A stretch of DNA of 64,000 bases, taken from assembly GCA_025611195.1 (NCBI GenBank), contig GCA_025611195.1_4718.1. The stretch is one strand, 5' to 3'. The position numbers and the translations under genes are program-made. The notes under the pieces were generated by a model, which saw nothing but the letters and a program-made list of their open reading frames with translations, did no database searches and was not told where the DNA came from. This document shows positions 1 through 64,000 of the stretch, in pieces; position 1 is the first letter of the stretch, and the number at the start of each line of letters is the position of its first letter. The DNA comes from a phage.

Positions 1-342
1 GATCCGTTTTGCCCCCTTTGCTTTTCCAAGTTCAATCGCACGTATTGCAGCATCCAACTCAGCCTGATTGTTCGTTACATTGAAACCCAAAGCCTCTAAC
101 TCATCCACGTATTCCTTGGGTTCGACAAGCACAGCGTCTTTAGGAAAGTTGAGTTTAGGGTCAACATAACCGTATTGTGTTGGTTTGGGCTTTCCACTTT
201 TTGAAGGTTCCAAGGTGCCTTTTATTTCTTTCACCATATCGTAGGTGTAGCCATGCACGCCATAGCCACCATACCCACTCGATGTTGGACGGGATCCTCC
301 ATCACAGTAGAAAACGGCACCAAGCTCAGTATTTCCTGCCAT
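1..342 (-). CDS. RNase H-like protein, N-terminal part (gene runs off the window start)
   Basis: Minus-strand ATG at 342..340, open to position 1; translation MAGNTELGAVFYCDGGSRPTSSGYGGYGVHGY...TNNQAELDAAIRAIELG resembles RNase HI catalytic motifs (DG[GS] and TNNxxEL). Not in the ORF track because it is truncated. Confidence 0.5.
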   Translation of the reverse strand, partial: MAGNTELGAVFYCDGGSRPTSSGYGGYGVHGYTYDMVKEIKGTLEPSKSGKPKPTQYGYVDPKLNFPKDAVLVEPKEYVDELEALGFNVTNNQAELDAAIRAIELGKAKGAKRI

Positions 343-392
343 TGTAAACCTCATTAATCATTGTCCGTATGATAGCCCAAAGTTGTACGGTA

Positions 393-944
393 TTACCGAT
401 TACCGTCAGTTGACGTTGGTTGATTGCGATCGATTTTCATTGACCGTAATTTTCCACCATTAGTTACACACTGATTGCGCTGTTCGACGGAGGTCAGACT
501 GTTACAGACATAATAAGTATCGATAAAACGCTCAACGCGTTCTTGAAACTTCCTCCCGGCAACTTGCTCTTTTTCAAAAGTTCGTAACGCACGATCGACC
601 TCACCTTGGAGAATCCGGTTCTGTTCAACCATACTGTCGATTAAACGGCCTCGCACTTCGTTCGATGTATAGAGTTGATGAATCAGTTCTCGGTTGGTGT
701 CTCGCGCATAGCGCAATGTTGTATTTTCCTGACGTAAACTATTCGCCTCAGCCATCAAGGTAAAGATTTTTTCGCCAGCAAATAACGTCACGATACCCAA
801 CACGATGAAAAAACCCGTAATCAAGAATATCGAGGACTGTCGAGCTCCATCTCGACGATAGCGTGTGGGTGGTCGCTTACTTCGCCGAAACAACTCGCGA
901 AGAAAAGGGAAAAGCCAGGGCAACGCCTTGAGTGTAGTAAACAT
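393..944 (-). CDS. hypothetical membrane protein (N-terminal TM helix plus coiled coil)
   Basis: ORF 393..1235 trimmed to ATG at 944 preceded by AAGGA; hydrophobic segment IFLITGFFIVLGIVTLFAG followed by heptad-rich region; upstream part of the ORF overlaps the long + gene. Confidence 0.45.
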   Translation of the reverse strand: MFTTLKALPWLFPFLRELFRRSKRPPTRYRRDGARQSSIFLITGFFIVLGIVTLFAGEKIFTLMAEANSLRQENTTLRYARDTNRELIHQLYTSNEVRGRLIDSMVEQNRILQGEVDRALRTFEKEQVAGRKFQERVERFIDTYYVCNSLTSVEQRNQCVTNGGKLRSMKIDRNQPTSTDGNR

Positions 945-998
945 GCGTGTGTCCTTGATAGTATGAAATTTCCAATACAACTTAACCGAGGACGTCGA

Positions 999-2339
999 AT
1001 GATTAGTATTTTTGGTTTTTATACGTACAAAGGGTACGCTAATAACCACCCAAAAACCACGGCGAAATTCGGTGAGTTCAGCCAGCATAGTGCTACGTTC
1101 AGTCGCGAGATCGGCATCTATACCAACACGGCGTACGCACGTACGACCCTGCTGGTATTGAATGCAGAAAACGAAGCTGGTGAAGCACAAACGCTGGATG
1201 ACAACACCGCAAATCAGATTCTTCAGGTTGGTCAATGGTTGCTGGAAAAAGCCTCATCGGGCGAAATCCAGGATGACAGAGACCAGGTTATCAGCTACCT
1301 AAAAGACGACTTCACAACGTATTTGGATTCTATCGACATCCCGACACCCACCACCGATGGGAAAGTCTATCTACCGGCGTGGATCAGTTTCAAGATAACC
1401 GCCACAGGTGATGTTGTCAAGATATGGCTGTCTGATAGCGTATTCCAAAGTCAATATCCAAAATACGAATATGAAGTCGTTCCTCCTGTTCCTAAGGATC
1501 AGTTAGACACCTTCTTCGAAGATCTGGCAACGTTGAAGAAACTGGTTGACAGTCGAAGTAGCGAGAAACTGACCGAAGAAATCAACGAGGTGCGCGACCA
1601 ATTCCCAGACACACAATTGTGGACGAAAACCTATAAAGCGTACGATTACACCGACGATTCGAAATACATCGATACCGATTGGACGGTGATTATCTACGGT
1701 GCAGCAGGTAACAATATTGATAATATCAAGGAGTTCCTGCAAAACTGGATTCTTAGCAATAGTACGCACGGACGCCCAGACTGGGAAATCGTTCTGCCAG
1801 ATCTTTTTATTCCGACAGAACACATCTTCATCCCGATCTGGAACCGTCACAGCGCTCCGGAGATGACCAATCAGGCACGTATCTATAGTCCCATCTTCGA
1901 TGATTCGTTGATGGATACCTACCTGAAAAACTTTGCTGATGGTTACGGTGAAACCGCCGAAGTCCGTAAATCGCTTCAAGCGGTGCCGACGCTATGGCGT
2001 TCGATCGGTTTCTTAAGTGTTGGTAACTCACGTAACCGTGATGGTAAACTTAAGTTCTACGATCGTTGGCCGCAATACGCGCTCATCAGCACAACCAGTA
2101 TTGATATTAACCGCATCGACGACGCGACACGTGAATTCATCACGTTCACTTACGAAATGCTGAAACTGGCGGAATCGCTTACTGAAGACGACCCGGTACC
2201 GTTGGGTTATAGTCGTGTTACGCGTGGTAGCAATAACTTCTTAGCGAAAAGCCACAACGATGTTCAGTATCTCTTCTTAACAAAAGAAGCGTTCCTGAAG
2301 AAAATGCCGGATGAAGCCGACACACCTGTTGGAGGTTGA
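999..2339 (+). CDS. hypothetical protein
   Basis: Long ORF 963..2339; ATG at 999 has GAGGA 6 nt upstream, ATG at 963 has no SD; no recognisable motif. Confidence 0.55.
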   Translation: MISIFGFYTYKGYANNHPKTTAKFGEFSQHSATFSREIGIYTNTAYARTTLLVLNAENEAGEAQTLDDNTANQILQVGQWLLEKASSGEIQDDRDQVISYLKDDFTTYLDSIDIPTPTTDGKVYLPAWISFKITATGDVVKIWLSDSVFQSQYPKYEYEVVPPVPKDQLDTFFEDLATLKKLVDSRSSEKLTEEINEVRDQFPDTQLWTKTYKAYDYTDDSKYIDTDWTVIIYGAAGNNIDNIKEFLQNWILSNSTHGRPDWEIVLPDLFIPTEHIFIPIWNRHSAPEMTNQARIYSPIFDDSLMDTYLKNFADGYGETAEVRKSLQAVPTLWRSIGFLSVGNSRNRDGKLKFYDRWPQYALISTTSIDINRIDDATREFITFTYEMLKLAESLTEDDPVPLGYSRVTRGSNNFLAKSHNDVQYLFLTKEAFLKKMPDEADTPVGG

Positions 2340-2341
2340 TT

Positions 2342-2968
2342 ATGGCTGTAACACGCATGACGCCAAGTCCCGGTGCGGTCGGGGTATTCACAGTATCCGC
2401 GCCGTTCTCCGTTGGTGCGTCAACGCTTTATACCGTTACAGCGTTGCGTAGATTCAGTGAAGTTATTGGTAGCGGAATCGATCTATTTAAGGAACTGTAC
2501 GAACCGTTATCGATAGACAAACCCACATTCGATGCGCATCTCGAAGCGAATGCTTATCTCGTTACGTTGCAACCGGATTACGGTGCGCCCGTACTGGTAC
2601 CCGATACGTATATCACATCGTACCCAAAGAACGATTCATTGCGGTATCGTCGCATTATTCTGGGTATCGATTTCGGGCCTCTTCCTCCAGGTCTTGACCT
2701 TTCGTATTTAACAACAATATTGAAAGGTAAGGCCAGTGATATTCTTGGTGTCGAACCTGAAGTTAAAATAATGGAAATCACTCTCGATGATACCGTTACA
2801 CAGGAACAACATCAGATAAACGAAGCCCGTCGTCAGGCTGCGATAAAAGAGCGAGATACCATTTACGCACGCTGTGAAACGCAAGAGAAGCAGATAACAG
2901 CTTTACTTGCAACCCAAAAGCAACTTATCAAATTGCTTCAGGACGCCGGAATCAATCCGACACCTTAA
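2342..2968 (+). CDS. hypothetical protein with C-terminal coiled coil
   Basis: ORF 2336..2968; ATG at 2342 preceded by GGAGG, stop of upstream gene overlaps (translational coupling). Confidence 0.5.
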   Translation: MAVTRMTPSPGAVGVFTVSAPFSVGASTLYTVTALRRFSEVIGSGIDLFKELYEPLSIDKPTFDAHLEANAYLVTLQPDYGAPVLVPDTYITSYPKNDSLRYRRIILGIDFGPLPPGLDLSYLTTILKGKASDILGVEPEVKIMEITLDDTVTQEQHQINEARRQAAIKERDTIYARCETQEKQITALLATQKQLIKLLQDAGINPTP

Positions 2969-2974
2969 CATATT

Positions 2975-3006
2975 CCCTCCTCCTTCCCTTACGGGTTGGA
3001 GGAGGG
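2975..3006. terminator. conserved two-tier GC hairpin (family copy, inverted orientation)
   Basis: CCCTCCTCC/GGAGGAGGG 9-bp stem enclosing CCC-TTAC-GGG; lies between convergent genes; A10 run at 3021..3030. Confidence 0.45.
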
Positions 3007-3041
3007 TTATGCCGTCAAGCAAAAAAAAAATGATAGTCACG

Positions 3042-3063
3042 GACCCTCCAATGAAGGAGGGTC
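3042..3063. terminator. GC hairpin
   Basis: GACCCTCC aatgaa GGAGGGTC, 8-bp perfect stem just downstream of the 3077 gene stop. Confidence 0.4.
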
Positions 3064-3076
3064 GTGACCGTCAGTT

Positions 3077-3778
3077 TTAGGATGTAGATAATCTCGCGTA
3101 CTTCTGGCGAACATGGTTCTTACGGCGAACTTCGTCATCCTCGTCACGCCATTCGAGGTAAGCAACGAATCGACGTAACTGTGCTGCTGTCATCGTTGAC
3201 GATCGGTCTTCTACATCTAGAACGACGTAACGAACGCCACCAACATCATCGCATTCAACGTAATTGAATACCATAAGACCATCACCGTATTCAACGACGG
3301 TAACTTCGAACCGTTTCTCGAACAAATAAAACAGTTCTGATTCGATGATCATCGGAATGACGCTTATATCAGCACGATCGAGGATTTCCATCATCGCCCG
3401 TAACGCGCGAGGAGTATGGCGAGCGAACTGACCGTTAAAACGTTCTCTCATCGCTTGTTCCACGCCATCTGTTTTTGTTCCAAACCAAGGACGTATTACA
3501 GATTTCGGTGGTGTAAGACGAAAGCGATATGCTTGTATAAACAACAGAATATCAGCGGCGTTAGGAAATTCTTCCTGGTCTTCGTATATCTTGCGGATAA
3601 TATCCGGAATCGTAACCATCAAGTATTTCTTATCGCCTCCCACTTTCTCGAGATTAGCAATATGCCCTTCTACTACCGGCTGGTAAACGAAATTATACCA
3701 ATGACGGTATCTTGCGGCACGCTGGTAGTTCGGGATAAAATTAAGAACAACATTCACTGCACGTTTTAACGGGTTCAT
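3077..3778 (-). CDS. hypothetical protein
   Basis: ORF 3077..3781; ATG at 3778 with GAAGGA upstream. Confidence 0.55.
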   Translation of the reverse strand: MNPLKRAVNVVLNFIPNYQRAARYRHWYNFVYQPVVEGHIANLEKVGGDKKYLMVTIPDIIRKIYEDQEEFPNAADILLFIQAYRFRLTPPKSVIRPWFGTKTDGVEQAMRERFNGQFARHTPRALRAMMEILDRADISVIPMIIESELFYLFEKRFEVTVVEYGDGLMVFNYVECDDVGGVRYVVLDVEDRSSTMTAAQLRRFVAYLEWRDEDDEVRRKNHVRQKYARLSTS

Positions 3779-3792
3779 CAAAAGGATCCTTC

Positions 3793-4206
3793 TTATGTTC
3801 TAATATGCACATCGTCAATCCCCTCGGTAATCCAGCCGATGGGAAGGACAATCGTTGTTATCGTGTTATGGGTGTAGGGATTAAGAAAATGGAAATAGTA
3901 ATTTTTGTTAGACTGTTCGATGCGCAGCTCGAGCTGCGCATCTTCAGGTAACCGCAACCAAGCACCGTACAGTTCATTAAACTTACGCTGAATTTTACCG
4001 GGGTTCATTGGAACCCTACGACCACGGTGGCGTAGCTGGCGTAATGATTCAATCAAACACTCAGAGATACCCATCACCGTTCCGTTATCGCTTGTATCAA
4101 TAACGATGAACTCATGTGACCCACGGCCATGATAGAATCCAGCAACAAGCGCAACGGCGACAACGACAACCGTACCGATACCTACGTACCAATAGTAAAC
4201 GTCCAT
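3793..4206 (-). CDS. small membrane protein
   Basis: ORF 3793..4227 trimmed to ATG 4206 (GAGG upstream); N-terminal hydrophobic helix VGIGTVVVVAVALVAGF. Confidence 0.45.
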   Translation of the reverse strand: MDVYYWYVGIGTVVVVAVALVAGFYHGRGSHEFIVIDTSDNGTVMGISECLIESLRQLRHRGRRVPMNPGKIQRKFNELYGAWLRLPEDAQLELRIEQSNKNYYFHFLNPYTHNTITTIVLPIGWITEGIDDVHIRT

Positions 4207-4217
4207 AACAGCCTCAC

Positions 4218-4751
4218 TTATGCCCAATAGTCGGCGAGCGGTTTCACCTTATTAATGGGTAACTGTACTTTACCGATGTTCTCTACATCCGCATCAGCGT
4301 AGAGAACGATTTTATCGTCGTCTCTTTCCCAACGAATAATAAATCGACCAGGAAGAAGATTACCCTGTTCAAGAGATGCTGTAACCTGTTGTGTTAAAAC
4401 AGACAACCAAGCAGGCATCAGTGTTGCAATATCTAAGTCATTTGACCACTCAGCACGTTGCTCCACTGGACGCAACATACGTTGGACGGTGCGTTGAACT
4501 GTTGCGGTGATATAGCCTTTATCTTCGTCACTGATTGGATCCGGACGAGACACGAAACGTTCAGCAGGCTTACGGGAAATATACTCATGTAGTTTGATGA
4601 GTGGTGTTGTCATAGTACTCGCTCCATCAGAATGTAATTGGGTAACCCGCAGGGTTGTCTGCATGTTATTCAGAAGCGCAAAAGCGCCATAAACAACAAC
4701 GATACCAAGTACAGCCAAAACAGAAATCATTAACGTGTATTGCATTGTCAT
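4218..4751 (-). CDS. small membrane protein
   Basis: ORF 4218..4793 trimmed to ATG 4751 (GAGGGG upstream); N-terminal TM helix LMISVLAVLGIVVVYGAFALL. Confidence 0.45.
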   Translation of the reverse strand: MTMQYTLMISVLAVLGIVVVYGAFALLNNMQTTLRVTQLHSDGASTMTTPLIKLHEYISRKPAERFVSRPDPISDEDKGYITATVQRTVQRMLRPVEQRAEWSNDLDIATLMPAWLSVLTQQVTASLEQGNLLPGRFIIRWERDDDKIVLYADADVENIGKVQLPINKVKPLADYWA

Positions 4752-4846
4752 CTTCCCCTCATACGCATCTTGAAGATTAGTTAAAAACAACAAAAGAAAA
4801 AACGATATAAAGCAAGGTCCTCTGATATCAGAGGACCTTGGATCAA

Positions 4847-5503
4847 TTAGCTTGCAGCATCTTCATTCGTATCAGGTTTGCTTCCCCCTAACAAACCGTC
4901 AAACAGACCCGTATGTTTCAGGTAGAAGAGAGCGATAGCGCCCATCGCTGCTGCGCTCGTCGCCGTTAACGCAACCCCAGCACGATACTGCCATTTACGG
5001 TCAGGCTTTTGATCAAGCGCCATACGACGCATGTATTCAGCCTCTGCTTCATTCCGATGAATTTCGGATTCTGCCAGACGGGCTAAGGTATCGCGGTCCA
5101 GGTTATCATAACGTACGTTCATGGTGGTTTCCTCTTGTTTGGAAGTTGATTGCTTGGTGAATTCTTGATCAACAGTCGTTTCGGTTGGTTCAAACGGCTG
5201 GTTGTTCATTTTCTGATCTTGATTGGTCATGATAGACTCCTTCGATTTTTGAGACGAAATTGATTTAAACCATCGTGGATGGAGGTATTCGGTTTTACAT
5301 GTACAGTTAAGTTTCTCGTGCATGAAAGCGTAAAAACGTTTTGCGCCTACACGTAAGGCTTTCAGCATTATCCATCCACGAGCACTCAAACGGTGTAGCT
5401 GTTGTGGTATATCTAGTTTCCTAGCCAAGCGAAAGTATCTTTCAATCACTTCGATAGGAAACCATTGTTGTTCCACATCGGTGAGACTGAAAGTCTTATC
5501 CAT
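4847..5503 (-). CDS. hypothetical protein with C-terminal transmembrane anchor
   Basis: ORF 4847..5530 trimmed to ATG 5503; C-terminal hydrophobic segment VALTATSAAAMGAIALFYL; strong internal AAGGAG+ATG at 5229 could mark a second start. Confidence 0.45.
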   Translation of the reverse strand: MDKTFSLTDVEQQWFPIEVIERYFRLARKLDIPQQLHRLSARGWIMLKALRVGAKRFYAFMHEKLNCTCKTEYLHPRWFKSISSQKSKESIMTNQDQKMNNQPFEPTETTVDQEFTKQSTSKQEETTMNVRYDNLDRDTLARLAESEIHRNEAEAEYMRRMALDQKPDRKWQYRAGVALTATSAAAMGAIALFYLKHTGLFDGLLGGSKPDTNEDAAS

Positions 5504-5527
5504 GATTGAAATCTCGCTGGCTTGCTT

Positions 5528-5551
5528 CACCTAGGTAATATAGCCGTGAAA
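5528..5551 (-). promoter_or_regulatory. conserved TATATTAC-containing motif (candidate phage promoter)
   Basis: Plus-strand CACCTAGGTAATATAGCCGTGAAA; about 25 nt upstream of ATG 5503 on the minus strand. Confidence 0.45.
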
Positions 5552-5652
5552 AATGTTGGAGTACATCGAATTCCACCACCGCGGCTATTTTATGGGCTAA
5601 GAGCCTAAACCAATCATCTTCGAAATCATCATCTACGAAACAGGAACCTATC

Positions 5653-6474
5653 ATGGATAAAGTATTTGTTTGTAAGCTGTTTACTAATGGCAATAGCCAA
5701 CCGATGTATCTGACCGATCCTGTTCTGGGTAATCGAAACAGCACCGTATTTAAAGAAGCTATCGATTACGCCAAAAACAAAGCCGTGAGAACACTGACGT
5801 CCGATGACTGTATCAATGGTATCACGTGGGCAGAGTTATTCGGCGATGCTGTTAGACACTTCATTCGGGATGCAAGAAAACAGGAAATCAGCCTCACGAC
5901 TATTGTTGTGCGCGAAAACGCAGAAATTTTATCAAACGTTTTGGTTGATTTTAGTGACGTTTACGTGTTTAATCCAGAGAACACTTTTGAACAATACCTT
6001 GCTGCCCTGAACAAACAGCTCGGTAAAGATATTCATCCCGAATTCGCCAAGTTAACGTATCAAGTACTTTTTAACGACGTCGATCCAAATACGAAGATCA
6101 ATACCAGCTTGTCGCCCCTGGTAAAGAAATACGGATCGGTTCTTGCTACAGCAACACCCGCCATCGATGGCGGTTATGATATCGAATTAGATGGTCCATT
6201 AAAAGAACAAGAACCTACTGGGGTTCGGGCAATACACCATACCCTCGTCGTTAAATCCGATGGTTGTGATGAGCATTACGCTATGACAAACGATGAAAAT
6301 AATCACCGTTTAACTCAAGCGATCGGTGTTCTACGTTATACCGAACCAACCACCGTAGACGATTATACTTCGACAACAACGCACACCACGTGTTTCATTT
6401 TCATTTATCCAAATGAAAGTGTGTACATTACTGACTGCTACGGCAACACTGTAGATAGCTTACGTCGTTATTAA
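5653..6474 (+). CDS. hypothetical protein
   Basis: ORF with ATG and AGGA upstream; followed by a UUCG-loop hairpin plus T-run. Confidence 0.55.
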   Translation: MDKVFVCKLFTNGNSQPMYLTDPVLGNRNSTVFKEAIDYAKNKAVRTLTSDDCINGITWAELFGDAVRHFIRDARKQEISLTTIVVRENAEILSNVLVDFSDVYVFNPENTFEQYLAALNKQLGKDIHPEFAKLTYQVLFNDVDPNTKINTSLSPLVKKYGSVLATATPAIDGGYDIELDGPLKEQEPTGVRAIHHTLVVKSDGCDEHYAMTNDENNHRLTQAIGVLRYTEPTTVDDYTSTTTHTTCFIFIYPNESVYITDCYGNTVDSLRRY

Positions 6475-6480
6475 TCATCG

Positions 6481-6505
6481 AGCCTGTCCTTCGGGGCAGG
6501 CTTTT
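6481..6505 (+). terminator. intrinsic terminator with UUCG tetraloop
   Basis: AGCCTGTCC-TTCG-GGGCAGGCT stem-loop followed by TTTTAT, 7 nt after the stop of 5653..6474. Confidence 0.6.
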
Positions 6506-6809
6506 ATGCTGCTAAATATCGGGAATAAGAATTAACAAAATAGGAAAATGGTGTGAATATAACACAAAGGAGGGAGATGATTATGTTACTCATTCTAATG
6601 GAGAGGGCGTTGCTGGCGGGTATATGCGCATTCTCTGTTAAACACGCTGTTGCTATCATGACTGAAGAAAGGCGTAATACGCATAATGTATTACGCTGAA
6701 AACAATGTCTGCATTAGTGTATGACGAGAAATCGTCGAGGCCCCCGTCTTCACGAGGGCCAACACCTATGCGCGACTATTTACCATCTACGAAACAAAGG
6801 GTTATAAAC

Positions 6810-7118
6810 ATGAGCAATTTGAATGTTGAATTTACTTCAACAACGCCTGTCATGAATGGCGTTGGTACTGAAACCAAGATCGTATTAGAACCCATTCCGG
6901 GGTTACGTGATCTCGGCGATTTTTACCAACTGATGCCACGTATACGGAAAGCCTTAAACAGCATCGATCTCGATTCTGATAAAGATTTCCAACACGATAC
7001 AGAAAATACCGATCATGTGCTGCTACCATCAGGAGTAGCAAAATTCACCTACACGCAAACATTGAAAGCCTCCGATGGTGAAATCCGTCGTTTTATTGTT
7101 GAAGTAGAAAGCGCATAA
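6810..7118 (+). CDS. hypothetical protein
   Basis: ORF 6705..7118; ATG 6810 has AAAGGG upstream, whereas ATG 6705 lacks an SD and would add a P/S/R-rich extension; start uncertain. Confidence 0.4.
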   Translation: MSNLNVEFTSTTPVMNGVGTETKIVLEPIPGLRDLGDFYQLMPRIRKALNSIDLDSDKDFQHDTENTDHVLLPSGVAKFTYTQTLKASDGEIRRFIVEVESA

Positions 7119-7122
7119 AAAC

Positions 7123-7154
7123 CATCCTCCCAACCCGTCAGGGAAGGGAGGATG
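7123..7154. terminator. conserved two-tier GC hairpin (family copy)
   Basis: CATCCTCCC/GGGAGGATG stem with loop AACCCGTCAGGGAA; between convergent genes. Confidence 0.45.
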
Positions 7155-7171
7155 AAATATGCCGTTATATG

Positions 7172-7801
7172 TTATTCAACAAATCCCGCGTTCAACAAAT
7201 TGTCGTAAACACGATTAGCGACATCAACAGGAGAATGTGTGTTACTGGTGTCTATACACAACGTTTTCGCGTCGCCGAGATAGTCCATAAAATCCATGTA
7301 ACGATAACGTCGTTTATTGAATGTCGCTTCATCGATGTTATCAAACATCTGATGTTTAGCGTGGCGAACACGGAACCGTCTTAAATACGTAGGATAGTCA
7401 ATATCCAGATAAACGTAGTAAGATGGCATGATAATCGACGGTAGGTTCGGCAACAACGCATCAAACAGCTTAACGTTAGCATCATTAACCTGATAAACGT
7501 ACGTCGAAGCAATCGAACGATCGCTAAGCACAGTCTTCCCTTCGTTAAGGGCTGGATGAATCACCTTATTGAAGAGATGATTCCGTTGCGACATCATCGC
7601 CAATAGTTCAGTTTCTGGATCGAATCTGTTCGTTGGCGTCTGATCTTCCAGGATAAGTTTACGAATCGCTTCTCCGTAGAGTGTACCGCCGGGTTCACGT
7701 ACAACACAGACATTGTTTAAACGACTGTGTAAAGACGAGATAACCGAACTCTTTCCTGAATAATCCAGACCTTCAATAACGATATATTTATTACGAGACA
7801 T
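7172..7801 (-). CDS. tmk: thymidylate kinase (dTMP kinase)
   Basis: P-loop KYIVIEGLDYSGKSS, REPGGT and LSDRSIASTYVYQ motifs match the Tmk family; ATG at 7801 with SD. Confidence 0.8.
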   Translation of the reverse strand: MSRNKYIVIEGLDYSGKSSVISSLHSRLNNVCVVREPGGTLYGEAIRKLILEDQTPTNRFDPETELLAMMSQRNHLFNKVIHPALNEGKTVLSDRSIASTYVYQVNDANVKLFDALLPNLPSIIMPSYYVYLDIDYPTYLRRFRVRHAKHQMFDNIDEATFNKRRYRYMDFMDYLGDAKTLCIDTSNTHSPVDVANRVYDNLLNAGFVE

Positions 7802-7817
7802 TCCCCGCTCCAATTAA

Positions 7818-8999
7818 CTATTTCGTTTTTGCCGTCAACGGTTGCGATACCGTAATCTCGACACGATTCTCATCGGTACGTTTAACGATGATAAGGTTGC
7901 GCTCGTCACCGAATGGTTCTGCTACCTTGGAAGCCTCTTTAAGATTTTCAAGAATCTCACCGAAAGCTTCAAATACCGCAAAACCAGAGCTAACATCAAT
8001 TCTTACTAAATGTACACGCATATCGTTTACGGTAACGGTGTCATCCGTCTTGAACCCGCAACAGGAGGGTAGACAGAACTGACCATTAACGCAGTTATCT
8101 AAGTATGCTTCACCGCCGAACATTTCTATTAACGTCACCGGTTTAAATGTTTTCTCTGGGAAAGCACTATTAAGGGTATCGTTTCCGTTCACGAACCAGA
8201 TCGTTACTTTATCTTCGGAATACGCTAGTCGGTACGGTTGGGTTGCGGACGCTTGCGCTTTATGCTGGTTAAATAACTTTGATTTTGTCGCAATCGCAGC
8301 ACGACCTTCGACGTCGAAGTACAGAACTTCATATCCAACACATCCGATAAACACGCGACGGTTATTAAGTTCCGGAATTCTGACTAATAATGCTTCACCG
8401 TTGTATCCAGTAGGAACAATACCGCGTAGGATGATAGATTCATTGTTCAATACCGAGTTATCTGCAGTGATACTTCGCATTACCGCTGGCGTCACTATTT
8501 TATCTGCGGTAGGTTCAGGTTGCTCAGCAATGCGGTCAAAAGGTTCGATGGTTACCGCGGGAACGAAGTATTCAACTATATGCTTGTTTTCAGCACCAAC
8601 GTCCATGACGGTGATCTGCAAACGCGTAGCATCCGAATTCAATGCCTGTCTCACACGTTCTGCATTAGGAGTATCGCGGTCAATATGAATCAAGGCTTTT
8701 ACCACACCGTCGTCTTCCAACCATCCTGTTAAAACGCGACCGACGATATCATTCACGTCACGAATCGGGAAGCGCAGTTCAGCGCCATCGAGCACTGCTT
8801 CGATTTTACTGCTAGTGACGGGCACCTTACCGTCGTTAAGATGTGCCAACAGACCGGTTAATGCATCTTCACTAACCGGATATTTTGTCGTTGTACTGAC
8901 CAACGGTACGATAAAACGATCTTCGCTGTATTTCTCTGCACCACAGATAACCGGGACTTGAGGGCATTGATCAACTAGGCCCCACTCAACAGTATTCAT
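7818..8999 (-). CDS. hypothetical protein
   Basis: 393-aa ORF, ATG with GAAGGA upstream; tightly packed in operon with tmk. Confidence 0.55.
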   Translation of the reverse strand: MNTVEWGLVDQCPQVPVICGAEKYSEDRFIVPLVSTTTKYPVSEDALTGLLAHLNDGKVPVTSSKIEAVLDGAELRFPIRDVNDIVGRVLTGWLEDDGVVKALIHIDRDTPNAERVRQALNSDATRLQITVMDVGAENKHIVEYFVPAVTIEPFDRIAEQPEPTADKIVTPAVMRSITADNSVLNNESIILRGIVPTGYNGEALLVRIPELNNRRVFIGCVGYEVLYFDVEGRAAIATKSKLFNQHKAQASATQPYRLAYSEDKVTIWFVNGNDTLNSAFPEKTFKPVTLIEMFGGEAYLDNCVNGQFCLPSCCGFKTDDTVTVNDMRVHLVRIDVSSGFAVFEAFGEILENLKEASKVAEPFGDERNLIIVKRTDENRVEITVSQPLTAKTK

Positions 9000-9031
9000 A
9001 ACGTTTTCCTTCTTGGGTTTTGTACATGTTG

Positions 9032-9646
9032 CTAACGGCGTTTTGTACCAACCTTCCCATTTCGATGGTCGTCAAGAATACGCCATTCTTCGAACAGGAG
9101 TTCAGCTGCGAAATAACCTACGGCGATGCTGTCTATCGCATGCTCATCAAGATTCGCTAACACAACACCGTTTCTGGGTGTGATGTTCATGAGGTTCAAC
9201 ACTTTCTGGCGAACATCGTCCTTACCGACACGGGACGTCATGATCCCAACGGCGCGTTTTGCGCTTCGGTTATCAACCCCTAAGAAAGACACCGTAGGGT
9301 CAAAATCGATAACCGTTGTCTGAATCGCTGAAAACAGTTCACTGAGCGCCATACCGCTTTGCTTGAAACGACCGATAAACGGTGTTTCACAAGCGACCGC
9401 TTGCGGTTGGTACTCTTGCAATAACGATGTCAGCGAACGACGATGTTCTTGGATACGTGCGGCACGGTTACCGTATCCAAGAGCAATATCGCCATCAGGA
9501 TCATATCGGCGTGAGGCGTGCCATGTCCCCGCATAAAGCAGTTCAATATCTTCGACACGCACGTCCAAACGCAGTAACGACGCACCGAGTGTATCGGTGC
9601 CAGGGTCGATTGCCAGAATATCGTAAGCGTATTCTGGTGGGATCAT
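9032..9646 (-). CDS. RuvC-like Holliday junction resolvase
   Basis: ILAIDPGTDTLGASL near N-terminus, acidic PQAVACETPF and LDEHAIDSIAVGYF segments resemble the RuvC catalytic core; start ATG 9646 overlaps the upstream stop (ATGA). Confidence 0.6.
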   Translation of the reverse strand: MIPPEYAYDILAIDPGTDTLGASLLRLDVRVEDIELLYAGTWHASRRYDPDGDIALGYGNRAARIQEHRRSLTSLLQEYQPQAVACETPFIGRFKQSGMALSELFSAIQTTVIDFDPTVSFLGVDNRSAKRAVGIMTSRVGKDDVRQKVLNLMNITPRNGVVLANLDEHAIDSIAVGYFAAELLFEEWRILDDHRNGKVGTKRR

Positions 9647-10455
9647 GGTGTTACAACAGCCTCTACTGACCACGGGAAGGTTTTCGCAATAACGCCTTCC
9701 AGGAAGCGTTCAACTTCGGCTTGCTCATACACCGAAAGCTTTTCAAACGGCGTTTGGTCCTCGGTTAAACCCACCGCATGAATAGGACCCAGATCTTTAA
9801 CCAGGGTAACTTCGCCTTTAACGCCTTCACGTTTAACGATAACCGCATGGTCATTAACCTTAGGGTCGTACAACACACGCATCATGGTTACCGCATCATC
9901 CGGTTCATAACCGAAATCGATCGCAACGCGAGCACTCGTCCCTTCTTCATCCAAGAGCTTGCTCAACGCTTTACAACGGTCTTCAATCCAATCCAACGCA
10001 ACCACGGTTTCTTGGCGTAGCTGAACCTCAACTTCTTTTCCTTGTTCGTCGATACGTTTCACGGTAACAAAATCACGCAATAAGCGGTCAGGAAGAAGGG
10101 AAGCGATAAGTTCAACGTTGGGTTCGGGTTTATCGTTTTCCAGAATGATGGTCGCTTGTGCGTCCAGATGTTCTTTAAAACGGATGTAACGTGTTAATCG
10201 CAGAACTTCATCCTGGGATTTTGCGTCTTCGGGAATAATCTCCGTCATGACGTTATAAATCTTTTCAGCGAACGTTGGAATTACGGTGATTGTAATTCGT
10301 GCTGGTGTACCACGCTCCTGGTACTCATCGGCTAACTTCTTTGCCATCCCGTTAAAGTAGGTCTGGAGAAACGGTTGTTGGGTTAAAAACATTTTCTCCA
10401 GATCGGAATAGCGATGCTTGCGCGCGTGGCCTAGCTTCTTCATGGGCTTTTTCAT
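9643..10455 (-). CDS. hypothetical protein (between SbcC-like and RuvC-like genes)
   Basis: ORF 9643..10458, ATG 10455 with AAGGA upstream; no Mre11/SbcD phosphoesterase motifs seen. Confidence 0.55.
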   Translation of the reverse strand: MKKPMKKLGHARKHRYSDLEKMFLTQQPFLQTYFNGMAKKLADEYQERGTPARITITVIPTFAEKIYNVMTEIIPEDAKSQDEVLRLTRYIRFKEHLDAQATIILENDKPEPNVELIASLLPDRLLRDFVTVKRIDEQGKEVEVQLRQETVVALDWIEDRCKALSKLLDEEGTSARVAIDFGYEPDDAVTMMRVLYDPKVNDHAVIVKREGVKGEVTLVKDLGPIHAVGLTEDQTPFEKLSVYEQAEVERFLEGVIAKTFPWSVEAVVTP

Positions 10456-10476
10456 CAACAGAAATCCTTATTTATC

Positions 10477-12933
10477 TTAAATAATCGTGACGTGTTCGTT
10501 ATACGTTTCAGGGAGGATGATGTTCGTTTTATCAAGAACCATACACTCAGCTTTACGGAATGATGCATGGTTGATAACATAGTGGCTGATGAACCACACT
10601 TGGCTTACGCGATGACCATCGACCAAACGACGAACAAAATCCATGGCATTAGATTGGTGCTGCGGATCAAATGTTGATGCGAATTCATCTAACATCAACG
10701 GATAATCCGTAAACCCCTTGTAATGCATCATCGCGATGATAAACGCGATATTGATAATTTCCTTTTGTCCCTTACTCCCATAAACAATATCTTTTCGCGG
10801 CGTCGGATACTTCTCAGTTAAAAGCGGAAAACGATAGTTCAATCCTTGCGCGTCGATAGCACACGGAAGTATCTGAAGTTGGTATTCCCAAATACTCGAA
10901 ATGATACCGTTCATGTATTCAACGAACGCGTTGATTGGACCAGCGATTGTTTCGGCAATCAATCCGTTGGATGGACTCAACTCATCCAGAACAAGTTGTG
11001 CGTAACTGAGCTGTTCTTCCACCTCTTTTTGCGTTGTTTCCAACTGAGCCAGAAGCTGCTGGTCGGTTTTAGCTTCCTGTAACTGCTGTTCGACATGACT
11101 TATCCGGCGAACCGTATCAGACATCGCAGCACGTAGTGATTTCGTGTAAAGATGCTGTAGATACTCCAACCACAGTTGCGTTAACGCTTTATCGCTACTA
11201 TCAGAACGTACCTGATCTTCCATAATCGCCGTAATGGTTTCCAATCTACCTTCCGTAGCTGTGATGGCTTGTGTTAACCGTTCAACGGTTGTTAACAACT
11301 CTGTCCTGTTCTTATAAAGCAGTTCTCGACGTTGCTGTAATGGTTCAACATCAACCGCTTGTACACGTTCGAGCATATCCTGAAGATGTTTACGTTCTTG
11401 CTCGGCTTGTGTATAACGCGCGAGTTTCTCGAATGCAAGCAACCAGTCGTTAATGATGCCAATACTGCGGAATCCTAAACCGTTTTTGCGGCCTTCTTCC
11501 AGCAGATTATCCCACATGGGTTTAATAGCGTAATAATCTTTCGTCCAACGCGTTAACTGACGATGCTGTTCCATCCAAAGCGTATAACGCTGCACCTTCT
11601 CATTAAGTTCGGCTAACGATTTCTCCTGTTCTTCAACCCAAGCGCGACCCTTCTGAATACGTTGTTCAATGCTCGCTTTGCTGGTCTTTTCTGTCTCACC
11701 AACATGAAAGCGATAATTGCATTTTGGACAGCTGGTCTGGGGTTGATGGTTAAGATGGTCAAGATGCGCTTCCAAATCGGCTAACGCGTGTTTCGCGTTA
11801 CGCAAACGCATTCGTGCCGCCTCTTCCTCCTTGATGTAAGCTTCAGCATCGTAAACATGATAGGTGTTGTCGGTATCAATCCATTCTTGCAATAGTTCCG
11901 TTAACGGAGCCTGAACTTGCGTGAGCTGTTGTAAACAAACCGCGGCGTCCAGATTCATCGTTAAAAGCTCACCTGGATGATCATGCTGAAGTTGTTCGTC
12001 CAAACAGGCAAGGCGGGCTTTAATCTGATCGATATCGCCTTCTCCAGACTGTTTCAACTGGTCAAGGATATTATCGATACCCAACAGCTCGTCAACCTGA
12101 CTTTCGAGTTTCGCATTCGCATTCGCGAGTTGCTCTCTTAGTTCAGCCAGATTCCGCTGTTCTTGTTGCGATGTTCCTCCTTGGTAACGAACAACCGCAC
12201 GAAGAAGCTCGCGATTAAAATGATGGGCACGTTGTGCGGATTCCAGAAGCTGTCGTTGATCAACATCGCTATCGAATAACGGCAATCCCATCATCGCTTC
12301 GAGCGCCGAGCGTTGCTGCTTTAACTCTGCTTCCAATCCCTGGTGGTCGGTTCCAGTGTATTTCGCTTCAATTCGCTGTGATGTTTCAACCAACTTATTC
12401 AATGTGTGCTCATTCACCGCTTTCAGTGAACGTACCTGTTGCTTAACAACCTGAAACAGCTCAAGCGCATAATCGACGTTAACCGGGCATATCTGCGTTA
12501 ATCGTTCGCGACGTTTCATCGGTCCCATTTCGGTGAACTGGTAAGCTGTTTCGTAACCTAACAACAAACGAATGGTGTCGTCATTAAGTTCGAAATGTTC
12601 TTCGATCAGTTTCCACTGGGCTGGTTGTGTGCCACCACCATTCAAGTTCTCACTGTCGTTAACGTAGAACTCGTGCTTAAACCCTTTTTCTAAACGACTG
12701 ATAAGACGGTATTGCTTATTACGGTGTTCGCAGCGGTACTCGTAATACCCGTCTTTATCAAAATCAGCGCGCTCGGGAACGGTTGGATACAGCAAAGGCA
12801 GTAGACTGCTCTTACCCGAACCATTACTACCTAGAATGAGTTGTACGGGATTATCTGGCCGGATGACCAGCTCCCGAATCATCCCGGTATCAAAACGATT
12901 GAATCCACGTAAGTGGAGATAGGTGCATCGCAT
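10477..12933 (-). CDS. SbcC/Rad50-like SMC-family ATPase
   Basis: N-terminal Walker A LILGSNGSGKSS, long central coiled coil with mid-protein CPKC zinc-hook, C-terminal Walker B LMLDEF and H-loop FISHY; start at 12933 or 12969 uncertain. Confidence 0.7.
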   Translation of the reverse strand: MRCTYLHLRGFNRFDTGMIRELVIRPDNPVQLILGSNGSGKSSLLPLLYPTVPERADFDKDGYYEYRCEHRNKQYRLISRLEKGFKHEFYVNDSENLNGGGTQPAQWKLIEEHFELNDDTIRLLLGYETAYQFTEMGPMKRRERLTQICPVNVDYALELFQVVKQQVRSLKAVNEHTLNKLVETSQRIEAKYTGTDHQGLEAELKQQRSALEAMMGLPLFDSDVDQRQLLESAQRAHHFNRELLRAVVRYQGGTSQQEQRNLAELREQLANANAKLESQVDELLGIDNILDQLKQSGEGDIDQIKARLACLDEQLQHDHPGELLTMNLDAAVCLQQLTQVQAPLTELLQEWIDTDNTYHVYDAEAYIKEEEAARMRLRNAKHALADLEAHLDHLNHQPQTSCPKCNYRFHVGETEKTSKASIEQRIQKGRAWVEEQEKSLAELNEKVQRYTLWMEQHRQLTRWTKDYYAIKPMWDNLLEEGRKNGLGFRSIGIINDWLLAFEKLARYTQAEQERKHLQDMLERVQAVDVEPLQQRRELLYKNRTELLTTVERLTQAITATEGRLETITAIMEDQVRSDSSDKALTQLWLEYLQHLYTKSLRAAMSDTVRRISHVEQQLQEAKTDQQLLAQLETTQKEVEEQLSYAQLVLDELSPSNGLIAETIAGPINAFVEYMNGIISSIWEYQLQILPCAIDAQGLNYRFPLLTEKYPTPRKDIVYGSKGQKEIINIAFIIAMMHYKGFTDYPLMLDEFASTFDPQHQSNAMDFVRRLVDGHRVSQVWFISHYVINHASFRKAECMVLDKTNIILPETYNEHVTII

Positions 12934-12960
12934 GCTATGATAATCCTTCTTCGATACCTT

Positions 12961-12976
12961 CTGAACCATGGTTCAG
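12961..12976. promoter_or_regulatory. perfect 16-bp palindrome CTGAACCATGGTTCAG
   Basis: In the divergent region between the SbcC-like gene and 13047..14135. Confidence 0.3.
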
Positions 12977-13046
12977 AATGCGAAGCTGAAGCCATACTTC
13001 AGCGTTATTTTCTATATCGTTATTTAAATCAGTAGGAGATTACAGC

Positions 13047-14135
13047 ATGAGCGATCTGGCAACAGACAACCGCACAAAAGGGAGTCAGTTAGCTCCAGAC
13101 AGCAACGTAAGCGTTTTCCGTATCTTTGCCTTGGGTACCGTTGCTGCCGACTTTTCCAATAAAAGTCTGGAGGAAGATCCGAACCAGGCGCTGGAGGTCT
13201 TTCTTGACGAGATGATGTCAGGTGCTGACGGGAAAGTTGAAGCGGCGGGAAGCGTGAAAGAAGTTAGTGCAACAGACGCTCAAGGGAACAGTTATACCGC
13301 AAAAGCGGCAACAACAACCAGCGTACAGTGTTACTGGTTACCCTTTGGTAGTAACCGGATGACAGCACCTAACTTGAGGAAAGGTCAGCGTGTGGTGGTC
13401 TGGCGTACTGCCGATGAAGAACAACTCTACTGGCAGCCCAAAGGAGGGGATAGTGAGCTGATGACCATGGAATCGGTTATCCTCACCGTCAGTGCACGTC
13501 CTAGCGCTAAGAAGGACCGTAAATCGATTTCAACGGAAGACTGCTATTACCTAATGGTTGATACCTTTCTTAAGAAAGCGGTTATCGGTACAAGCGCACA
13601 GCTTGGTGAAGTTACCCAAGTCTACATGGAACTTAATCTGGACGAGGGTTACTTACAGGTTGCGGACAGCGTCCATCAAAACCTACTATTGCTCCATTTT
13701 GTCGAGCATATGCTGCGATACCAAAACCAGGACGACAGCATTATCGACGTAACAAAAAAGAACATCACATTCCAATGCGAGGATACGCTCAAAGCAATCG
13801 CTAAGAACGATATCCGAATGAAAGCAAAAAATATTTATACGGAATGTGAGAACTTTGAACGTACCAGCAAAACAGAAAGCGTTACGAGTCAGAATGTTTC
13901 TTTGAAATGCGATCGCTACACCGCGCAAGTATCAGGACAAACCATATTCAAATGTCCGAATACGGTATTCACCGGAGCCGTGAGTTTCACTGGTGAAGAC
14001 GGAAACACGATGACATTGAACGGTAACTTCATACACGTCGCGGGATCTTGGCGTTCACCAAGCGGAACAAACGTGTACACTCACGACCACGGTGGTGTTA
14101 AATCCGGTAGTAGTAGAACCGACCCGTTTCAATAA
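13047..14135 (+). CDS. hypothetical protein (possibly structural)
   Basis: 362-aa ORF, AGGAG SD; beta-rich C-terminus ending in YTHDHGG; function not recognised. Confidence 0.5.
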   Translation: MSDLATDNRTKGSQLAPDSNVSVFRIFALGTVAADFSNKSLEEDPNQALEVFLDEMMSGADGKVEAAGSVKEVSATDAQGNSYTAKAATTTSVQCYWLPFGSNRMTAPNLRKGQRVVVWRTADEEQLYWQPKGGDSELMTMESVILTVSARPSAKKDRKSISTEDCYYLMVDTFLKKAVIGTSAQLGEVTQVYMELNLDEGYLQVADSVHQNLLLLHFVEHMLRYQNQDDSIIDVTKKNITFQCEDTLKAIAKNDIRMKAKNIYTECENFERTSKTESVTSQNVSLKCDRYTAQVSGQTIFKCPNTVFTGAVSFTGEDGNTMTLNGNFIHVAGSWRSPSGTNVYTHDHGGVKSGSSRTDPFQ

Positions 14136-14158
14136 AACAAAAAAGAAATATAACATAG

Positions 14159-14193
14159 CCTCCTTCCCCGGCCTTGGTGGCTAGGGAAGGAGG
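14159..14193. terminator. GC hairpin (family-like stem, different loop)
   Basis: CCTCCTTCCC/GGGAAGGAGG 10-bp stem; between convergent genes; A-rich run upstream. Confidence 0.45.
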
Positions 14194-14208
14194 ATTATAG
14201 TTTATTTA

Positions 14209-14598
14209 TTAACGCACTGCGTTCTGGATGATTTCTTTTCCGATCTTAACCAAAGCAGGTATCTGCACAGCGGTTGCGCCTCGATGACGAAACGCGGTCG
14301 TTAACGCGGTATCGATACTCACAGCACGTCCGTGGAGACGATCGAAATAGACTTGCGTGATTGCAGCAGCGTAATCCTTTCGCTGTTTCTTGGTTTGGTT
14401 TAATAGCGCCGCACTATGGCTAACGATGAAGTAAGCGATTAAGAAGAACGCCGCCGACCGCGAACCGGGTAGAAAACCTTGTCGCTTAGGAAGCATCTCA
14501 CAATCGCGAACAGTATTATCGTTCGCGAGCTCATCCATGTCAACGCAGCATAATTTTGCATAGGTGTGGAGATAGTGGGTAAAAGTTGAATTTAACAT
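14209..14598 (-). CDS. small hypothetical protein with one TM helix
   Basis: ORF 14209..14646 trimmed to ATG 14598 (GAGGA upstream). Confidence 0.45.
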   Translation of the reverse strand: MLNSTFTHYLHTYAKLCCVDMDELANDNTVRDCEMLPKRQGFLPGSRSAAFFLIAYFIVSHSAALLNQTKKQRKDYAAAITQVYFDRLHGRAVSIDTALTTAFRHRGATAVQIPALVKIGKEIIQNAVR

Positions 14599-14704
14599 GT
14601 TTCTTTCCTCGATTACAATGAGTTCAATGTATAGCTTAAACGTCACAGAACGACGTGTAGCGATTTGTTTTAATTTCTAAGGGGTTTCCTTATCTAAGAT
14701 TGAT

Positions 14705-15067
14705 TTAAAGCGTTCTGAAGAGTTCTGTATCGTTCTCGTCACGTAAACACGCTTCGTTCAACAATTCAGCTAACAACTTCGACCGAACTTCAACAAATGT
14801 CCTGAGGCGATGCTTCCATTCTAAACAGACGGTGTATGAACGATCTAACTTTTTGTGCTCGACGATAGATGCCGTGCAGTAGGTTTCGCGTTTATTCACA
14901 TCGTCCCAAACATCACGAATGATCGTCAAGCCTTTCTCAGTACATGTAAACGTTATAACGTAGTGATTGTTCGCTACTTCAACACGAACATCAGTAAATT
15001 CGTTTCGTAACGATGAGGTCTTAGTTAAACGATCAATAGCGAGCGATAAACCAACACGTTGTTGCAT
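14705..15067 (-). CDS. small hypothetical protein
   Basis: ATG 15067 with AGAGGGG upstream. Confidence 0.45.
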   Translation of the reverse strand: MQQRVGLSLAIDRLTKTSSLRNEFTDVRVEVANNHYVITFTCTEKGLTIIRDVWDDVNKRETYCTASIVEHKKLDRSYTVCLEWKHRLRTFVEVRSKLLAELLNEACLRDENDTELFRTL

Positions 15068-15068
15068 A

Positions 15069-15494
15069 TCAGATCCCCTCTTTCAGAATCTCATTAAGGC
15101 CGTCAGTAATCCAGTCGAACTTCGTCTTAATCATAGCTGGGGTCAATCCGTATACTTCCCACACAAGCTGTGGTTTATGTGTTCCATCGTCCAAACAAAG
15201 CACATCGATTGAGAGCATCATACCGCCCGTCAGTTTCATGTTCTCACAACTACGAAGATATGCGGATTCTAGCAATACTTTCCCTAACGCGGTGCAAGCA
15301 AACGTTAACCGGGAAGAATACATGTACGATGAAGTTTTACAGTAGGTTGCTGATATCGGTTGAATATGTTTGCGGAGTTTGGCGTCTTCACGTAAAAGCA
15401 GTAACGTGCGATGTAAACGCGTATGCTCGGTAACCGATGGGCTATATTCACCGATACGCTCTTCGACTACTGATTTAGGCCATTTAATTTCCAT
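15069..15494 (-). CDS. small hypothetical protein (MEIK- N-terminus)
   Basis: ATG with GAGGAAG upstream; abuts neighbouring genes. Confidence 0.45.
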   Translation of the reverse strand: MEIKWPKSVVEERIGEYSPSVTEHTRLHRTLLLLREDAKLRKHIQPISATYCKTSSYMYSSRLTFACTALGKVLLESAYLRSCENMKLTGGMMLSIDVLCLDDGTHKPQLVWEVYGLTPAMIKTKFDWITDGLNEILKEGI

Positions 15495-15509
15495 GTTATC
15501 TTCCTCGTA

Positions 15510-15953
15510 TTAACACTGTGTTCCATTCGATAAGCGGGTGGTATCAAAACGATCCAGTTGGTGTACAATGCTATCAGCAACACGATGCAAATAGTGTATT
15601 TTGTCCATTCGTGAAATCGCAGAAATCGTCCAGCAAGCCTCTGACGTCCAATAGGTGCCGTCTTCACTAAGGCTAACGTTATAAACTAACTTCGTCATCA
15701 CATTTCTCGCCTTATGCTCAGCAGACCAGAATATGTTTTCTAACACATCCTTCCCCGTTTGTGAAAACACGAACCCAAGCTTCACGTCGAAGTCGGATGC
15801 TTCAAGATTAACGCAGTGAAGATGATTCTCTAACGGCGCAAAAGAGGCTAAACGTTCCAGCGCATGTTGCAGTGTGGGATGATCGAGCTTTTCGAGATCA
15901 TCCACAGGTTGTTCAGGTACAATCGCGATCGATTTACAGAATTTAATTTCCAT
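15510..15953 (-). CDS. small hypothetical protein (MEIK- N-terminus, possible paralog of 15069..15494)
   Basis: ATG with AGAGGA upstream; same N-terminal MEIK start and similar length to neighbour. Confidence 0.45.
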   Translation of the reverse strand: MEIKFCKSIAIVPEQPVDDLEKLDHPTLQHALERLASFAPLENHLHCVNLEASDFDVKLGFVFSQTGKDVLENIFWSAEHKARNVMTKLVYNVSLSEDGTYWTSEACWTISAISRMDKIHYLHRVADSIVHQLDRFDTTRLSNGTQC

Positions 15954-16065
15954 GGTAGGTTCCTCTTGATAGTGGTTGATGATAGTAACGGGGACGGCGA
16001 TGTCCCCTTGGTTTCTTATTGCCCCGCCCGAACCCGATGGGGTACAGGCGGGTGATGTTGATGCG

Positions 16066-16473
16066 TTATAGCGGCATCAGACGTTCTTTAAGTTGGGTTA
16101 ACTTATTTGCAACGATGTTCTCAACGCCGATCATCTTGTTCATGTTGTCGAGGGTATCCTGCCAGATGAAAATATCCACGGAACCGGTTCCGACTAACGC
16201 GTTCTCAGGACGATGGTCACGGGTCACGTAGCGTGGTCTCTGCGGGCAGGTTTGTAACTCGATCCAAAGCGCATCTAACGGACCACGGTCCGTGACACCT
16301 AAGGCGAAGAATTCACCTCGTACGACCAGAACATCATCAGCCGTCCTGACGCGGGTTGATCCTTCGTACACCAATTCCATCTTTGCTCGACAGGCTGGGT
16401 TCTCGTTCCACGCCTGGACGGCATCGGCAAGGGCTATTGACGTTGCGGTGGTGTTCGTTTGATCATGTTGCAT
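16066..16473 (-). CDS. small hypothetical protein
   Basis: ATG 16473 with AGGAG upstream. Confidence 0.45.
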   Translation of the reverse strand: MQHDQTNTTATSIALADAVQAWNENPACRAKMELVYEGSTRVRTADDVLVVRGEFFALGVTDRGPLDALWIELQTCPQRPRYVTRDHRPENALVGTGSVDIFIWQDTLDNMNKMIGVENIVANKLTQLKERLMPL

Positions 16474-16550
16474 TCTAAGCTCCTGTAACGCTATCTAAGC
16501 GTCGTTTTAAGTTAAGGTATAGTTTCCCTTCCTTGGGTTCGTTTATTGCG

Positions 16551-16826
16551 TTACACGGCTTTACAGCTTGCGTAAACCACAACTGTTCCGTTGTTGATTG
16601 CCTCAACAACATCCTGGGTCAGTTTGGTCGCGAGTTTATTATCCGCACTCGGTACGTAATAACCTTCCCCTGTTTCAGTGACTAGGCGATAACGTACTAA
16701 TCCTACCGCACGCTCGACGCGTATCACCTTTTCAAGTTTGTATTTGATGATCTTCGTCAGGCTGACGGCGTCTGATGCGTAGATTGCTTTATAAACCTTG
16801 TTCTTTGCTGTCGGTTTCATCAACAT
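16551..16826 (-). CDS. small hypothetical protein
   Basis: ORF 16551..16889 trimmed to ATG 16826 (AAGGA upstream) to avoid overlap with the upstream gene. Confidence 0.4.
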   Translation of the reverse strand: MLMKPTAKNKVYKAIYASDAVSLTKIIKYKLEKVIRVERAVGLVRYRLVTETGEGYYVPSADNKLATKLTQDVVEAINNGTVVVYASCKAV

Positions 16827-16848
16827 GGTTTCTGTTTTCCTTGGTTTA

Positions 16849-17682
16849 TCACGATGCCAGGTCAGCGATATCCCAATGGGTATAACCAACCTCGCGGATG
16901 AGCTCTGCTGTTTCTTCGAACAGTGGGGTAGGGCTAATGACCGGTAACCATTTCCCCTCTCGGGTTATCTTGACTTCGACGGTCTGTAAGTTCGTGTTCC
17001 AACGAACATCATAAACCAGCGCATAGCCAAGAGGATGAACAAGTCCATCTTGGTTAAATGTCTCCAAAAGACCTCGTACGTCTTCTTCGTAGGATGTTTT
17101 CGACAAGACAGCACGTACTCGTCGCAGTCTCTTCGTGATAACCTTTCCCAGCTCGATGCTCTCCCAGCCTGTCATGACGCAAGGATTGTCATCACGACGA
17201 AGAGACCGAGAAATATAAATAGAATCGCTCGCGGTAAGGTGTACCCACCCAAGATCGCAGTATGCGACAGGTCGTGGTGATTCTCCTTCGATAACCGTCG
17301 GTTCATCCAACATCGCCACAACACCGCAGTCTGCGAACTCCGGCGATACTTCATCCAGCATCTTAATACGGCTTTCTTGGCCGGTATGGTCAGGATCAAC
17401 ATGCGCGTAGTAGTAATTAGGCTCTATCGCACGGTATTGCGCAATACGTCTACGGAAGTCAGGATCCTGCATTCCCAGCGGATGGTAATACGCAAGCTGT
17501 TGCTTTATACCATCCTTGATTACCAACAGAAGATCTTCGCGATCTGATGCGGGATCTTCCACCACGATGTATTTAACAATCGCTTTCAGGTTCTTAACGA
17601 TGTTATCCGGAAGTTTCTCGATATCTCGAGCATCGTAGACGCGGTTAACTACAGTGCTTACAAGGTGTTTTGATAGGCTCAT
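16849..17682 (-). CDS. hypothetical protein, paralog of 18039..18821
   Basis: C-terminal VHPLGYALVYDVRWNTNLQTVEVKITREGKWLPVISP aligns with VHPLGFAWVSEVRYNPRKKRVEAKVLNERWLPVVQP of the other gene. Confidence 0.5.
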   Translation of the reverse strand: MSLSKHLVSTVVNRVYDARDIEKLPDNIVKNLKAIVKYIVVEDPASDREDLLLVIKDGIKQQLAYYHPLGMQDPDFRRRIAQYRAIEPNYYYAHVDPDHTGQESRIKMLDEVSPEFADCGVVAMLDEPTVIEGESPRPVAYCDLGWVHLTASDSIYISRSLRRDDNPCVMTGWESIELGKVITKRLRRVRAVLSKTSYEEDVRGLLETFNQDGLVHPLGYALVYDVRWNTNLQTVEVKITREGKWLPVISPTPLFEETAELIREVGYTHWDIADLAS

Positions 17683-17751
17683 CGATGATCTCTCTTTGTT
17701 ATTTCTACCGATAACTCGGCATAAGGGGACAATGATGTCCCCATGTTCATG

Positions 17752-18042
17752 TTAACTCCCTCTGTGGCATGAAAACAGAGCGTCTAATTGCTCCCGTTGT
17801 TCTTTTAAGTATGCGGGAAGCTGGTCTTCCCGTACCGTTCCGATTTCCAACGTGATGTACCAGCGTTGTTCGGAAGCCTGCCATTGAAAACTGCTCTGTA
17901 ACCTCAGGATGTTGGGATCGTGTACCATGCTTGCGCTGTAACGGTTGAACCAATTCAGGTATTCTGCTTTCCCTTCCTCGTCGGCAACGTAACGCTGCAC
18001 GCTGTTCTTCCCTTTGTTCTCGTATCCTGTTGCACGTATCAT
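17752..18042 (-). CDS. small hypothetical protein
   Basis: ORF 17752..18096 trimmed to ATG 18042 (AGGAG upstream, ATGA overlap with upstream stop); an alternative frame 17747..18091 is also open. Confidence 0.4.
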   Translation of the reverse strand: MIRATGYENKGKNSVQRYVADEEGKAEYLNWFNRYSASMVHDPNILRLQSSFQWQASEQRWYITLEIGTVREDQLPAYLKEQREQLDALFSCHRGS

Positions 18043-18821
18043 GCGAACGTTTCTCCTGTAACGTGTTGTGGGCGTTGTAGCATGGTAGCATCCCATTGTA
18101 CGATCCGGCTCCGGCTTACCCGCATCATGATGGATTCATCGTCAAGCCCTGGTTGCACAACCGGTAACCAACGTTCGTTAAGCACCTTCGCTTCAACCCG
18201 TTTCTTGCGTGGGTTGTAACGCACCTCGCTAACCCAAGCGAATCCAAGCGGATGGACCACCCGTGGATAATACATGCGAAGCAATTGATGCATCCGATCC
18301 AGTACCTCCAGGTCAGCATCGGTCAGGTATGGTTTCACCATGGTAAGCTTTTTGGTGTAATACGTTCCGGTGGTATGATTGATCCAACCAGGAAGCACGT
18401 GATGGAACCCTACCTGTAATGGCGTATCCCCGTTCACCTTCAACCAACCGTATCGCCCTGTCGCACGTCCCTCATCGTAAGCAACTTGTGCAAGCTGATC
18501 GATGAACGCACGATCGGTGATCTCGATGCGTTCCACCCGTTCATCCAACGCACCGCGTACCACGAATCCGCTCGCGCTCATCCGCGCAGGATGCTGGCTG
18601 CGATGCGCGTACCAATTCTTGTTGCCGGTAAGCAGGTAAGGGTACGTGTGAGCACCCCGCCAAACAACCGTTCCGTTCGTCCCATCAACACAGTGTACAT
18701 ACATCCCATCTTGACCGTTGTTGTAGCATGCTACCTTCACGCATTCGTTTTGAACATCGCTCGGTAACGCCAGGTATTCACCTTCGGTAAACATGGTATC
18801 AAAAATGATTTCGTCGTTCAT
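18039..18821 (-). CDS. hypothetical protein, paralog of 16849..17682
   Basis: ATG 18821 with AGAGGA upstream; first gene downstream of the AT-rich region. Confidence 0.5.
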   Translation of the reverse strand: MNDEIIFDTMFTEGEYLALPSDVQNECVKVACYNNGQDGMYVHCVDGTNGTVVWRGAHTYPYLLTGNKNWYAHRSQHPARMSASGFVVRGALDERVERIEITDRAFIDQLAQVAYDEGRATGRYGWLKVNGDTPLQVGFHHVLPGWINHTTGTYYTKKLTMVKPYLTDADLEVLDRMHQLLRMYYPRVVHPLGFAWVSEVRYNPRKKRVEAKVLNERWLPVVQPGLDDESIMMRVSRSRIVQWDATMLQRPQHVTGETFA

Positions 18822-18911
18822 CTAAAAAAGATCCTCTGTTTTTCACGTTAATTAAACAACGTATTGATTTCTATTTAACGCAATACGAACATTGTACGTA
18901 TGCATCATGAA

Positions 18912-18929
18912 GGTAATATAGTCGTGAAA
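18912..18929 (-). promoter_or_regulatory. conserved TATATTAC-containing motif (candidate phage promoter)
   Basis: Plus-strand GGTAATATAGTCGTGAAA; about 90 nt upstream of the first gene of the small-gene cluster (ATG 18821). Confidence 0.45.
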
Positions 18930-19031
18930 GGATTTGCATTAAAGCAAGGGTTTTGTTTTAAGAAGGGATGGATTTAGAAGAGGTGTTTCAAGGAAGGTAA
19001 ACGAGGATAGGTATTTTGATTTAAGTAAGAT

Positions 19032-19396
19032 GTTATCTGTATTTGTTAAAAGTGTATTGTCTATGTTATCTTGTTTATCTTAGGTTATGTCTTATTGTTT
19101 AATCGTTTTATCTTTGTAGGTTAAATTGTTCTAGTTATCTTGTTGTATAAAGTAATTCAATAAGCTTATCTTCAAAATGATAAATAACTTGTGTTTATTG
19201 TACATGCTAATCAAAAAACCATTTGTGATACTCTTCTTCACGTTGTTCATCAGAGTATCTCGTCTATACTCATTGCATTCGTATACGACATAACCGTTAT
19301 ACGCTAACGCTACGCTTATAGCTTGATAACTCTAAGGATAAAAACATAAACTCGCTTCGCTCGTTTAGTTTTTCTTTTTCTTAGAGTTATCTTGTT
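19032..19396. repeat. iteron-like direct repeats (GTTATCTTGTT) in AT-rich non-coding region
   Basis: Exact 11-mer at 19065..19075, 19134..19144 and 19386..19396, plus at least four degenerate TTATCTT copies at 19032..19180. Confidence 0.5.
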
Positions 19397-19557
19397 GCTC
19401 GTCTCTAAAGGACTTCGCTCCTCCCCCGTCCCCCGAAGGGGCCGAGGTCGTGGAAATTTTACTTTCCAAATACATTTACAACATCTGTAAACTTTTACTC
19501 CAGGTACTTAATCTTATCATTAGAAATTATAAAGAGAAGAATAAACACAAACATAAA

Positions 19558-19589
19558 CCTTCCTCCAACCCAACAGGGAAGGAGGAAGG
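19558..19589 (-). terminator. conserved two-tier GC hairpin (family copy)
   Basis: CCTTCCTCC/GGAGGAAGG stem, loop AACCCAACAGGGAA; directly after stop of 19603..20496. Confidence 0.45.
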
Positions 19590-19602
19590 GGATTAATTAA
19601 AA

Positions 19603-20496
19603 TTATTCGGAAACGTTGTAACCGAATACCGCTTTACCGTAGGTGTGAGTACCGTCAGCTAATGACAGCACCAACACGTGGTTGTACGTAGCGTTAACGC
19701 CTTTATCGGTGGAATCGGTGGTAGCACCGTTATAGACGAAAGTAGCCGTTTGCAGATTGGCTTTCAGCTCGGTGATGATCTCGTCGCCCACACCCGTCTG
19801 CTCTTTGATCAGCGTGGTCAGGTTACCTGCCAGGCTTTCATCGATCTTGGTTTCGTTACTGGTAATCGCCTGTAAACCTGCGGTGTAGGTACTGAAGTCT
19901 AACGGATAGGTTAACAGACGCGCTGAGGTCTTGGTGCCATCGCCTTCATCAACGTAGGTTAAGTTACCCAGGTTGGTAACCTTGATGATGTTGGACAGAT
20001 CCAGCGTGGTGTTATAAACCTTAACTTGAACAGAACCGTACCAAGCCAGCGAATCTTCTTTGGCTTTCAGGGTGATCGTCTGGATACCATGATCGTCGAA
20101 GGTAACCGGCGTAGCTAACGTATCGGCTTTGATGTCTTTCGCTTTATCCAGGAACTTCTCACCGGAAGGTGTGATCATACCGTAGCGTTGAGCTACAAGG
20201 TCAACCACATCACCGATGGTGGTGTTTTTATTAACGTTAACGCGTACGGCGATCTTCTGGAACCACTTAGCCAGATCCAGACGATGATAGGTAACATCGC
20301 GGTCATTGAAGTAAGGAGTACCTTCACCAGGGCTAAGCGTTAAAGTTGCATCTGGAGCAGAATCGCTTTTGGATTTAAGAACGTATTTAAGGTCGGTGGG
20401 TTTGAAGTTGGCACCCGTATCGGCGTTGAGTGTGTTAATCTCATCAACGATAAGTTGCCAAGGTGTTTTTAAAGTAAGTGATACTTGAGCTGTCAT
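19603..20496 (-). CDS. putative virion structural protein (YxRxDL / LAW[TY]GSV paralog family)
   Basis: Motifs YHRLDLAKWF and SLAWYGSVQVKVY shared with 20643, 31567, 33389 and 34251 genes; fairly host-adapted codons; GAGGAAG SD. Confidence 0.55.
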   Translation of the reverse strand: MTAQVSLTLKTPWQLIVDEINTLNADTGANFKPTDLKYVLKSKSDSAPDATLTLSPGEGTPYFNDRDVTYHRLDLAKWFQKIAVRVNVNKNTTIGDVVDLVAQRYGMITPSGEKFLDKAKDIKADTLATPVTFDDHGIQTITLKAKEDSLAWYGSVQVKVYNTTLDLSNIIKVTNLGNLTYVDEGDGTKTSARLLTYPLDFSTYTAGLQAITSNETKIDESLAGNLTTLIKEQTGVGDEIITELKANLQTATFVYNGATTDSTDKGVNATYNHVLVLSLADGTHTYGKAVFGYNVSE

Positions 20497-20533
20497 TTTC
20501 TTCCTCGATGGTTGTTACATTACTCTCAAAAGA

Positions 20534-20547
20534 TGTAAACGTTTACA
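20534..20547. promoter_or_regulatory. perfect 14-bp palindrome TGTAAACGTTTACA
   Basis: Centred in the 146-bp divergent region between two codon-optimised structural genes (19603..20496 and 20643..21185), flanked by TATATA runs. Confidence 0.35.
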
Positions 20548-20642
20548 GAAATTAATATATCTTTATATATAAAATGTAAATACTATGGAGAACGACTCCG
20601 ACTCTCCTTTTCGACCATCAAAAAATCAGAGGATACATAATC

Positions 20643-21185
20643 ATGGCCTTAGACTTTAACAAAGCAGCCAAATCCCTTCTGCTTGATCTTATCAACACCA
20701 AAGCAACCCGCCCACTGACTGAAGAAGAACTGCAGTTCGGTACTCCGGGAGCATCTTCCGAACATGAAAAGAACACCGTTATCCAGCTGGATGCTGCAGC
20801 TGAAGCAGCTAACCTGCAGGGTACTCAGCAGTTCTACTACGATCGTCTGGCTCTGTCCGAAGTTTTCGCTGATGTAACCAGCGATGTTACTTTCGAACTG
20901 CCGCACGGCACTGACAGCATTAAGGCTTCCGAGCTGGTAAGCAAGCTGGTCACCAAATTCGGTCTGGCTTCCCTGACCGGTGAAATCAATGAAGAAACCT
21001 TCCAGCTGTCTGCTGGCACTGTTGGTGAAGTAACCCTGACTGCGATCGAGGGTGGTCTGGTATATACCGGCACCCTGCAGGTTGCACTGACCTACGCACC
21101 AGCACCGAAAGACGAACTGGCAACCGTTCTGGCGAATAACGTAGCTGAAGGTTTCGTGAAACCTGAAGTTGCTGTCGTTGGCTAA
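20643..21185 (+). CDS. abundant small structural protein (short member of the same paralog family)
   Basis: Strongly biased codon usage (CTG, GGT, ACC, GAA) like the capsid gene; motifs FYYDRLALSEVF and GGLVYTGTLQVALTY; GAGGA SD; double stop codon. Confidence 0.6.
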   Translation: MALDFNKAAKSLLLDLINTKATRPLTEEELQFGTPGASSEHEKNTVIQLDAAAEAANLQGTQQFYYDRLALSEVFADVTSDVTFELPHGTDSIKASELVSKLVTKFGLASLTGEINEETFQLSAGTVGEVTLTAIEGGLVYTGTLQVALTYAPAPKDELATVLANNVAEGFVKPEVAVVG

Positions 21186-21384
21186 TAAGCACGTAGAGCA
21201 ATAGTATGGGTTTTGTACAGCTCGGCTATTGCTCTTCTACAATTTGGTTGTAACAATCTGCGTGGTTGCACGCTTATCTTTCTCAATGAGCGCTTCATAC
21301 GAAGCGTGGTGTTGAAAGGGTTGTGGATCTCCTCAAGCGGCCAGGGACCCAGACCAACCTGAATAAACACAAACACATGTTAAG

Positions 21385-21416
21385 CCCCTCCTCATCCGTT
21401 ATTGGGTGGGGAGGGG
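21385..21416. terminator. GC hairpin with U-rich tail
   Basis: 13-bp stem CCCCTCCTCATCC/GGGTGGGGAGGGG (two G-U pairs), loop GTTATT, then TCTTATACGTCTTTAT; between convergent genes. Confidence 0.45.
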
Positions 21417-21479
21417 TCTTATACGTCTTTATGCGTTCCGTTCGTTCTGGAGCGTTTTAGGACGGTTTATGATGGTGTT

Positions 21480-22115
21480 TTACTCAACACTGAACCCGTT
21501 CAAGATGATCGCTTCATAACGCTTACGTTCACGACGTTTGCGTGCCTGCCAACCGTAGATGAATTTCTCATCTTTCTCGCGTCGCTCTGCTAACTCGATG
21601 TAATAAGTGCTCTGCATATCCAGCATCGCATCGATGAGATAATCCTTACCGGTTGCACCACGCTTAGCGATGTATGCGTCGAGCGCGCTTAACGTCGCAG
21701 GTCCCATCAAACCGTCGGCGTTGATATTTTTCCAGTAAGTTTGGCGGTTGTTCATGACGTTCAGATAACGCTGGAGGTTCTTAACCGGAACGGTTTTGCC
21801 TGCGTTGATACCCAGGTCAAAGAGACGATCAGCCAAGAACACGGAACGTTTCATGACCTCATCAAGCTTCATCTTATCCCAGAAGTGGGTCTTGTAGATA
21901 AAGAACGCCATTTCCGTGGTAAGGTTACGCATGTTACCGTCCCAGCCGAATTTCGTTTTCAGCGTGGTTTTGTATTGATCGGCGAGTGTTTTCGTAATGC
22001 CGTGGTTCGTGATTCCGCCCGAATCATCGGGATCGTCGACGTAACCTGCTTCGATGCTAGTTTTGTCACGAATTATGAATTCGCAAGTAAAATCTTTTTC
22101 AGTAATCTTAGCCAT
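21480..22115 (-). CDS. endolysin (GH108-type lysozyme with C-terminal peptidoglycan-binding domain)
   Basis: N-terminal EAGYVDDPDDSGGITNHGIT matches the GH108 catalytic motif; GAGGAG SD 5 nt before ATG. Confidence 0.75.
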   Translation of the reverse strand: MAKITEKDFTCEFIIRDKTSIEAGYVDDPDDSGGITNHGITKTLADQYKTTLKTKFGWDGNMRNLTTEMAFFIYKTHFWDKMKLDEVMKRSVFLADRLFDLGINAGKTVPVKNLQRYLNVMNNRQTYWKNINADGLMGPATLSALDAYIAKRGATGKDYLIDAMLDMQSTYYIELAERREKDEKFIYGWQARKRRERKRYEAIILNGFSVE

Positions 22116-22241
22116 TAGAACTCCTCATTTAAATAACGATTTAGAGGAACAGGAAGGGTCTAGAACGCGATAAACGATTTAACCCAGGCAAACCCTAGAT
22201 TAAACTTTTCGAAGCGTTACAACGCGTTCTAGAACGCTGAA

Positions 22242-24290
22242 TTAAATACCCTTGGTTCCTTTCACGTGATGTGCAATTTCTTCAACCATTGCACGCAGGG
22301 CACGAAGTTGTTGGTCGTGTTCATACCAACCGCCTAACAGAACCCCGCTATACACCATGGTGTCAAGACTTAACAGCCCTTTATCTGATACGTTGATCAT
22401 TTCCGGGAACTGTTCTTGAACACGCTGTGCGATAACACCGATCTTCTCGACATCAGGATCGTAGTTGTGACGGAAACGAGCGAGTCCGCTATGTGCCATC
22501 TCACGTAAACGATCACTGAAAGATTCCGGATGGTCTTTCAGATAACGGATGTCATGTTTACTGCGTTCATCAGAACGGATGTATGCGTTAGGAACATCGA
22601 TGTTGCTGTTGAAGTACAGCGCACTACCGCCACCGGCAGAGTTCCCCCAATAGAAGCTGGTTAAGATGCTACCCCCGTTACCTGTAACGTGCACCGTGCT
22701 GCCTACACGGGTTCCCCCACTACCATCAACGAAGACAAGCTTGTTCCCGCTGTAAGAACCCCAGAACAAACGGCTGTCGATGATGTTTGTTGCAGCGAGG
22801 CGAGCGTTACGTGGTGTAGAATACACGGTGTTAACATCTTGCTGTGCTTGCGCATCGGAAGCGATACCGTAGTTCTGAACATTCCCTAAGCCTACCTGGG
22901 CTTTGTTAACGGCGTGAGGGTTATCCCGACGGTTAGCGTGAGCATTAACCAGATCGCCCGCCAGTTTTTGAATAGCCCAGTTGGTAGATTGTGGCGTCAT
23001 ATAGCGGTTAGTTGCAGAACCACCTTGCGCTTCAGCTTGGTTAGCAGTTGGATAGTTCTCAACGCTTCCCAACCCTACCTGTGCTTTAGACACTTGGTGC
23101 GGGTTGTTCTTGTCGGCGATGTGCGCATTAAGCGGAACTAACGCGAAGGTCTCAATGGACGCTTTGGTGGTGTTCGGTGCCATTAATCGGTTAGCTGCAA
23201 CACCCGCACGCGCTTCTTCTTCAGAAGCCATCGGATAGTCTTGCACATTCCCTAACCCAACCTGCGCCTTGGTTACTCTGTGTGGGTTGTTGTAATCGGC
23301 TTTATGCGCATTAAGTGGAATCAATGCGAACTGTTCAATCGCTGCAACGGTACGTAGCGGTGTCATGAAACGGTTGTTCGCTGTTCCGGCTTTCGCCTCA
23401 TCATCCGAAGCGGTCGGGAAGTTATCAACGTTCCCAAGGTTAACCTGTGCTTTGGTGACGCTATGTGGGTTATCTCGACGGTTAGCATGCGCGTCGACTA
23501 GATCGCCCGCCAGTTTAGCAATCGCCCATCCAACCGTCTGTGCTGTCATGTATCGGTCAGGTGCGGTACCGGCTTCTGCCTCCGCCTTGTTTGCGGTAGG
23601 ATAGTTCTGTACGTTACCTAGTCCGACTTGGGCTTTTGTTACTTCATGCGGGTTATCGGTACGGTTAGCGTGCGCGTAATGCAGATCGGTCAGATCTTTA
23701 TCCGCTGCTTGCATGTCTTTGCGTAACTGATCGATTGCCGCCCAGAGACGGTTATCGGACGCAGCATCACCGATGAGTATTGCGGCTTTTAGCGAATAGA
23801 TCGCTAAGCAAAGATGTTCGGTACCGTAGATAGCACTAACGTGGTGGATGTGTGGTTCAGGCGGATAAAGTTCCGGTTTGTTCTTGATGTCGTCCCAGTT
23901 GATCGGACGATCGTCAAGTTTGAGTTCTTCGATAGCCTGATACAACGCATCAATAAGACTTACGTAAACACCACCGATGATACGATAGTCGTTAACTAAT
24001 GTACCCTCGATGTCATCGTTGATGATGGCGATGGCCGCACAGATTTCTTTACCAGCGTAAAGCGTAGCGTCCTGATACAAGAAAATGGGTTTGTAATCCA
24101 CGCCGCGTACCAGTGTCTTACCGGTAAGCTTTTCGGTGATAACCAGACTTTCGGTGAAGAACGGTCCGCCATCGAGGGCGTAACATTTATTCTCGGTTCG
24201 TGGAACGGTGTGCTCTTCACCAACGATGTGGTTGCTATCGAGCGTGCCGGTCCAGTCCTCGGGGTACTTCAGGGTAATTGGTGTTGACAT
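22242..24290 (-). CDS. tail fibre protein with C-terminal intramolecular chaperone (S74-like) domain
   Basis: Five NPHxVTKAQVGLGNVxNY repeats; C-terminal ~110 aa beginning SDERSKHDI resembles the self-cleaving chaperone domain of fibres/endosialidases. Confidence 0.8.
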   Translation of the reverse strand: MSTPITLKYPEDWTGTLDSNHIVGEEHTVPRTENKCYALDGGPFFTESLVITEKLTGKTLVRGVDYKPIFLYQDATLYAGKEICAAIAIINDDIEGTLVNDYRIIGGVYVSLIDALYQAIEELKLDDRPINWDDIKNKPELYPPEPHIHHVSAIYGTEHLCLAIYSLKAAILIGDAASDNRLWAAIDQLRKDMQAADKDLTDLHYAHANRTDNPHEVTKAQVGLGNVQNYPTANKAEAEAGTAPDRYMTAQTVGWAIAKLAGDLVDAHANRRDNPHSVTKAQVNLGNVDNFPTASDDEAKAGTANNRFMTPLRTVAAIEQFALIPLNAHKADYNNPHRVTKAQVGLGNVQDYPMASEEEARAGVAANRLMAPNTTKASIETFALVPLNAHIADKNNPHQVSKAQVGLGSVENYPTANQAEAQGGSATNRYMTPQSTNWAIQKLAGDLVNAHANRRDNPHAVNKAQVGLGNVQNYGIASDAQAQQDVNTVYSTPRNARLAATNIIDSRLFWGSYSGNKLVFVDGSGGTRVGSTVHVTGNGGSILTSFYWGNSAGGGSALYFNSNIDVPNAYIRSDERSKHDIRYLKDHPESFSDRLREMAHSGLARFRHNYDPDVEKIGVIAQRVQEQFPEMINVSDKGLLSLDTMVYSGVLLGGWYEHDQQLRALRAMVEEIAHHVKGTKGI

Positions 24291-24303
24291 AACCTGGAGG
24301 TCC

Positions 24304-26907
24304 TTATAACGTGACTGTACCTAATTTGGTTGTCTTATTGAGATTGATGACAGAAATCTGGGTATCGCTGGTCGTAATCGTCCCGATGTTAACGCGCTGC
24401 CCTTTATCATCTTCTTGCTTGTGGATGGTTAACTCCAATTCTAACTGGTCGCCATTAGGAACAACGGAAACGTACCATGTTTTATTACCTGGTGAGCTAT
24501 TATAGTCTTTTAGGTTATAATGGCCTTTAGGTAGGGTCATGACTTTACCAGCAAACAAGCAAGTGATGTCTTCGTTGATGTAGATATCGTAACCGGAAGC
24601 AGCAACGACCGTAGAAACCATGTAACGGTTTTTAACAGCGAGAGCTTTATATTCCGCAACGGAATTGCCGACAACACTAAAGACTTGACCGCCATTACCC
24701 ATCACCGTAGAGACTGCGGCATCAACATAACCGATTCCCCACACCGGATGTACGTTCCAACGATAGCCGCTTGACTGTAGGTAAGCATACAAACCTTCAA
24801 ATGCGATGGTTGTCCAGTTCCCATCGTTTTGTCGTCCAGCTCGGAACTGATAGGTGTTCTGGTTCCCTGCAGACTGACGTAAATACGGAACATGTCCAGC
24901 AACAAGCCACCCATCACTCACCTTCTTGTAAGCTAATACACCCCAGGCGGCATTCTGACTGTAGATATTTGTTGAATCGGGGTCTTCGACATAACCCAGC
25001 AGTTTGGTTACGCCCGTCACCGTAATAGCGCCTTTACGTGCGGATACGGTAACCTCCGCAGCGATTCGTCCATGTACGCGTGTGCTGGTATTACAGCCAG
25101 CAACAAACAGAATACACGGTGCGTTTGTACCATCTGGAGGTACGGCTAACGCATGCTGCCACCGACTGACGCCAGACACCTTGTTTCCGGTATATGCGTT
25201 CCACACGAGCTGTCCGCCTGCTTGCAGGTTGGCTGCGGTTATGCTGATGGCTTCACCGGAAGGTGCGAGTTTGGTGGCGTCGTATCCGATTTTACCGGAT
25301 AAGTTTGAATCAGTTAAATAAGACCCGCTAACTACCGTATTGTCATCGCTTAAATGTACGGTTAGGAAAGGTCGCGACATTTGACCTGCGCTAACCACCA
25401 CGTTGTTGGAAGGCGGAAAACCGTAAACGTCAATACCTTCTCCCTGATAACGGTAATCGAGATTCCAGTCATAGGTCACTAGACGAGCCTCAAAATTACC
25501 CTGTCCACCACCCGTACGTGAGTTAACGAAAACCTTGTTTTTAGAAAAGAAACCCAGGTAACCATGGGACGCGAGTGCACCTACGATGCGATCCCCGACG
25601 TTTTTCCAGTATGAGTCGTACTGTATTCCACCAGTAGGACCGAGTTTGGCGAGTTCGTCGAACACATTTCCAGAGAAACCGTTGATGGTGTACGATCGCG
25701 CTTGGGGGGCGGATAAATTGTCGTTTTGGATAATGGCTACCTGACCGCGTTCGTTGATTTCGATATTCCCGGTACCGTTACCCGAACGCCATTGCCAGAA
25801 ACCATCGTTATACTCACTTGTTCCATCGGTTGTAGTAGATGGTCCTACCCAGTCTATCCCGCTATCTGTTGACACGTATGTGGATTGTCCAGCGCCCGGG
25901 TTCATGCTGTAACTGTTGTTGGCGGTTTCAAAATCGAGATAGAACTGATGTAGCCCGTTCTTTTGCTGGTTTTTGCGGTTGTTCGTCCACCATGCCGAAG
26001 CAATCAGAATACGTGCTTTAGTACCTTTGGTTGCTGCGAGCATACGAATCTGAGCACGCCAGACGGTTTGACCGATCCCATCAGAAGGGAAATCGTTAGT
26101 AGTTATGCGGTTGCAGACAATCATCTCGGCACTGTTGCTTATCGCCGTTCCTTCTATCGTTCTACCGCTAATATTCGTAAGCTGTGTAGCCGCTACGCTG
26201 CCACCGCTGGGACCGATGGAAGATTTGGTTACGGTATAAACATTTAAGTAGAGTTTATAACTGTTAGTGCCAGCGATAGCGATGTAGATTTTACCGTTAA
26301 TTTCCCAACAGCAGATATGCGGTGATGTATCAACAAAGTTGGCAAGACTACCATCAAGATACATGGCGACATGTTTGGATGCGTCAAACGTTCCGTCTGT
26401 CAACGCGATAAACATTTTAGGGCTGCTACCGTCTTCAAAAGCAGCTTGACCTAACATGATACCGTTCTGGTGACAGTATATCACCGTAGGAATACGATCG
26501 AGCGTTGCGGGCTCATAGCGGCGGCTGGTTGGAATAACTTCAGTGATCTGTCCGTTTTGATTTGTTTTACAGATAACGTAGTAAACCCCTTTCTTTACGC
26601 TGTTCGTTGCCGAACGCAGTAACACGATGGTACCATCGGATTCACGGCATACGCCGTAACGACGGTATTTGTCGTTTAGACAGATAGCACCATCAGCGGA
26701 GCCTTCGATTGCCAGAGGAAAATAACTTTGATCCCCAACCTGTTCGATATCGGTTACGCCGATATCGATGTATTTTTCCATCTCGGTGTCGAACTCAGCG
26801 GTACTATAGGCACCGAGATCGCTCGCCTTTAGTCCCGTTGGGTTGTCGCGACTGGCGATACGTGTATTAACGCTACTCACCAGTTCACTGAACTTTTTCA
26901 TTGCCAT
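24304..26907 (-). CDS. large tail/receptor-binding protein
   Basis: 867-aa G/S/T/N-rich ORF between the fibre genes; N-terminus carries RDNPTGLKASDLG, a single fibre-repeat-like motif. Confidence 0.55.
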   Translation of the reverse strand: MAMKKFSELVSSVNTRIASRDNPTGLKASDLGAYSTAEFDTEMEKYIDIGVTDIEQVGDQSYFPLAIEGSADGAICLNDKYRRYGVCRESDGTIVLLRSATNSVKKGVYYVICKTNQNGQITEVIPTSRRYEPATLDRIPTVIYCHQNGIMLGQAAFEDGSSPKMFIALTDGTFDASKHVAMYLDGSLANFVDTSPHICCWEINGKIYIAIAGTNSYKLYLNVYTVTKSSIGPSGGSVAATQLTNISGRTIEGTAISNSAEMIVCNRITTNDFPSDGIGQTVWRAQIRMLAATKGTKARILIASAWWTNNRKNQQKNGLHQFYLDFETANNSYSMNPGAGQSTYVSTDSGIDWVGPSTTTDGTSEYNDGFWQWRSGNGTGNIEINERGQVAIIQNDNLSAPQARSYTINGFSGNVFDELAKLGPTGGIQYDSYWKNVGDRIVGALASHGYLGFFSKNKVFVNSRTGGGQGNFEARLVTYDWNLDYRYQGEGIDVYGFPPSNNVVVSAGQMSRPFLTVHLSDDNTVVSGSYLTDSNLSGKIGYDATKLAPSGEAISITAANLQAGGQLVWNAYTGNKVSGVSRWQHALAVPPDGTNAPCILFVAGCNTSTRVHGRIAAEVTVSARKGAITVTGVTKLLGYVEDPDSTNIYSQNAAWGVLAYKKVSDGWLVAGHVPYLRQSAGNQNTYQFRAGRQNDGNWTTIAFEGLYAYLQSSGYRWNVHPVWGIGYVDAAVSTVMGNGGQVFSVVGNSVAEYKALAVKNRYMVSTVVAASGYDIYINEDITCLFAGKVMTLPKGHYNLKDYNSSPGNKTWYVSVVPNGDQLELELTIHKQEDDKGQRVNIGTITTSDTQISVINLNKTTKLGTVTL

Positions 26908-26919
26908 TATTCACCTCGA

Positions 26920-27405
26920 TTAAATAGGCGAGTCGGGAAGCTGACCATCATCGATCTCGATGGCGGCCACCTTACGTGTCGCAGCAAGATGTGATGTACC
27001 CTGGACTTTGTTCCAGGTACCGATACGCATGGTGTTTTTGTAGCTGCTATCGCTATCGTTCAGCGTGTAAACAAAACCGCTATCGGTTACGGCAAGATAG
27101 ATCCAGCCTACAGACTCACTGATACCCGACACGTCCAAAGTTGTTGCTGGCACCGTCCCTACCACCGTGTTGTATTCCGCTGTACCTTGGCCAATGCTGA
27201 TCCGCCCGTTGCTGTAACTGGCTGCCGGAAGCGTTTTATTTCGACTGAAGAAAAGAAACGGAAGGTAACGCTGGGTAACAAGCGGTGCAAGTTTAGGAGC
27301 CACTTCGGTCTTAGTGTAGACATCTGTTTGTTCTGGCGTTACCTCGTGAGGGTTCTTTTGGGTAAGATACGTTCCCCATTCAGAAAGCAGTGTTGATAGC
27401 TTCAT
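26920..27405 (-). CDS. small tail-fibre-associated protein
   Basis: N-terminal KNPHEVTPEQTDV resembles one fibre repeat; lies in the fibre module. Confidence 0.5.
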   Translation of the reverse strand: MKLSTLLSEWGTYLTQKNPHEVTPEQTDVYTKTEVAPKLAPLVTQRYLPFLFFSRNKTLPAASYSNGRISIGQGTAEYNTVVGTVPATTLDVSGISESVGWIYLAVTDSGFVYTLNDSDSSYKNTMRIGTWNKVQGTSHLAATRKVAAIEIDDGQLPDSPI

Positions 27406-27409
27406 GCGG

Positions 27410-27919
27410 TTACCCCATGTAACGTTTTTGGCCGAGGATGAAGACTTTGTTAAATACCACCGAAGTGATTCCTGATGCGTTACAGCTTACCTGCCCGACG
27501 CGAATTGCTGTTGACGTATCGACCCCAGCACTACTCTGCCAGCTCCAATCAATCGATCCGTCTTTCTGATGAATGAAAAGATAACCGGTTTTGTTCGCCC
27601 AGTCGGAAGTAAGATTTTTGATGTCTAACGTTCCTTTCGCCAGAATATAGTCGGTACCGGCGATCATGACGGGGATTTCAGGATACGAGATTACCGTACC
27701 GCTAGCGGTAACGTTGCTGATGCGATCACTACGGATATCGGTACAATCACCGAAATACGCTACGGGGAGTATCCCCTTAGGTAGCTTTTTGTCGATTCTC
27801 GTATCGATCGTGCTTTTATCGGGTGCGTCGATTTGCGCTGCAGTGACTTGGTTAGGGTTATCCTTCCTTGCATACCACGTCGTCATGCGAGCACCCAACT
27901 CACTCATTTTTGTGCCCAT
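27410..27919 (-). CDS. small tail-fibre-associated protein
   Basis: ORF 27410..27925 (GTG) trimmed to ATG 27919 with AGGA upstream; N-terminal RKDNPNQVTAAQIDA motif. Confidence 0.5.
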   Translation of the reverse strand: MGTKMSELGARMTTWYARKDNPNQVTAAQIDAPDKSTIDTRIDKKLPKGILPVAYFGDCTDIRSDRISNVTASGTVISYPEIPVMIAGTDYILAKGTLDIKNLTSDWANKTGYLFIHQKDGSIDWSWQSSAGVDTSTAIRVGQVSCNASGITSVVFNKVFILGQKRYMG

Positions 27920-27976
27920 TTTCACGTCCTATCGAAAAATAAAAAGAAGGAAAGGTGGGTAGAACCCACCCATCCA

Positions 27977-30130
27977 TTATAACGTTTCGAAGTCTTTTGC
28001 CTTGATGACCGCGTTGAAGTTGGCAAGGAATTCCTTAAGTAATGCTTGGAAAACATCGCGGAACGCCGCGTTCGTCTTCAAGCTGGTTAAATAATCGTTC
28101 TTAAGGTAATCACTAAGCTTACCGATCTTCTGCATTGTCACGCCTTCATCGTTCTCTCCGGGTTCCTGGCTATTGATATTAGCCCACTTGATCCCTTCGA
28201 GATCGCCATCAGCAAGGAAGTTAGCTGGCGTCTCATCATCGTTAAGGATTTTGATCGTGTCGCTGGATTCAATACCACCGTAAGCTTCCAGAAGCTGGTT
28301 GACGGTCAACTTATTGACGTTGATTGAACCATTAGCACCATCGATACCGAGTCCGGTACCCGTGATAGACGTTGCTGAAAGATCGATTGGTCCGGTTAAC
28401 TTACCCCCATTGATAGGGAGCGCACCGACTTGTTCGGCTGTGTGCGTGTGATCTGCTAACGCCGCGAACGCTGCAATCGACTTGTAAGTCGAGTACGGTG
28501 TCATGTACGCCGTCTGGTTAGTCCTGTCAGCAGCTTGCACATCGGTGGCGACAGCAAAGTCCTGTACGTTCCCTAACCCCACTTGTACCTTGGTTACTTC
28601 ATGCGGGTTACTCTTATCGACAACGTGTGCTGCAAAACCATCACCTGCTAAAGCGATGATCGCTGCTTTTGTCGCAGCCGGTGTCATATAGCGGTTGGTC
28701 GCTACACCTGTTTGCGCTTCCACATCAGAAGCAACAGGGTAGTTCTCAACACTCCCCAACCCAACCTGGGTTTTCGTTACCCTGTGCGGGTTCTCGGTAT
28801 TTGCGATGTGGCTACTGAACCCTTGACCAGCCATTTGCTCGATCGCGTAACGAACAAGTATTGGTGTCATGTACTTGTTGTTAGCCTGACCGTCGATCGC
28901 TTCTTGGGTAGTAGCAACCCCAAAGTTCTGCACACTTCCCAGACCGACTTGGGCTTTTGTCACCCCATGCGGGTTATTGGTGTTACCGATATGTTCGGTT
29001 ACGGTTGGGGTGATTAACGCTGCGATAGCGGCGGCTGTGGTCGCAGGCGTCATGTATTTGTTGTTAGCAACACCCGCACCAGCTTCCCCATTAGACGCTA
29101 CACCATAGTTCTGTACGTCCCCCAGCCCTACCTGTGCTTTCGTAACAGCATGAGGGTTGTTATTATCCTCGGTATGGGTTGTTAACGTAGCGTTGACATG
29201 ATCGATGCGTGTACTTAAGCCGTCCGTGATTGCCTTGATTGCTGCTCGTACACCCGCTGGAGTCGTGTACAGATTAGTGGCTGTACCGGTAACGGTTGTA
29301 TTATCATCGGCTACACCGTAGTTCTCAACGTCTCCGAGTCCCACCTGGGCTTTGGTCACCTTGTGTGGGTTGTTGCGGTTACTGATGTGTGCGGCGGCAC
29401 TATCACCACTAAGGTTAGCGATCATCTTGCGCGTCATCGCCAACGTCATGTACAGATTTTCACCGACAGTTTCCAGATCGCTCTCAGTCGCTGTTGTGAA
29501 ATTCTGCACATTCCCTAAGCCCACCTGGGCTTTCGTAACGCCGTGGGGATTATCGCGTCGATTCTCATGCTGTACTAACGCAGTCATTGCTTTATTGAAC
29601 CCTTCTTCAAGCGGTTCTTTCAATGACTCGATTGCAGCCACCACATCGTCCCACGTCATTGTGTCGGTTTCGACATTATGTTGGTGGTTGATTGGTGGGA
29701 ATACAGAAGGAACGTCGGCAACCTTTTCCCAGAACGTAACACGAGGATCGTAAAGGTTGTTGGCTAAAACGTTAAGAATTTGTTGTTGATCAAGTGTAAA
29801 CTCACCCCCCAGTGAATAGTAGTTCAGTTGCAACTGTCCACTGAATGCGGTGTCCAACAGCATGATGGAACCGTATAATTCCAGGCCGGTCAGCGCAGCC
29901 ATGGCACGGAAGGGGTGAGTGCATAAAAAGTCAACGCCTTCTTCCAGATACGCGTTTGTTTCAGGGTTGTAGATCTTTAACCCATTACGAAAATAGGGTG
30001 CGTATTTAGGAACGAGAAAGTTAAATCCGGTCCCCGTGGAAGGACGGACAGTGACGAGTTCTTCTGGAACCCATGCGCCATCCAAATTCCCCTGCGGGTT
30101 ATACGGAAGGCGTTTAATTTCATCTGTCAT
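27977..30130 (-). CDS. tail fibre protein
   Basis: Six NPHxVTKAQVGLG(N/S/D)V(Q/E)N(F/Y) repeats; N-terminal region similar to that of the 22242..24290 fibre; no chaperone domain. Confidence 0.8.
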   Translation of the reverse strand: MTDEIKRLPYNPQGNLDGAWVPEELVTVRPSTGTGFNFLVPKYAPYFRNGLKIYNPETNAYLEEGVDFLCTHPFRAMAALTGLELYGSIMLLDTAFSGQLQLNYYSLGGEFTLDQQQILNVLANNLYDPRVTFWEKVADVPSVFPPINHQHNVETDTMTWDDVVAAIESLKEPLEEGFNKAMTALVQHENRRDNPHGVTKAQVGLGNVQNFTTATESDLETVGENLYMTLAMTRKMIANLSGDSAAAHISNRNNPHKVTKAQVGLGDVENYGVADDNTTVTGTATNLYTTPAGVRAAIKAITDGLSTRIDHVNATLTTHTEDNNNPHAVTKAQVGLGDVQNYGVASNGEAGAGVANNKYMTPATTAAAIAALITPTVTEHIGNTNNPHGVTKAQVGLGSVQNFGVATTQEAIDGQANNKYMTPILVRYAIEQMAGQGFSSHIANTENPHRVTKTQVGLGSVENYPVASDVEAQTGVATNRYMTPAATKAAIIALAGDGFAAHVVDKSNPHEVTKVQVGLGNVQDFAVATDVQAADRTNQTAYMTPYSTYKSIAAFAALADHTHTAEQVGALPINGGKLTGPIDLSATSITGTGLGIDGANGSINVNKLTVNQLLEAYGGIESSDTIKILNDDETPANFLADGDLEGIKWANINSQEPGENDEGVTMQKIGKLSDYLKNDYLTSLKTNAAFRDVFQALLKEFLANFNAVIKAKDFETL

Positions 30131-30162
30131 GATGCGCCCTTTACAAGTTGTTAGTAAGTGTG

Positions 30163-30180
30163 GGATACCCTGGGGTATCC
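30163..30180. promoter_or_regulatory. 18-bp palindrome GGATACCCTGGGGTATCC
   Basis: Between divergent starts of the fibre gene (30130) and 30235..31515; AATATTACTGTAAC lies 20 nt downstream. Confidence 0.3.
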
Positions 30181-30234
30181 TGTGTTAACAGCGGTAAAAT
30201 ATTACTGTAACTATAAAATAAGGGGGCCTCTCCC

Positions 30235-31515
30235 ATGTATACATTGGTAAAAACTTACGGATTACCCGTAGGTTCCGGCACGGCCTGGACAGCACTTGAG
30301 GCGGGTGAAAGTGTCCTGAGTACGTTGTTCTCAGCGTATCAAAAACTCAAGATCCAGGTTCATGAAAGCTATGCTGACCAGCAACAAGTTATTGATCTGT
30401 ACACATTTCAATCCGAGCTTCAAAACAGCAATGACACGCTCAATGCGTGGTTGAAAGCGAAATCGGATGCGCACACCAACCTTCGAGGACAGCCTGGTGA
30501 GCTGTCGATTAAAACCCACAAGCTTTATTGTCACGACGTTATTACCGTAGGCTTTCTCCCTAAAGTCGGTAATAGCGGTTATCATCCGAGCAACGCGATC
30601 CCTGAGTCGGAACGTACCGATATCCTGTTGACGAAAGCGGATACGAATTACGAAAATATCGGCAAACATTGCTTGTTCACCGTAGGCGGTTATGTTCATC
30701 CTCATGTTTACGGTAAAGACGTCGGTGTCTATATCCAGGGTGGGTTCGAGACAGCACAGCGTAGCCAAGAAAACGATATCGGCATGATTGATTTTAGTCG
30801 TATCGGGAGTTTGGAAATCCACGCTATCACAGAAGAGATGCTTGCTGATTCCACGAAGCTCTTGCCGTATAAGGACGAGATGTACTTACGGCTACCACGC
30901 AAGGTCGCCGAAGATGAAACCGTCGCGCTTGTGTTCGGGGGATATCTACACCTTCTTGACGATTGTTACACGATCGTTAGTGACACGACGGCAAAAATAA
31001 ACTGCAGAAACATGTTTCTGTATGAAAGATACTTCCGCTCCCGCAAATACCTTGATTTAACGTCTCTTGGTATTCTGTTGAACGAAGAAGACCCGCAGTC
31101 CGATATTGTTGCCAATCGTTTACTGTCTGATAAGACTTTAAAAGCATGGGTGACACACCCCTGCAGTTTCTGGGTGTATATCAAAGCAACATCGATTCAG
31201 GTTACACAAGAACCTTTACCACGAAGTGGTGTACCAGGACAATATTTCTTAGGTAAGAAACCGGAAGGACTGATTCGAGCTGACCTCGGTGAGTTACCGG
31301 CTTACGTGCAGACCTATGAAAAACCGTTATGGGTACTTCACTCACGCTGGGGACTTCGTAAGAACATGTTGTTTGAAAACACGTTGTACAAACATACACG
31401 CGTTAAGCGGCTTAACGATACACCTTATCTTCACCAGGTCTGGTTGGAAACGCACGCGACGTTGCAGACAGTACATAAGCTCGAATTGATCGATTCCAGT
31501 CAGAAAAACAAATAA
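30235..31515 (+). CDS. hypothetical protein in tail module
   Basis: 426-aa ORF, ATG with AAGGGGG upstream; only + gene within the tail module. Confidence 0.5.
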   Translation: MYTLVKTYGLPVGSGTAWTALEAGESVLSTLFSAYQKLKIQVHESYADQQQVIDLYTFQSELQNSNDTLNAWLKAKSDAHTNLRGQPGELSIKTHKLYCHDVITVGFLPKVGNSGYHPSNAIPESERTDILLTKADTNYENIGKHCLFTVGGYVHPHVYGKDVGVYIQGGFETAQRSQENDIGMIDFSRIGSLEIHAITEEMLADSTKLLPYKDEMYLRLPRKVAEDETVALVFGGYLHLLDDCYTIVSDTTAKINCRNMFLYERYFRSRKYLDLTSLGILLNEEDPQSDIVANRLLSDKTLKAWVTHPCSFWVYIKATSIQVTQEPLPRSGVPGQYFLGKKPEGLIRADLGELPAYVQTYEKPLWVLHSRWGLRKNMLFENTLYKHTRVKRLNDTPYLHQVWLETHATLQTVHKLELIDSSQKNK

Positions 31516-31525
31516 ACAAACATAA

Positions 31526-31557
31526 CCCTCCTCCAACCCATCAGGGAAGGAGGAGGG
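31526..31557. terminator. conserved two-tier GC hairpin (family copy)
   Basis: CCCTCCTCC/GGAGGAGGG stem, loop AACCCATCAGGGAA; between convergent genes. Confidence 0.45.
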
Positions 31558-31566
31558 AATATGTTG

Positions 31567-32472
31567 TTATGCCACGTATAACGTTAGATAACCGTCGATG
31601 AGCGTATTCATCACACTGAGTTGAAGTACAACAGCTTTACGAGCGTCTGTACGTACACCAAATGGTAGTGTTTTGAAATGCTCTGGATCGGCTATTACTT
31701 TCGCATTCTGCAAGTTGAGCGGTCCAGGTATTGACGACAATACCCAACGATCGTTGGCCGTAAGACCGTCGATCTCTTCAGAGAGACCCAATTGCAGTGC
31801 GTTCATTTCTGCGATTAATGCCTCCGATTGTGTATCACCTGAGGTTAACGTATACCCATCAGTAAGTGACGTTAGAACATCATCAGACATGAACCAGTTG
31901 TACGAAACAATAGCGCCTGGGAGTTTATCACTATCTCGATCGATGAGATAATTCAACCCAGCCAACATATTGTTGCGAATGAGGTTGTTGAGGTCGTTAT
32001 GTCCTGAAGTTAACTCAACAAGTAATTGACCAACCCATACTTGGTTACCAGGTTTAGGTGTTATCGCAACATGTATCGGTGATTTGGATTTATCCAGATC
32101 CGCGTCGACAATCTCGGTTTTATTGAGAAGGATACCGTACGTTGATGCTAAGACAGGTAATATCTCAGAGACCTTGGTCAGCGCGTCTAAGGTTTCGATC
32201 TCGATGGGCCAGCGGTGCTGGCCACCAGACCAAATACCCAGTTTACCAAGATCAACGCGGTTATAATAGATGTCGACAGAGTTCACCAGCCCTGAACCTG
32301 GTTGGGGATGCACAGTTAACTTGCTGTTACGCTTGTACCCTGTGCTTTCAGAAGCCTCACCGATAACCAGTTTATCCAGCGTTACGCCTCGAGCATCGAA
32401 ATCGCTATGCTTTCGAATCAGCCGAAAGAGGATTTCTTTCGATTCTAACCCTAGGATTTCACTGTACTCCAT
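31567..32472 (-). CDS. putative structural protein (paralog family)
   Basis: Motifs YYNRVDLGKL, NQVWVGQLLVELT and ANDRWVL...LNLQNAKV shared with 33389 and 34251 genes. Confidence 0.55.
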   Translation of the reverse strand: MEYSEILGLESKEILFRLIRKHSDFDARGVTLDKLVIGEASESTGYKRNSKLTVHPQPGSGLVNSVDIYYNRVDLGKLGIWSGGQHRWPIEIETLDALTKVSEILPVLASTYGILLNKTEIVDADLDKSKSPIHVAITPKPGNQVWVGQLLVELTSGHNDLNNLIRNNMLAGLNYLIDRDSDKLPGAIVSYNWFMSDDVLTSLTDGYTLTSGDTQSEALIAEMNALQLGLSEEIDGLTANDRWVLSSIPGPLNLQNAKVIADPEHFKTLPFGVRTDARKAVVLQLSVMNTLIDGYLTLYVA

Positions 32473-32487
32473 TTAACACCCCTTAGG

Positions 32488-33372
32488 TTACGGTAGGATT
32501 TCTGCGCCTGTCGGGCCTGCCTTACGAGCTTCCAACGCACCAAGGTCGTATTTCAACGTCAGCGTATCGTTGGTGGTAAATAGGTTGTGGTAAGTCGAAA
32601 TCAGATCGGTAACCTGTGCGCCTACGATTTCGTTCATGTCGAAGGTAGAACCTTGACCATCTTCAGCACGAACGATTTTGTCACCAGCAGAGACCATCCC
32701 AATTTCAGAAATAACCGCGTACTCTTCACCACCTTCGGTGAGTTTAGCCACATTGAGATATTCGTTAATATCCCATGGTGTCCAGACCAAAGAGACCTTA
32801 CAGCTATAATCGTAGTACTCTCCGGTCGCCACCAGAATTCCTGTTGTTGGAATATCCGGTCGGGGCGGGTTGAGGTTCTTGTCGGTTGGATGCCATTCGA
32901 TGGTCTGAGCAACACCATCGATGTACTTGGTATACCGCATGGAGCGGACAACGTTATCGAAATCGATACGACGACCGTAATAACAGATGTACTTTTTACC
33001 GTTTTCCAGCGTCTCAATACGACGTAACCCAAATTTAGCGCGTTCGTCTGTGGTCAAATCGTTACCAACTTCACGCATCACGAAAGGTTTGATTTTCCAT
33101 GGTGAAAGATCGCTTGCTTCGTGAGCGATCGGCATCGAGGAAGGGATGCCGTTAGCGTTGCGGATGAATTCGTGACCTTGGTTGCCGATACAGAAGTAAC
33201 GTACAGCAGGATTACCCTCGGGGTAAATCTTTGATTGAATCTGAAGCTTTTCGTTCAAGGTGCTGTGTTCTTCCCACGCATGAGGAAGACCGAGCGTAAG
33301 GTTCGTTTGTACTTGACCGCCGATAATCGTACGGACGATACGATCGGTAGCACGGATTTGTGTAGAAGCCAT
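32488..33372 (-). CDS. putative structural protein
   Basis: 294-aa ORF embedded between paralog-family genes; no recognised motif. Confidence 0.5.
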   Translation of the reverse strand: MASTQIRATDRIVRTIIGGQVQTNLTLGLPHAWEEHSTLNEKLQIQSKIYPEGNPAVRYFCIGNQGHEFIRNANGIPSSMPIAHEASDLSPWKIKPFVMREVGNDLTTDERAKFGLRRIETLENGKKYICYYGRRIDFDNVVRSMRYTKYIDGVAQTIEWHPTDKNLNPPRPDIPTTGILVATGEYYDYSCKVSLVWTPWDINEYLNVAKLTEGGEEYAVISEIGMVSAGDKIVRAEDGQGSTFDMNEIVGAQVTDLISTYHNLFTTNDTLTLKYDLGALEARKAGPTGAEILP

Positions 33373-33388
33373 GTCTTTTCCTATTTAA

Positions 33389-34240
33389 TCAGTTATATTG
33401 CATCAACAGGATACCGCCGTAGTTCGTGCAGTAATCTTGGCTAAGCGTAACGATAACAGCGTTAGCGAACGCAGGGTTAACAGGATAACCCTGTGCGATA
33501 AGTTCTGTTGTTTTACCGGTTGCGAGTACGGTAGCCCCGTAAAGGTTGTTTTCGTCTTCACGGCCGTTATAAACCCATGGGGTTGGTGCAACGTTGTTGA
33601 ATAAGCTGACCATTGCGCTTAGGTTACCACCAACCTTTAACCCGGCAAGATCGGAACGGATTGCCGTGCAGTCTATAGCGTAACTGTAGACCAATGCCTG
33701 GATACGATTTGCGGTGTAGTACGGGAAATTGAGACCGGTCATCACCGAAGTCTTCATCATCCCCGCAATATCGTGGGCACTATCGAGGAGGTAGAATGTA
33801 ACACTTCCCGTCCAAGCCAATCCGGTGTTTTTCAATTCTACGACATGAGGGAATGGGTATTCATCACCTCGTACAATCGGAGAATCGACGCAGCTATCCT
33901 GATCGATAACGATTCCGTACGTCGATTGGATCAGAGGGATAAGATCGTGCGTTGTTTTAACCCCGGCGTCGATAGCAAGCTTCGGTTCCATTCCCAAGAA
34001 GAAGTCTTGGATAGGGATACGATCGTACCACACGTAGCTGCTTTCACGGTATTGTGCTGGCGTTACTGTTGCCGAAGGCGATACCTTAGCGCGGGTGTTC
34101 CGTTTATACGCGTGGTTTCCGTTTTCAGCAGCATCCGTGATCTCAAGCGCATCGAAGTTAAAGTCGAAGTCAGGATTGGCTGCCTGAATAAGTTCGGCGA
34201 CCAGTACTTTAGGACTTTTGTTTAACAATTTCTGACTCAT
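33389..34240 (-). CDS. putative structural protein (paralog family)
   Basis: Motifs WYDRIPIQDFF, GLAWTGSVTFYLL and YCTNYGGILLMQYN. Confidence 0.55.
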   Translation of the reverse strand: MSQKLLNKSPKVLVAELIQAANPDFDFNFDALEITDAAENGNHAYKRNTRAKVSPSATVTPAQYRESSYVWYDRIPIQDFFLGMEPKLAIDAGVKTTHDLIPLIQSTYGIVIDQDSCVDSPIVRGDEYPFPHVVELKNTGLAWTGSVTFYLLDSAHDIAGMMKTSVMTGLNFPYYTANRIQALVYSYAIDCTAIRSDLAGLKVGGNLSAMVSLFNNVAPTPWVYNGREDENNLYGATVLATGKTTELIAQGYPVNPAFANAVIVTLSQDYCTNYGGILLMQYN

Positions 34241-34250
34241 TGTTTATTCC

Positions 34251-35198
34251 TTAGCCTTGTTCTTCTGGAGAACGACCCTGGAGGCTTGCGGTATGTCCGT
34301 CGACGTTGTAATAGAAAATCAATGGACCGCCGACAGCAGTACAGTAGTTTTCATCCAGACTGATCTCGATACCGTATTGGTAACCCGCTCGTGCTGGAAT
34401 ACGTCCGCCTAACTCGCCGTTGAAAGCCACTTTAGCGTTATACAGGTTATACGGTGCGATGTTGTCGTCTAATACCCAACGGTCGGCGGTCATTTCAGCC
34501 AGAAGATCGGCGACCACCACATCGCTAATGACTGTACCTGTTACCAGCGAAGCCAGCTGCTCACCGTAATCGGAAGTATTGCGACTGTAACTGTAGATCT
34601 CACCGCTAGCGCGTACGCCCTGTCCGAAGAACTTAAGACCATCAAGCTCTTTGATTGCGATAATATCATCAAGATTCGGTACACGCGATTTCATCAAGAT
34701 ACGAACACTTCCCGTCCAAGCCAGGCAACTAGATACGACACGGAGCAATTGTCCGTTAACGGTATCCCAGTTAAGTTCGTCGTTGACAATTTCTTCTGCG
34801 GTAAGGCCGAGACCGAAACGTTCTTTGATGATAGGCCAGATATCACGCATCTTGGTGGCATCTGGCGCATCGATAAGAATAGGTGCTACGTTACGTAGAT
34901 ACGCACCGATGTTAATACGATCGTAATACAGCGTCGTCGAACCTTCATAATCGTCTAACTCGGTAAGCTTAGCGGTTGCTGTTGCCGTAATCTGGGTATC
35001 ACGCTCGTAGGCGCTTTGGTTGGTGGTTGGTGTCCCTAAAACCAATAATTCAGGGGTTAGAACATGTTCTCCGTTCTGAGGTGGGTTATCGTGGTTGATA
35101 AGACCATACACGAGATCGGATGAGGGTAAAGAGACGTCGACCGGGTAAAGTTCGGTGTCGTCAATAGTTGTTACCGTATCACTCACGGTGACCTCCAC
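34251..35198 (-). CDS. putative structural protein (paralog family)
   Basis: Motifs YYDRINIGAYL, CLAWTGSVRILMK and YCTAVGGPLIFYYN; start is GTG at 35198, or GTG at 35186 which has GGAGG upstream. Confidence 0.5.
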   Translation of the reverse strand: MEVTVSDTVTTIDDTELYPVDVSLPSSDLVYGLINHDNPPQNGEHVLTPELLVLGTPTTNQSAYERDTQITATATAKLTELDDYEGSTTLYYDRINIGAYLRNVAPILIDAPDATKMRDIWPIIKERFGLGLTAEEIVNDELNWDTVNGQLLRVVSSCLAWTGSVRILMKSRVPNLDDIIAIKELDGLKFFGQGVRASGEIYSYSRNTSDYGEQLASLVTGTVISDVVVADLLAEMTADRWVLDDNIAPYNLYNAKVAFNGELGGRIPARAGYQYGIEISLDENYCTAVGGPLIFYYNVDGHTASLQGRSPEEQG

Positions 35199-35245
35199 GC
35201 CAGGAATTAATTAAAAAAGACTTTACGATTTGCTGCACTATCACG

Positions 35246-37657
35246 TTAAGCGTCCTCGATAGGCAAAGGTTTAACAATCAAACGATTGAGCGGATTCGAT
35301 AGACGCATACTGATAGGCTTATACGCAACATGATTCGTCTCACTTAGAACCGCTGACCTGAAACGACCATTCACCTGTTTGTAGATTGGTTCTATCCAAA
35401 GACCTCGAAGGTCATGTTTGCGGAAACGCTGTTCGAACGGTTTGATCGGGTTTATAGTCAGCCCATGCAACGACTCCGACAGTAAACGCTCACGAAGATC
35501 GCGTGGTGCCCGACCTGGGAACGGCGCAAGCCACAAACCATCGAGTGGGTTTTTACGGAAACGTAACGAGATAGGATCACTGACGACTTGTGCCCAATAT
35601 TGCGTACTGAATCGAACGGTTTGAGTATTCTCGTAACCGCTACAATCGCACCAGGTTGGTTTCGGAGGCGCTTCCAAACTTTCAACCGCTGATTCACGCC
35701 AGTTCGTCATCGGGTTGTTATCATGTACGAATTTGATAACTTCCGTAGCCTGGTTATCCGTATCGTGAACGTTTGCTTGCGCCCAGTCTTCCCACAGTTC
35801 TTCACTACCGCGTACTAAACTCGAACCAAGACGAACGGCGATTTTGTTTAGCGGCTTGATTGGATCGCTGTTGATTGTCTGGATAAAATGGATGGTGTAA
35901 CTGCTCAATGTCTTAAGCAGCTGCAGCATTCCGTATTGAATATCCTTAAGACTGGTGACATCTTCCAAATCTTGACCGGTGGCCTTTGTGAAGATATCGA
36001 GAGCTAGGATTCCCGCCTCTTCTTGACTGATTGCGTCAAGCTCCCAATCCATCGCTAAGAACCATTCCTTGTAAAGCTGACCGATACCGAAGTCGACACC
36101 AACATCCATGTAGAAATTTTCAACGATCGCTTCAGCCATGCCTCGAGCTTGATAATGTTCTTGGAGCTGGTACATGAACTGATGACGACGCCAGCCTTGG
36201 TAAATCTCGGTAACGACGTTGAGAAACTCTTCAGTACTGACGACCGCACGCAGCGTCACTTGCTTATCCAAACACCACCAGATCAGTTTATCGGGAATGA
36301 TAGCAGGATCGGTAATGCTGCGGAGATGGTCGAATGTCGGTAGCGTCAATACCCGGACATGGTTAGCATGTATCTTAGGTACTTCAATCAGCGTCATGCC
36401 CATCGAATAGTTAAGCAAGTACAAGAACAGCTTGTATGCATCTTTCATCGACATCGTCATGGTATCACCCGTCACCGGGTTGGTTGTCGTTAACCGTGAC
36501 TGATACATGCCTATTGCGCTAAGATGGATCCATTCATTCAGTAGGAAATCATACTTAGGATACAATTCACTGTCTGTAAGGTCTTCCGCTTCACTTTCCA
36601 ACACCTTGGTCGTTAAGGTGTTGTTGTCGTGCATCGACATCTTCTCTATTGTGCGGTTAAGCTCGGTATAATACTCTGCTTCGTTATCCCGCGCTAAAGG
36701 GAACTGTTGCTGCATCACGGTGGTGACCTTACGTCTTACCGTACCGTTGCCGACGATCTCTTGAAGGTTAAGCGGTTTACGCTCCATGTAAACTGTAGGT
36801 TTTAACGTCTGAGGTATCTCGGAAGCGTCTTGTTTGATCGAGAACGCACCGATTGGAATTCCACGTTCGGTTAATACCTTTTGAATGAGCTTATCGTAGT
36901 TTTCCGTTCTGCCCATGTTTCTTTCAACGTAAGCGATGTTACGATAGAACCAGAGCATTTGGGATTCGGTCATGTATCGCTCGAAACGATCGAGACCTTG
37001 ATGGCTTGCCAGATAACTCCAGATATGGAAGCTATGGGCATAATGGGTATGACAGTTTTCCCAACGAATACCTTTTATCATCTCAGGTATTTGTGTGAAT
37101 AGGATGGCGTATAACGCAGGCCAATGAAGCATATCGACGCTTTCATACGCCGGATGTTCCCAACGTCTAAAGTAGTCGTCGATTTCCTGCTGTAACCGTG
37201 GAATAAGGTTGGCCTCGCGCGATTCAACCTCTCGTGTATCGTACCAGAGAATCTCATGATTGCGTGCCGCAATTGCTTTCTCGATATCGATGGGGTTAAG
37301 GATACCCAAGATCAACATACGTTGTTCCGGGTACCGCGCAATTAAACGATTGAAATAATCTCCACCATACGCGTACTCCCTTGCCGTCATGCGGTGCCGT
37401 AACATGTTTTCCTTGGTGAACTCGATCTCTTCGAGCGTATCCAGGGAATTTACGGTCATCATTGTCTGACAAGGATGATACTCGCCAGCGAGATTCATGT
37501 AGTATAACCACGTGCGTGGGTCGTCCCCGACGGCCATCTGGTAGACTTCGGAAACCTTGAGGTTTAACCGTTCTGCCGTGATGTCGCTTTTAATAATCAG
37601 GGTGTCCGTTAGACGCTGCACGCTTTCCGAATAAAGCTGATAGTCAGTGTTGGACAC
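35246..37657 (-). CDS. large hypothetical protein with C-terminal RFRK...GLW repeats
   Basis: ORF 35246..37726 (TTG); GTG at 37657 has GGAGGA 6 nt upstream and avoids overlap with the divergent + gene; start uncertain. Confidence 0.5.
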   Translation of the reverse strand: MSNTDYQLYSESVQRLTDTLIIKSDITAERLNLKVSEVYQMAVGDDPRTWLYYMNLAGEYHPCQTMMTVNSLDTLEEIEFTKENMLRHRMTAREYAYGGDYFNRLIARYPEQRMLILGILNPIDIEKAIAARNHEILWYDTREVESREANLIPRLQQEIDDYFRRWEHPAYESVDMLHWPALYAILFTQIPEMIKGIRWENCHTHYAHSFHIWSYLASHQGLDRFERYMTESQMLWFYRNIAYVERNMGRTENYDKLIQKVLTERGIPIGAFSIKQDASEIPQTLKPTVYMERKPLNLQEIVGNGTVRRKVTTVMQQQFPLARDNEAEYYTELNRTIEKMSMHDNNTLTTKVLESEAEDLTDSELYPKYDFLLNEWIHLSAIGMYQSRLTTTNPVTGDTMTMSMKDAYKLFLYLLNYSMGMTLIEVPKIHANHVRVLTLPTFDHLRSITDPAIIPDKLIWWCLDKQVTLRAVVSTEEFLNVVTEIYQGWRRHQFMYQLQEHYQARGMAEAIVENFYMDVGVDFGIGQLYKEWFLAMDWELDAISQEEAGILALDIFTKATGQDLEDVTSLKDIQYGMLQLLKTLSSYTIHFIQTINSDPIKPLNKIAVRLGSSLVRGSEELWEDWAQANVHDTDNQATEVIKFVHDNNPMTNWRESAVESLEAPPKPTWCDCSGYENTQTVRFSTQYWAQVVSDPISLRFRKNPLDGLWLAPFPGRAPRDLRERLLSESLHGLTINPIKPFEQRFRKHDLRGLWIEPIYKQVNGRFRSAVLSETNHVAYKPISMRLSNPLNRLIVKPLPIEDA

Positions 37658-37684
37658 GATCGGTCCTCCAAGGAGCCAGTGTAA

Positions 37685-40591
37685 ATGAACGATATAAATA
37701 AAGGGCGCGTCGCCCTCGAACGTCAAATGAGCAATAATGACGTTGCGAAGGCACTCATGAACAAATTTGTCGCTCCTGCTCCGCAGTCACGTCTTTATAA
37801 TACACGTGATGCGGAAGGAGCGAGCGGTCGTTTCGGGTTAGTTGTTCCCGACCAAATGACGATGAACACGGTTACGCGTGCGACCGCGACAAACATCGAG
37901 GATAATAAAAACATTCTCGAGCTGTTCCCTGAACTTAAACGCGTGATGCAGATCTACGTTGCCGCGTTGACGAACCCTAACGATCTTAAGACGGTCGAGA
38001 TGTTTATCGATAGCGAAGATTTCCCCGGTAGGGTCGCAGAAATCGTTCAGCCGATGATCGATACCATCGACACGCATTTTAAGAATATCTATAAAATAAA
38101 GACGCTTATCCCTCGTATCATCGAAGACGTCTTCTTTATCAAGGGCAGTTATAACTTCGTTGTTCTGCCAGAAAGCACGCTCGACCGCGCTATTAACGGT
38201 AACGGTCAACTGAAACTTGAAGAATACGGATTTAGAGACAACCACTTTGCAAGTTGGGGGCTTTTAGGTAACGATAGTCGCAAACGTCACGAAAATCAAT
38301 TACCTTCGACGGTTTCGATGGAAGATTATTTCTCAGGCGTTAATGAAACCATACCGTACGATCCCGTTGTCCGTATAGACAGCATTAAGTTTACCAATAC
38401 CCTGCTTCGTGATAAGGACGGTAAATTCATTGAAGCGAAGATCGATATTCCGGATATGGTTACGGTTGTCGATAACCCGGATATCCTCCGTATGCCTATT
38501 TTGCATCAGCGTCGAGCAGCGACAGCGGTGCAGCGTGCGTTACGCGCGAACACATTAGGAGGTAGTGGTTTGGTAACGCTGTCGGGTGATCCAACCCAAA
38601 CCGCTAACCGACGCGAGCTAACGCAAGAGCAGGTTAACGAGATTTGGAATAAACTCAACATCCAACGCCACACTAAGGTATCTCCCGTTTACGCGTTGGC
38701 AACCCCAGATACACTCGATCGTCAAAGTGTTGGTCACCCCGGCGTGATGCATGTACCGCCTGAGGCATTAGAACCAGTACATGCGCCAGGTGATCCGGAG
38801 AACCATATCGGGTATTTAGTTCAGTTGGATGAGTTTGGTTATCCGGTGCGTTTGGTTGAAGATGCGGCGTATTACAAACAGTTGGAAGGTCGGTTGTCGA
38901 AGATCACCGCGGATATCGCAGGTACTTCAAGCAACGGCATGGCGAGCGAGATGATCGGCGCGGCCAAGAACATGGTCCAAGGTACGTCATGTAATCAAGT
39001 AGACATGTCGGCCTTCGTATCGTCGTACGAATCATTGATGCAGCGCTACATTGTTGAACGTATCGTCAACGGTTATCTTGGTAGTGCGGTGGAGATCGGT
39101 GCGACATCATCGTTTTACCTATCGATGCTTGCTCGCAGTCTCGCCCACAAGCAGACTCGTGTTTTGTTTATTCCTCGTGAGATGGTGACATACATCGCTT
39201 ATGAATACAACAAATACGGTATCGGTCGTTCACTGCTTGAAAGTACGAAGATGATCTCGTCGCAACGAGCCATGCTCATGGTTCAAGAACTGATGGCGAA
39301 AATCAAAAGTTCGTTGAACTATACGACGCTAAGCGTAATGCTTGAAGACACCGACAGAAACCCGGTCGATACCGTCGAACAGGCATTACATAGTTTCGCT
39401 CGCGTCTACCAGTCTGGTTTCCCGTTGGGTGAAACTAACCCAATGGATATCATCAACGCGTACGAACGAAGCTCGATTCGATTGAAGGTTGAGGGGAATA
39501 ACCCACGCTTCCCGAAATTGAATACAGATGTCAGCGTTGAGCAGCGTAACTATCAGTCTCCTGATAACGAATTGATGGATCGTTACCGCCGTGACCATTT
39601 CATGGGTTTGGGAGTTTCTCCAGAGATTATCGATACTTCCTACCAATCTGAATTCGCGGCTTCTGTGATTACCGCCAACGCGATGCAAGAGAAGCAGTTC
39701 ACGGTTTGTCGTGAGGTTATCACGAACGGCTTAACTGATCACATCAAGAAGTACACGGCTTACAGTCCTGTATTGTTGACGTCGCTACGAAACACGGTTC
39801 GTGCGAACATGTCTAAGCTCTCCCAAGCACAATTGAAACAGCTTTTTGGTAGCGATTTCGAAAACGGCGTTATTCGTAACGTTAATGCTTATCAGGAGAT
39901 CGACGACCAGTCAGCAACAATGGACCTGGATTATTCTAAACCGGAAGTTCAGGAAGTTATTGCCGATGCTTATGTATCCATGTTCTTAAACAGTCTGCAG
40001 GTGCGTTTACCGAACAGCAATGCTCGCCGCCTTGAAGATCAGGTACGTGAATATAATCAGTACAAGGAAGCGATTACAGCGCAACTTGATGATTATTTAA
40101 CCCCTGATTACGTCATGGGTCTGGGTGGGGTTGATGAAACAACACTGCAGATGATCCGCGCATGCATTATTGGTACCGCGATGCGTACGTGGGCAAAAGA
40201 GAACAACTTCAATCAGGAGCTGGCTGATCTCTTCAGTCTTGACGATAAGAAGAATGCCGTGCAAGATTGGAAACGTGCATCCATGGAGCATATTGAAATC
40301 ATGGGTAAATGCATGGGTGATTTTGCATTGTATATTCAGAATCTGACGAAGAAGATTGAAGAGAAGATGGGGGATCAAGCACAGGACGGCAGCGTTTCAT
40401 CTGATGGTTCTTGGTCGTCTGATTCAAGTAGTGATACCGGTTCTTCTGATGACTTTGGTGGTGATGATTTCGGGGATACCGATTTCGATACCGAAACGAT
40501 GGAGGAAACCTCAACAGAGGAGACAACCACGTCTGAGGATACGACTACCGACACAACGTCAGAAGACGAGACTTCAGGTGATATTGTCTAA
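37685..40591 (+). CDS. large hypothetical protein with acidic S/T/D/E-rich C-terminal tail
   Basis: 968-aa ORF, AAGGAG SD before ATG 37685; last ~70 aa are almost entirely S, T, D and E. Confidence 0.55.
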   Translation: MNDINKGRVALERQMSNNDVAKALMNKFVAPAPQSRLYNTRDAEGASGRFGLVVPDQMTMNTVTRATATNIEDNKNILELFPELKRVMQIYVAALTNPNDLKTVEMFIDSEDFPGRVAEIVQPMIDTIDTHFKNIYKIKTLIPRIIEDVFFIKGSYNFVVLPESTLDRAINGNGQLKLEEYGFRDNHFASWGLLGNDSRKRHENQLPSTVSMEDYFSGVNETIPYDPVVRIDSIKFTNTLLRDKDGKFIEAKIDIPDMVTVVDNPDILRMPILHQRRAATAVQRALRANTLGGSGLVTLSGDPTQTANRRELTQEQVNEIWNKLNIQRHTKVSPVYALATPDTLDRQSVGHPGVMHVPPEALEPVHAPGDPENHIGYLVQLDEFGYPVRLVEDAAYYKQLEGRLSKITADIAGTSSNGMASEMIGAAKNMVQGTSCNQVDMSAFVSSYESLMQRYIVERIVNGYLGSAVEIGATSSFYLSMLARSLAHKQTRVLFIPREMVTYIAYEYNKYGIGRSLLESTKMISSQRAMLMVQELMAKIKSSLNYTTLSVMLEDTDRNPVDTVEQALHSFARVYQSGFPLGETNPMDIINAYERSSIRLKVEGNNPRFPKLNTDVSVEQRNYQSPDNELMDRYRRDHFMGLGVSPEIIDTSYQSEFAASVITANAMQEKQFTVCREVITNGLTDHIKKYTAYSPVLLTSLRNTVRANMSKLSQAQLKQLFGSDFENGVIRNVNAYQEIDDQSATMDLDYSKPEVQEVIADAYVSMFLNSLQVRLPNSNARRLEDQVREYNQYKEAITAQLDDYLTPDYVMGLGGVDETTLQMIRACIIGTAMRTWAKENNFNQELADLFSLDDKKNAVQDWKRASMEHIEIMGKCMGDFALYIQNLTKKIEEKMGDQAQDGSVSSDGSWSSDSSSDTGSSDDFGGDDFGDTDFDTETMEETSTEETTTSEDTTTDTTSEDETSGDIV

Positions 40592-40622
40592 ACGGATGTA
40601 AAAAAAAATAACACATAGTTAA

Positions 40623-40657
40623 CCTTCTCCCCAACCCGATGAGGGAAGGGGAGAAGG
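40623..40657. terminator. conserved two-tier GC hairpin (family copy)
   Basis: CCTTCTCCCC/GGGGAGAAGG stem, loop AACCCGATGAGGGAA; A9 run at 40600..40608; between convergent genes. Confidence 0.45.
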
Positions 40658-40673
40658 GCTATGCGCTATTTAA

Positions 40674-40952
40674 TTATTTTCGAGAGGTTAACCACGATTC
40701 AATTGCGGTGAGGTTGCATTTCAGTTCACGCCAACTAGGGTGTGGTGGGATCACAGCACCTTTGTCGATTACGGTTAGCTGAACCTGGTACTTCTGTTGC
40801 ATACGCGCTACCGTATCGCTTACCGAGAGGAAAAGCTGGTAACGTTCGTACGCTGTCAGTTCGCGGTCCTGATAAACCGCGTAGGTGGCTAACGTAACTT
40901 CGCGTAAGTCCTTTGCGTCTACAGAGACGGTGATGAGTTTATATTGACTCAT
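40674..40952 (-). CDS. small hypothetical protein
   Basis: 92-aa ORF between hairpin element and the Q/P/Y-rich gene. Confidence 0.45.
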   Translation of the reverse strand: MSQYKLITVSVDAKDLREVTLATYAVYQDRELTAYERYQLFLSVSDTVARMQQKYQVQLTVIDKGAVIPPHPSWRELKCNLTAIESWLTSRK

Positions 40953-41014
40953 ACGGTTTCCTTATCGACTAGGGTATTGCAAACTACAATACCCGTCATC
41001 GGATGATAACTTAA

Positions 41015-43573
41015 TTACTGCTCTTCACGTTCCAACAGATACTCGGAAGCGGTAATACCGTTTACCGTACGTACTGCTTTCAGACGAGTATCATCACTCA
41101 GAATCACGGTAACAGACTGCAGACCTTTTACTTTGGTCTCGAAGGTCTTGAATACCTGATCCAGCATACGAGCAATGCTTGGGTTGGTTGCAGCCGATGC
41201 GTGAGTGTAACCATTCTGGTTCAGCTTCAGAATCTTGGCGTTGGTTGGTACACGAAGAACAACATGCGGACGCATTGCGAACACACTGTGGTTAAACCAG
41301 TAAGCATCGTTACTATCTTCGTCGGTGACGATGTCTGGATTAACACGCATGTCTTCGGTAGCCGCGTCTGCCAAACGACGTTCGATTTCGTCAGCATCCA
41401 GAGAGCCGTCCTTCTCCAGTTCTGCACGATACTCACTCATGGCAACCAGATGACGTTCACGATTCGCTGCAGATTTTTCGTGAGCGGCTTTCAGGTAGTC
41501 ATGCATGTTGTACAGTTCTGCTATGGAAAGACGAATGTTCCACTGACCTTCGCCGTCACGATTGCAGTAGAGACACTTCAGCATGTTGACCCAGGTGTAG
41601 TAGCAATTGGAGAACTCATCTTCAATGAACTTTTGATCCATTTTAAGATCGTGAATCAGCCAACCGGACAGTTCTCCGATATCATCAACGAAGCTAGAGA
41701 TGGTGGTTTCAGAGAAGTTCTTCGGTACGATACGTTTGATCAGCTTGTTAACGTCTTTGGTCATGCTATCGTTCAGGAAATGCCAAATACGCAGAGGGAT
41801 GACGTCACGATACTGTTGCATGATCTGACGATAAGCTTTGATATCGTCGCTACGACCTTTATCAATAGACAACGCGTCCAGGAATTCATGGATAGCATCC
41901 AGCTCTTTGTCGGTATAGGTTCCCAGATAGGAATTGACCGTGGCAAGGAATGCTAATGCGTCGTTTTGGTTGACGTCAGTGTTGGTCTGCTGAATGATCG
42001 CTACTGCAGCTTTGGTTTCAGCATCCTCAACGCTTGACGCTGCGATCGCGTCGGTAACAGTAAACAGTTTCATTTCGCGCTGTTCGCCGACAACGATCGG
42101 TTCACGTTGAATCGGTTTGTTAAGACTAACGCGAACAACTTCTGCTTGCGCGATACGATCCAGTTTTACCATTTCCTGCTCTGCCATACGACGAGCGGTT
42201 GGATCTGATTCAAGTTCGATGTATTCCACTTCTTCCTCCGTGAGGGATGTAATGTCAACAATGGTTTCATGAAGAATTCCGTTTTCGTCGATACGTGCTC
42301 GACGAGCGAAGTGTCTGAAGTCATACAACGTTGGCCAGCGACAATTCGGCGCGTAGTCTTTGGCCTTCAAACGCATCTGCATAAATTCTTCATGTTGAAC
42401 AACACGACCGTAACGCTTAGCATCTTCGGTCGCATCAATTGGATTAACGGTCTTTGTTACCGTAGCGGAACGAGCCGTACGAATGGGTTCCGGTTTAGTC
42501 TGCACAGGTTCAGGTTGAACGGATTTCTGTTGTCCGGCCTTAACATGCCATTCGGGTTCTTCGTACCGTTCAGCAAATTGCTCGGCTGCTGCAAAGATAT
42601 CATTGATGCCACCAATATCTCCTTCTGGGTTCGTCGAATATACCCGTGGTTGCGGTGCCTCATAACGCGGCGCTGCGGTAGCAGGTGCGTCATTAACGAT
42701 AGGATCGTCATCACCAACATCGTACAAACGGTTGAACGCACAATCCTTCGAATCGATATACGATGGAGCTTGTGGTTGGATAACCGTCGGTCGAGGCTGT
42801 GCGCCGTATCCCGGCATTGTTGGAGCCATACCACGCATAACTGCCGGGTTAGGTTGGTATTGTGGTTGTGGGTAGGTTCCACCATACGTGGGATATGCGG
42901 GCTGTTGCGGTTGACCGTACCCACCGCCAACCATCGCATTTGCTTGCGGCCCACGGTAAGTCATCCCCAGTTGCATTACCTGCTGCTTCAGACCACGGGA
43001 CTTCTGCGCTATTTGCGCTAGACTCCCACTTTTATTTAGCTGCGTGTACTTATTCGCGGCTTCCGGGTTAATGCGCGATAATTCAATCGCACGATAATAT
43101 TCCGGGTATTGATTGGCTTCAAAGAGCCAGGTTACGAGGTGATACAGCGCAACTGTGCTCACAGCAGCAGAGACGATCTGGTCGTTGGACGCATTCTGCG
43201 GCATCGGGTTGATGTAAGAGAATACGTTCCAACAACAGTCTTCAACAAGCGATTCCATCATCATATCGTTATTGGTGTAACGTGCGACGAACTCGGTTTG
43301 TATTTTATCCTGTTGGGCGAAGTCTTTCAGGACATTGAAGACGGCTTGACGGATTTTGACGATCGTCGCTTCTTGGGTGATGAAGTTATAGTTCTGCTGA
43401 TATGATGGTTGTTGGTACTGTGGTTGTTGATAGGTGTTATTCGGGTATGCGCCGTACGGTGGTTGCTGGTACTGTTGCTGGCGAACCTGCTCAGCCGCAT
43501 AATTAATCGTGCTCGCATAAGGGTTTTCGCTGTAGCCCATTTGCTGATACATGTTGTTACTGCCATTATACAT
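41015..43573 (-). CDS. large protein with Q/P/Y-rich low-complexity regions
   Basis: 852-aa ORF; N-terminus and a central segment are QQPxYG-type low complexity. Confidence 0.55.
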   Translation of the reverse strand: MYNGSNNMYQQMGYSENPYASTINYAAEQVRQQQYQQPPYGAYPNNTYQQPQYQQPSYQQNYNFITQEATIVKIRQAVFNVLKDFAQQDKIQTEFVARYTNNDMMMESLVEDCCWNVFSYINPMPQNASNDQIVSAAVSTVALYHLVTWLFEANQYPEYYRAIELSRINPEAANKYTQLNKSGSLAQIAQKSRGLKQQVMQLGMTYRGPQANAMVGGGYGQPQQPAYPTYGGTYPQPQYQPNPAVMRGMAPTMPGYGAQPRPTVIQPQAPSYIDSKDCAFNRLYDVGDDDPIVNDAPATAAPRYEAPQPRVYSTNPEGDIGGINDIFAAAEQFAERYEEPEWHVKAGQQKSVQPEPVQTKPEPIRTARSATVTKTVNPIDATEDAKRYGRVVQHEEFMQMRLKAKDYAPNCRWPTLYDFRHFARRARIDENGILHETIVDITSLTEEEVEYIELESDPTARRMAEQEMVKLDRIAQAEVVRVSLNKPIQREPIVVGEQREMKLFTVTDAIAASSVEDAETKAAVAIIQQTNTDVNQNDALAFLATVNSYLGTYTDKELDAIHEFLDALSIDKGRSDDIKAYRQIMQQYRDVIPLRIWHFLNDSMTKDVNKLIKRIVPKNFSETTISSFVDDIGELSGWLIHDLKMDQKFIEDEFSNCYYTWVNMLKCLYCNRDGEGQWNIRLSIAELYNMHDYLKAAHEKSAANRERHLVAMSEYRAELEKDGSLDADEIERRLADAATEDMRVNPDIVTDEDSNDAYWFNHSVFAMRPHVVLRVPTNAKILKLNQNGYTHASAATNPSIARMLDQVFKTFETKVKGLQSVTVILSDDTRLKAVRTVNGITASEYLLEREEQ

Positions 43574-43608
43574 TTCTTACGATCCTTTTTATTTTATTCG
43601 GTTATGTG

Positions 43609-45405
43609 TCAATCGATTATGTCACGATCGTTAATTTCTACAATTTCTTCATCGAATCGACCGACGTCTTTCTTCAAGCCTGCATTTGTTGCTGCAACGT
43701 CATTTGCGATTTGTGGGGTAATGATTAACCGACCGCGTTCATCGATAGGTGCGTACATACTGAACTTCTGACGTCCGGTTGGTTCGGAGTGTGGAAGATT
43801 CAGATAGCTTGCGCAGAACGGGATGGAACCACTCACCAAACGACTCTCGTCAGCCAACGCAGCACCGCCTGCATTTTGGCTCTGGAGAACAACATGCGTG
43901 CTCACTTTGAACAGCATGCAATCGCCCGGTGACTGAATCGATGTTGCCACTTTCTCACGCTTATCACGATTGCTCTGGATATTGAGAATCGCTTCCGTTG
44001 CAACTTGATTGCGCAACGCCTTCTGTACATCGCGATTGGTCATCTCTTTACGGTTGTTCTGTCGTTTACCACGTTCCGTGGTTTTAAGATGGAACCCCAG
44101 TTTAAAGATGCTTTTACGCACATCCTCCATGACGTATTCCAACACCATCAATTCCTTACCGAACATCGTCGTGGTATCAACACGACTCATTTCGATAGTA
44201 ACGTTGTCAATCAGATACGCCATAAATTCGTAGAAGTCGTCGCAAGGAATATTTTCCTGTTTGAACTTCTTCTGTTGAATTTCATCAACGTAAAGATCGA
44301 GACTGTCGATGTGGTGGTTTACATCACGCAACAAACGCGCATCCGCATTGTTGTTATTAAAGATAATCAAACCGAGTAATGTACGCCAATGGTCTGGCGC
44401 ATTAGCGAACTCTTCAACCGGATAGTCTTCCGGGAAACGATCGTAATAACGGTCGATGAGATATAAGAACGCGCCGACAAGGCCAAGAACAATACGTTCC
44501 GTACCTCCACGTCTTACAGCGATTTGAATATCGGGATGTTTATAACGTACAGCGTTAGCGCTACGGCTTTTACCGCTTTTGCTGATACTAAAGCCTTTAG
44601 GAATAACCCCCATGGTGCGATAGATTACCCATTGGTCGCGCGGAAAATCGCGTTCAGCAAGATTCCGTCCGGTGACGGCTTCGACGCCAGCAAAACGTCG
44701 GAAACATTCACCCACCCCATACTTCGCAAAGAGATAGTGACCCAGTGTGGTTACGCTGGTGTGGTTGATGTTGTCACCGTTCACTTTACTTTGTTTGGTA
44801 AGATGATAGATTTGCGACCAGGGTAACGACAGGTAATGACGATAATCGATACCCGTTGGTGTATCATTGCTCAGGAACTGATACGGTGTACGTTTAACCG
44901 TGATTTTGTCACGCGGAAGCATGATGAACGCCATGTCTTTCGTGTAACTGATTACAGGGTCAGCGAGCACTGCACTGAGAATGAAGTTCGCACCACGTAG
45001 ACGCATTTTACCACCCTGACCTACCGCGGGCAATAGGAGAGGATGTCGGATAATGCAGTAGTCCTTTCCTGGTTCGCGGCGGTCACCTGATTCCATCGCA
45101 CCATACCAGCGGAATTCTAGCATCACCATAAACACGTCGGAAGGTGCAAGGTCGAAGGTCAGCTTACCGCTATCCTTCCCTTTGGTTTTCTTTCCTCCGC
45201 TTAAGTAGTGGAACTGTTCGCGGGCCATACAACGACGCAGGCCATGATACACCAGATCCTTAGGTAAACTATCTTTGCTGTTCCGCCAAAGACGATCAAC
45301 ATAGGACTCAACATCTTGCATCTTATCGACGACGATGTTGCGTGCTATCTTCTCGTTCATCTTCGGTGCAAGCTCAGCGACAGCTTTGCAGAATCTAGGA
45401 TCCAT
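43609..45405 (-). CDS. hypothetical protein
   Basis: 598-aa ORF with no internal stops. Confidence 0.55.
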   Translation of the reverse strand: MDPRFCKAVAELAPKMNEKIARNIVVDKMQDVESYVDRLWRNSKDSLPKDLVYHGLRRCMAREQFHYLSGGKKTKGKDSGKLTFDLAPSDVFMVMLEFRWYGAMESGDRREPGKDYCIIRHPLLLPAVGQGGKMRLRGANFILSAVLADPVISYTKDMAFIMLPRDKITVKRTPYQFLSNDTPTGIDYRHYLSLPWSQIYHLTKQSKVNGDNINHTSVTTLGHYLFAKYGVGECFRRFAGVEAVTGRNLAERDFPRDQWVIYRTMGVIPKGFSISKSGKSRSANAVRYKHPDIQIAVRRGGTERIVLGLVGAFLYLIDRYYDRFPEDYPVEEFANAPDHWRTLLGLIIFNNNNADARLLRDVNHHIDSLDLYVDEIQQKKFKQENIPCDDFYEFMAYLIDNVTIEMSRVDTTTMFGKELMVLEYVMEDVRKSIFKLGFHLKTTERGKRQNNRKEMTNRDVQKALRNQVATEAILNIQSNRDKREKVATSIQSPGDCMLFKVSTHVVLQSQNAGGAALADESRLVSGSIPFCASYLNLPHSEPTGRQKFSMYAPIDERGRLIITPQIANDVAATNAGLKKDVGRFDEEIVEINDRDIID

Positions 45406-45444
45406 TACTCACTCCTTTCAGAAAGTTGCTTAAGCAGATTAAAG

Positions 45445-46881
45445 TTACTTTTTCGATGACGTCTTCTCAAGAATCTTGAAAAAGGTCATACCTATACCGA
45501 CAACGGCCGCAGTTATACTCGCAGCGGCTTTCCAAACATCGACGTTACGTTGACGTCGCGCTTCTTCCGCTTCACGTTGTCTTTTTGCCTCTTCATCACG
45601 TCGACGTATCTCAGCAGCAAACTCGTCGTGCTTACGTTTGGCTTCTTCGTCTCGACGACGAAGTTCAGCGACGAATTCTTCATGTTTGCGTTTGGCCTCG
45701 TCATCACGACGTTTTAAATCAGCTTGATAATCTTCGTGTATTTGTCTACGTAGATCATCTTGACGTTTCATTTCGGCTTGGTGTTGTTCCATCCTACGTT
45801 TTGATTCGTCTCTAAGCTGATCGAGTTCGGCTTTGTGTTGTTCATCGCGCAGCTTTGCGTCGGCGCGATGCGCTTCGTGCATCTGTGCGATAACCGCCTT
45901 GTGTTCATCCGCCATACGCCGCATTTCAGCCATCACCCCTTTAAGGGTTTCTTCTGATGACTTACGTTCATAGCTACGCTGGTCGAAATCATTTTTGTAG
46001 GCTTCTTTTTGGATGGGGTCGCGCCAATGCAATGCCGATTCACGTGTCGGAAAAACATTATACTTCCACATCTCTTTTTCCAAATCTTCGACCGGTACGA
46101 AGACGGAGTCGTTATTCCCGAAGGTAACCAACATACCTGGCGCGCCTGCTCCATTCGTTGGTTTTATTTCGAACGCTTTCCCCAGCACGTTAACCCATAG
46201 GCTATACGGATTATGAAAGTCGGGCGGCGTCCAATGGATAGTGAGTTGCGTTCCGAGAATCCGGAAACCCTCTGTCTTTCCTGTCAAGCTCCGCGCACAT
46301 GTTGCGATGTAGGGGTGATCAATCCCTTTCGTAACATGGTCTGCGCTTTTGTATTCTCCTTTAACTTTTACGATTGCCACGTTGATTTGCGCGACATAAA
46401 TAGGTTGATTAAAGTTCAACGTGTTGAGGTCAATTTGACATATCTCATCCAGCGTATCGTACCAGTCTTGCTGGTCTAATAGACGCGGTATTTTCTCTGT
46501 GTTAACGGTGCGATGGATATGCGGTTTCCTTATCGCATAACCGGTGCCGTTTTTAACGCGGAGTATATCCCGACGTCTACCCGCGTAGACGAAGTTTCTG
46601 AATGCACCATTCGCATTAGATATGTCATGGCTGTCAACTATTACAGGACTACGAAATTTTGAACGTCGTACGATCCTGAATGTATTGCCGTCCTCAACTC
46701 TACCAGGAATGTACTGGAACATATTGTCGGAGGTGATAACCAACACGGTATGGCCGGATTCATTAATACATGCCCACCCTAATTCCAGGTCATACAACGG
46801 TTCAGCATAACCGTCAATGCGATATGCGTGCGTACCATCCCACGGTTCGAACGCGGTATCACATATTGGCATGGAGGGCAT
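45445..46881 (-). CDS. coiled-coil protein with tandem RRRDEEAKRKHEEF repeats and C-terminal TM anchor
   Basis: ORF 45445..46887 (TTG) trimmed to ATG 46881 with GGAGG upstream; about three 18-aa charged repeats then hydrophobic AAASITAAVVGIGMTFF. Confidence 0.5.
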   Translation of the reverse strand: MPSMPICDTAFEPWDGTHAYRIDGYAEPLYDLELGWACINESGHTVLVITSDNMFQYIPGRVEDGNTFRIVRRSKFRSPVIVDSHDISNANGAFRNFVYAGRRRDILRVKNGTGYAIRKPHIHRTVNTEKIPRLLDQQDWYDTLDEICQIDLNTLNFNQPIYVAQINVAIVKVKGEYKSADHVTKGIDHPYIATCARSLTGKTEGFRILGTQLTIHWTPPDFHNPYSLWVNVLGKAFEIKPTNGAGAPGMLVTFGNNDSVFVPVEDLEKEMWKYNVFPTRESALHWRDPIQKEAYKNDFDQRSYERKSSEETLKGVMAEMRRMADEHKAVIAQMHEAHRADAKLRDEQHKAELDQLRDESKRRMEQHQAEMKRQDDLRRQIHEDYQADLKRRDDEAKRKHEEFVAELRRRDEEAKRKHDEFAAEIRRRDEEAKRQREAEEARRQRNVDVWKAAASITAAVVGIGMTFFKILEKTSSKK

Positions 46882-47031
46882 CGTCAACCTCCATCAGATT
46901 GAAAACTATCACGCATAATGCATTTCCCTTTTCTTGTTCTTATCAAGCCGACAGCCGACGGTTTCAGCATCGTCCCTAGCGCGAGAACGACCTTACGTGT
47001 TGTCTATGCCTTATTAATCGCAGGCGTCTGT

Positions 47032-47055
47032 CACCTAGGTAATGTAAGCGTCAAA
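47032..47055 (-). promoter_or_regulatory. variant of the conserved motif (candidate promoter)
   Basis: Plus-strand CACCTAGGTAATGTAAGCGTCAAA; about 150 nt upstream of ATG 46881. Confidence 0.35.
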
Positions 47056-47089
47056 TTTTTTCTATTTATAACGATAAACGGCATAGAAA

Positions 47090-47119
47090 CCTCCCCCAAC
47101 CCTTACGGGCTGAGGGAGG
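47090..47119 (-). terminator. GC hairpin (family copy, inverted orientation) in capsid-gene 3' region
   Basis: CCTCCC/GGGAGG stem enclosing CCC-TTAC-GGG; a second hairpin CCGGA..TCCGG lies at 47140..47155. Confidence 0.4.
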
Positions 47120-47218
47120 CTGACTTATGTATCACGGTGCCGGATGAATGTCCGGTGCAATGAAACCATCCGCAACGTTGTCGTCAAGAATATCATCCAA
47201 CGAAGCAGCTACGGTAGT

Positions 47219-49441
47219 TCAGTTAGTCTGAACCGGCAGCTTGATGTTTTCAGTGTAGACCTTACGCAGGTTCACAACGTTAATCAGACCCAGCAGCGGG
47301 CAGTTGTTAACGAAGCGGCAGCGAGGCTGAACCATGGTTTCTTTAGAAACCTGACCGTTACGGGTAACCTGAGCAACAGATACCAGTTCCGGTACATACA
47401 GGAACATACCGAAGGTCAGCGGATCCGGAGAACCCTGGATACCACGAGACAGGGTCACGAAGATCTTATCACGCAGCAGGACGTTCGGGTTATCTACAAC
47501 CACGAAGTTGAAGCTTACACCAACGGTACGGAAATCACCATCGGTCTGCAGGAACTGCGGGATGTAGTTGTCGGTTGCTACTACGCAACGCGGTTTCTCA
47601 TCAGCGTTGGAAGACAGCAGCTGCAGAGCTGGCTGATAACCAGACTCGGAGTACATGCGATATGCCATCTCACGAATCACGTTCATGATCGCAGCGGACA
47701 CTTCGGCACGACGTTCTGCAGTGGTGGTACCCTGAACAGATTTCGCCAGGTCCAGATTGATTTCTTCGAACCACGGACGGATCAGGTAACGACCGAAACC
47801 TTCGATCTGGATATCACCGAACTGACGGAAGCGAGAGGTCGCAACCGCTTTCAGTGCATCTTTGTAGCTGAACAGTTTCTCAACCATCAGGTTGTCGAAA
47901 CGTGCGTTAGCAGCTTGGATCAGAACGTCCAGGTCAGCAGCGTTTTCTTCCCAATCCAGCGGACGAGGAATAGAGAACGGAGCCAGCAGGCCGATTGCGT
48001 AACGTTCTTGCTTCATGTTGAAGTCAAGGTGTTTACCACGTTCACGACGGTTGCTGTTGTTACGGCGAATACGCAGTTCGTAACCAACCAGTTTGAAGCT
48101 CAGGTCGTCAGCCAGGTCTTTAAATTCTTGGCTCTTACGCGGCTGTTCGATGTTGTCCTGATCAACCAGGCGATACAGTTCAGCGTTAGCACCGTTAACA
48201 CGCAGACCTGCTTTCTCTACGTTGGAAGAACCGTAAACTTCGATAGCCAGCTGAGCAGCAGATTTCGCATCGATGATGTCCTGCAGCGCTTCAGCTTTCG
48301 CGCCTTTAACGTCAACGGTGTTCTCATCAACGAAGATGGAGTGGGTGTCGAACGCCAGGGTCATTTTGCGGAAGTCGCCTTCCAGGGATTTCTGGAAACC
48401 GTTGGTAATCAGACCGGATACGTCGAACGGAACGTAAGAGGTCTTGCTGTGCTTGGCTGATTTGATTTCCACCAGGATTTTGGTCAGCGTGATCTGAGCA
48501 TCCAGCGCGTCGGTGTTGTCGCTGTAACCGTTAGCCAGAATGCTATCGTCTTCAGCGATACCGATCATGTCGATCAGTTTATCAACAGCCAGGTAAGACG
48601 TTTTGTAAGTTACGCCTTTGATCTCGATGTCGCGCGGAGCAACGATAGTTTTGTCAACGAAGTACTGCGCGTTAGCATCGTCAGCACGATAGATCGGATG
48701 CAGATCGGTCACGTCGTTGGACAGAACGTCGTTGTACATGAACGCATCCAGCAGCGGACGACGTACCCAATCAGCCGGAGTACCGTCAGCGTTACGACGC
48801 AGGTGGTTGAACACCAGCGGACGACGGAAAGATACATCATAACCGATCTGGTTCGGAGCCAGAACGATGGTGTTGTACAGTTCGTTACCCATGCGGCTCA
48901 GACGAGAAGCCTTCACGTTGAACACAACGGAGTACGGCATCATGTCACGCAGTTCTTTCTGGTCGTAGGACAGCTGAACCAGTTCTTCAGATTCGCAACC
49001 GCAGGAATCAGCAGCCATCATGACGAAGTTAGAGCTGTCAACTTCACGGCCAGACGGAGTGGTGCTGATGTTCATGGAACGTGCTTGTTTAGCATATTCC
49101 ACCGGGTTGCCATGAGCCAGCATGATCAGTGCTGCTGCACGAGCCTGCTGTGCGTTCATGGTGAACAGCTGTTCTTCAATACGCTGCTTCTCTTCCGGAG
49201 TGGTGGTTTCGAAGCCCAGCATGGACAGAACCGGTTCTTCTGCTTTACGGATGTCGCTGCTGAAGCTCTTAACATCCATATCGTTAACCAGTTTGTCCAT
49301 GGATTTGAAATCAACCTTAGAAGCAGATTCCATAGACAGGAAGGTGTTCTCCAGACCTTTGTCTGCTGGTTTGCTACCATTAGCGGTCAGGAACTGGCGA
49401 GTGGCCGCGACCTGTTGGCTAAGAAGGGTTTTATCATTCAT
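47219..49441 (-). CDS. putative major capsid protein (jumbo-phage type)
   Basis: 740 aa, strongest host-optimal codon bias in the window, AAAGGA SD; size fits phiKZ-like capsid proteins; the assignment is inferred, not motif-proven. Confidence 0.6.
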   Translation of the reverse strand: MNDKTLLSQQVAATRQFLTANGSKPADKGLENTFLSMESASKVDFKSMDKLVNDMDVKSFSSDIRKAEEPVLSMLGFETTTPEEKQRIEEQLFTMNAQQARAAALIMLAHGNPVEYAKQARSMNISTTPSGREVDSSNFVMMAADSCGCESEELVQLSYDQKELRDMMPYSVVFNVKASRLSRMGNELYNTIVLAPNQIGYDVSFRRPLVFNHLRRNADGTPADWVRRPLLDAFMYNDVLSNDVTDLHPIYRADDANAQYFVDKTIVAPRDIEIKGVTYKTSYLAVDKLIDMIGIAEDDSILANGYSDNTDALDAQITLTKILVEIKSAKHSKTSYVPFDVSGLITNGFQKSLEGDFRKMTLAFDTHSIFVDENTVDVKGAKAEALQDIIDAKSAAQLAIEVYGSSNVEKAGLRVNGANAELYRLVDQDNIEQPRKSQEFKDLADDLSFKLVGYELRIRRNNSNRRERGKHLDFNMKQERYAIGLLAPFSIPRPLDWEENAADLDVLIQAANARFDNLMVEKLFSYKDALKAVATSRFRQFGDIQIEGFGRYLIRPWFEEINLDLAKSVQGTTTAERRAEVSAAIMNVIREMAYRMYSESGYQPALQLLSSNADEKPRCVVATDNYIPQFLQTDGDFRTVGVSFNFVVVDNPNVLLRDKIFVTLSRGIQGSPDPLTFGMFLYVPELVSVAQVTRNGQVSKETMVQPRCRFVNNCPLLGLINVVNLRKVYTENIKLPVQTN

Positions 49442-49590
49442 TGAAAGTATCCTTTACAGAATTAACTTATATAAGTCGGTCGATAGACCATAGCGTACAC
49501 GCGTGCATGCGCCACTATAGTATCAGTAAACACTTACCGTTATTGAGGTTGTGATACAACACTAAAAATGCCGCATAACTTTTCCCTACG

Positions 49591-50211
49591 TCACAAACGA
49601 CGCAGGCGATAATGGATGGAACGATTGGTGCAATATGAACGGAACAGCGGCAATTGCGCAACTTCCGCAAGACTCATATTAATTCGCAGATGTTCAATAA
49701 CGGCGCTGTAGTTATCAGCAATACGATCGCTCAATAACTCTTCTGCCAATAAAGGAAGACAATCGACAACAATCGCGATCACATCCTCATTAACATAACG
49801 CACCCGAACACTCAACGGACGTTTGTCTGGGCTGTAAGTTGGATCCGCCAAACGACGTTCAATATCACGCGGATAGCTCGTCAGTAAATGGTAATAACCA
49901 TTGTCATAACGATTGATGTACTCACACAGCACATCAACATTCTTCTCCGACGGCAAACCTGTTTCGTCATAGTGATACGCAAACATACCACCAAGTAGGT
50001 TGTTAAGATGTACCGCAGGGTTCGCTTGTTCGTGTTCTTTCGTGATGAAGAAAGGCACGTTTTGGGCTGCGAAATAAAAACCTACATCATTGGGCGATAG
50101 TATGCCGAAAAGACTTTTAGGATCCAACAGCACCTGTAAGTCATCACGCGCATTTCGAATAATCGCGTGTTCTACCCAATTCGGAACGACGAGATATCGG
50201 AGTTCCTTCAT
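49591..50211 (-). CDS. hypothetical protein
   Basis: 206-aa ORF immediately upstream of the capsid gene promoter region. Confidence 0.5.
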   Translation of the reverse strand: MKELRYLVVPNWVEHAIIRNARDDLQVLLDPKSLFGILSPNDVGFYFAAQNVPFFITKEHEQANPAVHLNNLLGGMFAYHYDETGLPSEKNVDVLCEYINRYDNGYYHLLTSYPRDIERRLADPTYSPDKRPLSVRVRYVNEDVIAIVVDCLPLLAEELLSDRIADNYSAVIEHLRINMSLAEVAQLPLFRSYCTNRSIHYRLRRL

Positions 50212-50250
50212 TATGATTACCTCTTTGCAAGTATCGAAAGGATTGAGTCG

Positions 50251-51861
50251 ATGGACCCAAAACAGATAGCCATTAAGATTATTACGTTACTGTTTCGTAA
50301 CGCACAATTGAACCATCCCGATCCCAGTACGATCGACCATGTTAAATCCGTCTTAGATAAAGTCGAACCCCCGAAAAACCATCTCGCTACGGACATAGAT
50401 AGAGAGGTTTTCAACAACCTGATGAATACCATTCATTGGATGCTGGAACAACCGTTATCGGAACCTTTCGACAAACAACAGTTGTTACAAAGGATACGTT
50501 TAGATTGCCTTGAGCAAAGCAATCTTTACGAGATTCTTGCCGACGGACTGTACGATATCGAAGACGATGCTCATATCAGTAAGGTCTGTTCGCTTTATTA
50601 CAACGAATTGCGTAACCTGGTTACCCGCCGTCGTGTTTTCGAAACCTTTAGAAACACGTACATGGATATCAGTAACGGGCGACTTGGGGATAAAGAATTT
50701 TTCGATGCGATGGCGAATTTGAAATTATCGCTTGATAGTATCGAAATGGATACCGAAAATCCCGAAGAGATGTCGTGTATGGTTGATGGCTTTATTGCCG
50801 ACAGCGAAGACGATATCGAGAAAGTCGAACGCATGTTCGTCAAAGCGATGGAACGTAACAGTCCTGAAGGTGGGTTTGTAACCGGCTGGCAAGGTTTTAA
50901 TAAAATGTTGGGGTCGGTCGGCGTTTTACGTCGCGGTACCTTAGGACTGATTGGTGCAATGCAGCACCGAAATAAATCGGGTGTGTTGTTAAAACTGTTC
51001 ACGCATCTGGCATTGTACAATAAACCTCATTTCTTTTTTCCGGAGCGAGCAAAGAAAGCATTACTGATTCATTTGTCAACAGAAAACGAAGTAGAAGAAA
51101 ACACGCTTCAGATATACAAGAACATGCGAGAACAGGAAACAGGCGAATATGTCGATATTCGTAAGATTGACCCTCGCGAGGCATCACGTTATGTGTTGAA
51201 GGTGTTCAACGATGCGGGTTTCTCTGTTTGTATGCGCCGTGTTGACGGGATGAGTTACAAACAACTCGCTAATCTCATCGACCATTTCGAACGCATGGGT
51301 TATGAGGTCATGGCGTTGTTCATTGACTATCTGAAAATGTTCTCATCGGAAGGGCTGGATAGAAATGGACCGACCGGCGCATGGCTACAAGAACTCTTCA
51401 ACAAAGTCCGTAACCTCTGCAGTGTTAAACGTATTTTAGGTATGACCGTACACCAGCTGTCATCCGACGCGAAGATGCGCGCACGTGATGGTAACGACGA
51501 AGAGTTTGTTGACCAGGTCGCAGGCTTAAGTTACTGGGATGGTTGTAAAGGGATTGACCGTGAGATCGATCTTGAAGTGATTGTTGATATCGTTAAGGAA
51601 CCGGGTAAACGTCAAAGCTGGCAAGTCTTTGCATTAGGGAAGGACCGTCAACCGGATAACGGTTCAACAAAACCTGAGGATAAACATTTCACAATGCCAT
51701 TCCAAACCATCGGGATGCTTCCTGATGATTACGGTAAGAAAGCAGTATACTGCCGTAAGGTTGGTGGACAACCGGTCTCCGAGGGAGGTAAAGGTCCGTG
51801 GAACAAATTCGATGAAAATGCAGCACCGAGTAATGAATTACAATTTGATTTAGAATTTTAA
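50251..51861 (+). CDS. hypothetical protein with degenerate P-loop/RecA-fold-like motifs
   Basis: ORF 50167..51861 trimmed to ATG 50251 (AAAGGA upstream); segments GAMQHRNKSG, ALFIDYLKMF and TVHQLSS weakly resemble DnaB-type helicase motifs. Confidence 0.5.
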   Translation: MDPKQIAIKIITLLFRNAQLNHPDPSTIDHVKSVLDKVEPPKNHLATDIDREVFNNLMNTIHWMLEQPLSEPFDKQQLLQRIRLDCLEQSNLYEILADGLYDIEDDAHISKVCSLYYNELRNLVTRRRVFETFRNTYMDISNGRLGDKEFFDAMANLKLSLDSIEMDTENPEEMSCMVDGFIADSEDDIEKVERMFVKAMERNSPEGGFVTGWQGFNKMLGSVGVLRRGTLGLIGAMQHRNKSGVLLKLFTHLALYNKPHFFFPERAKKALLIHLSTENEVEENTLQIYKNMREQETGEYVDIRKIDPREASRYVLKVFNDAGFSVCMRRVDGMSYKQLANLIDHFERMGYEVMALFIDYLKMFSSEGLDRNGPTGAWLQELFNKVRNLCSVKRILGMTVHQLSSDAKMRARDGNDEEFVDQVAGLSYWDGCKGIDREIDLEVIVDIVKEPGKRQSWQVFALGKDRQPDNGSTKPEDKHFTMPFQTIGMLPDDYGKKAVYCRKVGGQPVSEGGKGPWNKFDENAAPSNELQFDLEF

Positions 51862-51887
51862 ACGCAAAAAAAAAAGATTGTACGGTT

Positions 51888-51919
51888 CCCTCCTCCAACC
51901 CGTAAGGGAAGGAGGAGGG
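51888..51919. terminator. conserved two-tier GC hairpin (family copy)
   Basis: CCCTCCTCC/GGAGGAGGG stem, loop AACCCGTAAGGGAA; A10 run at 51866..51875; between convergent genes. Confidence 0.45.
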
Positions 51920-51934
51920 TTATGACCGCGGTGG

Positions 51935-52261
51935 TTAACTTATCGTCATAAATTCGCTTGGTGAGAATTTCCAACCATTCTCATTGAGAAGTGTGTTGAG
52001 TTTCGCTGCGACGATAAGCCATGCATGCATAGCCGTTATGTCGTATTGGCGATTCACTCGACGTTGGTTTTCGATATTGATTTGCTCCTGTTCAGTGATG
52101 TTTGGATAGAGTGAGATAGCGCTGGGCTTACCCAACGCGCTAGTCATCACCGCAGTACATTCACTGATAATGTTGTTTAAGTGGTAGTTGTATACCGTTC
52201 CACGCATGACGCGATGACGGCATTCGATAATAGCGTCGTAAATGATTTCTCGAGTAATCAT
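51935..52261 (-). CDS. small hypothetical protein
   Basis: 108-aa ORF following a hairpin element. Confidence 0.45.
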   Translation of the reverse strand: MITREIIYDAIIECRHRVMRGTVYNYHLNNIISECTAVMTSALGKPSAISLYPNITEQEQINIENQRRVNRQYDITAMHAWLIVAAKLNTLLNENGWKFSPSEFMTIS

Positions 52262-52267
52262 GATAAC

Positions 52268-52669
52268 TTAAAACATACGTTCGTTTTTAGCACGTGCGGC
52301 CATTACCAGATCGTAGATACCCGCGGTTCGTAAACATTCGTCGTAGTAACGATGTGCGCCTTCCTCAGCCATCCATGATAACCCACGACTATCCGCAACA
52401 ATAACCAATTTGTTATTGTTGAATGCACACACAACACGGTAAGTCGCGTTGTTATTCGGATCGCGAGTGATCAGTTCATAGACACCGTTAACAGGTTTAC
52501 TGAATTCGCCATTTAACGGGACGAGTTCGGTAGTACCTTCAGCAAACGTTACGTTGATCGGAGAAGGATCTTTAGCGATAACAGTATATTCCACATTGTG
52601 TTCTTTACTGGTCATAATGCCGAAGTAAGAACTGATAGGAGAACGCGGTACACTAAGAATATTAAACAT
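52268..52669 (-). CDS. small hypothetical protein
   Basis: ORF 52268..52771 trimmed to ATG 52669 with AAGAGGA upstream. Confidence 0.45.
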   Translation of the reverse strand: MFNILSVPRSPISSYFGIMTSKEHNVEYTVIAKDPSPINVTFAEGTTELVPLNGEFSKPVNGVYELITRDPNNNATYRVVCAFNNNKLVIVADSRGLSWMAEEGAHRYYDECLRTAGIYDLVMAARAKNERMF

Positions 52670-52739
52670 GAAAGTTGTCCTCTTAATTGGATATAAATTG
52701 TTGAGTTTGTGATTGGGAAATGAAAACGTTGTTTCGGTT

Positions 52740-53312
52740 TTAGACGATGAGTGACCAGGTGGTAAGCACACCGCTTGCGAATTCGAGCTTAAGACGTTTA
52801 CCGATAAGTTGTTGTTGAATCATCTTTTCAGTGATACGTCGATCTTGCTGAACCGCTTTATCAAACGCTTCTTTCGCTTCGGCTTGGTAGAAGTTCGTTT
52901 CTTCGTTGTCGTCGATCTCTTCGAGAGCGTCATCGTCGATGTCAGCAAGTTTCACTCGACCGTTTTCATCAGGTTGTTCTGCAGGCTCATTGTCATAAGG
53001 CGTGTCTTTTGTTGGTGCGACACGATGATGCAACTCGACCTGTGTTAACATGATCTCCATCTCACCATCGATAGGGATGATTTCATCGGCGCAGCCGTTT
53101 TCGGTCAGCTCTCGACTTTCCAGTAATGTCGTGGTGACAGAGAACACCTCTTCAACAGGAACCTCATCATCGTCGATAGTGTTAACCGTATTGCTGGTAA
53201 CTTCGGCAACGACCATCAAATCGAATGCGTGAGGATCACCTGGCATTTTGATTCCTGGAAGTTTGTTGAGGTACCAAGGATCGAGAATCATGATTTCTGG
53301 ATTAAACATCAT
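52740..53312 (-). CDS. acidic hypothetical protein
   Basis: 190-aa D/E-rich ORF with GAAAGG upstream of ATG. Confidence 0.45.
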   Translation of the reverse strand: MMFNPEIMILDPWYLNKLPGIKMPGDPHAFDLMVVAEVTSNTVNTIDDDEVPVEEVFSVTTTLLESRELTENGCADEIIPIDGEMEIMLTQVELHHRVAPTKDTPYDNEPAEQPDENGRVKLADIDDDALEEIDDNEETNFYQAEAKEAFDKAVQQDRRITEKMIQQQLIGKRLKLEFASGVLTTWSLIV

Positions 53313-53383
53313 TTTACCTTTCTATGTTAGGTGGATTGCGGATAGAAGAATCAATGCATAAACTAATTTAAGTTTGTTAAGGT

Positions 53384-54286
53384 TTACTTAGCCTTTGAGT
53401 TATGCGGACTAACATGCTGTTGTACTCGTTGGATTGTATCGTAGTACGGGTTAGATTGGTTGAACATGTTGTTGTGTGGGGGATAGCCATATGGCGCATT
53501 TTGCCTTGTTGGTGAGAAACCTTGTTGAGAAGGACGGTTTGAATTAACCGCGAGTACGTAGTAAACCAAATTTTGACGGTCGAATGTTCCTTCGTTTTTG
53601 AAAGTGTCGGCGTAGGCTTTTACCGCTGGAGTGAGCCTATCACCATCGGCTGTAATAATTGTACCGTCTGGGTAAACTTCCCGAACGACGCACCATGTTC
53701 CGATGAGAACATCTTTAGGTGCTGTATTACCATATCCGGTTGTAACGGTAAGGTAAGTATCGAACCCTTCAGAACAACAAGGATGACGATAGATGGGTCC
53801 TGTCATTTCCGTTCTATCGGTATCGCTACATTGTTCTATTGAGAGCGATGATGTGTCGGTTTTGAAATTGTCAAATTCTTTCTTTAAGTCGATTACGGGT
53901 TCTTTCGTATAGTACTTCTTGATTGCTTTGACGTAAAGATCAGGAACGGTTGTCAGCAATCCGTTATACCTGATTCTCAGGTTTTCGAGTAATCCAAAGA
54001 TGCTCGCGCATGCCTGTTCGCGAGGTTTTGTAAGATAAGAGATCCCCTCAGGAACGCTGGGATCTTTGAGAAAGAAGATTGCGTTATTGTCGTTGTGCGA
54101 TGCGTTGAAGAAAACGATTGATTCGATATATACGGAGCATAGGCTGTCATTGGCGTCGTCAGATAACACCCAGATGCACTCATCGGTCGTCTTGTTTAAA
54201 AGTTCTGTTTTGTCGACCAAACGTTGTTTCATTGCGAGGAAATGTGCCTGTTGTTCAGCAGTTAATTCACGATAAATAGTGGTCAT
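53384..54286 (-). CDS. hypothetical protein, paralog of 54372..55145
   Basis: ORF 53384..54364 trimmed to ATG 54286 (AAGGAG upstream); shared segment YRHPCCSEGFDTYLTVTTGYG...WCVVREVYPDGTIIT vs YIHPECHTTYDRYLTITGG...WRMIREIYPDGRIVT. Confidence 0.5.
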   Translation of the reverse strand: MTTIYRELTAEQQAHFLAMKQRLVDKTELLNKTTDECIWVLSDDANDSLCSVYIESIVFFNASHNDNNAIFFLKDPSVPEGISYLTKPREQACASIFGLLENLRIRYNGLLTTVPDLYVKAIKKYYTKEPVIDLKKEFDNFKTDTSSLSIEQCSDTDRTEMTGPIYRHPCCSEGFDTYLTVTTGYGNTAPKDVLIGTWCVVREVYPDGTIITADGDRLTPAVKAYADTFKNEGTFDRQNLVYYVLAVNSNRPSQQGFSPTRQNAPYGYPPHNNMFNQSNPYYDTIQRVQQHVSPHNSKAK

Positions 54287-54371
54287 GTTGGGCTCCTTGA
54301 TTACGATAAGGATGATTGCGGTTTTGTGGGTTTGGTAGGGCCCTAAACAAAGGAACCCTACCAATATTAGG

Positions 54372-55145
54372 TTAATCAGGATCGGCGTAGAAATGGTGAG
54401 GATAGCCGGAGTACGATCCTGCGTTACCGGCTATGGATTCTTTCTGGGAATCGACGACGAGCGCATAGAACTGTCGGGAATTTGTTAGCGTTGAGAAATA
54501 AGCGGAAAGGACTTTTTCATTCAATGCATCACAAGGTAGGCAGGTGCGACCGCAAAACGTCACGATACGGCCGTCAGGATAGATCTCACGAATCATTCTC
54601 CACTCACCGATATCCACTGGTGATGGCGCTGCTACACCACCTGTTATCGTTAAGTAACGATCGTACGTGGTATGGCATTCAGGATGAATATAGATCGGCT
54701 TGTTCGTTTCGACAGGTTCCGAAGTATCTCGACGACTAAGAAGCTCAACGACTTCAAGATAAATCGTTGGTAGATCGCGGAGAATACCGGTGCTACGACG
54801 TTTCTTTGTGATTCGCGGACGAATCTCGTTGAGAGCGTATTCGAGCTTACGTTCAGCTTCGTACGCATCGAGTTTTATCAAGCGACCCGGTTCATCGGAA
54901 TGATCCTGAGTTACGTAAACGAAATACGTGTCGCCTTTTGCAGCGTGAAAGATTCGAGCGACCTTAAATGTTTCTACGGTACGATAACCAAGGCGCGATT
55001 GATTTTCCACAGGAGAAAATATCCAATGCCGTCCTTCGTCAGCCTCAACAATTTCGTTGAAACTATCTGTCTGTTCTGGGACCTGGTAGTCAGCCAGTAA
55101 TGTGTCGAGAGCATCATCAGCCAGTTTGATGTAAATATCTGTCAT
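54372..55145 (-). CDS. hypothetical protein, paralog of 53384..54286
   Basis: ATG 55145 with GAGGA upstream; preceded by the TATATTAC-type motif and a palindrome. Confidence 0.5.
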   Translation of the reverse strand: MTDIYIKLADDALDTLLADYQVPEQTDSFNEIVEADEGRHWIFSPVENQSRLGYRTVETFKVARIFHAAKGDTYFVYVTQDHSDEPGRLIKLDAYEAERKLEYALNEIRPRITKKRRSTGILRDLPTIYLEVVELLSRRDTSEPVETNKPIYIHPECHTTYDRYLTITGGVAAPSPVDIGEWRMIREIYPDGRIVTFCGRTCLPCDALNEKVLSAYFSTLTNSRQFYALVVDSQKESIAGNAGSYSGYPHHFYADPD

Positions 55146-55201
55146 GTTTGTATCCTCGGTTATTAAGAGAAATTTACAGTGATAACAGTAAGCGTTGTTA
55201 T

Positions 55202-55225
55202 CACCTAGGTAATATAGTCGCGAAA
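55202..55225 (-). promoter_or_regulatory. conserved TATATTAC-containing motif (candidate promoter) overlapped by a palindrome
   Basis: Plus-strand CACCTAGGTAATATAGTCGCGAAA; about 57 nt upstream of ATG 55145; inverted repeat GTGATAACA-N8-TGTTATCAC at 55179..55204. Confidence 0.45.
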
Positions 55226-55259
55226 TAAACTGGAGTAATGCGCTTAAGACAGCATAAAC

Positions 55260-55291
55260 CCCTCTCCCAACCCGTCAGGGAAGGGAGAGGG
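55260..55291 (-). terminator. conserved two-tier GC hairpin (family copy)
   Basis: CCCTCTCCC/GGGAGAGGG stem, loop AACCCGTCAGGGAA; immediately after stop of 55296..56663. Confidence 0.45.
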
Positions 55292-55295
55292 AATA

Positions 55296-56663
55296 TTAAA
55301 CGGTTGGACGAACGGTATTGTCTTTTTCTGGTGCGATCCATAACGTGACCGTACCATGGCATGTCCACTGTGGTTCACGTACAGAAGAACCCGCCATCGT
55401 TACAGCGCAATCGGTACGCATGATGACCCCATATGCTTCGCAGAGGTTGTTATCCTGCATCCACACAACTTTAGCGGGCATACCGGGATACAACAGATCC
55501 ATGTTTGCGTATTCCCACACCAACTGCATTGTTCTACCGCGTAATCCAGCAGTATTGCTTATTTCACGCCATCGGTTATCGGTTACGCGTCCCATCCCTT
55601 TCGCCACCTTCACGTTATCGCTACGCTCTTCAGTTACGTACTCGCTAACGTTTACGGTACGACTGATTATGGTATCGCCCCCCTTTGATAATGTCATCCC
55701 CTGACTCATCTGACTTGCCGAAACAAAACGCCCACCCGCATTACCTAACAACGAAGCCGCGTTATTGACGTCGCTTACCGACGCCCCTCTCGTACATGCA
55801 ATTTCCACGTATTTGTCGCGATTGATCCAGGTCTTGTCCATACCCGGAAACATATCGGCAGGATAGTTGTAAAAGATAGCTGTACGTCGACCGTCAGAGA
55901 AACGGGTTTCGTCGTATAAGGGGTAGATATACAGATACGGGGATTGATAATAACAACCGACATCTGCTGAATAAATACCAACCTGGTTCTGGATTTTATC
56001 TACGAGATCCATCGCATTGGTACCGTGTGGAAGAATAAGCAACTTGAATGGGTTGTCGTTATTCGGTGCAACGATATCCACACCCTGCATTTTGAATCCG
56101 GTGTCAGCTTCAACCGCAGAAAGTATCTTGCTGAATTCAAGGCGCAACACATCCAGCACTTTCGATCCAGTATAGTTCTCACCGGTTTCTGATTGCATGA
56201 AGCTTTCAAGAACAGGATCGAACAGTTGAAATTGAAGATCGACCATTTGTTCGTAGTCTTTCTTCGAAGAATCGGTTGCGGTACGTTCGTCGGTAGCAGA
56301 CATACGACTGTCTACGGTTGTTAAACAGACCGCCCGGTAGACATAAGCCTGTGCGGCATCGTCTACGGTTTGGCGTTGTCCGCGCATCAGGCTGTACGCC
56401 TGCACGATGATGCGCATTTTAAGTTGTTGTTGGTACGGTAGAATGTATTTTCCGTAACTGCCTGGTGGAAACTTTACAGAGATATAAAGTTCATCCCCTG
56501 CGTTACGTTCATAGTCTCGATACGTGTGGACTTGAGTCACTAAAGGAACAGACACCGTCATTGACGGCGTGATTAATTCCGCGGTGACTTTATACGCAAC
56601 AGCAACAGCTTCCTGCGCAAACGTACCGATATACCGTCCTAACGGCGTCTGTTTGTAATCCAT
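55296..56663 (-). CDS. putative virion protein
   Basis: 455-aa ORF in a tightly overlapping run of long minus-strand genes near the capsid gene. Confidence 0.55.
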   Translation of the reverse strand: MDYKQTPLGRYIGTFAQEAVAVAYKVTAELITPSMTVSVPLVTQVHTYRDYERNAGDELYISVKFPPGSYGKYILPYQQQLKMRIIVQAYSLMRGQRQTVDDAAQAYVYRAVCLTTVDSRMSATDERTATDSSKKDYEQMVDLQFQLFDPVLESFMQSETGENYTGSKVLDVLRLEFSKILSAVEADTGFKMQGVDIVAPNNDNPFKLLILPHGTNAMDLVDKIQNQVGIYSADVGCYYQSPYLYIYPLYDETRFSDGRRTAIFYNYPADMFPGMDKTWINRDKYVEIACTRGASVSDVNNAASLLGNAGGRFVSASQMSQGMTLSKGGDTIISRTVNVSEYVTEERSDNVKVAKGMGRVTDNRWREISNTAGLRGRTMQLVWEYANMDLLYPGMPAKVVWMQDNNLCEAYGVIMRTDCAVTMAGSSVREPQWTCHGTVTLWIAPEKDNTVRPTV

Positions 56664-56665
56664 GT

Positions 56666-57271
56666 TTAACGACCCCGTTGCTGTTGTTGAATGATGAATT
56701 CTTCGATCTTCGTGCCACGGAATTCGCTGTGACGAACTGCTTGCAGCTGCTCTTCAACGGTTGGACCAGCGTGGAGACCACCACGACGTGCACGGTTGAT
56801 GCCGATGCGACGACGTTGACCGATTTCACGCAAACGTGAAGATAATCCGCTCATTTCGGTTGGGTCTTTAATACGACCGCGTGCAACGTTCCACAGACCA
56901 CCCATGAACTCTTCGAGAATACGACTGGCTTCGAGAGATGGTACGCGTGCGTTAGGATCGTTTTCGAGATTGTATTTAACGTATTCCGTGTGTTCCAGAA
57001 GAAGCATGAACATCTTCATGGCGTTCACGTCAGGATTTGCAATACGCATAGGGACACCACGAGAATGCTTCTCAGCAGCCTGCGGTACGGTGAGCTGTGC
57101 GGGCACCTCTTCGTTCATGGTCATATCGTCGATTTCTGCAACCCCTGAAGAGTAGACACCGCTGACCTCATTGGTGTAATTGTCCACCATGAATTTACGG
57201 GGAATCCAGAATTCGAATTTACGTTCAAATAGACGTTTGGTTGGAGTATCTTTAACGTGTTGTAGACTCAT
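56666..57271 (-). CDS. hypothetical protein
   Basis: 201-aa ORF whose stop overlaps the next start. Confidence 0.5.
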   Translation of the reverse strand: MSLQHVKDTPTKRLFERKFEFWIPRKFMVDNYTNEVSGVYSSGVAEIDDMTMNEEVPAQLTVPQAAEKHSRGVPMRIANPDVNAMKMFMLLLEHTEYVKYNLENDPNARVPSLEASRILEEFMGGLWNVARGRIKDPTEMSGLSSRLREIGQRRRIGINRARRGGLHAGPTVEEQLQAVRHSEFRGTKIEEFIIQQQQRGR

Positions 57272-58584
57272 GGCTCAATAGCTCCTGCTCGTAACAGCAT
57301 AATAACGAACGGTGTGAAATAATAACGGTCCAGCGGAGAAAGCAACGGTAATGCGTCAACCATCTGTTTCAGTGCTGGGTGACTGATCGCTTTCTCATCG
57401 ACCATATCACGCACCATACTCTCAATGATTGTCATTGGGGCTTGGTTGCGATAGAAAGCCTCTGTGAAAACATAGTACGGATCGTCTGCTACCGATGGAA
57501 ATAACGGAACGTCGTCATACTCCATCGATGTATGATTGGTCACCAATGGGTTTGTCGGCGGTGTGTTTTCAGGCACAGCCAACTCTTTACCTACGTCTTC
57601 ACCGAGCGACGTGGTCGCAGGCCACATACAGAATCGCGCCCCGCTAAAACGAATCCCACCTGCAGCTGGGTACTGATAGAAACGCTTTGTTGACAACAGT
57701 GTGAATTTCACCGTCAACCGCGCCTCGTCTTCCCGACGTCCGTCCATGACCCATTCAAAGACAGAAATCGCGTTCGCTTCCTGGCTATCATCTACATTAA
57801 GACGTCCGAAGTTCCATGAGGGTTTTCCTTCAAGCGACGACCATAATTTCGTAAACGCGTTAACACACCAGGGGTCGTAGGTTGCAGCATCTTGACCAGG
57901 AACAAGCAGCGTGTTTAATTCACGGCTGTAAAATTCGTGGTAATACGCGTGACAAAGTCCCAGCGCACGACGGAGATAATCATACTTACGATTGTATTTC
58001 TCCGTTGCCATTACGGGATGTTTTCCGTGCTTTAACTGGTCTTGGTCGTACAGTGTATCCTCAACGATTTTCGCTTCCAGTTCGATAAGCTGTTTTTCGT
58101 CAAGAATACGCTGGAAGGAAATATCGCATTCGTAAGCCGGTGCTAAGCTGATGTTCTTCGGTGTGATTCTGGTGATAGTGTACACCGCGATACGATGATC
58201 GAGACCGGAGATTAACAGCATGTTACCTAAAAGAGGAACCGATACTGCCGGAAGTATACACGTACCCTCGGATTGAAAACGTGCGGTACCGTTGTCGTAC
58301 GACGGCGTCAATGACGACATTAACTTGATAGGGTAATGTCTGATACGACGGTACTGTTGTTCGGCGATATCGCGGTTAGCTTGAAAACTGCTTTGTTCAT
58401 CATCACGACCGAGAATCTGTTCGTAATAATCACATTCTACGGAATAACCGGATGCGTAATTCACCAGTCCGATTTGACTATTGTATTGCTCATCCACCAC
58501 CGCAGAACGATAAACATCGTCGCGAGCCTTCGCAGGCTGTTGGGGGTTGATGATGGGTTTCGCGGGCTTCTTAGCGAGCGCCAT
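57268..58584 (-). CDS. putative virion protein
   Basis: 438-aa ORF overlapping both neighbours by a few nt. Confidence 0.55.
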   Translation of the reverse strand: MALAKKPAKPIINPQQPAKARDDVYRSAVVDEQYNSQIGLVNYASGYSVECDYYEQILGRDDEQSSFQANRDIAEQQYRRIRHYPIKLMSSLTPSYDNGTARFQSEGTCILPAVSVPLLGNMLLISGLDHRIAVYTITRITPKNISLAPAYECDISFQRILDEKQLIELEAKIVEDTLYDQDQLKHGKHPVMATEKYNRKYDYLRRALGLCHAYYHEFYSRELNTLLVPGQDAATYDPWCVNAFTKLWSSLEGKPSWNFGRLNVDDSQEANAISVFEWVMDGRREDEARLTVKFTLLSTKRFYQYPAAGGIRFSGARFCMWPATTSLGEDVGKELAVPENTPPTNPLVTNHTSMEYDDVPLFPSVADDPYYVFTEAFYRNQAPMTIIESMVRDMVDEKAISHPALKQMVDALPLLSPLDRYYFTPFVIMLLRAGAIEP

Positions 58585-60136
58585 AGCGTTTCACTCCTAC
58601 GATGGTACCGACAAGAATTCTCGGTACGAATAAACTACGATGTTTGAACCATGAAGCGGTTGTTGGGATACGTTTGATGGCTTCGATAAGCCCGATTAGC
58701 GTATAACATCCCCGGCTGTTCTTCTTAGGCCAGTACTTTTTATCTAAACCTAATACCGCAAACAGTTCATCCACCAGATTGGGATAACAACACAACGCTT
58801 CAAGCGTCTCAACCTGTAACTGACTTAAATCTAACAGTATCGCCAGACGAACGTGGTAATCACTCCGTAAGTCTAACTGATCTTTCGCTTCAAGATCACC
58901 AACGTCGGTTAATGTCCACGCGTCTCTTGCGTAGCGGTATTTACCCTTCCAAACCTCAAGGAAAAAAGGAGATTGGTAATGGCATTTTGACCATTCTGGG
59001 TACTCGCGGAACCACCGAACAAGATCGGGATGGAATTCACCTTCTTCGGCTAACGCGTCCAACGTCACCAACAGGTTAGGTTGTTCAGGATCGATAGCGA
59101 GTAGCGCGGTGAAAAGCGTGCTTGATGGAAGCTCGGTCTCCACGCTCGATGGTGGCAGCCATTCATCCAAATCGGGATACCGATACGCTTGAATCGATGC
59201 ACCCTGTTCCGGCAAGAACGAATCACGAAGAATGTCCTGATACTGCACCACCATACCACCACGACGTGCACGGGATTTATCACGCACCGAGAGGCTCGGT
59301 TTGTAAAGGTACTCTTCGGGGAGTATCTGTTGGTGTACTTGAACCGGATACCGTGCTACGATGTGTGTTGGTGTGTCGTACGTGTAACGGTAAGAGAATG
59401 TAGCGTTGTACGAAGAACTGTTCTCATTCTTCTCTGGCTTCGGAGCGTCAGTGAAATCAAATTGACCAGAGATCTCTTCTTGCATTTCCCTGATAACCAA
59501 TTTAACGCTCTTACCGTCACCTGCGACTGTCGTCATGGTGGTTGCACGGTTGTCGAACCCGTCTCTAAGGTATTCGCTGAACTTATCCTTGTAACCCGCT
59601 ATTGCTTCTCGGTGTGTGTGAATAACTTTTAACAGCATGAGAAACTGTGTAGGGATCGCATAGCTGTATTCAGCACTGAGAAACGCGGCAACATGCTGAC
59701 TTGTGAGCAAACGTTTCATGTCGTACCACCAACGTTCGGCGGTGACCTGATCCTCGAACCGTTTGGTGATCTGCATGGTCGCAACCATCGTACTGTAAAC
59801 AGGTACTAGCGATACGCCAAGGTTACGGTCTTCAAATACTGGAAGACTGTTTCGTTTGTAAACGGTATCGTACATGGACGCCTGTTCTTCAGGAACAACG
59901 TTAAGCTCGATTTGGATAAACCCGTCAGCAGGCCCTTTTACATCCTGATCAACAACTTGCGGCGGTTGCTCGTTCGCAGCGCTCATTTTAGCGTGAAGAG
60001 CTTCCCCTCGAAAAAGAATATTCTCGCGATTGTAATCCCACCCGCAAAGCTCGCTGATCTGCCGTAATACCGCGATTGCAACTGGACGTGTTACCGTCGC
60101 GTATACGTCATTGATTTTTCGATCAAGTTTAGGCAT
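58571..60136 (-). CDS. putative virion protein
   Basis: ORF 58571..60163 trimmed to ATG 60136 with GAGGA upstream, overlapping the upstream stop. Confidence 0.55.
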   Translation of the reverse strand: MPKLDRKINDVYATVTRPVAIAVLRQISELCGWDYNRENILFRGEALHAKMSAANEQPPQVVDQDVKGPADGFIQIELNVVPEEQASMYDTVYKRNSLPVFEDRNLGVSLVPVYSTMVATMQITKRFEDQVTAERWWYDMKRLLTSQHVAAFLSAEYSYAIPTQFLMLLKVIHTHREAIAGYKDKFSEYLRDGFDNRATTMTTVAGDGKSVKLVIREMQEEISGQFDFTDAPKPEKNENSSSYNATFSYRYTYDTPTHIVARYPVQVHQQILPEEYLYKPSLSVRDKSRARRGGMVVQYQDILRDSFLPEQGASIQAYRYPDLDEWLPPSSVETELPSSTLFTALLAIDPEQPNLLVTLDALAEEGEFHPDLVRWFREYPEWSKCHYQSPFFLEVWKGKYRYARDAWTLTDVGDLEAKDQLDLRSDYHVRLAILLDLSQLQVETLEALCCYPNLVDELFAVLGLDKKYWPKKNSRGCYTLIGLIEAIKRIPTTASWFKHRSLFVPRILVGTIVGVKRYGAR

Positions 60137-60512
60137 CGATGTCATCCTCGCTAATTTCACCATATCCTTGTTGTCGATATCCGGTATAATGAATCAGACT
60201 GCTCTGTAGAAGCTCTTTAACGAGCCCTAGACGCGTTTTATCTGCTTCATTGGACGTTTCCATTAATGTTTCTATTTCGTTGTTTAAAACAGCGTATAGC
60301 GCTTCTAACGGCAATCCTTGGATGATTGGTTTGCTGGTGCCTTCTGGCAATGCCGCAACAGGAATCTGCACGACGGTTTCATGCGCAGTATGCGGGTTAA
60401 TACGACAAATATACATACCTGGTACTGAATGTCGCGGGCACGCCGCTACCAAGCATGTCTGTTGTTGCGCACCGTTAAGTGCGAGTGGTAGAAATTTTGC
60501 TTCACGTCTCAT
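60129..60512 (-). CDS. small hypothetical protein
   Basis: 127-aa ORF. Confidence 0.45.
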   Translation of the reverse strand: MRREAKFLPLALNGAQQQTCLVAACPRHSVPGMYICRINPHTAHETVVQIPVAALPEGTSKPIIQGLPLEALYAVLNNEIETLMETSNEADKTRLGLVKELLQSSLIHYTGYRQQGYGEISEDDIDA

Positions 60513-60563
60513 CGCAGATTCCTGTTTGAAAGATAAGATATCACATGATGGTCGACAGCATAA

Positions 60564-60585
60564 AGCCCACCCCGAAGGGCGGGCT
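60564..60585 (-). terminator. hairpin with UUCG tetraloop (minus strand)
   Basis: Minus-strand AGCCCGCCC-TTCG-GGGTGGGCT followed by TTATGCTG, 16 nt after stop of the 1127-aa gene. Confidence 0.45.
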
Positions 60586-60600
60586 GTTTATGCGCACGGA

Positions 60601-63600
60601 TTACTTGTAGGCACCGCAGTGTGCTTTGATGAGGAAAAGCACCGCTTGCATCGGTTTATTGAACTGTTGCCATAACGTCAATGCCGGATGGAACAACCAA
60701 TCTTCCAGGCCAAGAACAATACCGTAGTTAACGACATTATTAACATCGTTCTCAACGTTGAGTTCGCTATCCAGGAATTTATCGATTGAACGCAGGGCCT
60801 GCATGGCGTTGTCAGCAATAAGCCACGCTTCATGCGCTTCACGAGCCGCACGGAGCAATGCTTCCAGTTCGCTGGTGCTGGCTACCGGTAACTCCTCACT
60901 GGTGAGGTCGTCAGAAACCGTAAACTGGCGATTGATACCGGTGTAGATCCACTGCATCAGTTTCGCCGCTTCCTCGTTCGGGTTGTTACGTGTTGTCGCA
61001 TAGGTCGCGCTCATCTTCACGATATGCGTTTCACCAAGATACGCTTTGGACCCAACGCCTTTACGATCGCTGTCTTTCCACGGCTGTACGGTAGCGACCA
61101 TGAGCTTATCCCATTTCTGAATAGGAATACGCTTCAGACCAACAACCGATCCGGCGGATGTTTCGGACTGGTTGCTCTTCCGCACTTCGCCGAGTTCACG
61201 ATCGATAGCAACGATTAATTCACGCGTCATGTTACCAAGCATTTTGATTTCACCCAACGCAGCGATAAGCTTCTTCACATCGGTAATCGGTTCACCACCG
61301 ATGGTAAGATGACGGATGAAACGTTTCAGAATAATCCGTTCTGCTGCTGGGTTACCGCGACGCGCTTTAGCCAACGCTTGCTGTGTTTCGGCGAACAGCT
61401 TATCCCATGGAGCCGTAGCGGCGGTATAGTAACGGTGGTTGGTTTCAATCCAGTTACCGATACGGTTGACCGCACTCTTAACGGTATCCATGAATCCTTC
61501 CATCGCAATTTCGGTAGCTTCGACGTTACCCTGGAAGTTATCAGGACCGATCTCGCGTGCCGCTACCAGAATACCTTCCACCGCACTCACCGCATGCCGA
61601 CCGATAGCCAGATTTCGCTGTGCTTCTTCAGCACGCTCAACGAATTCCACCACTGCAGGATCGTCAACGATTTCCGCCTCGACAACAACACGTGTACCCG
61701 CATCACCTTCCAATGTCTCGATAGTGACAACCGGATCGTTTTCACCAGCAACATCCTGGTACTCTTCCTGTTTGAGTTCGCCGTTATCGGCCGCTGCGAC
61801 AGCGGTGAGTATACGGACGGTAACATCACCGAGTTCTTTCGCAGCGAATCCGTAGACGGTGCATGCTGTTGTCGCAAAGTTCATCAGTGCGCGTGTGCGT
61901 TTAACGATGTAGCCAACGCCGTAGTCACTACCGTTCTTATCGAGGTCGCGGATTAACCGTTCAGCTGTCTCCTGAAGTTGTGTAGCTGCTTTCAGAAGGT
62001 CTTCGTTAAACAGTTTCGTTGACGCATCGATCAGCATATCAACGCTAACGTTAGACGGTACGGCATCATCCTGCTGTTTCATGGCGCTAAGTTCGTCGCG
62101 GAACTTACGGATACCGTCTAAAGCGGCGTCGGCACTATGTCCGAACGCGGCCACGCCAGACATTGTTGTTGCTGTCAGCATGTCCGTATCAGCGTTTGGA
62201 CTTTCGCCTTCTTTAAGATCCTTCAGCTGGTCGAAGAACTTACGGGATGCTTCAGCGATACGTTTGCTGTCTTTTACCGCGTTTACGATTTTATCGACGG
62301 ATTTAGCATCGTTCGCAAGCAGCGTATCGAGTTTGTTCCATTCGACGTTGACTTTCTTTTCATCCGAAGTATTACTCGGTGGAGGAAGCAGTTTCATCAC
62401 CGGTGCTGTGCGTTGTTCTTTGGTCAGCTTGTTGGCCTTCCCTTCGATTTTTTTCTTATTAACACCAAAGAGATTTTTCAAACGCGCCACGAGGGCTTTT
62501 AAGAACTTCGCGACCGCTTCGTAAACCGATTTCAGAATCTGTTTAAAGCGACCCGGCTGCTTTTCCCCGTCTTCCAGATTAAGATCGCTGTTCAGCGCGA
62601 CATCAAGCTGTTTGTACGATTCCATGATGTATTCGTCTTTGATTTCAGGACGAATCTCGAAGCTTTCCATCGGACCTTCAGCCGGACGGAATTCCATTTT
62701 CAGTTCGCCTTGCAGAGTAGGGTCGACAATGGCGATCGCTTCACCCTGACCATCAGCGTTAAAGCGTTCAGCGTAACGAGTACGACGAACAATAACACTC
62801 TTATCCCCATCAAGACGACGTACCACCATGGTGCCAGGAATGTACGGTTGTTCTGTTTCAATGACGGTAACATCTGTCTCACCTTCACCGAGAATAACCG
62901 ATGCGCGCTGTTCAACAACAGGAACATCTAATACACCACGGGCTTCCAGCTCTTGATGAATTTCGAACGACTCTTGTTTCAGATCTTTATCTTCTTCGTT
63001 TTCGTCGTCTTCATCGTCACCTTTGGTGTTTTCATCACCCTCGGTGGTTTTGGTGTCGGCAGCATCAGCATCGGCGTCTGCGTTGGTGGGTTCTTCGGAC
63101 GCAGGTTCGGCGGTGCCGTCCTCGGTAGGCGTTTCATCAGCGTTATCGACATCAACATCGCCTTGCAGTTCTGTTTCCTGAGCAACTGCTTCGGCTTTCT
63201 GCTCGCCGGTATTACCGTCATTAGCGTCGACAGCAGGTTGTTCGTCAGCGACGGTATCTTCAACCTTTTCTACTTTCTCTACGACACGTTTAATCACAGT
63301 GACTTTGATGGGTTCTTCCGTTGTTTTGGTTTCTGGTACCGCATCGGCTACCGCAGGTGCTGTTTCAACAACAGGTTCTGCTTCTTCCGGTTCGACGACA
63401 CTACCTTTAACACCCTCGGTAGTTTCCGCAGGTTGTGCTGCCTGTTCGATTTGTGTTGGGTTGGTTGGATCGATGGCGTTAGCCGCATCCTGAATCTTGT
63501 TCTTCAGGTTATCGCGGTCAGCGTTAACGGTCGGGTCATTGGTCACTTTCGGTGCCGGTGTTTCGGTCGGTGCGTTTGCCGGATACGGGTTCTTCGGCTC

Positions 63601-63984
63601 TTCACCAGGTGCGGTTGGTACCGCGATCAGAACGAACGGTTGAACATCGTTACCGTCTTCCATGGTCACGCCACCGTTGCTCGGTGTGAAACGAATTCGT
63701 AAACTACCATCGATAGGACGGGTCACAATAACAGCACGCACGACATCCTCACCGTTTTCATCCGTGCTACGAATCACACGAACGGCGTCATCAACAGTAG
63801 CCCCTTCCTCGAGCGTATCTGATTCGATCGTCGCTTCGATGCTGTCTGGCCGTGCCGCTGTAGGTAATGCGATCACTTGCTCTTCTTTATCGGTAGAAAG
63901 CGTTGCTTTGACTTCGATGGGTGTATCGCCGCTTTCCAGGTTAAGATGCGACTTACGCATCAGATCAGCTAACGATTTTTTCAT
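60601..63984 (-). CDS. giant acidic protein (possible head/internal protein)
   Basis: 1127-aa ORF with AGAGGA upstream; central ~200 aa are extremely E/D/T/P/A-rich. Confidence 0.55.
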   Translation of the reverse strand: MKKSLADLMRKSHLNLESGDTPIEVKATLSTDKEEQVIALPTAARPDSIEATIESDTLEEGATVDDAVRVIRSTDENGEDVVRAVIVTRPIDGSLRIRFTPSNGGVTMEDGNDVQPFVLIAVPTAPGEEPKNPYPANAPTETPAPKVTNDPTVNADRDNLKNKIQDAANAIDPTNPTQIEQAAQPAETTEGVKGSVVEPEEAEPVVETAPAVADAVPETKTTEEPIKVTVIKRVVEKVEKVEDTVADEQPAVDANDGNTGEQKAEAVAQETELQGDVDVDNADETPTEDGTAEPASEEPTNADADADAADTKTTEGDENTKGDDEDDENEEDKDLKQESFEIHQELEARGVLDVPVVEQRASVILGEGETDVTVIETEQPYIPGTMVVRRLDGDKSVIVRRTRYAERFNADGQGEAIAIVDPTLQGELKMEFRPAEGPMESFEIRPEIKDEYIMESYKQLDVALNSDLNLEDGEKQPGRFKQILKSVYEAVAKFLKALVARLKNLFGVNKKKIEGKANKLTKEQRTAPVMKLLPPPSNTSDEKKVNVEWNKLDTLLANDAKSVDKIVNAVKDSKRIAEASRKFFDQLKDLKEGESPNADTDMLTATTMSGVAAFGHSADAALDGIRKFRDELSAMKQQDDAVPSNVSVDMLIDASTKLFNEDLLKAATQLQETAERLIRDLDKNGSDYGVGYIVKRTRALMNFATTACTVYGFAAKELGDVTVRILTAVAAADNGELKQEEYQDVAGENDPVVTIETLEGDAGTRVVVEAEIVDDPAVVEFVERAEEAQRNLAIGRHAVSAVEGILVAAREIGPDNFQGNVEATEIAMEGFMDTVKSAVNRIGNWIETNHRYYTAATAPWDKLFAETQQALAKARRGNPAAERIILKRFIRHLTIGGEPITDVKKLIAALGEIKMLGNMTRELIVAIDRELGEVRKSNQSETSAGSVVGLKRIPIQKWDKLMVATVQPWKDSDRKGVGSKAYLGETHIVKMSATYATTRNNPNEEAAKLMQWIYTGINRQFTVSDDLTSEELPVASTSELEALLRAAREAHEAWLIADNAMQALRSIDKFLDSELNVENDVNNVVNYGIVLGLEDWLFHPALTLWQQFNKPMQAVLFLIKAHCGAYK

Positions 63985-64000
63985 AAAGCGTTATTCCTCT

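Follow-up and report, generated by a model that had tools for sequence, protein, structure and literature searches.

What do ten copies of one hairpin family do at the gene ends of a phage? They lie in a stretch of 64,000 nucleotides, here called the window, for which an earlier note had proposed bidirectional terminators, RNA-processing sites or structured ribosome-binding sites. The window is approximately 94–95% identical to the E. coli jumbo phage Goslar (94.9% over 12 kb in the sequence comparison), by which we assign the source phage to the Goslar-like nucleus-forming jumbo phages (Chimalliviridae). Annotated in the Goslar record are several split beta-like subunits of RNA polymerase, a nuclear shell protein and PhuZ; through its identity to Goslar and this annotation, the phage is taken to encode multisubunit RNA polymerases of its own, both virion and non-virion.

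The hairpin family and its placement

All ten sites were confirmed by reading the letters, and the common architecture described in the earlier note was borne out, with variants at 14159, 21385 and 47090. The canonical copies (n=7: 2975, 7123, 19558, 31526, 40623, 51888 and 55260) have a two-tier layout consisting of a 9–10 bp pyrimidine arm, AA, CCC, a loop of 4–5 nt, GGG, AA and the purine arm, while 14159 and 21385 are looser variants of this two-tier hairpin. The ten sites and two neighbouring elements are listed below.

2975..3006, unstranded: two-tier hairpin between convergent genes (+ ORF ends at 2968, − ORF at 3077), 60.4 bits; fold −27.9/−25.9 kcal/mol, AA/GUAA form on the − strand; tails + TTATGCCGT at 3007–3015 and − AATATGTT
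3042..3063, − strand: companion hairpin GACCCTCC-AATGAA-GGAGGGTC, 13 nt past the stop of a − gene, −23 kcal/mol; T10 (3030 to 3021) begins after a further 11 nt on the − strand; loop flipped in one sister genome
7123..7154, unstranded: two-tier hairpin between convergent genes (+ ORF ends at 7118, − ORF at 7172), 58.1 bits; tails + AAATATGCCGT and − GTTTTTATGCGC; centre flipped in L022
14159..14193, unstranded: variant two-tier hairpin flanked by convergent genes (14135 / 14209), with outer CCTCCTTCCC and inner GGCC/GGCT; fold −29.1/−27.0 kcal/mol, covariance model E=8e-4; Goslar orthologue annotated as a putative terminator, the inner part being the reverse complement of the Goslar copy
19558..19589, − strand: two-tier hairpin 13 nt past the stop of the − gene 19603..20496, 57.2 bits; tail on the − strand only, TTTATGTTTGT
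21385..21416, unstranded: variant hairpin between convergent genes (21185 / 21480), matched by the covariance model; continuous 18-bp stem through G.U pairs on the + strand only (+ −30.6 vs − −21.9 kcal/mol); Goslar orthologue annotated as a putative terminator, stem changes between genomes preserving pairing on +
31526..31557, unstranded: two-tier hairpin between convergent genes (31515 / 31567), 64.3 bits; tails + AATATGTTGT and − TTATGTTTGT; putative terminator annotation on the Goslar orthologue
40623..40657, unstranded: two-tier hairpin with an outer stem of 10 bp and a loop of 5 nt, flanked by convergent genes (40591 / 40674); − tail TTAACTATGTGTTA, then T9 (40608 to 40600)
47090..47119, − strand: hairpin lying 99 nt beyond the stop codon of the homologue of the major head protein gene (47219..49441, −); only on − is there an unbroken 15-bp stem, containing G.U pairs and closed by a GUAA loop, while + has AA/CU; − −29.7 vs + −18.5 kcal/mol; tail on − TTTCTATGCCGT
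51888..51919, unstranded: two-tier hairpin flanked by convergent genes (a DnaB-like helicase homologue ending at 51861, a − ORF at 51935); tail TTATGACCG on +, T10 (51875 to 51866) after 12 nt on −; centre flipped in L024
55260..55291, − strand: two-tier hairpin 4 nt past the stop of the − gene 55296..56663, 63.2 bits; tail on the − strand only, GTTTATGCTGT; best match of the phiKZ-terminator-derived model (E=0.002)
60555..60593, − strand: predicted simple phiKZ-type terminator 8 nt past the stop of the − gene 60601..63984; GCCCGCCC-TTCG-GGGTGGGC + TTTATGCTGT on the − strand; second match of the phiKZ-derived model, Goslar orthologue annotated as a putative terminator

The core AACCCGTMAGGGAA, allowing at most one mismatch, occurs five times in the window vs 0.05 expected, and ten hairpins have a 7-nt 5' arm made up of pyrimidines alone, vs 0.63 in shuffles, with only one purine 5' arm hairpin present. 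A chance origin of the family is excluded. Each copy folds stably on both strands (−18.5 to −30.6 kcal/mol; z = −3.9 to −8.8), and the 12 most stable 44-nt folds of the window are the ten family copies plus the hairpins at 3042–3063 and 60558–60593. The covariance model built from seven copies recovers exactly the ten sites at E<0.02, with no further family copies in the window at this cut. Among the Rfam 15 covariance models, no match reached the gathering score across the window, and none was seen up to E 1 in the locus holding one canonical copy.

All ten hairpins are intergenic; seven lie between convergent genes, as the earlier note had said of most copies, and three between co-directional (− −) genes, mostly 4–31 nt past the stop codon. 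In the Goslar genome, 92.9% of which is coding, 39 of the 41 pyrimidine/purine hairpins lie wholly between genes (P about 1e-42), at a median of 17 nt from the stop codon, and a hairpin is found at 18/20 convergent, 20/196 tandem (− −), 0/11 tandem (+ +) and 2/20 divergent junctions. In both data sets the elements stand after stop codons and would serve both directions between convergent genes; copies mainly inside coding regions, which the earlier note held would argue against a terminator or processing role, were not the pattern in either.

The same note described A9–A10 runs flanking most copies, which did not hold: homopolymer runs of at least 8 occur in the window only at 3021–3030, 40600–40608 and 51866–51875, each flanking one family site. 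At these three sites, T9–10 runs sit 11–14 nt downstream on the − strand.

Selection on the stem

Between the window and the Goslar orthologues, stems show 0/192 differences vs a 5.85% background (P=9e-6). Across 36 copies, 98.6% of cells pair, with double-sided changes in six of the nine outer pairs. The hairpin structure is under selection. Sequence selection on the loop, as claimed earlier, stands for AA/AA and CCC/GGG; the invariant part of the canonical hairpin is only AA..CCC..GGG..AA. It fails for the tetraloop, for which GTAA, GTCA, ATCA, AACA, TTAC and GATGA are all present among copies and 6/33 changed between orthologues, faster than the 5.9% background, and for the orientation of the hairpin centre, which inverts between sister genomes. 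The AA form lies on the + strand in 14 of the 16 canonical Goslar copies, and near-identity between sites reaches approximately 50 nt.

A strand-specific tail in place of a U-tract

On the transcribed strand, the hairpin is directly followed by a tail, (T)TATG-Y-Y-GT, corresponding to the TTAT(K)YYGT of the terminator class discussed below. The TATG is present on 15 of the 20 strand-sides of the window hairpins after a spacer of 0–7 nt, and six of the ten occurrences of TATGYYGT in the window abut family hairpins. In Goslar, 45/82 strand-sides have a TATG in the first 11 nt past the hairpin, vs a background of about 5%. Tandem junctions carry it in the direction of transcription in 18/21 cases and against that direction in 5/21 (P=1.3e-4). 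Because of G.U pairs, the hairpin at 47090 is strong only on the transcribed − strand and that at 21385 only on the + strand. Scans for a hairpin plus T-run (at least 5 T in 8, starting 0–2 nt past the stem) detected 0/10 sites; without a U-tract, the release mechanism would therefore differ from the textbook one.

A probable hairpin-plus-tail terminator

The position of the hairpins, their strand-specific features and the match to phiKZ support the terminator reading of the earlier note, bidirectional at the seven convergent junctions, and we consider it likely that they act as intrinsic-type terminators, made up of hairpin and tail, at which the RNA polymerases encoded by the phage itself stop. 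In Goslar-like jumbo phages (Chimalliviridae), these multisubunit enzymes transcribe the phage genes. The proposed unit has two parts, a highly stable RNA hairpin whose 5' arm is pyrimidine and whose 3' arm is purine, and a short sequence-specific tail, (U)UAUG-Y-Y-GU, that would replace the U-tract. The nascent hairpin would form 4–31 nt past the stop codon (at a few sites as far as about 200 nt), with RNA release at or just past the tail. At convergent pairs, the tail on both sides of the palindrome (CATAA-hairpin-TTATG) would allow polymerases to be stopped from both directions, while co-directional pairs have the tail on the transcribed strand only. In addition, the end of the mRNA is probably shielded by the stable 3' hairpin. 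We infer both that RNA 3' ends form at the hairpins in the window phage and which polymerase responds.

Besides the missing U-tract and the reversed arm polarity of Erwinia phage Ea35-70 (see below), three puzzles were counted against the terminator reading, namely the invariance of the AA/AA internal loop, the strand bias of the AA form and the distant T9–10 runs on the − strand.

Alternative explanations

RNA processing is an improbable account, in which the polymerase reads through, nucleases trim the transcript back to the hairpin and the hairpin protects the mRNA as a 3'-end-stabilizing element. Very stable hairpins at gene ends on both strands and the absence of a U-tract at all ten sites would fit it, and in phiKZ, 3' ends mapped with long reads do not fully distinguish termination from trimming (PMC10914365). 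However, eight terminators of the related phage 201phi2-1, tested in a two-reporter trap, were found to stop transcription strongly in vivo (PMC11512511). Moreover, an exonuclease block needs no conserved, transcription-oriented tail downstream of the hairpin, and a hairpin at nearly every convergent junction fits the need to stop colliding polymerases. Typical RNase III substrates are about 20 bp long. The helices here, at 12–18 bp, are shorter and do not provide the T7-type substrate of about 20 bp or more of dsRNA, the 12–13 bp of the canonical copies being broken by a 2x2 loop and the 15–18 bp of the variants containing G.U pairs.

It is very unlikely that the copies are repeated palindromes acting in DNA (REP-like), as recombination or replication sites or as binding sites of a phage protein, with no role in RNA. 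Their number, their near-identity over about 50 nt and the inversion of the palindrome centre between sister genomes, a DNA-level event, speak for this idea, but the G.U pairs at 47090 and 21385 preserve the stem on the transcribed strand alone, the tail follows the direction of transcription, the hairpins are placed 4–31 nt past stop codons, and a protein-binding site would not tolerate the compensatory stem changes seen between copies.

A terminator–promoter cassette, with the TATG tail as a late promoter restarting transcription at the G, is scarcely credible, even though the late promoter consensus of the phiKZ non-virion RNA polymerase, (-3)TATG(+1), has the same four bases (PMC7618050). 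Among about 60 sites of the phiKZ start-site table, transcription does not start on the terminator TATG but approximately 20–45 nt beyond it (T011/P012, T014/P016, T015/P017 and T021/P023 are examples), and promoters at convergent junctions would yield antisense RNA only.

The structured ribosome-binding site of the earlier note, with translation upon opening of an AGGAGG purine arm 5–8 nt before an ATG, has a practically negligible probability: GGAGG does lie 2–7 nt before an ATG at most sites, but these ATGs open ORFs of only 3–33 codons (antisense into the converging gene at convergent junctions), the ATG belongs to TATG-YY-GT, which is present on both flanks and conserved in phiKZ terminators, and Erwinia phage Ea35-70, in which the purine arm comes 5' and lies far from the ATG, has an unchanged tail. 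On the same ORF lengths, a Shine-Dalgarno site (AGGAGG 5–10 nt before the start of a real gene) was rejected.

Comparison with known systems

The hairpins resemble Rho-independent terminators in being GC-rich and just past the stop codon, in the palindrome serving both strands and in the upstream A-rich sequence that mirrors a downstream U-rich one, but they differ in having no U-tract of at least 4 directly past the stem, only UUAU within the conserved UUAUG-YY-GU. Bacterial REP elements and the T4-type promoter-early stem-loop (PeSL) cassettes are also multi-copy, near-identical intergenic palindromes with signs of exchange and inversion. The window copies differ from these in the compensatory changes of their stems, in G.U pairs that are strand-specific and in a tail oriented with transcription, and no transposase or promoter associated with the hairpin copies was found.

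Among other phages, Klebsiella phage Miami carries CCTCCTACCC-GTAA-GGGTAGGAGG, which bears a terminator annotation, where two genes converge, and Serratia phage Totoro carries CCTCCTCCTACC-CGTTAA-GGTAGGAGGAGG followed by GATATG; both have continuous stems, with TA/TA in place of the Goslar-like AA/AA. In Ea35-70, which adds a third genus, TTATGCCG occurs 10 times vs 1.4 expected, at least 8 of the 10 adjoining intergenic hairpins, and GCATAA-hairpin-TTATGCCG stands at gene ends, including one two-tier hairpin. There, arm polarity is reversed, the purine arm being the 5' arm, and the tail is the same; therefore, the pyrimidine-first design is not essential. A literature search yielded no mapped transcript ends for Goslar and its relatives, nor for Ea35-70, Miami or Totoro.

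In 201phi2-1, motif A (n=59) is similar to that of phiKZ, its combination with motif B elongates the hairpin, and 15 bidirectional terminators were mapped (PMC11512511). This phage differs from the window phage in host genus and phage genus, and the motifs are compared by their published description.

In phiKZ, 61 terminators mapped by ONT-cappable-seq share BCCYCCCCHWWDGGGRRGGBYTTATKYYGT, as in CATAATGCCCTCCCGCAATGGGAGGGCTTATGCTGT (Putzeys et al. 2024, microLife, PMC10914365). In most of 13 phiKZ terminators checked, the nominal RNA 3' end falls 0–3 nt past the TTATG/TTATA box. All ten window sites have a stable GC-rich stem-loop whose 5' arm is pyrimidine-rich and whose 3' arm is purine-rich. 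The family shares with phiKZ this arm order, CATAA upstream and TTATG-YY-GT downstream, the placement after stop codons, the bidirectional pairs between convergent genes and a phage with its own RNA polymerases. With a model built only from 11 mapped phiKZ terminators, each of the top seven window matches is either a family site or 60558, and those at tandem sites fall on the transcribed strand; the best reach E=0.002 and 0.0036, and the remaining matches are individually weak. The differences are those of form. The published phiKZ geometry is a single 7-bp stem with a 4-nt loop and a 2-nt spacer, whereas the window copies have a 9–10 bp outer stem, the invariant AA/AA internal loop and an inner CCC-loop-GGG, with 0–7 nt rather than a fixed 2 nt plus TTAT between stem and TATG. 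None of the ten two-tier copies has the phiKZ geometry; only 60555–60584 fits, matching the 30-nt consensus with 3 mismatches (0 matches in shuffles). RNA ends are mapped in phiKZ, and the window elements are known here from their sequence. We file the ten two-tier copies as relatives of the phiKZ terminators with an elaborated hairpin. The family, which is useful for annotation, is probably the window phage's version of the conserved transcription stop signal mapped in related nucleus-forming jumbo phages and no new kind of element; what is specific to Goslar is the two-tier hairpin, with its invariant AA/AA loop and CCC/GGG core.

Identity of the phage and completeness of the hairpin family

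A 12-kb stretch of the window is 94.9% identical to the Escherichia coli jumbo phage vB_EcoM_Goslar (237,307 bp), and no other phage record matched the window at that level. Goslar is circularly permuted; window coordinates run ~3,780 ahead of its record, and window positions 1 to ~3,780 correspond to the end of that record. Several split RNA polymerase beta-like subunits, a nuclear shell protein and the tubulin PhuZ are annotated in the Goslar record, which therefore marks it as a nucleus-forming chimallivirus. At least two additional Goslar-like genomes, with ~90–98% identity, were found among viral metagenome contigs. Sigma-70-type promoter-like sites in window positions 1–60000 are about half as frequent as in shuffled sequences (18 vs 33.8, 10 vs 26.8 and 13 vs 28.7), a scarcity that fits a phage not relying on host RNA polymerase.

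The ten hairpin sites listed in the earlier note each read as described, with a pyrimidine/purine outer stem, an AA/AA internal loop and an inner CCC-loop-GGG (more loosely at 14159 and 21385). They are given here by start coordinate or range, together with two related hairpins:

2975, between convergent genes
7123-7154, between convergent genes
14159-14193, between convergent genes
19558, between co-directional - strand genes
21385, between convergent genes
31526, between convergent genes
40623, between convergent genes
47090, between co-directional - strand genes, downstream of the major head protein gene
51888-51919, between convergent genes
55260, between co-directional - strand genes
3042-3063, related hairpin
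60558-60593, related hairpin

The core AACCCGTMAGGGAA, allowing at most one mismatch, occurs five times in the window against 0.05 expected. Among perfect 7-bp stems, ten hairpins have a 5' arm made up entirely of pyrimidines, where shuffled sequence gave 0.63, and only one has an all-purine 5' arm. Folding energies of the copies range from -18.5 to -30.6 kcal/mol whichever strand is folded, and the ten copies together with the two related hairpins take the top 12 places when 44-nt segments of the window are ranked by stability. When seven of the copies were used to build a covariance model, it recovered exactly the ten listed sites at E<0.02 and no others in the window, so the list is complete. 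No Rfam family matched the hairpins.

Placement at gene ends

All ten copies are intergenic rather than lying in coding DNA, and seven of them separate convergent genes, as the earlier note had said of most copies. A few mechanical ORFs overlap them (e.g. 31342..31536 and 46918..47163); the Goslar record has no annotation for any of these, which resemble antisense shadow ORFs. An AT-rich stretch of ~735 nt (window 18822-19557; Goslar 14972-15825) has no ORF longer than 48 codons and no Goslar-annotated gene, contains a strong hairpin at 19405-19448 (CTCCTCCCCCGTCCCCCGAAGGGGCCGAGG, -21.6 kcal/mol) and could encode a non-coding RNA or small proteins.

The same placement is seen genome-wide in Goslar, where 247 annotated CDS were entered and pyrimidine-arm hairpins were scanned: 39 of the 41 hairpins lie wholly between genes, where coding sequence makes up 92.9% of the genome (P ~1e-42). 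Convergent junctions carry a hairpin in 18 of 20 cases; at the 19th there is a similar hairpin whose arm includes one purine, and at the 20th the two genes overlap. Hairpins were found at 20 of 196 tandem (- -), 0 of 11 tandem (+ +) and 2 of 20 divergent junctions. The hairpins begin a median of 17 nt past the stop codon. Convergent-junction hairpins are longer and more stable than tandem ones (32 vs 27 nt, P=1.5e-4), and two-tier copies are enriched at convergent junctions. As markers of gene class, two-tier and simple hairpins show no clear pattern, the two-tier form following structural and replication genes alike. The Goslar record (NC_048170.1) annotates putative terminators at three of the ten orthologous hairpins (11186, 17603 and 27746) and at the 55080 site; among the orthologues left without annotation are the ones that follow the genes for the major head protein and the DnaB-like helicase.

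A strand-specific tail downstream of the hairpin

The purine arm followed by an ATG had been proposed as a structured ribosome-binding site, a reading that is rejected here. ORFs starting at this ATG extend for only 3–33 codons, and the ATG is instead part of a box, (T)TATG-Y-Y-GT, downstream of the hairpin (examples are TTATGCCGT, ATATGCCGT, TTATGTTTGT, TATGCTGT and TATGTTGT). Counting each strand flank of each hairpin as one strand-side, 15 of the 20 in the window carry the box. Of 82 strand-sides in Goslar, 45 have a TATG at most 11 nt downstream, against an intergenic background of ~5%. Among the 21 cases at Goslar tandem (- -) junctions, 18 have TATG on the transcribed strand and 5 have it on the opposite strand (Fisher P=1.3e-4), and the three tandem sites of the window follow this tendency. 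The CATAA upstream of the palindrome is the tail of the opposite strand. At two sites, G.U pairs also keep the helix on one strand only: at 47090 on the - strand (-29.7 vs -18.5 kcal/mol) and at 21385 on the + strand (-30.6 vs -21.9 kcal/mol). These strand-specific features point to an element that would be read as RNA in the direction of transcription, not as a DNA site.

A canonical intrinsic terminator with a U-tract is rejected, since scans of the window for a hairpin plus T-run detected none of the ten copies. The A9-A10 runs that had been taken as a general flank are present at only three sites. The only homopolymer runs of at least 8 nt in the window are 3021-3030, 40600-40608 and 51866-51875, all A-runs on the + strand and hence T9-10 on the - strand, each 11–14 nt downstream of a convergent-junction hairpin. 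T-runs after the tail also occur in the terminators T019 and T025 of the related phage phiKZ (supplementary table, PMC10914365), and the three runs may act as a back-up stop signal.

Selection on the helices and flipping of the hairpin centre

Across an alignment of 36 canonical copies from the window, Goslar, two sister genomes and one unrelated contig, pairing is kept in 98.6% of cells, compared with 50–67% in slid-partner controls. At six of the nine outer-stem pairs, both bases have changed in some copies (e.g. C-G to U-A). The inner CCC/GGG is the same in every copy, and departures from AA/AA are very rare. Between the window and its Goslar orthologues, the stems differ at 0 of 192 positions against a genome-wide mismatch of 5.85% (P=9e-6), the internal-loop adenines at 0 of 32 and the tetraloops at 6 of 33, the last being an excess (P=0.011). 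What selection maintains is therefore the helices and the AA/AA rather than the loop; the earlier claim of selection on sequence survives for the AA/AA and the CCC/GGG and falls for the tetraloop, which is variable. Strand-specific selection on a GNRA tetraloop (GUAA) is likewise out, given that loops vary and that the whole centre flips between sister genomes.

Such flips were seen between genomes of ~90–97% identity when window sites 7123-7154, 51888-51919, 3042-3063 and 14159-14193 were set beside Goslar and three further loci (L018, L022 and L024). The reverse-complemented centre comprises the internal loop, inner stem and tetraloop, while the arms are identical and the flanks identical or nearly so. 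The flips are minute inversions between the inverted-repeat arms, so a given site tolerates either orientation. Most canonical copies have AA/GNRA on the + strand: 14 of the 16 in Goslar, and 6 or 7 of the 8 from the window. Since the - strand encodes ~87% of genes, the UU/UUAC form is the one found in most mRNAs.

Proposed function

The terminator interpretation of the earlier note is supported by the position of the hairpins, their strand-specific tail and their likeness to terminators mapped in phiKZ and in another related phage, 201phi2-1. The elements most likely fit intrinsic termination in which a short sequence-specific tail would take the place of the U-tract. The nascent RNA would fold into the hairpin just past the stop codon, and transcript release by the polymerase would take place at UUAUG or immediately past it; a single palindrome bearing two tails would serve both directions where genes converge. 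Stabilisation of the 3' end by the hairpin is probably an added effect. A purely RNA-processing role is possible, because a literature search found no transcript-end mapping for Goslar-like phages.

The late promoter consensus of the phiKZ non-virion RNA polymerase, (-3)TATG(+1), has the same four bases as the tail (PMC7618050), and a terminator-promoter cassette was therefore examined. It is rejected, as among the ~60 sites of the published phiKZ start-site table that were compared with the terminator table, starts lie ~20–45 nt beyond the tail, not on it.

Within the terminator interpretation, a more specific proposal, which we consider improbable, concerns nucleus-forming jumbo phages in general. 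The sequence-specific half of the stop signal would be the tail UUAUG-YY-GU rather than a U-tract; an integral sigma-like promoter-recognition subunit of the polymerase would re-read TATG in the non-template strand and pause the complex, which would allow the hairpin to release the RNA, and in Goslarvirus the two-tier hairpin would serve to strengthen the signal at head-on junctions. Such re-reading during elongation would resemble sigma-dependent pausing.

The elements provide a usable rule for marking operon ends in Goslar-like phages and are candidate compact bidirectional terminators for engineering. Because Goslar grows on E. coli, they also offer a practical system for dissecting termination without a U-tract by a sigma-less, split-subunit RNA polymerase.

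Comparison with mapped terminators and other phages

In phiKZ, 61 terminators identified by ONT-cappable-seq share a stem-loop followed by TTAT (BCCYCCCCHWWDGGGRRGGBYTTATKYYGT), and six overlapping bidirectional regions lie between convergent genes (PMC10914365); T012 (CATAATGCCCTCCCGCAATGGGAGGGCTTATGCTGT) and its opposite-strand partner T013 are examples from the supplementary table. The nominal 3' end falls 0–3 nt after the TTATG/TTATA box in most of the 13 that we checked, with positions good to ~2 nt. In 201phi2-1, the same motif (n=59) is accompanied by a second motif that elongates the hairpin; this phage has 15 bidirectional terminators, and eight of its terminators were tested and gave strong termination in vivo (PMC11512511).

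When the rigid phiKZ consensus was used as the query, window 60555-60584 (-) matched at three mismatches; two or three Goslar sites matched as well, and shuffled sequence gave no match. For a model built from 11 phiKZ terminators only, the seven best window matches are family sites or the hairpin at 60558; the best E-values are 0.002 and 0.0036, the remaining matches being individually weak, and those at tandem junctions fall on the transcribed strand.

Intergenic hairpins of Erwinia phage Ea35-70 (L028) have the form GCATAA-hairpin-TTATGCCG; TTATGCCG occurs 10 times in 50 kb against 1.4 expected, and at least 8 of the 10 adjoin intergenic hairpins. Unlike in the window family, the purine arm comes first while the tail is the same, so the tail is the conserved element and arm polarity is not. 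At 6042-6104, 16103-16185 and 27568-27618 of this phage, the GCATAA...TTATGCCG frame is kept around a purine-first hairpin (GAGGAGAGG...CCTCTCCTC), and the one at 16103-16185 is itself two-tier. The hairpin-plus-TTATG-YY-GT signal, experimentally mapped only in Pseudomonas phages, is thus conserved in E. coli and Erwinia jumbo phages, and the retention of its tail across three host genera argues for phage enzymes as the probable readers, that is, for conserved phage transcription machinery rather than host polymerase.

An exact 18-mer scan of viral contigs returned only Goslar-like genomes and three unrelated contigs with the same inner module; the latter are about as many as expected by chance, yet each is a real hairpin. 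In L006 (IMGVR_UViG_3300020577_003345, 1950-1997) and in the loci L007/L008, the module AACCCGTAAGGGAA sits inside other outer stems, and these contigs showed no BLAST similarity to Goslar or the window. In L006 a T-tract comes after the hairpin, as in a canonical terminator.

Hairpins of the CCTCC-TA-CCC-GTAA-GGG-TA-GGAGG type, with a continuous stem, occur in Klebsiella phage Miami and Serratia phage Totoro, and the AA/AA loop is therefore a peculiarity of the Goslar clade. Elements of this kind are known from phiKZ and 201phi2-1; the modest novelty here lies in the two-tier form, whose AA/AA loop is invariant, in a tail conserved across genera and in hairpin centres that flip.

Follow-up and report, generated by a model that had tools for sequence, protein, structure and literature searches.

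In the window, a stretch of phage DNA of 64,000 nucleotides analysed at its full length, we identified four copies of an element of about 37 nt, which we interpret with a probability of about 90% as early promoters read by the virion RNA polymerase (vRNAP) of a nucleus-forming jumbo phage akin to Goslar. The evidence consists of the statistics of the motif, the position and orientation of its copies, the layout of the operons behind them, their conservation among relatives and their equivalence to phiKZ early promoters, all observed directly. At about 93.5% identity, the window is closely related to Escherichia phage Goslar, a phiKZ-like jumbo phage (chimallivirus) that forms a nucleus and serves, in E. 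coli, as the model system for the biology of the phage nucleus and the early vesicle. Promoters of this kind have been reported from phiKZ and related phages, and the finding is nothing conceptually new; a promoter motif for Goslar was not found described in its genome paper, the RNA-seq preprint or the reviews consulted.

A three-part element on the minus strand

The initial annotation had noticed three copies of CACCTAGGTAAT and considered them far beyond chance. The exact matches, at 5528, 47032 and 55202 in plus-strand coordinates, indeed compare with 0.01 expected, and none of 100 shuffles reached three. Its extended motif, GGTAATATAGYCGYGAAA, also occurs three times in a search of the window, at 5534, 18912 and 55208; for the first and last copies the starts of the overlapping 12-mer (5528 and 55202) had been given instead, a minor discrepancy. 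By itself, the 8-mer TATATTAC shows no over-representation (3 copies versus 1.9 expected, with at least 3 in 32 of 100 shuffles), and the signal of the motif therefore resides in its extended context. A unified 25-nt pattern, TTTSRCGNYTAYATTACCTNNNTGA, has four perfect matches in the window, all on the minus strand (0.00 expected), and tolerating up to three mismatches revealed no fifth site there. These matches define the following features:

Promoter A (-35 to +2): 5527-5563, minus strand; pattern match at 5527-5551; core TATATTAC at 5535-5542; predicted +1 G at 5528; 50.8 bits
Promoter B: 18905-18941, minus strand; pattern match at 18905-18929; core TATATTAC at 18913-18920; predicted +1 G at 18906; 51.1 bits
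Promoter C: 47031-47067, minus strand; pattern match at 47031-47055; core TACATTAC at 47039-47046; predicted +1 G at 47032; 41.9 bits
Promoter D: 55201-55237, minus strand; pattern match at 55201-55225; core TATATTAC at 55209-55216; predicted +1 G at 55202; 47.4 bits

On the family matrix the four sites score 42-51 bits, the next-best site of the window 6 bits and random sequence at most 11 bits. Related variants had also been proposed upstream of plus-strand genes, but these turned out to be short strings only: TACATTAC at 20516 and AATATTAC at 30198 score -23.7 and -29.0 bits against the 42-51 bits of the real sites, and are not family members.

The element comprises an A-rich block around -30, TTTCACG around -20 and a core TAYATTAC at -14 to -7, of which seven of the eight positions are invariant over 16 sites (12 from Goslar and the 4 of the window). 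All 16 carry A at -29 and -34 as well as T(-1) and G(+1), and 14-15 of them have TTT at -23 to -21. Positions -3/-2 are variable or G-rich, mostly nGTG, with CATG in 2/12 Goslar sites and 1/4 window sites, and the spacer varies (CTAGG, TTAAG, CTTCA, TTACG). The core variant TACATTAC is used at one of the four window sites and at 4/12 Goslar sites, including the ortholog of promoter B at Goslar position 15060. The resulting family consensus is TAaTnCAAaaNNTTTCACGnCTAYATTACCTnnnTG(+1)A. The invariant G, which comes after the core and six bases and is also present after core-N6 in five chimallin promoters from different genera, is the probable start base, at minus-strand positions 5528, 18906, 47032 and 55202.

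Four hairpin-closed operons

All four sites lie in non-coding DNA, promoter A in the gap separating divergent genes, and each is co-oriented with the downstream genes and heads an operon. A ribosome-binding site and an ATG follow 25-151 nt downstream, and then a transcription unit closed by a hairpin. Direct reading confirmed the start codons named by the initial annotation (5503, 18821, 46881 and 55145), located 25, 85, 151 and 57 nt past the predicted start, respectively. The units and the neighbouring hairpins are:

Unit A: 4847-5503, minus strand; single gene of 218 aa, homolog of Goslar gp004; 25-nt leader
Hairpin closing unit A: 4810-4843, minus strand; its counterpart at Goslar position 1841-1862 is annotated as a terminator
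Unit B: 14209-18821, minus strand; nine small genes of unknown function; 85-nt leader
Hairpin closing unit B: 14159-14193, minus strand
Unit C: 40674-46881, minus strand; four genes; 151-nt leader
Hairpin closing unit C: 40623-40657, minus strand
Hairpin ending the upstream major capsid gene: 47090-47119, minus strand; about 23 nt upstream of the first base of promoter C (47067)
Unit D: 51935-55145, minus strand; five genes; 57-nt leader
Hairpin closing unit D: 51888-51919, minus strand
Hairpin ending the gene upstream of promoter D: 55260-55291, minus strand; about 23 nt upstream of the first base of promoter D (55237)

In L032, a contig of Goslar-like type from a Shigella sonnei assembly, base changes in the stem of the hairpin at 47090-47119 are paired and preserve it. 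The single gene of unit A had no family match in family searches. In unit B, ORF277 (16849-17682) is a paralog of the unit's first gene and is absent from Goslar, which also lacks the first two genes of unit D (54372-55145 and 53384-54364), themselves mutual paralogs. The second gene of unit C (43609-45405) encodes a subunit of the non-virion RNA polymerase (nvRNAP), as judged from its match to PHIKZ123 (E = 1.4e-40), chain E of the phiKZ nvRNAP structure 7OGP, and to phrog_2943 'polymerase'. This agrees with the reported presence of nvRNAP subunits among the early genes transcribed by vRNAP.

Conservation and equivalence to phiKZ early promoters

Random orientation of the copies relative to genes in the rest of the genome had been named as an argument against promoters. 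Goslar, where this was examined genome-wide, holds 12 copies of the ~37-nt motif, 12/12 on the minus strand and co-oriented with a minus-strand gene starting 25-205 nt downstream, and the promoter reading was not refuted. Their leave-one-out scores range from 31 to 51 bits, with 15 for the next best. One copy precedes the gene of chimallin (chmA), an early gene (PMC8244752); another overlaps an annotated, probably spurious, 62-aa ORF.

Goslar and two Goslar-like genomes of metagenomic origin (IMG/VR) all keep promoter A, spacer excepted. Sites C and D are retained in three further Goslar-like genomes (84-96% identical) despite changed flanks and downstream genes. Promoter C is 100% identical from about -28 (the A-rich run) to +8 in five Goslar-like genomes, and the DNA immediately upstream of this stretch diverges in the most distant of the five. 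Promoter D is kept in six Goslar-like genomes with different genes behind it. Among 2.9 million viral contigs, an exact 19-nt pattern gave 18 matches in three Goslar-type genomes and only 3 elsewhere, for about 5 chance matches expected from a rough estimate of the collection size.

The likeness to the early-promoter consensus of phiKZ, pointed out in the initial annotation, is borne out by the literature, where TATATTAC is listed as the phiKZ consensus (PMC7058600 Table 2). According to Ceyssens 2014, as relayed by PMC8244752 and PMC7058600, the phiKZ early (vRNAP) promoters amount to 28-32 sites with TATATTAC and a T-rich block upstream; they share with Goslar-type sites the core octamer, the A-rich/T-rich upstream blocks and the six-base spacing to G. 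The Goslar-derived matrix detects the phiKZ gp54 early promoter with 27.7 bits, as the sole match of at least 5 bits in the 4.1-kb locus, and the primary start site of this motif-bearing promoter has been mapped experimentally (PMC8244752). Initiation in phiKZ takes place 6 nt past the element and AR9 uses AAATATATATTAT-(6N)-G+1 (PMC5312081), in agreement with the TATATTAC-N6-G spacing seen here. The gp54 site GAAAAAAATTTGAGATTTATATTACTAAATTGA and the Goslar chmA site GAAAAAAATTTCAGGGTTATATTACCTAGGTGA occupy equivalent positions before chimallin, and the motif layout recurs in phiKZ, RAY, Proteus phage 10 and Goslar, in each case 62-72 nt upstream of the start codon of chimallin, with a TATATCAC variant in PhiPA3; the matrix scores of the chimallin sites of phiKZ, RAY, Proteus phage 10 and PhiPA3 are 27.7, 22.2, 23.2 and 7.0 bits, respectively. 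Compared with phiKZ, the Goslar-type sites have a more specific -20 block (TTTCACG, with an invariant G at -17) and YT after the core, accept TACATTAC as a core variant, are fewer (12 in 237 kb versus ~30 in 280 kb) and belong to phages of E. coli.

Other jumbo phages display comparable elements, and a review attributes such a motif to every jumbo phage of the phiKZ-like type (PMC7598289). The early consensus of 201phi2-1, TTAWTAVAA_HYWTTTRARR_BTATATTACDWHDGTG (PMC7058600 Table 2; PMC11512511), with its reported conserved -10, -20 and -30 blocks (PMC11512511), has in common with the window motif the three-part layout and the TATATTAC-N4-GTG ending, but differs in the base preferences of its -20 block; only six such promoters were experimentally confirmed there. 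The early promoters of AR9, OBP, N1M2 and EL (AAATATATATTAT-(6N)-G+1; ...ATATTATYWWADTG; TACATTATY) likewise combine an AT-rich -10 core with six bases to G, and the TACATTA-type core of EL is also used here, but cores in this group end in T (TATATTAT), unlike the window core; AR9, moreover, is not nucleus-forming and has uracil-containing DNA. The strategy of a particle-borne polymerase transcribing early genes from phage-specific promoters is common to coliphage N4. The N4 virion polymerase is a single-subunit enzyme that recognizes DNA hairpins. The Goslar-type vRNAP is multisubunit, no conserved hairpin or paired base changes were found within the promoter sequence across the compared copies, and the sites do not belong to the N4 promoter family.

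Alternative readings, proposed mechanism and significance

Alternatively, the sites could be promoters of the second, non-virion polymerase, of middle or late class. They lie among structural genes, the major capsid gene immediately preceding C and a virion-like gene preceding D, and some nvRNAP genes of 201phi2-1 are under middle/late promoters (PMC11512511). We consider this unlikely, given that the motif fits the phiKZ early class rather than the late T(-3)ATG(+1) or middle A-rich/TACT motifs (PMC7598289, PMC8244752), positions -3 to -2 being variable instead of the TA of the late class. Furthermore, the motif also stands before chimallin, the earliest genes, chmA in particular, are reported to be vRNAP-transcribed, and Goslar chmA is transcribed even with nucleus formation blocked (preprint 10.1101/2023.09.20.558163). 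That the repeat is mainly not a promoter, being instead the site of a phage DNA-binding protein or a scar of recombination or of a mobile element, is very improbable, although ACCTAGGT is an 8-bp palindrome, many copies flank the core with TCAC...GTGA and phage homology at site D breaks just past the ATG, so that the promoter marks a gene-exchange boundary. The palindrome is not conserved across copies, with its varying spacer, copies with a changed TCAC lack the matching change in GTGA, terminal repeats or target duplications are absent and the flanks of the copies show no relationship; a promoter fits the strict co-orientation with genes and the fixed distance to the conserved G. Host sigma-70 promoters are the hardest to credit: TATATT agrees with the -10 consensus TATAAT at 5/6 positions, but it has no preceding TG extension, none of the four site regions contains a sigma-70-type promoter (-35 plus -10, 16-18 nt apart), the ~37-nt conservation is unlike the pattern of sigma-70 promoters, and transcription of phiKZ-type phages is independent of the host polymerase (PMC7598289).

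The early-promoter reading has its own difficulties. The 12 sites of Goslar are few compared with the 28-32 of phiKZ, and expression of 175 of the 249 Goslar genes is seen as early as 5 min after infection (preprint 10.1101/2023.09.20.558163), which implies either long units reading through terminators or further early promoters outside this motif. In the Goslar preprint, a start site is reported upstream of the nvRNAP beta' gene, where the Goslar matrix found no site, and the Goslar RNA-seq paper places the chmA start site '91 nt upstream', an ambiguous wording, for a leader predicted here at 66 nt.

Kinship with Goslar, the published consensus, the matrix match at phiKZ gp54 and co-orientation nonetheless support the original proposal of phiKZ-like early promoters for a phage-encoded polymerase. 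The identity with Goslar, the nvRNAP subunit in the window and the Goslar vRNAP subunits place the phage among those with both virion and non-virion multisubunit polymerases; the AT-rich core near -10, the T-rich -20 and A-rich -30 blocks, the equivalence to a mapped promoter and the operon-heading position place the sites in the early class. Goslar virions contain five vRNAP subunits, gp78, gp196, gp205, gp207 and gp210 (preprint 10.64898/2026.04.21.720040); the corresponding genes lie outside the window and are assumed, after Goslar, to be present in this phage. We infer that vRNAP is the enzyme reading the sites and that the sites would act early, by analogy with the Goslar early programme, which runs in the early infection vesicle under chimallin knock-down (preprint 10.1101/2023.09.20.558163). 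In the proposed mechanism, the multisubunit vRNAP would be packaged in the particle and injected together with the DNA, recognize the ~37-nt element without a host sigma factor and start at the G at minus-strand 5528, 18906, 47032 and 55202. Four leftward operons would then be transcribed, each closed by a conserved hairpin, yielding fast-evolving proteins of unknown function and one subunit of the non-virion polymerase, which would later take over middle and late transcription.

Downstream of promoter D, homology among relatives spans the promoter, leader and ATG and then ends, the locus holding 0, 2 or 3 paralogous genes depending on the Goslar-like genome, and unit B likewise gained a paralog. 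A speculative and rather doubtful extension is that the Goslar-type early programme runs from only about a dozen unusually long, near-invariant promoters, possibly doubling as 'landing pads' for swapping fast-evolving early genes. Promoter/stem-loop cassettes are known from T4-type phages; if promoter and leader form a recombination module, they would be the counterpart of these cassettes in phages with a virion polymerase. The sites provide a testable transcription map, with four early operons in the window and twelve start points in Goslar. The family consensus could drive reporters expressed by the injected polymerase only, the motif could guide knock-down designs against early transcripts, and the genes of unknown function behind it are flagged as candidates for host takeover or anti-defence.

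Motif copies in the window and in Goslar

The window is closely related to Escherichia phage vB_EcoM_Goslar (237,307 bp), a nucleus-forming jumbo phage and phiKZ relative. Identity to Goslar is 93.5% over 18 kb (22000-40000), much of the remaining window aligned at ~89-94% identity (blastn), and the whole corresponds roughly to Goslar 234.3-237.3 kb followed by 0-58.6 kb. No identical sequence was among those found, while two metagenomic genomes and several contigs from E. coli, Salmonella and Shigella assemblies share 84-96% identity with the window. The whole Goslar genome and its annotation were used for genome-wide comparison.

The 12-mer CACCTAGGTAAT has three exact matches in the window (5528, 47032 and 55202) against 0.01 expected, confirming the initial annotation, which had judged them beyond chance. 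The extended motif GGTAATATAGYCGYGAAA is matched at 5534, 18912 and 55208; of the positions first assigned to it, 18912 stands, and the other two (5528 and 55202) mark where the overlapping 12-mer begins. Taken by itself, the octamer TATATTAC shows no enrichment (three seen vs 1.9 expected in the window), and the signal resides in the extended context, not in the octamer alone. The four sites, read on the minus strand, are as follows.

Motif sites in the window
5527-5563, minus, site of promoter A: TTTCACGGCTATATTACCTAGGTGA
18905-18941, minus, site of promoter B: TTTCACGACTATATTACCTTCATGA
47031-47067, minus, site of promoter C: TTTGACGCTTACATTACCTAGGTGA
55201-55237, minus, site of promoter D: TTTCGCGACTATATTACCTAGGTGA

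A single degenerate pattern matches all four perfectly (0.00 expected in the window) and, with up to three mismatches allowed, finds no further match there. TA[TC]ATTAC occurs 23 times in Goslar, 22 of them on the minus strand, and a long context is common to 12 of these occurrences, from which a 39-column matrix, the family matrix, was built.

Scores under the family matrix (bits)
12 Goslar sites, leave-one-out: 31-51
Next-best Goslar site: 15
Maximum over 20 random 64-kb sequences: 11
Four window sites: 42-51
Next-best window site: 6
Plus-strand string at 20516: -23.7
Plus-strand string at 30198: -29.0

The matrix scan yielded no weaker family copies in the window. The two plus-strand strings had been proposed as related variants ahead of the genes at 20643 and 30235; their negative scores place them outside the motif family, and that proposal falls. 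Over 16 sites (12 from Goslar and four from the window) the consensus is TAaTnCAAaaNNTTTCACGnCTAYATTACCTnnnTG(+1)A, with A(-34), A(-29), G(-17), seven of the eight core positions, T(-5), T(-1) and G(+1), the predicted start seven bases past the core, being invariant.

Two marginal Goslar sites (minus strand, 187632 and 151627; ~15 bits) have in common a different upstream half, GGAGAT-N10-CCTACATWACCT. Both are intergenic, one precedes an RNA polymerase subunit gene, and they may form a separate promoter class, of which no counterpart was found in the window.

Relation to mapped early promoters and other readings of the sites

The resemblance of the core to the phiKZ early-promoter consensus is borne out by the literature, where the phiKZ entry is this very octamer, alongside TTAWTAVAA_HYWTTTRARR_BTATATTACDWHDGTG for 201phi2-1 and close variants for OBP, N1M2 and EL (PMC7058600, Table 2). 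The AR9 promoter reads AAATATATATTAT-(6N)-G+1, and starts in phiKZ and phiR1-37 lie 6 nt past the element (PMC5312081). A motif of this kind, centred at -10, is reported ahead of the early operons of every polymerase-encoding jumbo phage (PMC7598289). For phiKZ, 32 early promoters are reported, and at the chimallin gene, gp54, the early motif accompanies a primary start site (PMC8244752). Comparison of the regions preceding the chimallin gene of phiKZ, RAY, PhiPA3 and Proteus phage 10 showed (G)AAAAAAATTT-N-TATATTAC-N6-G in all four, 62-72 nt ahead of the start codon, the PhiPA3 site being a TATATCAC variant. The Goslar-derived matrix scores these sites at 27.7 (phiKZ), 22.2 (RAY), 7.0 (PhiPA3) and 23.2 bits (Proteus phage 10). 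Such scores in other phages identify the window motif, at the level of sequence, as the same element as the experimentally mapped phiKZ early promoter.

Other readings of the sites were weighed. Host sigma-70 promoters were found at none of the four window sites, and the TATG signature of a late promoter is absent at the start site. The ACCTAGGT palindrome and the TCAC...GTGA pair could be taken for a dyad or hairpin; this reading was dropped because the spacer varies and TCAC/GTGA show no matching paired changes. Known RNA families were sought across the whole window with Rfam, and none matched. As for a common 5' leader structure, predicted transcripts D (55146-55202, minus; GAUAACA...UGUUAUC, z = -3.6 vs shuffles) and B (18822-18906, minus) have a hairpin at +1 and transcripts A and C lack one; such a structure is not general to the four units.

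Conservation differs from site to site. The spacer of site A is CCTAGG in the window vs CTTAAG in three relatives, sites B and D alternate between TAT and TAC among genomes, and five genomes share 100% identity at site C between ~-28 and +8; the most distant of them (84-89% identity) keeps this stretch, with the sequence just upstream scrambled. The exact 19-nt pattern, searched in 2.9 million viral contigs, has 18 matches in three Goslar-type genomes. Elsewhere it has three, in the unrelated contigs L012, L013 and L026, which were rejected as family members since single copies are at about chance level. In the metagenomic genome UViG_3300011560, the site orthologous to B bears a 43-nt insertion duplicating the 3' half of promoter B (TTACCTTCATGATG...).

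Predicted transcription units and neighbouring elements

The orientation of the motif, for which a genome-wide check had been suggested, is not random: all 12 Goslar copies precede minus-strand genes, chimallin (gp246) among them, and the predicted leaders measure 25-205 nt. The corresponding predicted start positions on the Goslar minus strand are 2553, 15053, 43252, 49718, 86691, 113783, 142786, 160777, 166055, 172964, 201930 and 226681. The window ATGs are at 5503, 18821, 46881 and 55145, as claimed, and each of the four sites is followed by a ribosome-binding site, an ATG, a minus-strand gene run and a closing hairpin.

Gene runs behind the four sites
Unit A, minus: genes 5503 to 4847, closing hairpin 4810-4843
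Unit B, minus: genes 18821 to 14209, closing hairpin 14159-14193
Unit C, minus: genes 46881 to 40674, closing hairpin 40623-40657
Unit D, minus: genes 55145 to 51935, closing hairpin 51888-51919

An annotated 62-aa Goslar ORF, gp047 (49584-49772, equivalent to window ~55150-55260), spans promoter D and is probably a spurious mis-call; a conserved ribosome-binding site and ATG lie farther downstream. Searches of Pfam, PHROGs and NCBIfam with the downstream-gene proteins gave no significant family match except for a polymerase subunit, a clear homolog of PHIKZ123 encoded at 43609-45405 in unit C (E = 1.4e-40). PHIKZ123 is a subunit within the solved structure of the phiKZ non-virion polymerase (nvRNAP). 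The position of this gene agrees with the report of nvRNAP subunits among the early genes transcribed by the virion polymerase, vRNAP (PMC13282480).

Unit B contains a gene at 16849-17682 (277 aa) that Goslar lacks and that lies on an insertion of ~880 nt; it is paralogous to 18039-18821, the gene that opens the unit (36% identity over 85 aa). Behind promoter D, 53384-55145 holds two paralogous genes (257 aa and 326 aa) with a common C-terminal domain (37% identity, E = 5e-17). Neither gene is present in Goslar, relatives have 0, 2 or 3 such genes at 95% to 47% identity, and homologs occur only in Goslar-like contigs. Inter-phage homology at this locus spans promoter, leader and ATG, then ends.

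Sequence-conserved hairpin, nine copies in the window
2975-3006
7123-7154
14159-14193
19558-19589
31526-31557
40623-40657
47090-47119
51888-51919
55260-55291

This hairpin (CCYTCYYCC-TT-CCC, loop, GGG-TT-GGRRGARGG) has two T-T mismatches in its stem and is usually flanked by CATA 5' and TATG 3'. Several equivalent Goslar copies are annotated as terminators; the hairpin is inverted in one relative, and its stem is kept by paired changes in another. The copies probably form a family of two-way terminators, of the sort described for phiKZ and 201phi2-1. Hairpin plus TATG was also considered as a late promoter, but the 5' CATA mirrors the TATG, for which the AT-rich base of a palindromic terminator is the simpler reading.

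A third small intergenic motif, (T/A)GTAAA(A/C)NTTTAC(A/T)GA followed 15-35 nt on by TATATGTA or AAATGTA, may be a class of promoters read by the non-virion polymerase. One copy precedes the structural gene at 20643, and in Goslar another is found ~120 nt before the early promoter of chimallin.

Copies of the third small motif
Window: 19495 (-), 20538 (+)
Goslar: 15714, 16761, 81208, 173095, 176761, 188964

Upstream of promoter B, 18822-19602 is an AT-rich non-coding gap of 780 nt, also found in Goslar. (A)AGATAAC repeats are scattered through it, and 19325-19391 forms an inverted repeat whose arms are 20 nt long. The gap has no match in Rfam and contains three of the eight window occurrences of AAGATAAC (2.3 expected).

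Proposed early transcription in Goslar-like phages

The present analysis shows the element together with its statistics and orientation, the layout of the operons, its conservation, and its equivalence to the phiKZ early promoter. This class of element is already well established; promoters are unmentioned in the Goslar genome paper, no motif is given in the Goslar RNA-seq preprint, and we found no description of a Goslar promoter motif elsewhere in the literature.

Mechanistically, the injected virion polymerase would recognise the element without host sigma, begin transcription at the invariant G and act within the early infection vesicle. Goslar vRNAP consists of gp78, gp196, gp205, gp207 and gp210, all found in virions (preprint 10.64898/2026.04.21.720040) and all encoded outside the window. 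Twelve sites are few for a phage with 175 of its 249 genes already on at 5 min after infection (preprint 10.1101/2023.09.20.558163). In the Goslar preprint, a start site precedes the non-virion beta' gene, a place at which the matrix finds no motif copy; Goslar must therefore have further early start signals or allow read-through at terminators.

Follow-up and report, generated by a model that had tools for sequence, protein, structure and literature searches.

A short open reading frame (ORF) with a strong Shine-Dalgarno sequence lies between an intrinsic terminator and the gene at 6810-7118, and its last codons overlap a perfect inverted repeat. This raises the question whether the ORF encodes a leader peptide that regulates the hairpin through its translation, as a sequence-only reading had suggested, or a small protein gene in its own right. 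The DNA analyzed, referred to below as the window, is the whole 64,000-nucleotide stretch of a phage contig (GCA_025611195.1_4718.1). All of the elements named in that reading, i.e. the ORF, the AGGAGG, the inverted repeat, the terminator, and the gene at 6810-7118, are present where it placed them. As assessed by megablast, the window is ~93% identical to Escherichia phage Goslar, a nucleus-forming jumbo phage, with 93.4% identity across the region. The orthologous locus in Goslar is gp005-gp007, with the same gene order, a shared terminator, a 38-aa ORF with one T/A difference, and an identical hairpin and three-way junction, whereas a 1-nt deletion in the spacer sets it apart. At the homologous position, Goslar annotates gp006 as a "hypothetical protein" (HOV27_gp006, YP_009820691.1, phage vB_EcoM_Goslar), so the gene itself is not new. 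The gp005 terminator is also annotated there (at 3508-3527), and nothing is marked for the hairpin or the conserved block that contains it. What comparison of the genomes adds to this annotation is selection evidence for gp006 and a predicted fold that appears conserved. The gp005 terminator conforms to the phiKZ-type motif, which consists of a G+C-rich stem-loop directly followed by TTAT (PMC10914365). At the other end, a bidirectional terminator at 7123-7154 parts the region from - strand genes. In one natural variant (L010), gp005 has been lost, and the terminator, gp006, the block, and gp007 are all kept.

Features of the gp005-gp007 region, in coordinates of the window
Feature	Position	Strand	Basis or detail
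Intrinsic terminator of the gp005 orthologue	6481-6508	+	hairpin 6481-6502, UUCG loop, then TTTTATG
AT-rich stretch GGAATAAGAATTAACAAAA, nearly invariant	6522-6540	+	per-site variation map
Shine-Dalgarno AGGAGG	6568-6573	+	9 nt upstream of ATG 6583
Small protein gene, Goslar gp006 orthologue, MLLILMERALLAGICAFSVKHAVAIMTEERRNTHNVLR	6583-6699	+	Goslar annotation, selection, intact frame
Ultraconserved block (HP1, linker, and predicted three-way junction)	6672-6772		101 nt, ends in CCTATGCG
HP1, perfect 9-bp inverted repeat	6672-6696	+	overlaps last nine codons of gp006
Predicted three-way junction	6710-6772	+	RNAalifold
Predicted closing helix P1	6710-6714 with 6768-6772; 6717-6720 with 6762-6765	+	junction closure
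Predicted HP2	6723-6736	+	GAAA loop, enclosed by P1
Predicted HP3	6739-6760	+	CUUC loop, enclosed by P1
Hypervariable spacer, 1-nt indels	6773-6798	+	variation map
gp007 orthologue, 102 aa	6810-7118	+	98% identical to Goslar gp007

The ORF running from ATG 6577 to TGA 6697-6699 encodes the peptide that had been described as a 40-codon product, and it is preceded by the Shine-Dalgarno sequence AAAGGAGGGAG at 6566-6576. The AGGAGG, which is the sole intergenic copy in the window outside terminator arms, is kept in relatives (GAGGAG in one genome). It is separated by 3 nt from ATG 6577 and by 9 nt from the in-frame ATG 6583. The ATT codon between the two ATGs changes non-conservatively in relatives (ATC, ACT, and AAC), and position 6583 is GTG in one relative, which is still a start codon. 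In addition, the start is placed at 6583 in the Goslar annotation and in all metagenome gene calls. Because of the spacing of the AGGAGG, the variability of the ATT codon, and these annotated starts, the gp006 product is most likely 38 aa long (6583-6699) rather than 40. The proposed frame is thus real, and its start probably has to be moved to ATG 6583.

An alternative to be weighed is that the ORF is fortuitous and non-coding, in which case 6506-6809 would merely be an untranslated leader. Some observations are compatible with this. An open 38-codon frame is unremarkable by chance; the frame is unbroken in 21 genomes, and this is uninformative, with a probability of ~0.87-0.91 of finding no stop codon under random placement of the observed changes. 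Codon usage of gp006 is intermediate, i.e. below that of 96% of real-gene windows and above that of 85% of spurious ORFs. Furthermore, a first selection test, with 11 synonymous versus 14 non-synonymous changes, showed no significant synonymous excess (p = 0.11). The loci in this test came through nine 90%-identity protein clusters, and cluster representatives inflate non-synonymous counts because they are distinct amino-acid variants by construction. This biased result was discarded, and the test was therefore repeated on 13 genomes fetched via gp007, DNA identity, or a hairpin 21-mer, a choice that is independent of the peptide. In these genomes, codons 2-30 show 16 synonymous versus 6 non-synonymous changes, with 7.6 synonymous changes expected when the same substitutions are placed randomly (permutation p = 0.0002). 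Variable sites are distributed 5/2/15 over the three codon positions (15/22 at third positions), and although codons 2-22 carry 13 synonymous changes, hardly any variation is seen in residues 1-23. For the two remaining + frames, p exceeds 0.97, and the 76 nt upstream of the ORF show no periodicity in any frame, which means that three-base periodicity begins at the ORF. Even the full 21-genome set, despite its bias against a coding signal, gives p = 0.02. The antisense frame that shares third positions displays a weaker excess inside the overlap (11 versus 6, p = 0.003); an antisense 51-aa ORF (6504-6659, -) was rejected, with no excess outside the overlap and stop codons gained. Because the synonymous excess is found in its frame, with no independent excess elsewhere, these substitution patterns indicate that 6583-6699 is a genuine protein-coding gene. 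Considering that the AGGAGG is also optimally spaced from ATG 6583, we regard a fortuitous ORF as highly improbable.

The sequence-only reading had also offered a small hydrophobic protein as an option, and this is borne out by the purifying selection and by the predicted properties of the product. Averaged over 19 residues, Kyte-Doolittle hydropathy reaches 1.97 at residues 1-19 and 1.69 at residues 9-27, and the hydrophobic moment is low. AlphaFold predicts a single helix spanning residues 2-37, with a pLDDT of ~91 for residues 1-20, i.e. a hydrophobic N-terminal helix followed by a basic C-terminal tail. With such a predicted helix under selection, gp006 is probably a small single-pass membrane-type protein. 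The accessible part of the mass-spectrometry table for Goslar, which covers virions only, has no entry for gp006. When a gp006 profile was searched against 1.84 billion representative proteins, only its own cluster was found, and Pfam, NCBIfam, and PHROGs return nothing for gp005, gp006, or gp007 apart from weak PHROG hits for gp005. The gp006 family is confined to Goslar-like phages: beyond these, the phage collection (by DNA and protein), IMG/VR, E. coli genomes, and 596 Gb of genomes yielded no relatives. A hypothetical-protein call in a model nucleus-forming phage now has evolutionary evidence behind it.

The arms of the inverted repeat, GCGTAATAC (6672-6680) and GTATTACGC (6688-6696), are 100% complementary and 7 nt apart, and with the G-U pairs 6671-6697 and 6681-6687 added, the hairpin that they form (HP1) has 11 bp. 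Its predicted folding energy is -12.7 kcal/mol (z = -4.3), with a base-pair probability of 0.999 in context. Perfect repeats of at least 9 bp with a 3-10-nt loop are found at seven distinct places in the window (13 counts when nested repeats are included), and Markov shuffles give ~2.1 counts. The HP1 repeat by itself is not beyond chance, but its conservation is. Indeed, HP1 is invariant in 21 genomes except for 6673 C>T, which turns a G-C pair into G-U, and none of its nine third codon positions varies versus 15/29 elsewhere in the ORF (Fisher p = 0.006). This absence of silent change argues that HP1 is a functional element separate from the peptide and under nucleotide-level constraint.

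The constraint extends downstream of HP1 over the whole block, in which 6/101 sites vary in 13 genomes and 8/101 in about 20 (6-8%). The corresponding figures are 19-26/77 (25-35%) upstream of the block, 18/26 (69%) in the spacer, and 20% in gp007, and the difference between the block and its neighbors is significant (Fisher p = 4e-4 to 2e-5). A single-copy block is thus more conserved than the adjacent, strongly selected virion gene. On + strand RNA, the block is predicted to fold into HP1 and a three-way junction. The latter has a minimum free energy of -30.3 kcal/mol (z = -4.4), and all helices have a base-pair probability of at least 0.99 within 6560-6830. The closing helix contributes -11.3 kcal/mol versus -4.8 +/- 2.2 with shuffled flanks (p about 0.01). 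On the - strand, the junction folds better (-36.1 kcal/mol, z = -5.8). Three substitutions fall in stems, and all of them keep or improve + strand pairing (G-C to G-U at 6673, a C-A mismatch to U-A at 6744, and U-G to U-A at 6772); the remaining ones are in unpaired positions. Double compensatory changes are absent in every pair of relatives, because the relatives are close (at least 87% identical). The loops and linkers are as invariant as the stems, which a DNA-level or protein-binding reading would fit equally well. We found no further copies of the block by BLAST in the window or with a covariance model over 170 kb. In Rfam, there was no match with E <= 10 in 6300-7300 except a chance miRNA hit (13.7 bits), no hit anywhere in the window reached the gathering score, and searches for tRNA/tmRNA and tandem repeats found nothing.

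Downstream of the block, the indels in the spacer decide the frame of ATG 6768 relative to gp007. The gp007 gene itself is under clear selection, with 34 synonymous versus 7 non-synonymous changes, and according to a mass-spectrometry study, its product is an abundant virion-associated protein with ~250 copies per Goslar virion (bioRxiv 10.64898/2026.04.21.720040). Its ribosome-binding site is 100 nt from HP1, past the hypervariable spacer and outside the fold. Two N-terminal extensions of gp007 were rejected. For the one from ATG 6705, the ATG occurs only in window-type genomes. The one from ATG 6768 (116 aa, as in metagenome calls) is out of frame in 6/20 genomes and displays no sign of selection (7 synonymous versus 11 non-synonymous changes).

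The best explanation for these findings, to which we give a probability of roughly 0.55, is that gp006 codes for a protein and that the block folds and acts on the gp006-gp007 mRNA by a mechanism other than attenuation. In this scenario, a + strand transcript shared by gp006 and gp007 would be made within the phage compartment, and the folded block would act post-transcriptionally in the cytoplasm, either between the cistrons or as part of a 5' leader. It might stabilize or delimit the gp007 message, in the manner of processing or of protection by a 5' stem-loop, and the fold would keep the internal GAGGG-N8-AUG site at 6768 closed. In this way, expression could differ between a small membrane-type protein made at a low level and a virion protein made in great abundance. 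A stabilizer or processing role on the gp007 message is suggested by analogy with elements of E. coli and its phages that stabilize mRNA through 5' stem-loops or direct intercistronic processing, such as the ompA leader, papBA, and the T4 gene 32 leader. There, too, stable stem-loops are found before a highly expressed cistron and after a weakly needed one, but none of them combines a hairpin with a three-way junction, and the analogy is functional only. Structured 5'-UTR RNAs have been reported in phiKZ, where ONT-cappable-seq identified 5'-UTR-derived small RNAs (PMC10914365) that are likewise short, structured, conserved, intergenic, and upstream of genes. These RNAs end at premature terminators, whereas HP1 and HP3 have neither TTAT nor a U-tract, and there is no sequence similarity. 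Very little is known about how chimalliviruses control expression once mRNA has left the phage nucleus, and the block therefore offers a concrete, testable handle on it. Goslar is genetically tractable by RNA-targeting knock-down. Phages commonly carry small orphan membrane proteins and structured leaders, and nothing is overturned by these findings.

Most likely, the block works either at the level of the gp006-gp007 mRNA or as the promoter/operator region of gp007. The latter, which we consider possible but doubtful, is a DNA-level explanation in which gp007 is a late gene and three different palindromes, centered about 86, 40, and 20 bp upstream of G 6770, are protein-binding sites. The TATG at 6767-6770 would then represent the core of a phiKZ-type late promoter, its G being the transcription start, and HP1 would overlap the end of gp006 only through tight gene packing. 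The block indeed ends at most 2 nt from this G and the sequence beyond is hypervariable, like an unconstrained 5' UTR. Loops and linkers conserved like stems are expected in this case, and gp007 encodes a virion protein and is therefore probably late. The sole consensus of phiKZ late promoters is T(-3)ATG(+1), but these promoters have no conserved upstream sequence (PMC7598289), and TATG is a ubiquitous 4-mer. Moreover, the 9-bp closing helix round two hairpins (p about 0.01) would be purposeless in a DNA-binding model, no second copy of any of the palindromes is present in 64 kb, and RNA pairing survives all three stem substitutions, one of which yields a G-U that would be a mismatch in a DNA palindrome. 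Other promoter types were rejected as candidates. The early-promoter motif TTTCRCGRCTATATTACCT occurs three times in the window, and the hairpin arm shares only TATTAC with it. A scan for sigma-70 promoters gave one weak site inside the ORF, fewer than expected by chance; these phages are independent of host RNA polymerase.

A more specific version of an RNA-level role, in which the block is a new lineage-specific cis-acting RNA of nucleus-forming phages to which gp006 is functionally linked, appears distinctly unlikely. Such an element could for example be a protein- or ligand-binding switch gating the occluded GAGGG-AUG at 6768 and a coupled gp007 start, or a signal setting the cytoplasmic fate of the gp006-gp007 message.

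It is very unlikely that the locus is a type I toxin-antitoxin-like system in which a hydrophobic peptide is controlled by a - strand small RNA. This antisense RNA would comprise the three-way junction, a U-rich linker, and HP1 as a terminator, overlapping the 3' end of the peptide gene. The more stable - strand fold would suit such an RNA, as would the CTTTCTTC that follows HP1 on the - strand, which was flagged as terminator-like. In addition, gp006 resembles type I toxins in size and shape, with one hydrophobic helix and a charged tail. Hok, TisB, Fst, and TxpA, examples of type I toxins or small single-helix membrane proteins, are 30-50 residues long with the same architecture; their ORFs lie within highly structured RNA and have a hairpin at the 3' end. 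Unlike them, gp006 is without homology, specifically to any toxin family (in Pfam, NCBIfam, PHROGs, and the 1.84-billion-protein profile search), and is found in a strictly lytic jumbo phage. Variation across the locus is highest in 6777-6809, where a - strand promoter would be expected, and neither the early-promoter motif nor a sigma-70-like site occurs there. In addition, the 6673 C>T change breaks a - strand pair while keeping the + strand pair, and the bidirectional terminator stands between the region and the - strand genes.

Leader-peptide attenuation, in which translation of the short ORF would melt or allow the hairpin and thereby set read-through into gp007, is the proposal from which we started and is hardly credible. 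The locus shares several properties with the transcriptional attenuators of the trp, his, leu, and phe operons and the translational attenuators of the ermC type: a short, selected 38-codon ORF with its own Shine-Dalgarno (AGGAGG) ahead of a gene, and a hairpin that a translating ribosome would open. Indeed, the stop codon is directly after HP1, so a terminating ribosome must unwind the hairpin, and a 9/10 alternative pairing exists between 6623-6632 and 6676-6685. However, none of the hairpins between the ORF and gp007 carries a U-tract or TTAT signature, and a + strand terminator scan of 6506-6809 found none (HP1 is followed by TGAAAACAATG and HP3 by AACACCTATG). The alternative pairing involves variable sites (6624, 6627, and 6630) and is weaker in most relatives, so there are no conserved exclusive pairings. 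Regulatory codon runs are absent (identical-residue runs in the peptide do not exceed 2), gp007 encodes a virion protein rather than a biosynthetic enzyme, and its ribosome-binding site is distant and outside the structure. The 23 N-terminal residues are selected as a conserved hydrophobic helix, which is atypical for amino-acid-sensing leaders; arrest peptides do have conserved sequences. Finally, the compartments in which chimalliviruses transcribe exclude ribosomes, which uncouples transcription from translation, as stated in two studies (PMC12908238; 10.1101/2024.03.21.585822). From the 93% identity to Goslar, we infer that this holds for the phage in the window. Attenuation is therefore rejected, considering the lack of a U-tract, of a conserved alternative pairing, and of regulatory codons, together with transcription that would take place apart from ribosomes.

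Upstream of the small gene, the AT-rich stretch GGAATAAGAATTAACAAAA sits between the terminator and the Shine-Dalgarno sequence and occurs only once in the window. It may be the promoter of the small gene, and it does not match the early-promoter motif.

Across 5600-7900 the window shares 93.4% identity with Escherichia phage vB_EcoM_Goslar, the sole match of this region in the phage collection and a Goslarvirus, i.e. a chimallin-encoding, nucleus-forming jumbo phage. The locus under study separates the orthologues of Goslar gp005 and gp007. The Goslar record annotates a terminator after gp005 and, at the position homologous to the 40-codon frame singled out by the sequence-only reading, a 38-aa "hypothetical protein" named gp006 (HOV27_gp006, YP_009820691.1). 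A gene call for the small ORF thus existed already. All the features that had been described from the sequence are present at their positions, and the reading frame holds, but the start codon is most likely not ATG 6577 but the in-frame ATG 6583. AGGAGG (6568-6573) lies 3 nt from the former and 9 nt from the latter, the codon between them undergoes non-conservative changes across relatives, position 6583 is GTG in one relative (which retains a start codon), and 6583 was picked by the Goslar annotators and by all metagenome gene callers. Neither the repeat alone nor the open frame alone is beyond chance: of such perfect inverted repeats the window contains seven distinct examples (13 counts with nesting, vs ~2 counts expected), and the frame stays open in ~87-91% of random placements of the observed substitutions. 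One metagenome contig (L010, VATA22-2 scaffold_1) is a natural deletion variant, in which 66 nt (2281-2346) stand in place of 778 nt (window 5651-6428), nearly the entire gp005 coding region. It still has the terminator, gp006, the conserved block described below and gp007 together, so that gp005 appears dispensable as judged by this variant.

Features of the gp005-gp007 interval and related elements (window coordinates unless a contig is named)
Feature	Position	Strand	Remark
gp005 orthologue	5653-6474		
Terminator hairpin	6481-6502		Sequence; followed by TTTTATG
AAAGGAGGGAG	6566-6576	+	Shine-Dalgarno region ahead of small ORF
Small ORF	6577-6699	+	Sequence
Perfect inverted repeat	6672-6680 with 6688-6696		Sequence
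Closing helix of junction		+	Predicted fold; UGCAU with AUGCG, GUGU with ACAC
5-bp hairpin, GAAA loop	6723-6736	+	Predicted, inside three-way junction
8-bp hairpin, CUUC loop	6739-6760	+	Predicted, inside three-way junction; one C-A mismatch
gp007 orthologue	6810-7118		
TTTCRCGRCTATATTACCT	5534-5543, 18912-18921, 55208-55217	-	
Terminator hairpin family	2969-3076, 7119-7171, 14136-14208, 19560-19602, 31516-31566, 40592-40673, 51862-51934, 55260-55295		
GTAATACGCATAATGTATTAC copies	Metagenome contigs L022 480-500 (= L027 3534-3554) and L024 6251-6271		Each preceded by G

The homologous locus was gathered from Goslar, two IMG/VR contigs, and 18 metagenome/assembly contigs. In a first count, the small ORF seemed neutral (11 synonymous vs 14 non-synonymous changes, p = 0.11). 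These loci had mostly been fetched via nine distinct protein clusters from a homology search (L008-L016, each reached via the representative of a 90%-identity cluster), and because such representatives are amino-acid variants by construction, non-synonymous differences were over-represented in the sample. When only the 13 genomes reached via gp007, DNA identity or the exact hairpin 21-mer were used, codons 2-30 displayed 16 synonymous and six non-synonymous changes, with 5/2/15 variable sites at codon positions 1/2/3. When these substitutions were redistributed at random over the same bases, synonymous changes averaged 7.6, and 16 were attained in 0.02% of trials; by the same test, the remaining + strand frames have p > 0.97. 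Fetching by 90% clusters had thus hidden selection on a 38-codon gene (p = 0.11 biased vs p = 0.0002 unbiased). Periodicity begins at the small ORF, and there is none in any frame of the 76 nt upstream in the 13-genome set. An antisense ORF sharing third positions shows a weaker synonymous excess in the overlap (11 vs 6, p = 0.003); its non-overlapping part shows no excess and gains stop codons, and this ORF was rejected as a coding frame. Residues 1-23 of the small ORF are nearly invariant although there are 13 synonymous changes, which, together with the synonymous excess, demonstrates at the level of sequence comparison that the small ORF is coding and under purifying selection as a protein. 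Its codon usage is merely intermediate, which is unsurprising with 38 codons.

The gp006 product is hydrophobic over residues 1-19 (Kyte-Doolittle mean 1.97), with a low hydrophobic moment, and ends in a basic tail (EERRNTHNVLR); its AlphaFold model is a single helix (pLDDT ~91 over the first 20 residues). It has no family match in Pfam, NCBIfam or PHROG, and a profile run against 1.84 billion representative proteins retrieved its own cluster only. The suggestion of a small hydrophobic protein is thus supported for a gene previously annotated without evidence: gp006 is a lineage-restricted small hydrophobic protein, probably membrane-associated.

Within the 1.5-kb neighbourhood, conservation is highest not in the small ORF, but in a 101-nt block (6672-6772) of which the hairpin formed by the inverted repeat (HP1) is the edge. 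As assessed by site variation, constraint on this block is clear, with 6/101 variable sites in the unbiased set (8/101 in all genomes) vs 19-26/77 in the non-coding stretch upstream (p = 4e-4 to 2e-5), 23-31/89 in the body of the small ORF, ~20% in gp007, which is itself strongly selected (34 synonymous vs seven non-synonymous), and 18/26 in the spacer 6773-6798. The nine repeat-forming codons are identical at all positions across 21 genomes, apart from 6673 C>T, which is present in two genomes and turns a G-C pair into G-U. Third positions vary in 0/9 hairpin codons vs 15/29 other codons of the ORF (p = 0.006); by this measure, the hairpin is a constrained element separate from the coding function. 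The spacer varies more than the synonymous sites of the neighbouring genes and exists as two main haplotypes plus recombinants.

In + strand RNA, HP1 is predicted to form 11 pairs including two G-U (-12.7 kcal/mol, z = -4.3), and a 13-nt linker joins it to a predicted three-way junction at 6710-6772 (-30.3 kcal/mol, z = -4.4, 37% of the ensemble). The statistics of this predicted fold are good, with all block helices paired at a probability of 0.99 or higher in the context 6560-6830, and -11.3 kcal/mol for the closing helix vs -4.8 +/- 2.2 with shuffled flanks (p about 0.01). Three stem substitutions (the one at 6673, C-A to U-A at 6744, and U-G to U-A at 6772) all keep or better + strand pairing, and the others fall in the linker, at one junction nucleotide or at outer positions, making an informative but sparse set. 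Because the compared genomes are too similar, there is no double compensatory change among them. The junction buries GAGGG-N8-ATG (6755-6770), called by metagenome gene callers as the start of a 116-aa gp007. One-nt indels in the A-run of the spacer put this ATG (6768) in or out of the gp007 frame (116 vs 102 aa; out of frame in 6/20 genomes), and the extension shows no selection; judging from these sequences, gp007 therefore starts at 6810. The block is single-copy, has no Rfam family match, and was not found in E. coli or the other genomes searched. The exact 21-mer GTAATACGCATAATGTATTAC (hairpin core plus loop) is also present in two metagenome contigs that are otherwise unrelated, probably by chance given the size of the collection; 596 Gb of reference genomes contain no copy.

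There are ~250 copies of gp007 per Goslar virion, which places it among the most abundant unmodelled proteins of the particle (10.64898/2026.04.21.720040), and the folded block ahead of its gene is the most interesting feature of the locus. Our best reading is that gp006 and gp007 would share a + strand message, on which the block, acting as RNA in an intercistronic or leader position, would govern how stable the gp007 part is, or how it is processed or translated, and would keep the internal AUG 6768 closed. The analogues that suggest a stabiliser or processing role are 5' stem-loop stabilisers and the structured 5'-UTR RNAs of phiKZ (PMC10914365). Both parts of the locus would belong to known kinds: gp006 to the orphan small membrane-type proteins of phages, the block to the structured leader/intercistronic elements; there is a small chance that the block is a new cis-regulatory RNA.

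The main rival to this RNA-level element is a promoter or operator acting as DNA. The loops and linkers are as invariant as the stems, and no more than 2 nt separate the end of the block from the G of a TATG, which is all the consensus that phiKZ late promoters have (PMC7598289) and beyond which conservation collapses; however, this rival is disfavoured by the closing helix and by the substitution that preserves pairing as G-U. A type I toxin-antitoxin-like or antisense-RNA module is suggested by the shape of the gp006 peptide and by the - strand, on which the block folds even better and HP1 looks terminator-like, but the sole possible promoter location for an antisense RNA falls where the locus varies most. 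Ribosomes opening HP1 may act at the translation level in the cytoplasm, although no conserved target for this is visible. Leader-peptide attenuation, the role first proposed for the hairpin, with translation of the small ORF controlling it, is not supported. Between the small ORF and gp007, no hairpin has a U-tract behind it, nor does any have TTAT, the terminator signature of phiKZ-like phages (PMC10914365) that the gp005 terminator carries. The single alternative pairing partner of HP1 sits on variable sites, the peptide is devoid of regulatory codon runs, and the gp007 ribosome-binding site is 100 nt off, past the hypervariable spacer. Moreover, as described in two reports (PMC12908238; 10.1101/2024.03.21.585822), transcription of Goslar-type phages starts in a lipid vesicle and continues in a nucleus that has a protein wall and excludes ribosomes, so that a ribosome would be unable to pace the polymerase.

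Elsewhere in the window, terminator hairpins of a near-identical family, CCCTCCTCCAACCC-N4-GGGAAGGAGGAGGG followed by (T/A)TATG, lie between convergent genes, often on both strands, in agreement with the conserved "stem-loop + TTAT" motif of phiKZ (PMC10914365). Intergenic AGGAGG is nearly always a terminator-stem arm in this phage, that at 6568 being the exception; as arms of this family, most such sites are not ribosome-binding sites. The conserved motif TTTCRCGRCTATATTACCT, each of whose three copies sits in an intergenic region ahead of - strand genes, is similar to the AT-rich promoters of early (virion RNA polymerase) type in phiKZ-like phages, and exact TATATTAC is restricted to these three sites. 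One copy lies in an AT-rich 781-nt stretch (18822-19602), corresponding to the unannotated Goslar gp021-gp022 gap, with scattered TTATCTTG-like words and no ORF of at least 80 aa, tandem repeat or Rfam match. Directly downstream (in the - strand sense) of the copy at 55208-55217 is a perfect 9-bp inverted repeat, GTGATAACA-N8-TGTTATCAC (55179-55204), which would lie at the 5' end of a transcript from that motif.
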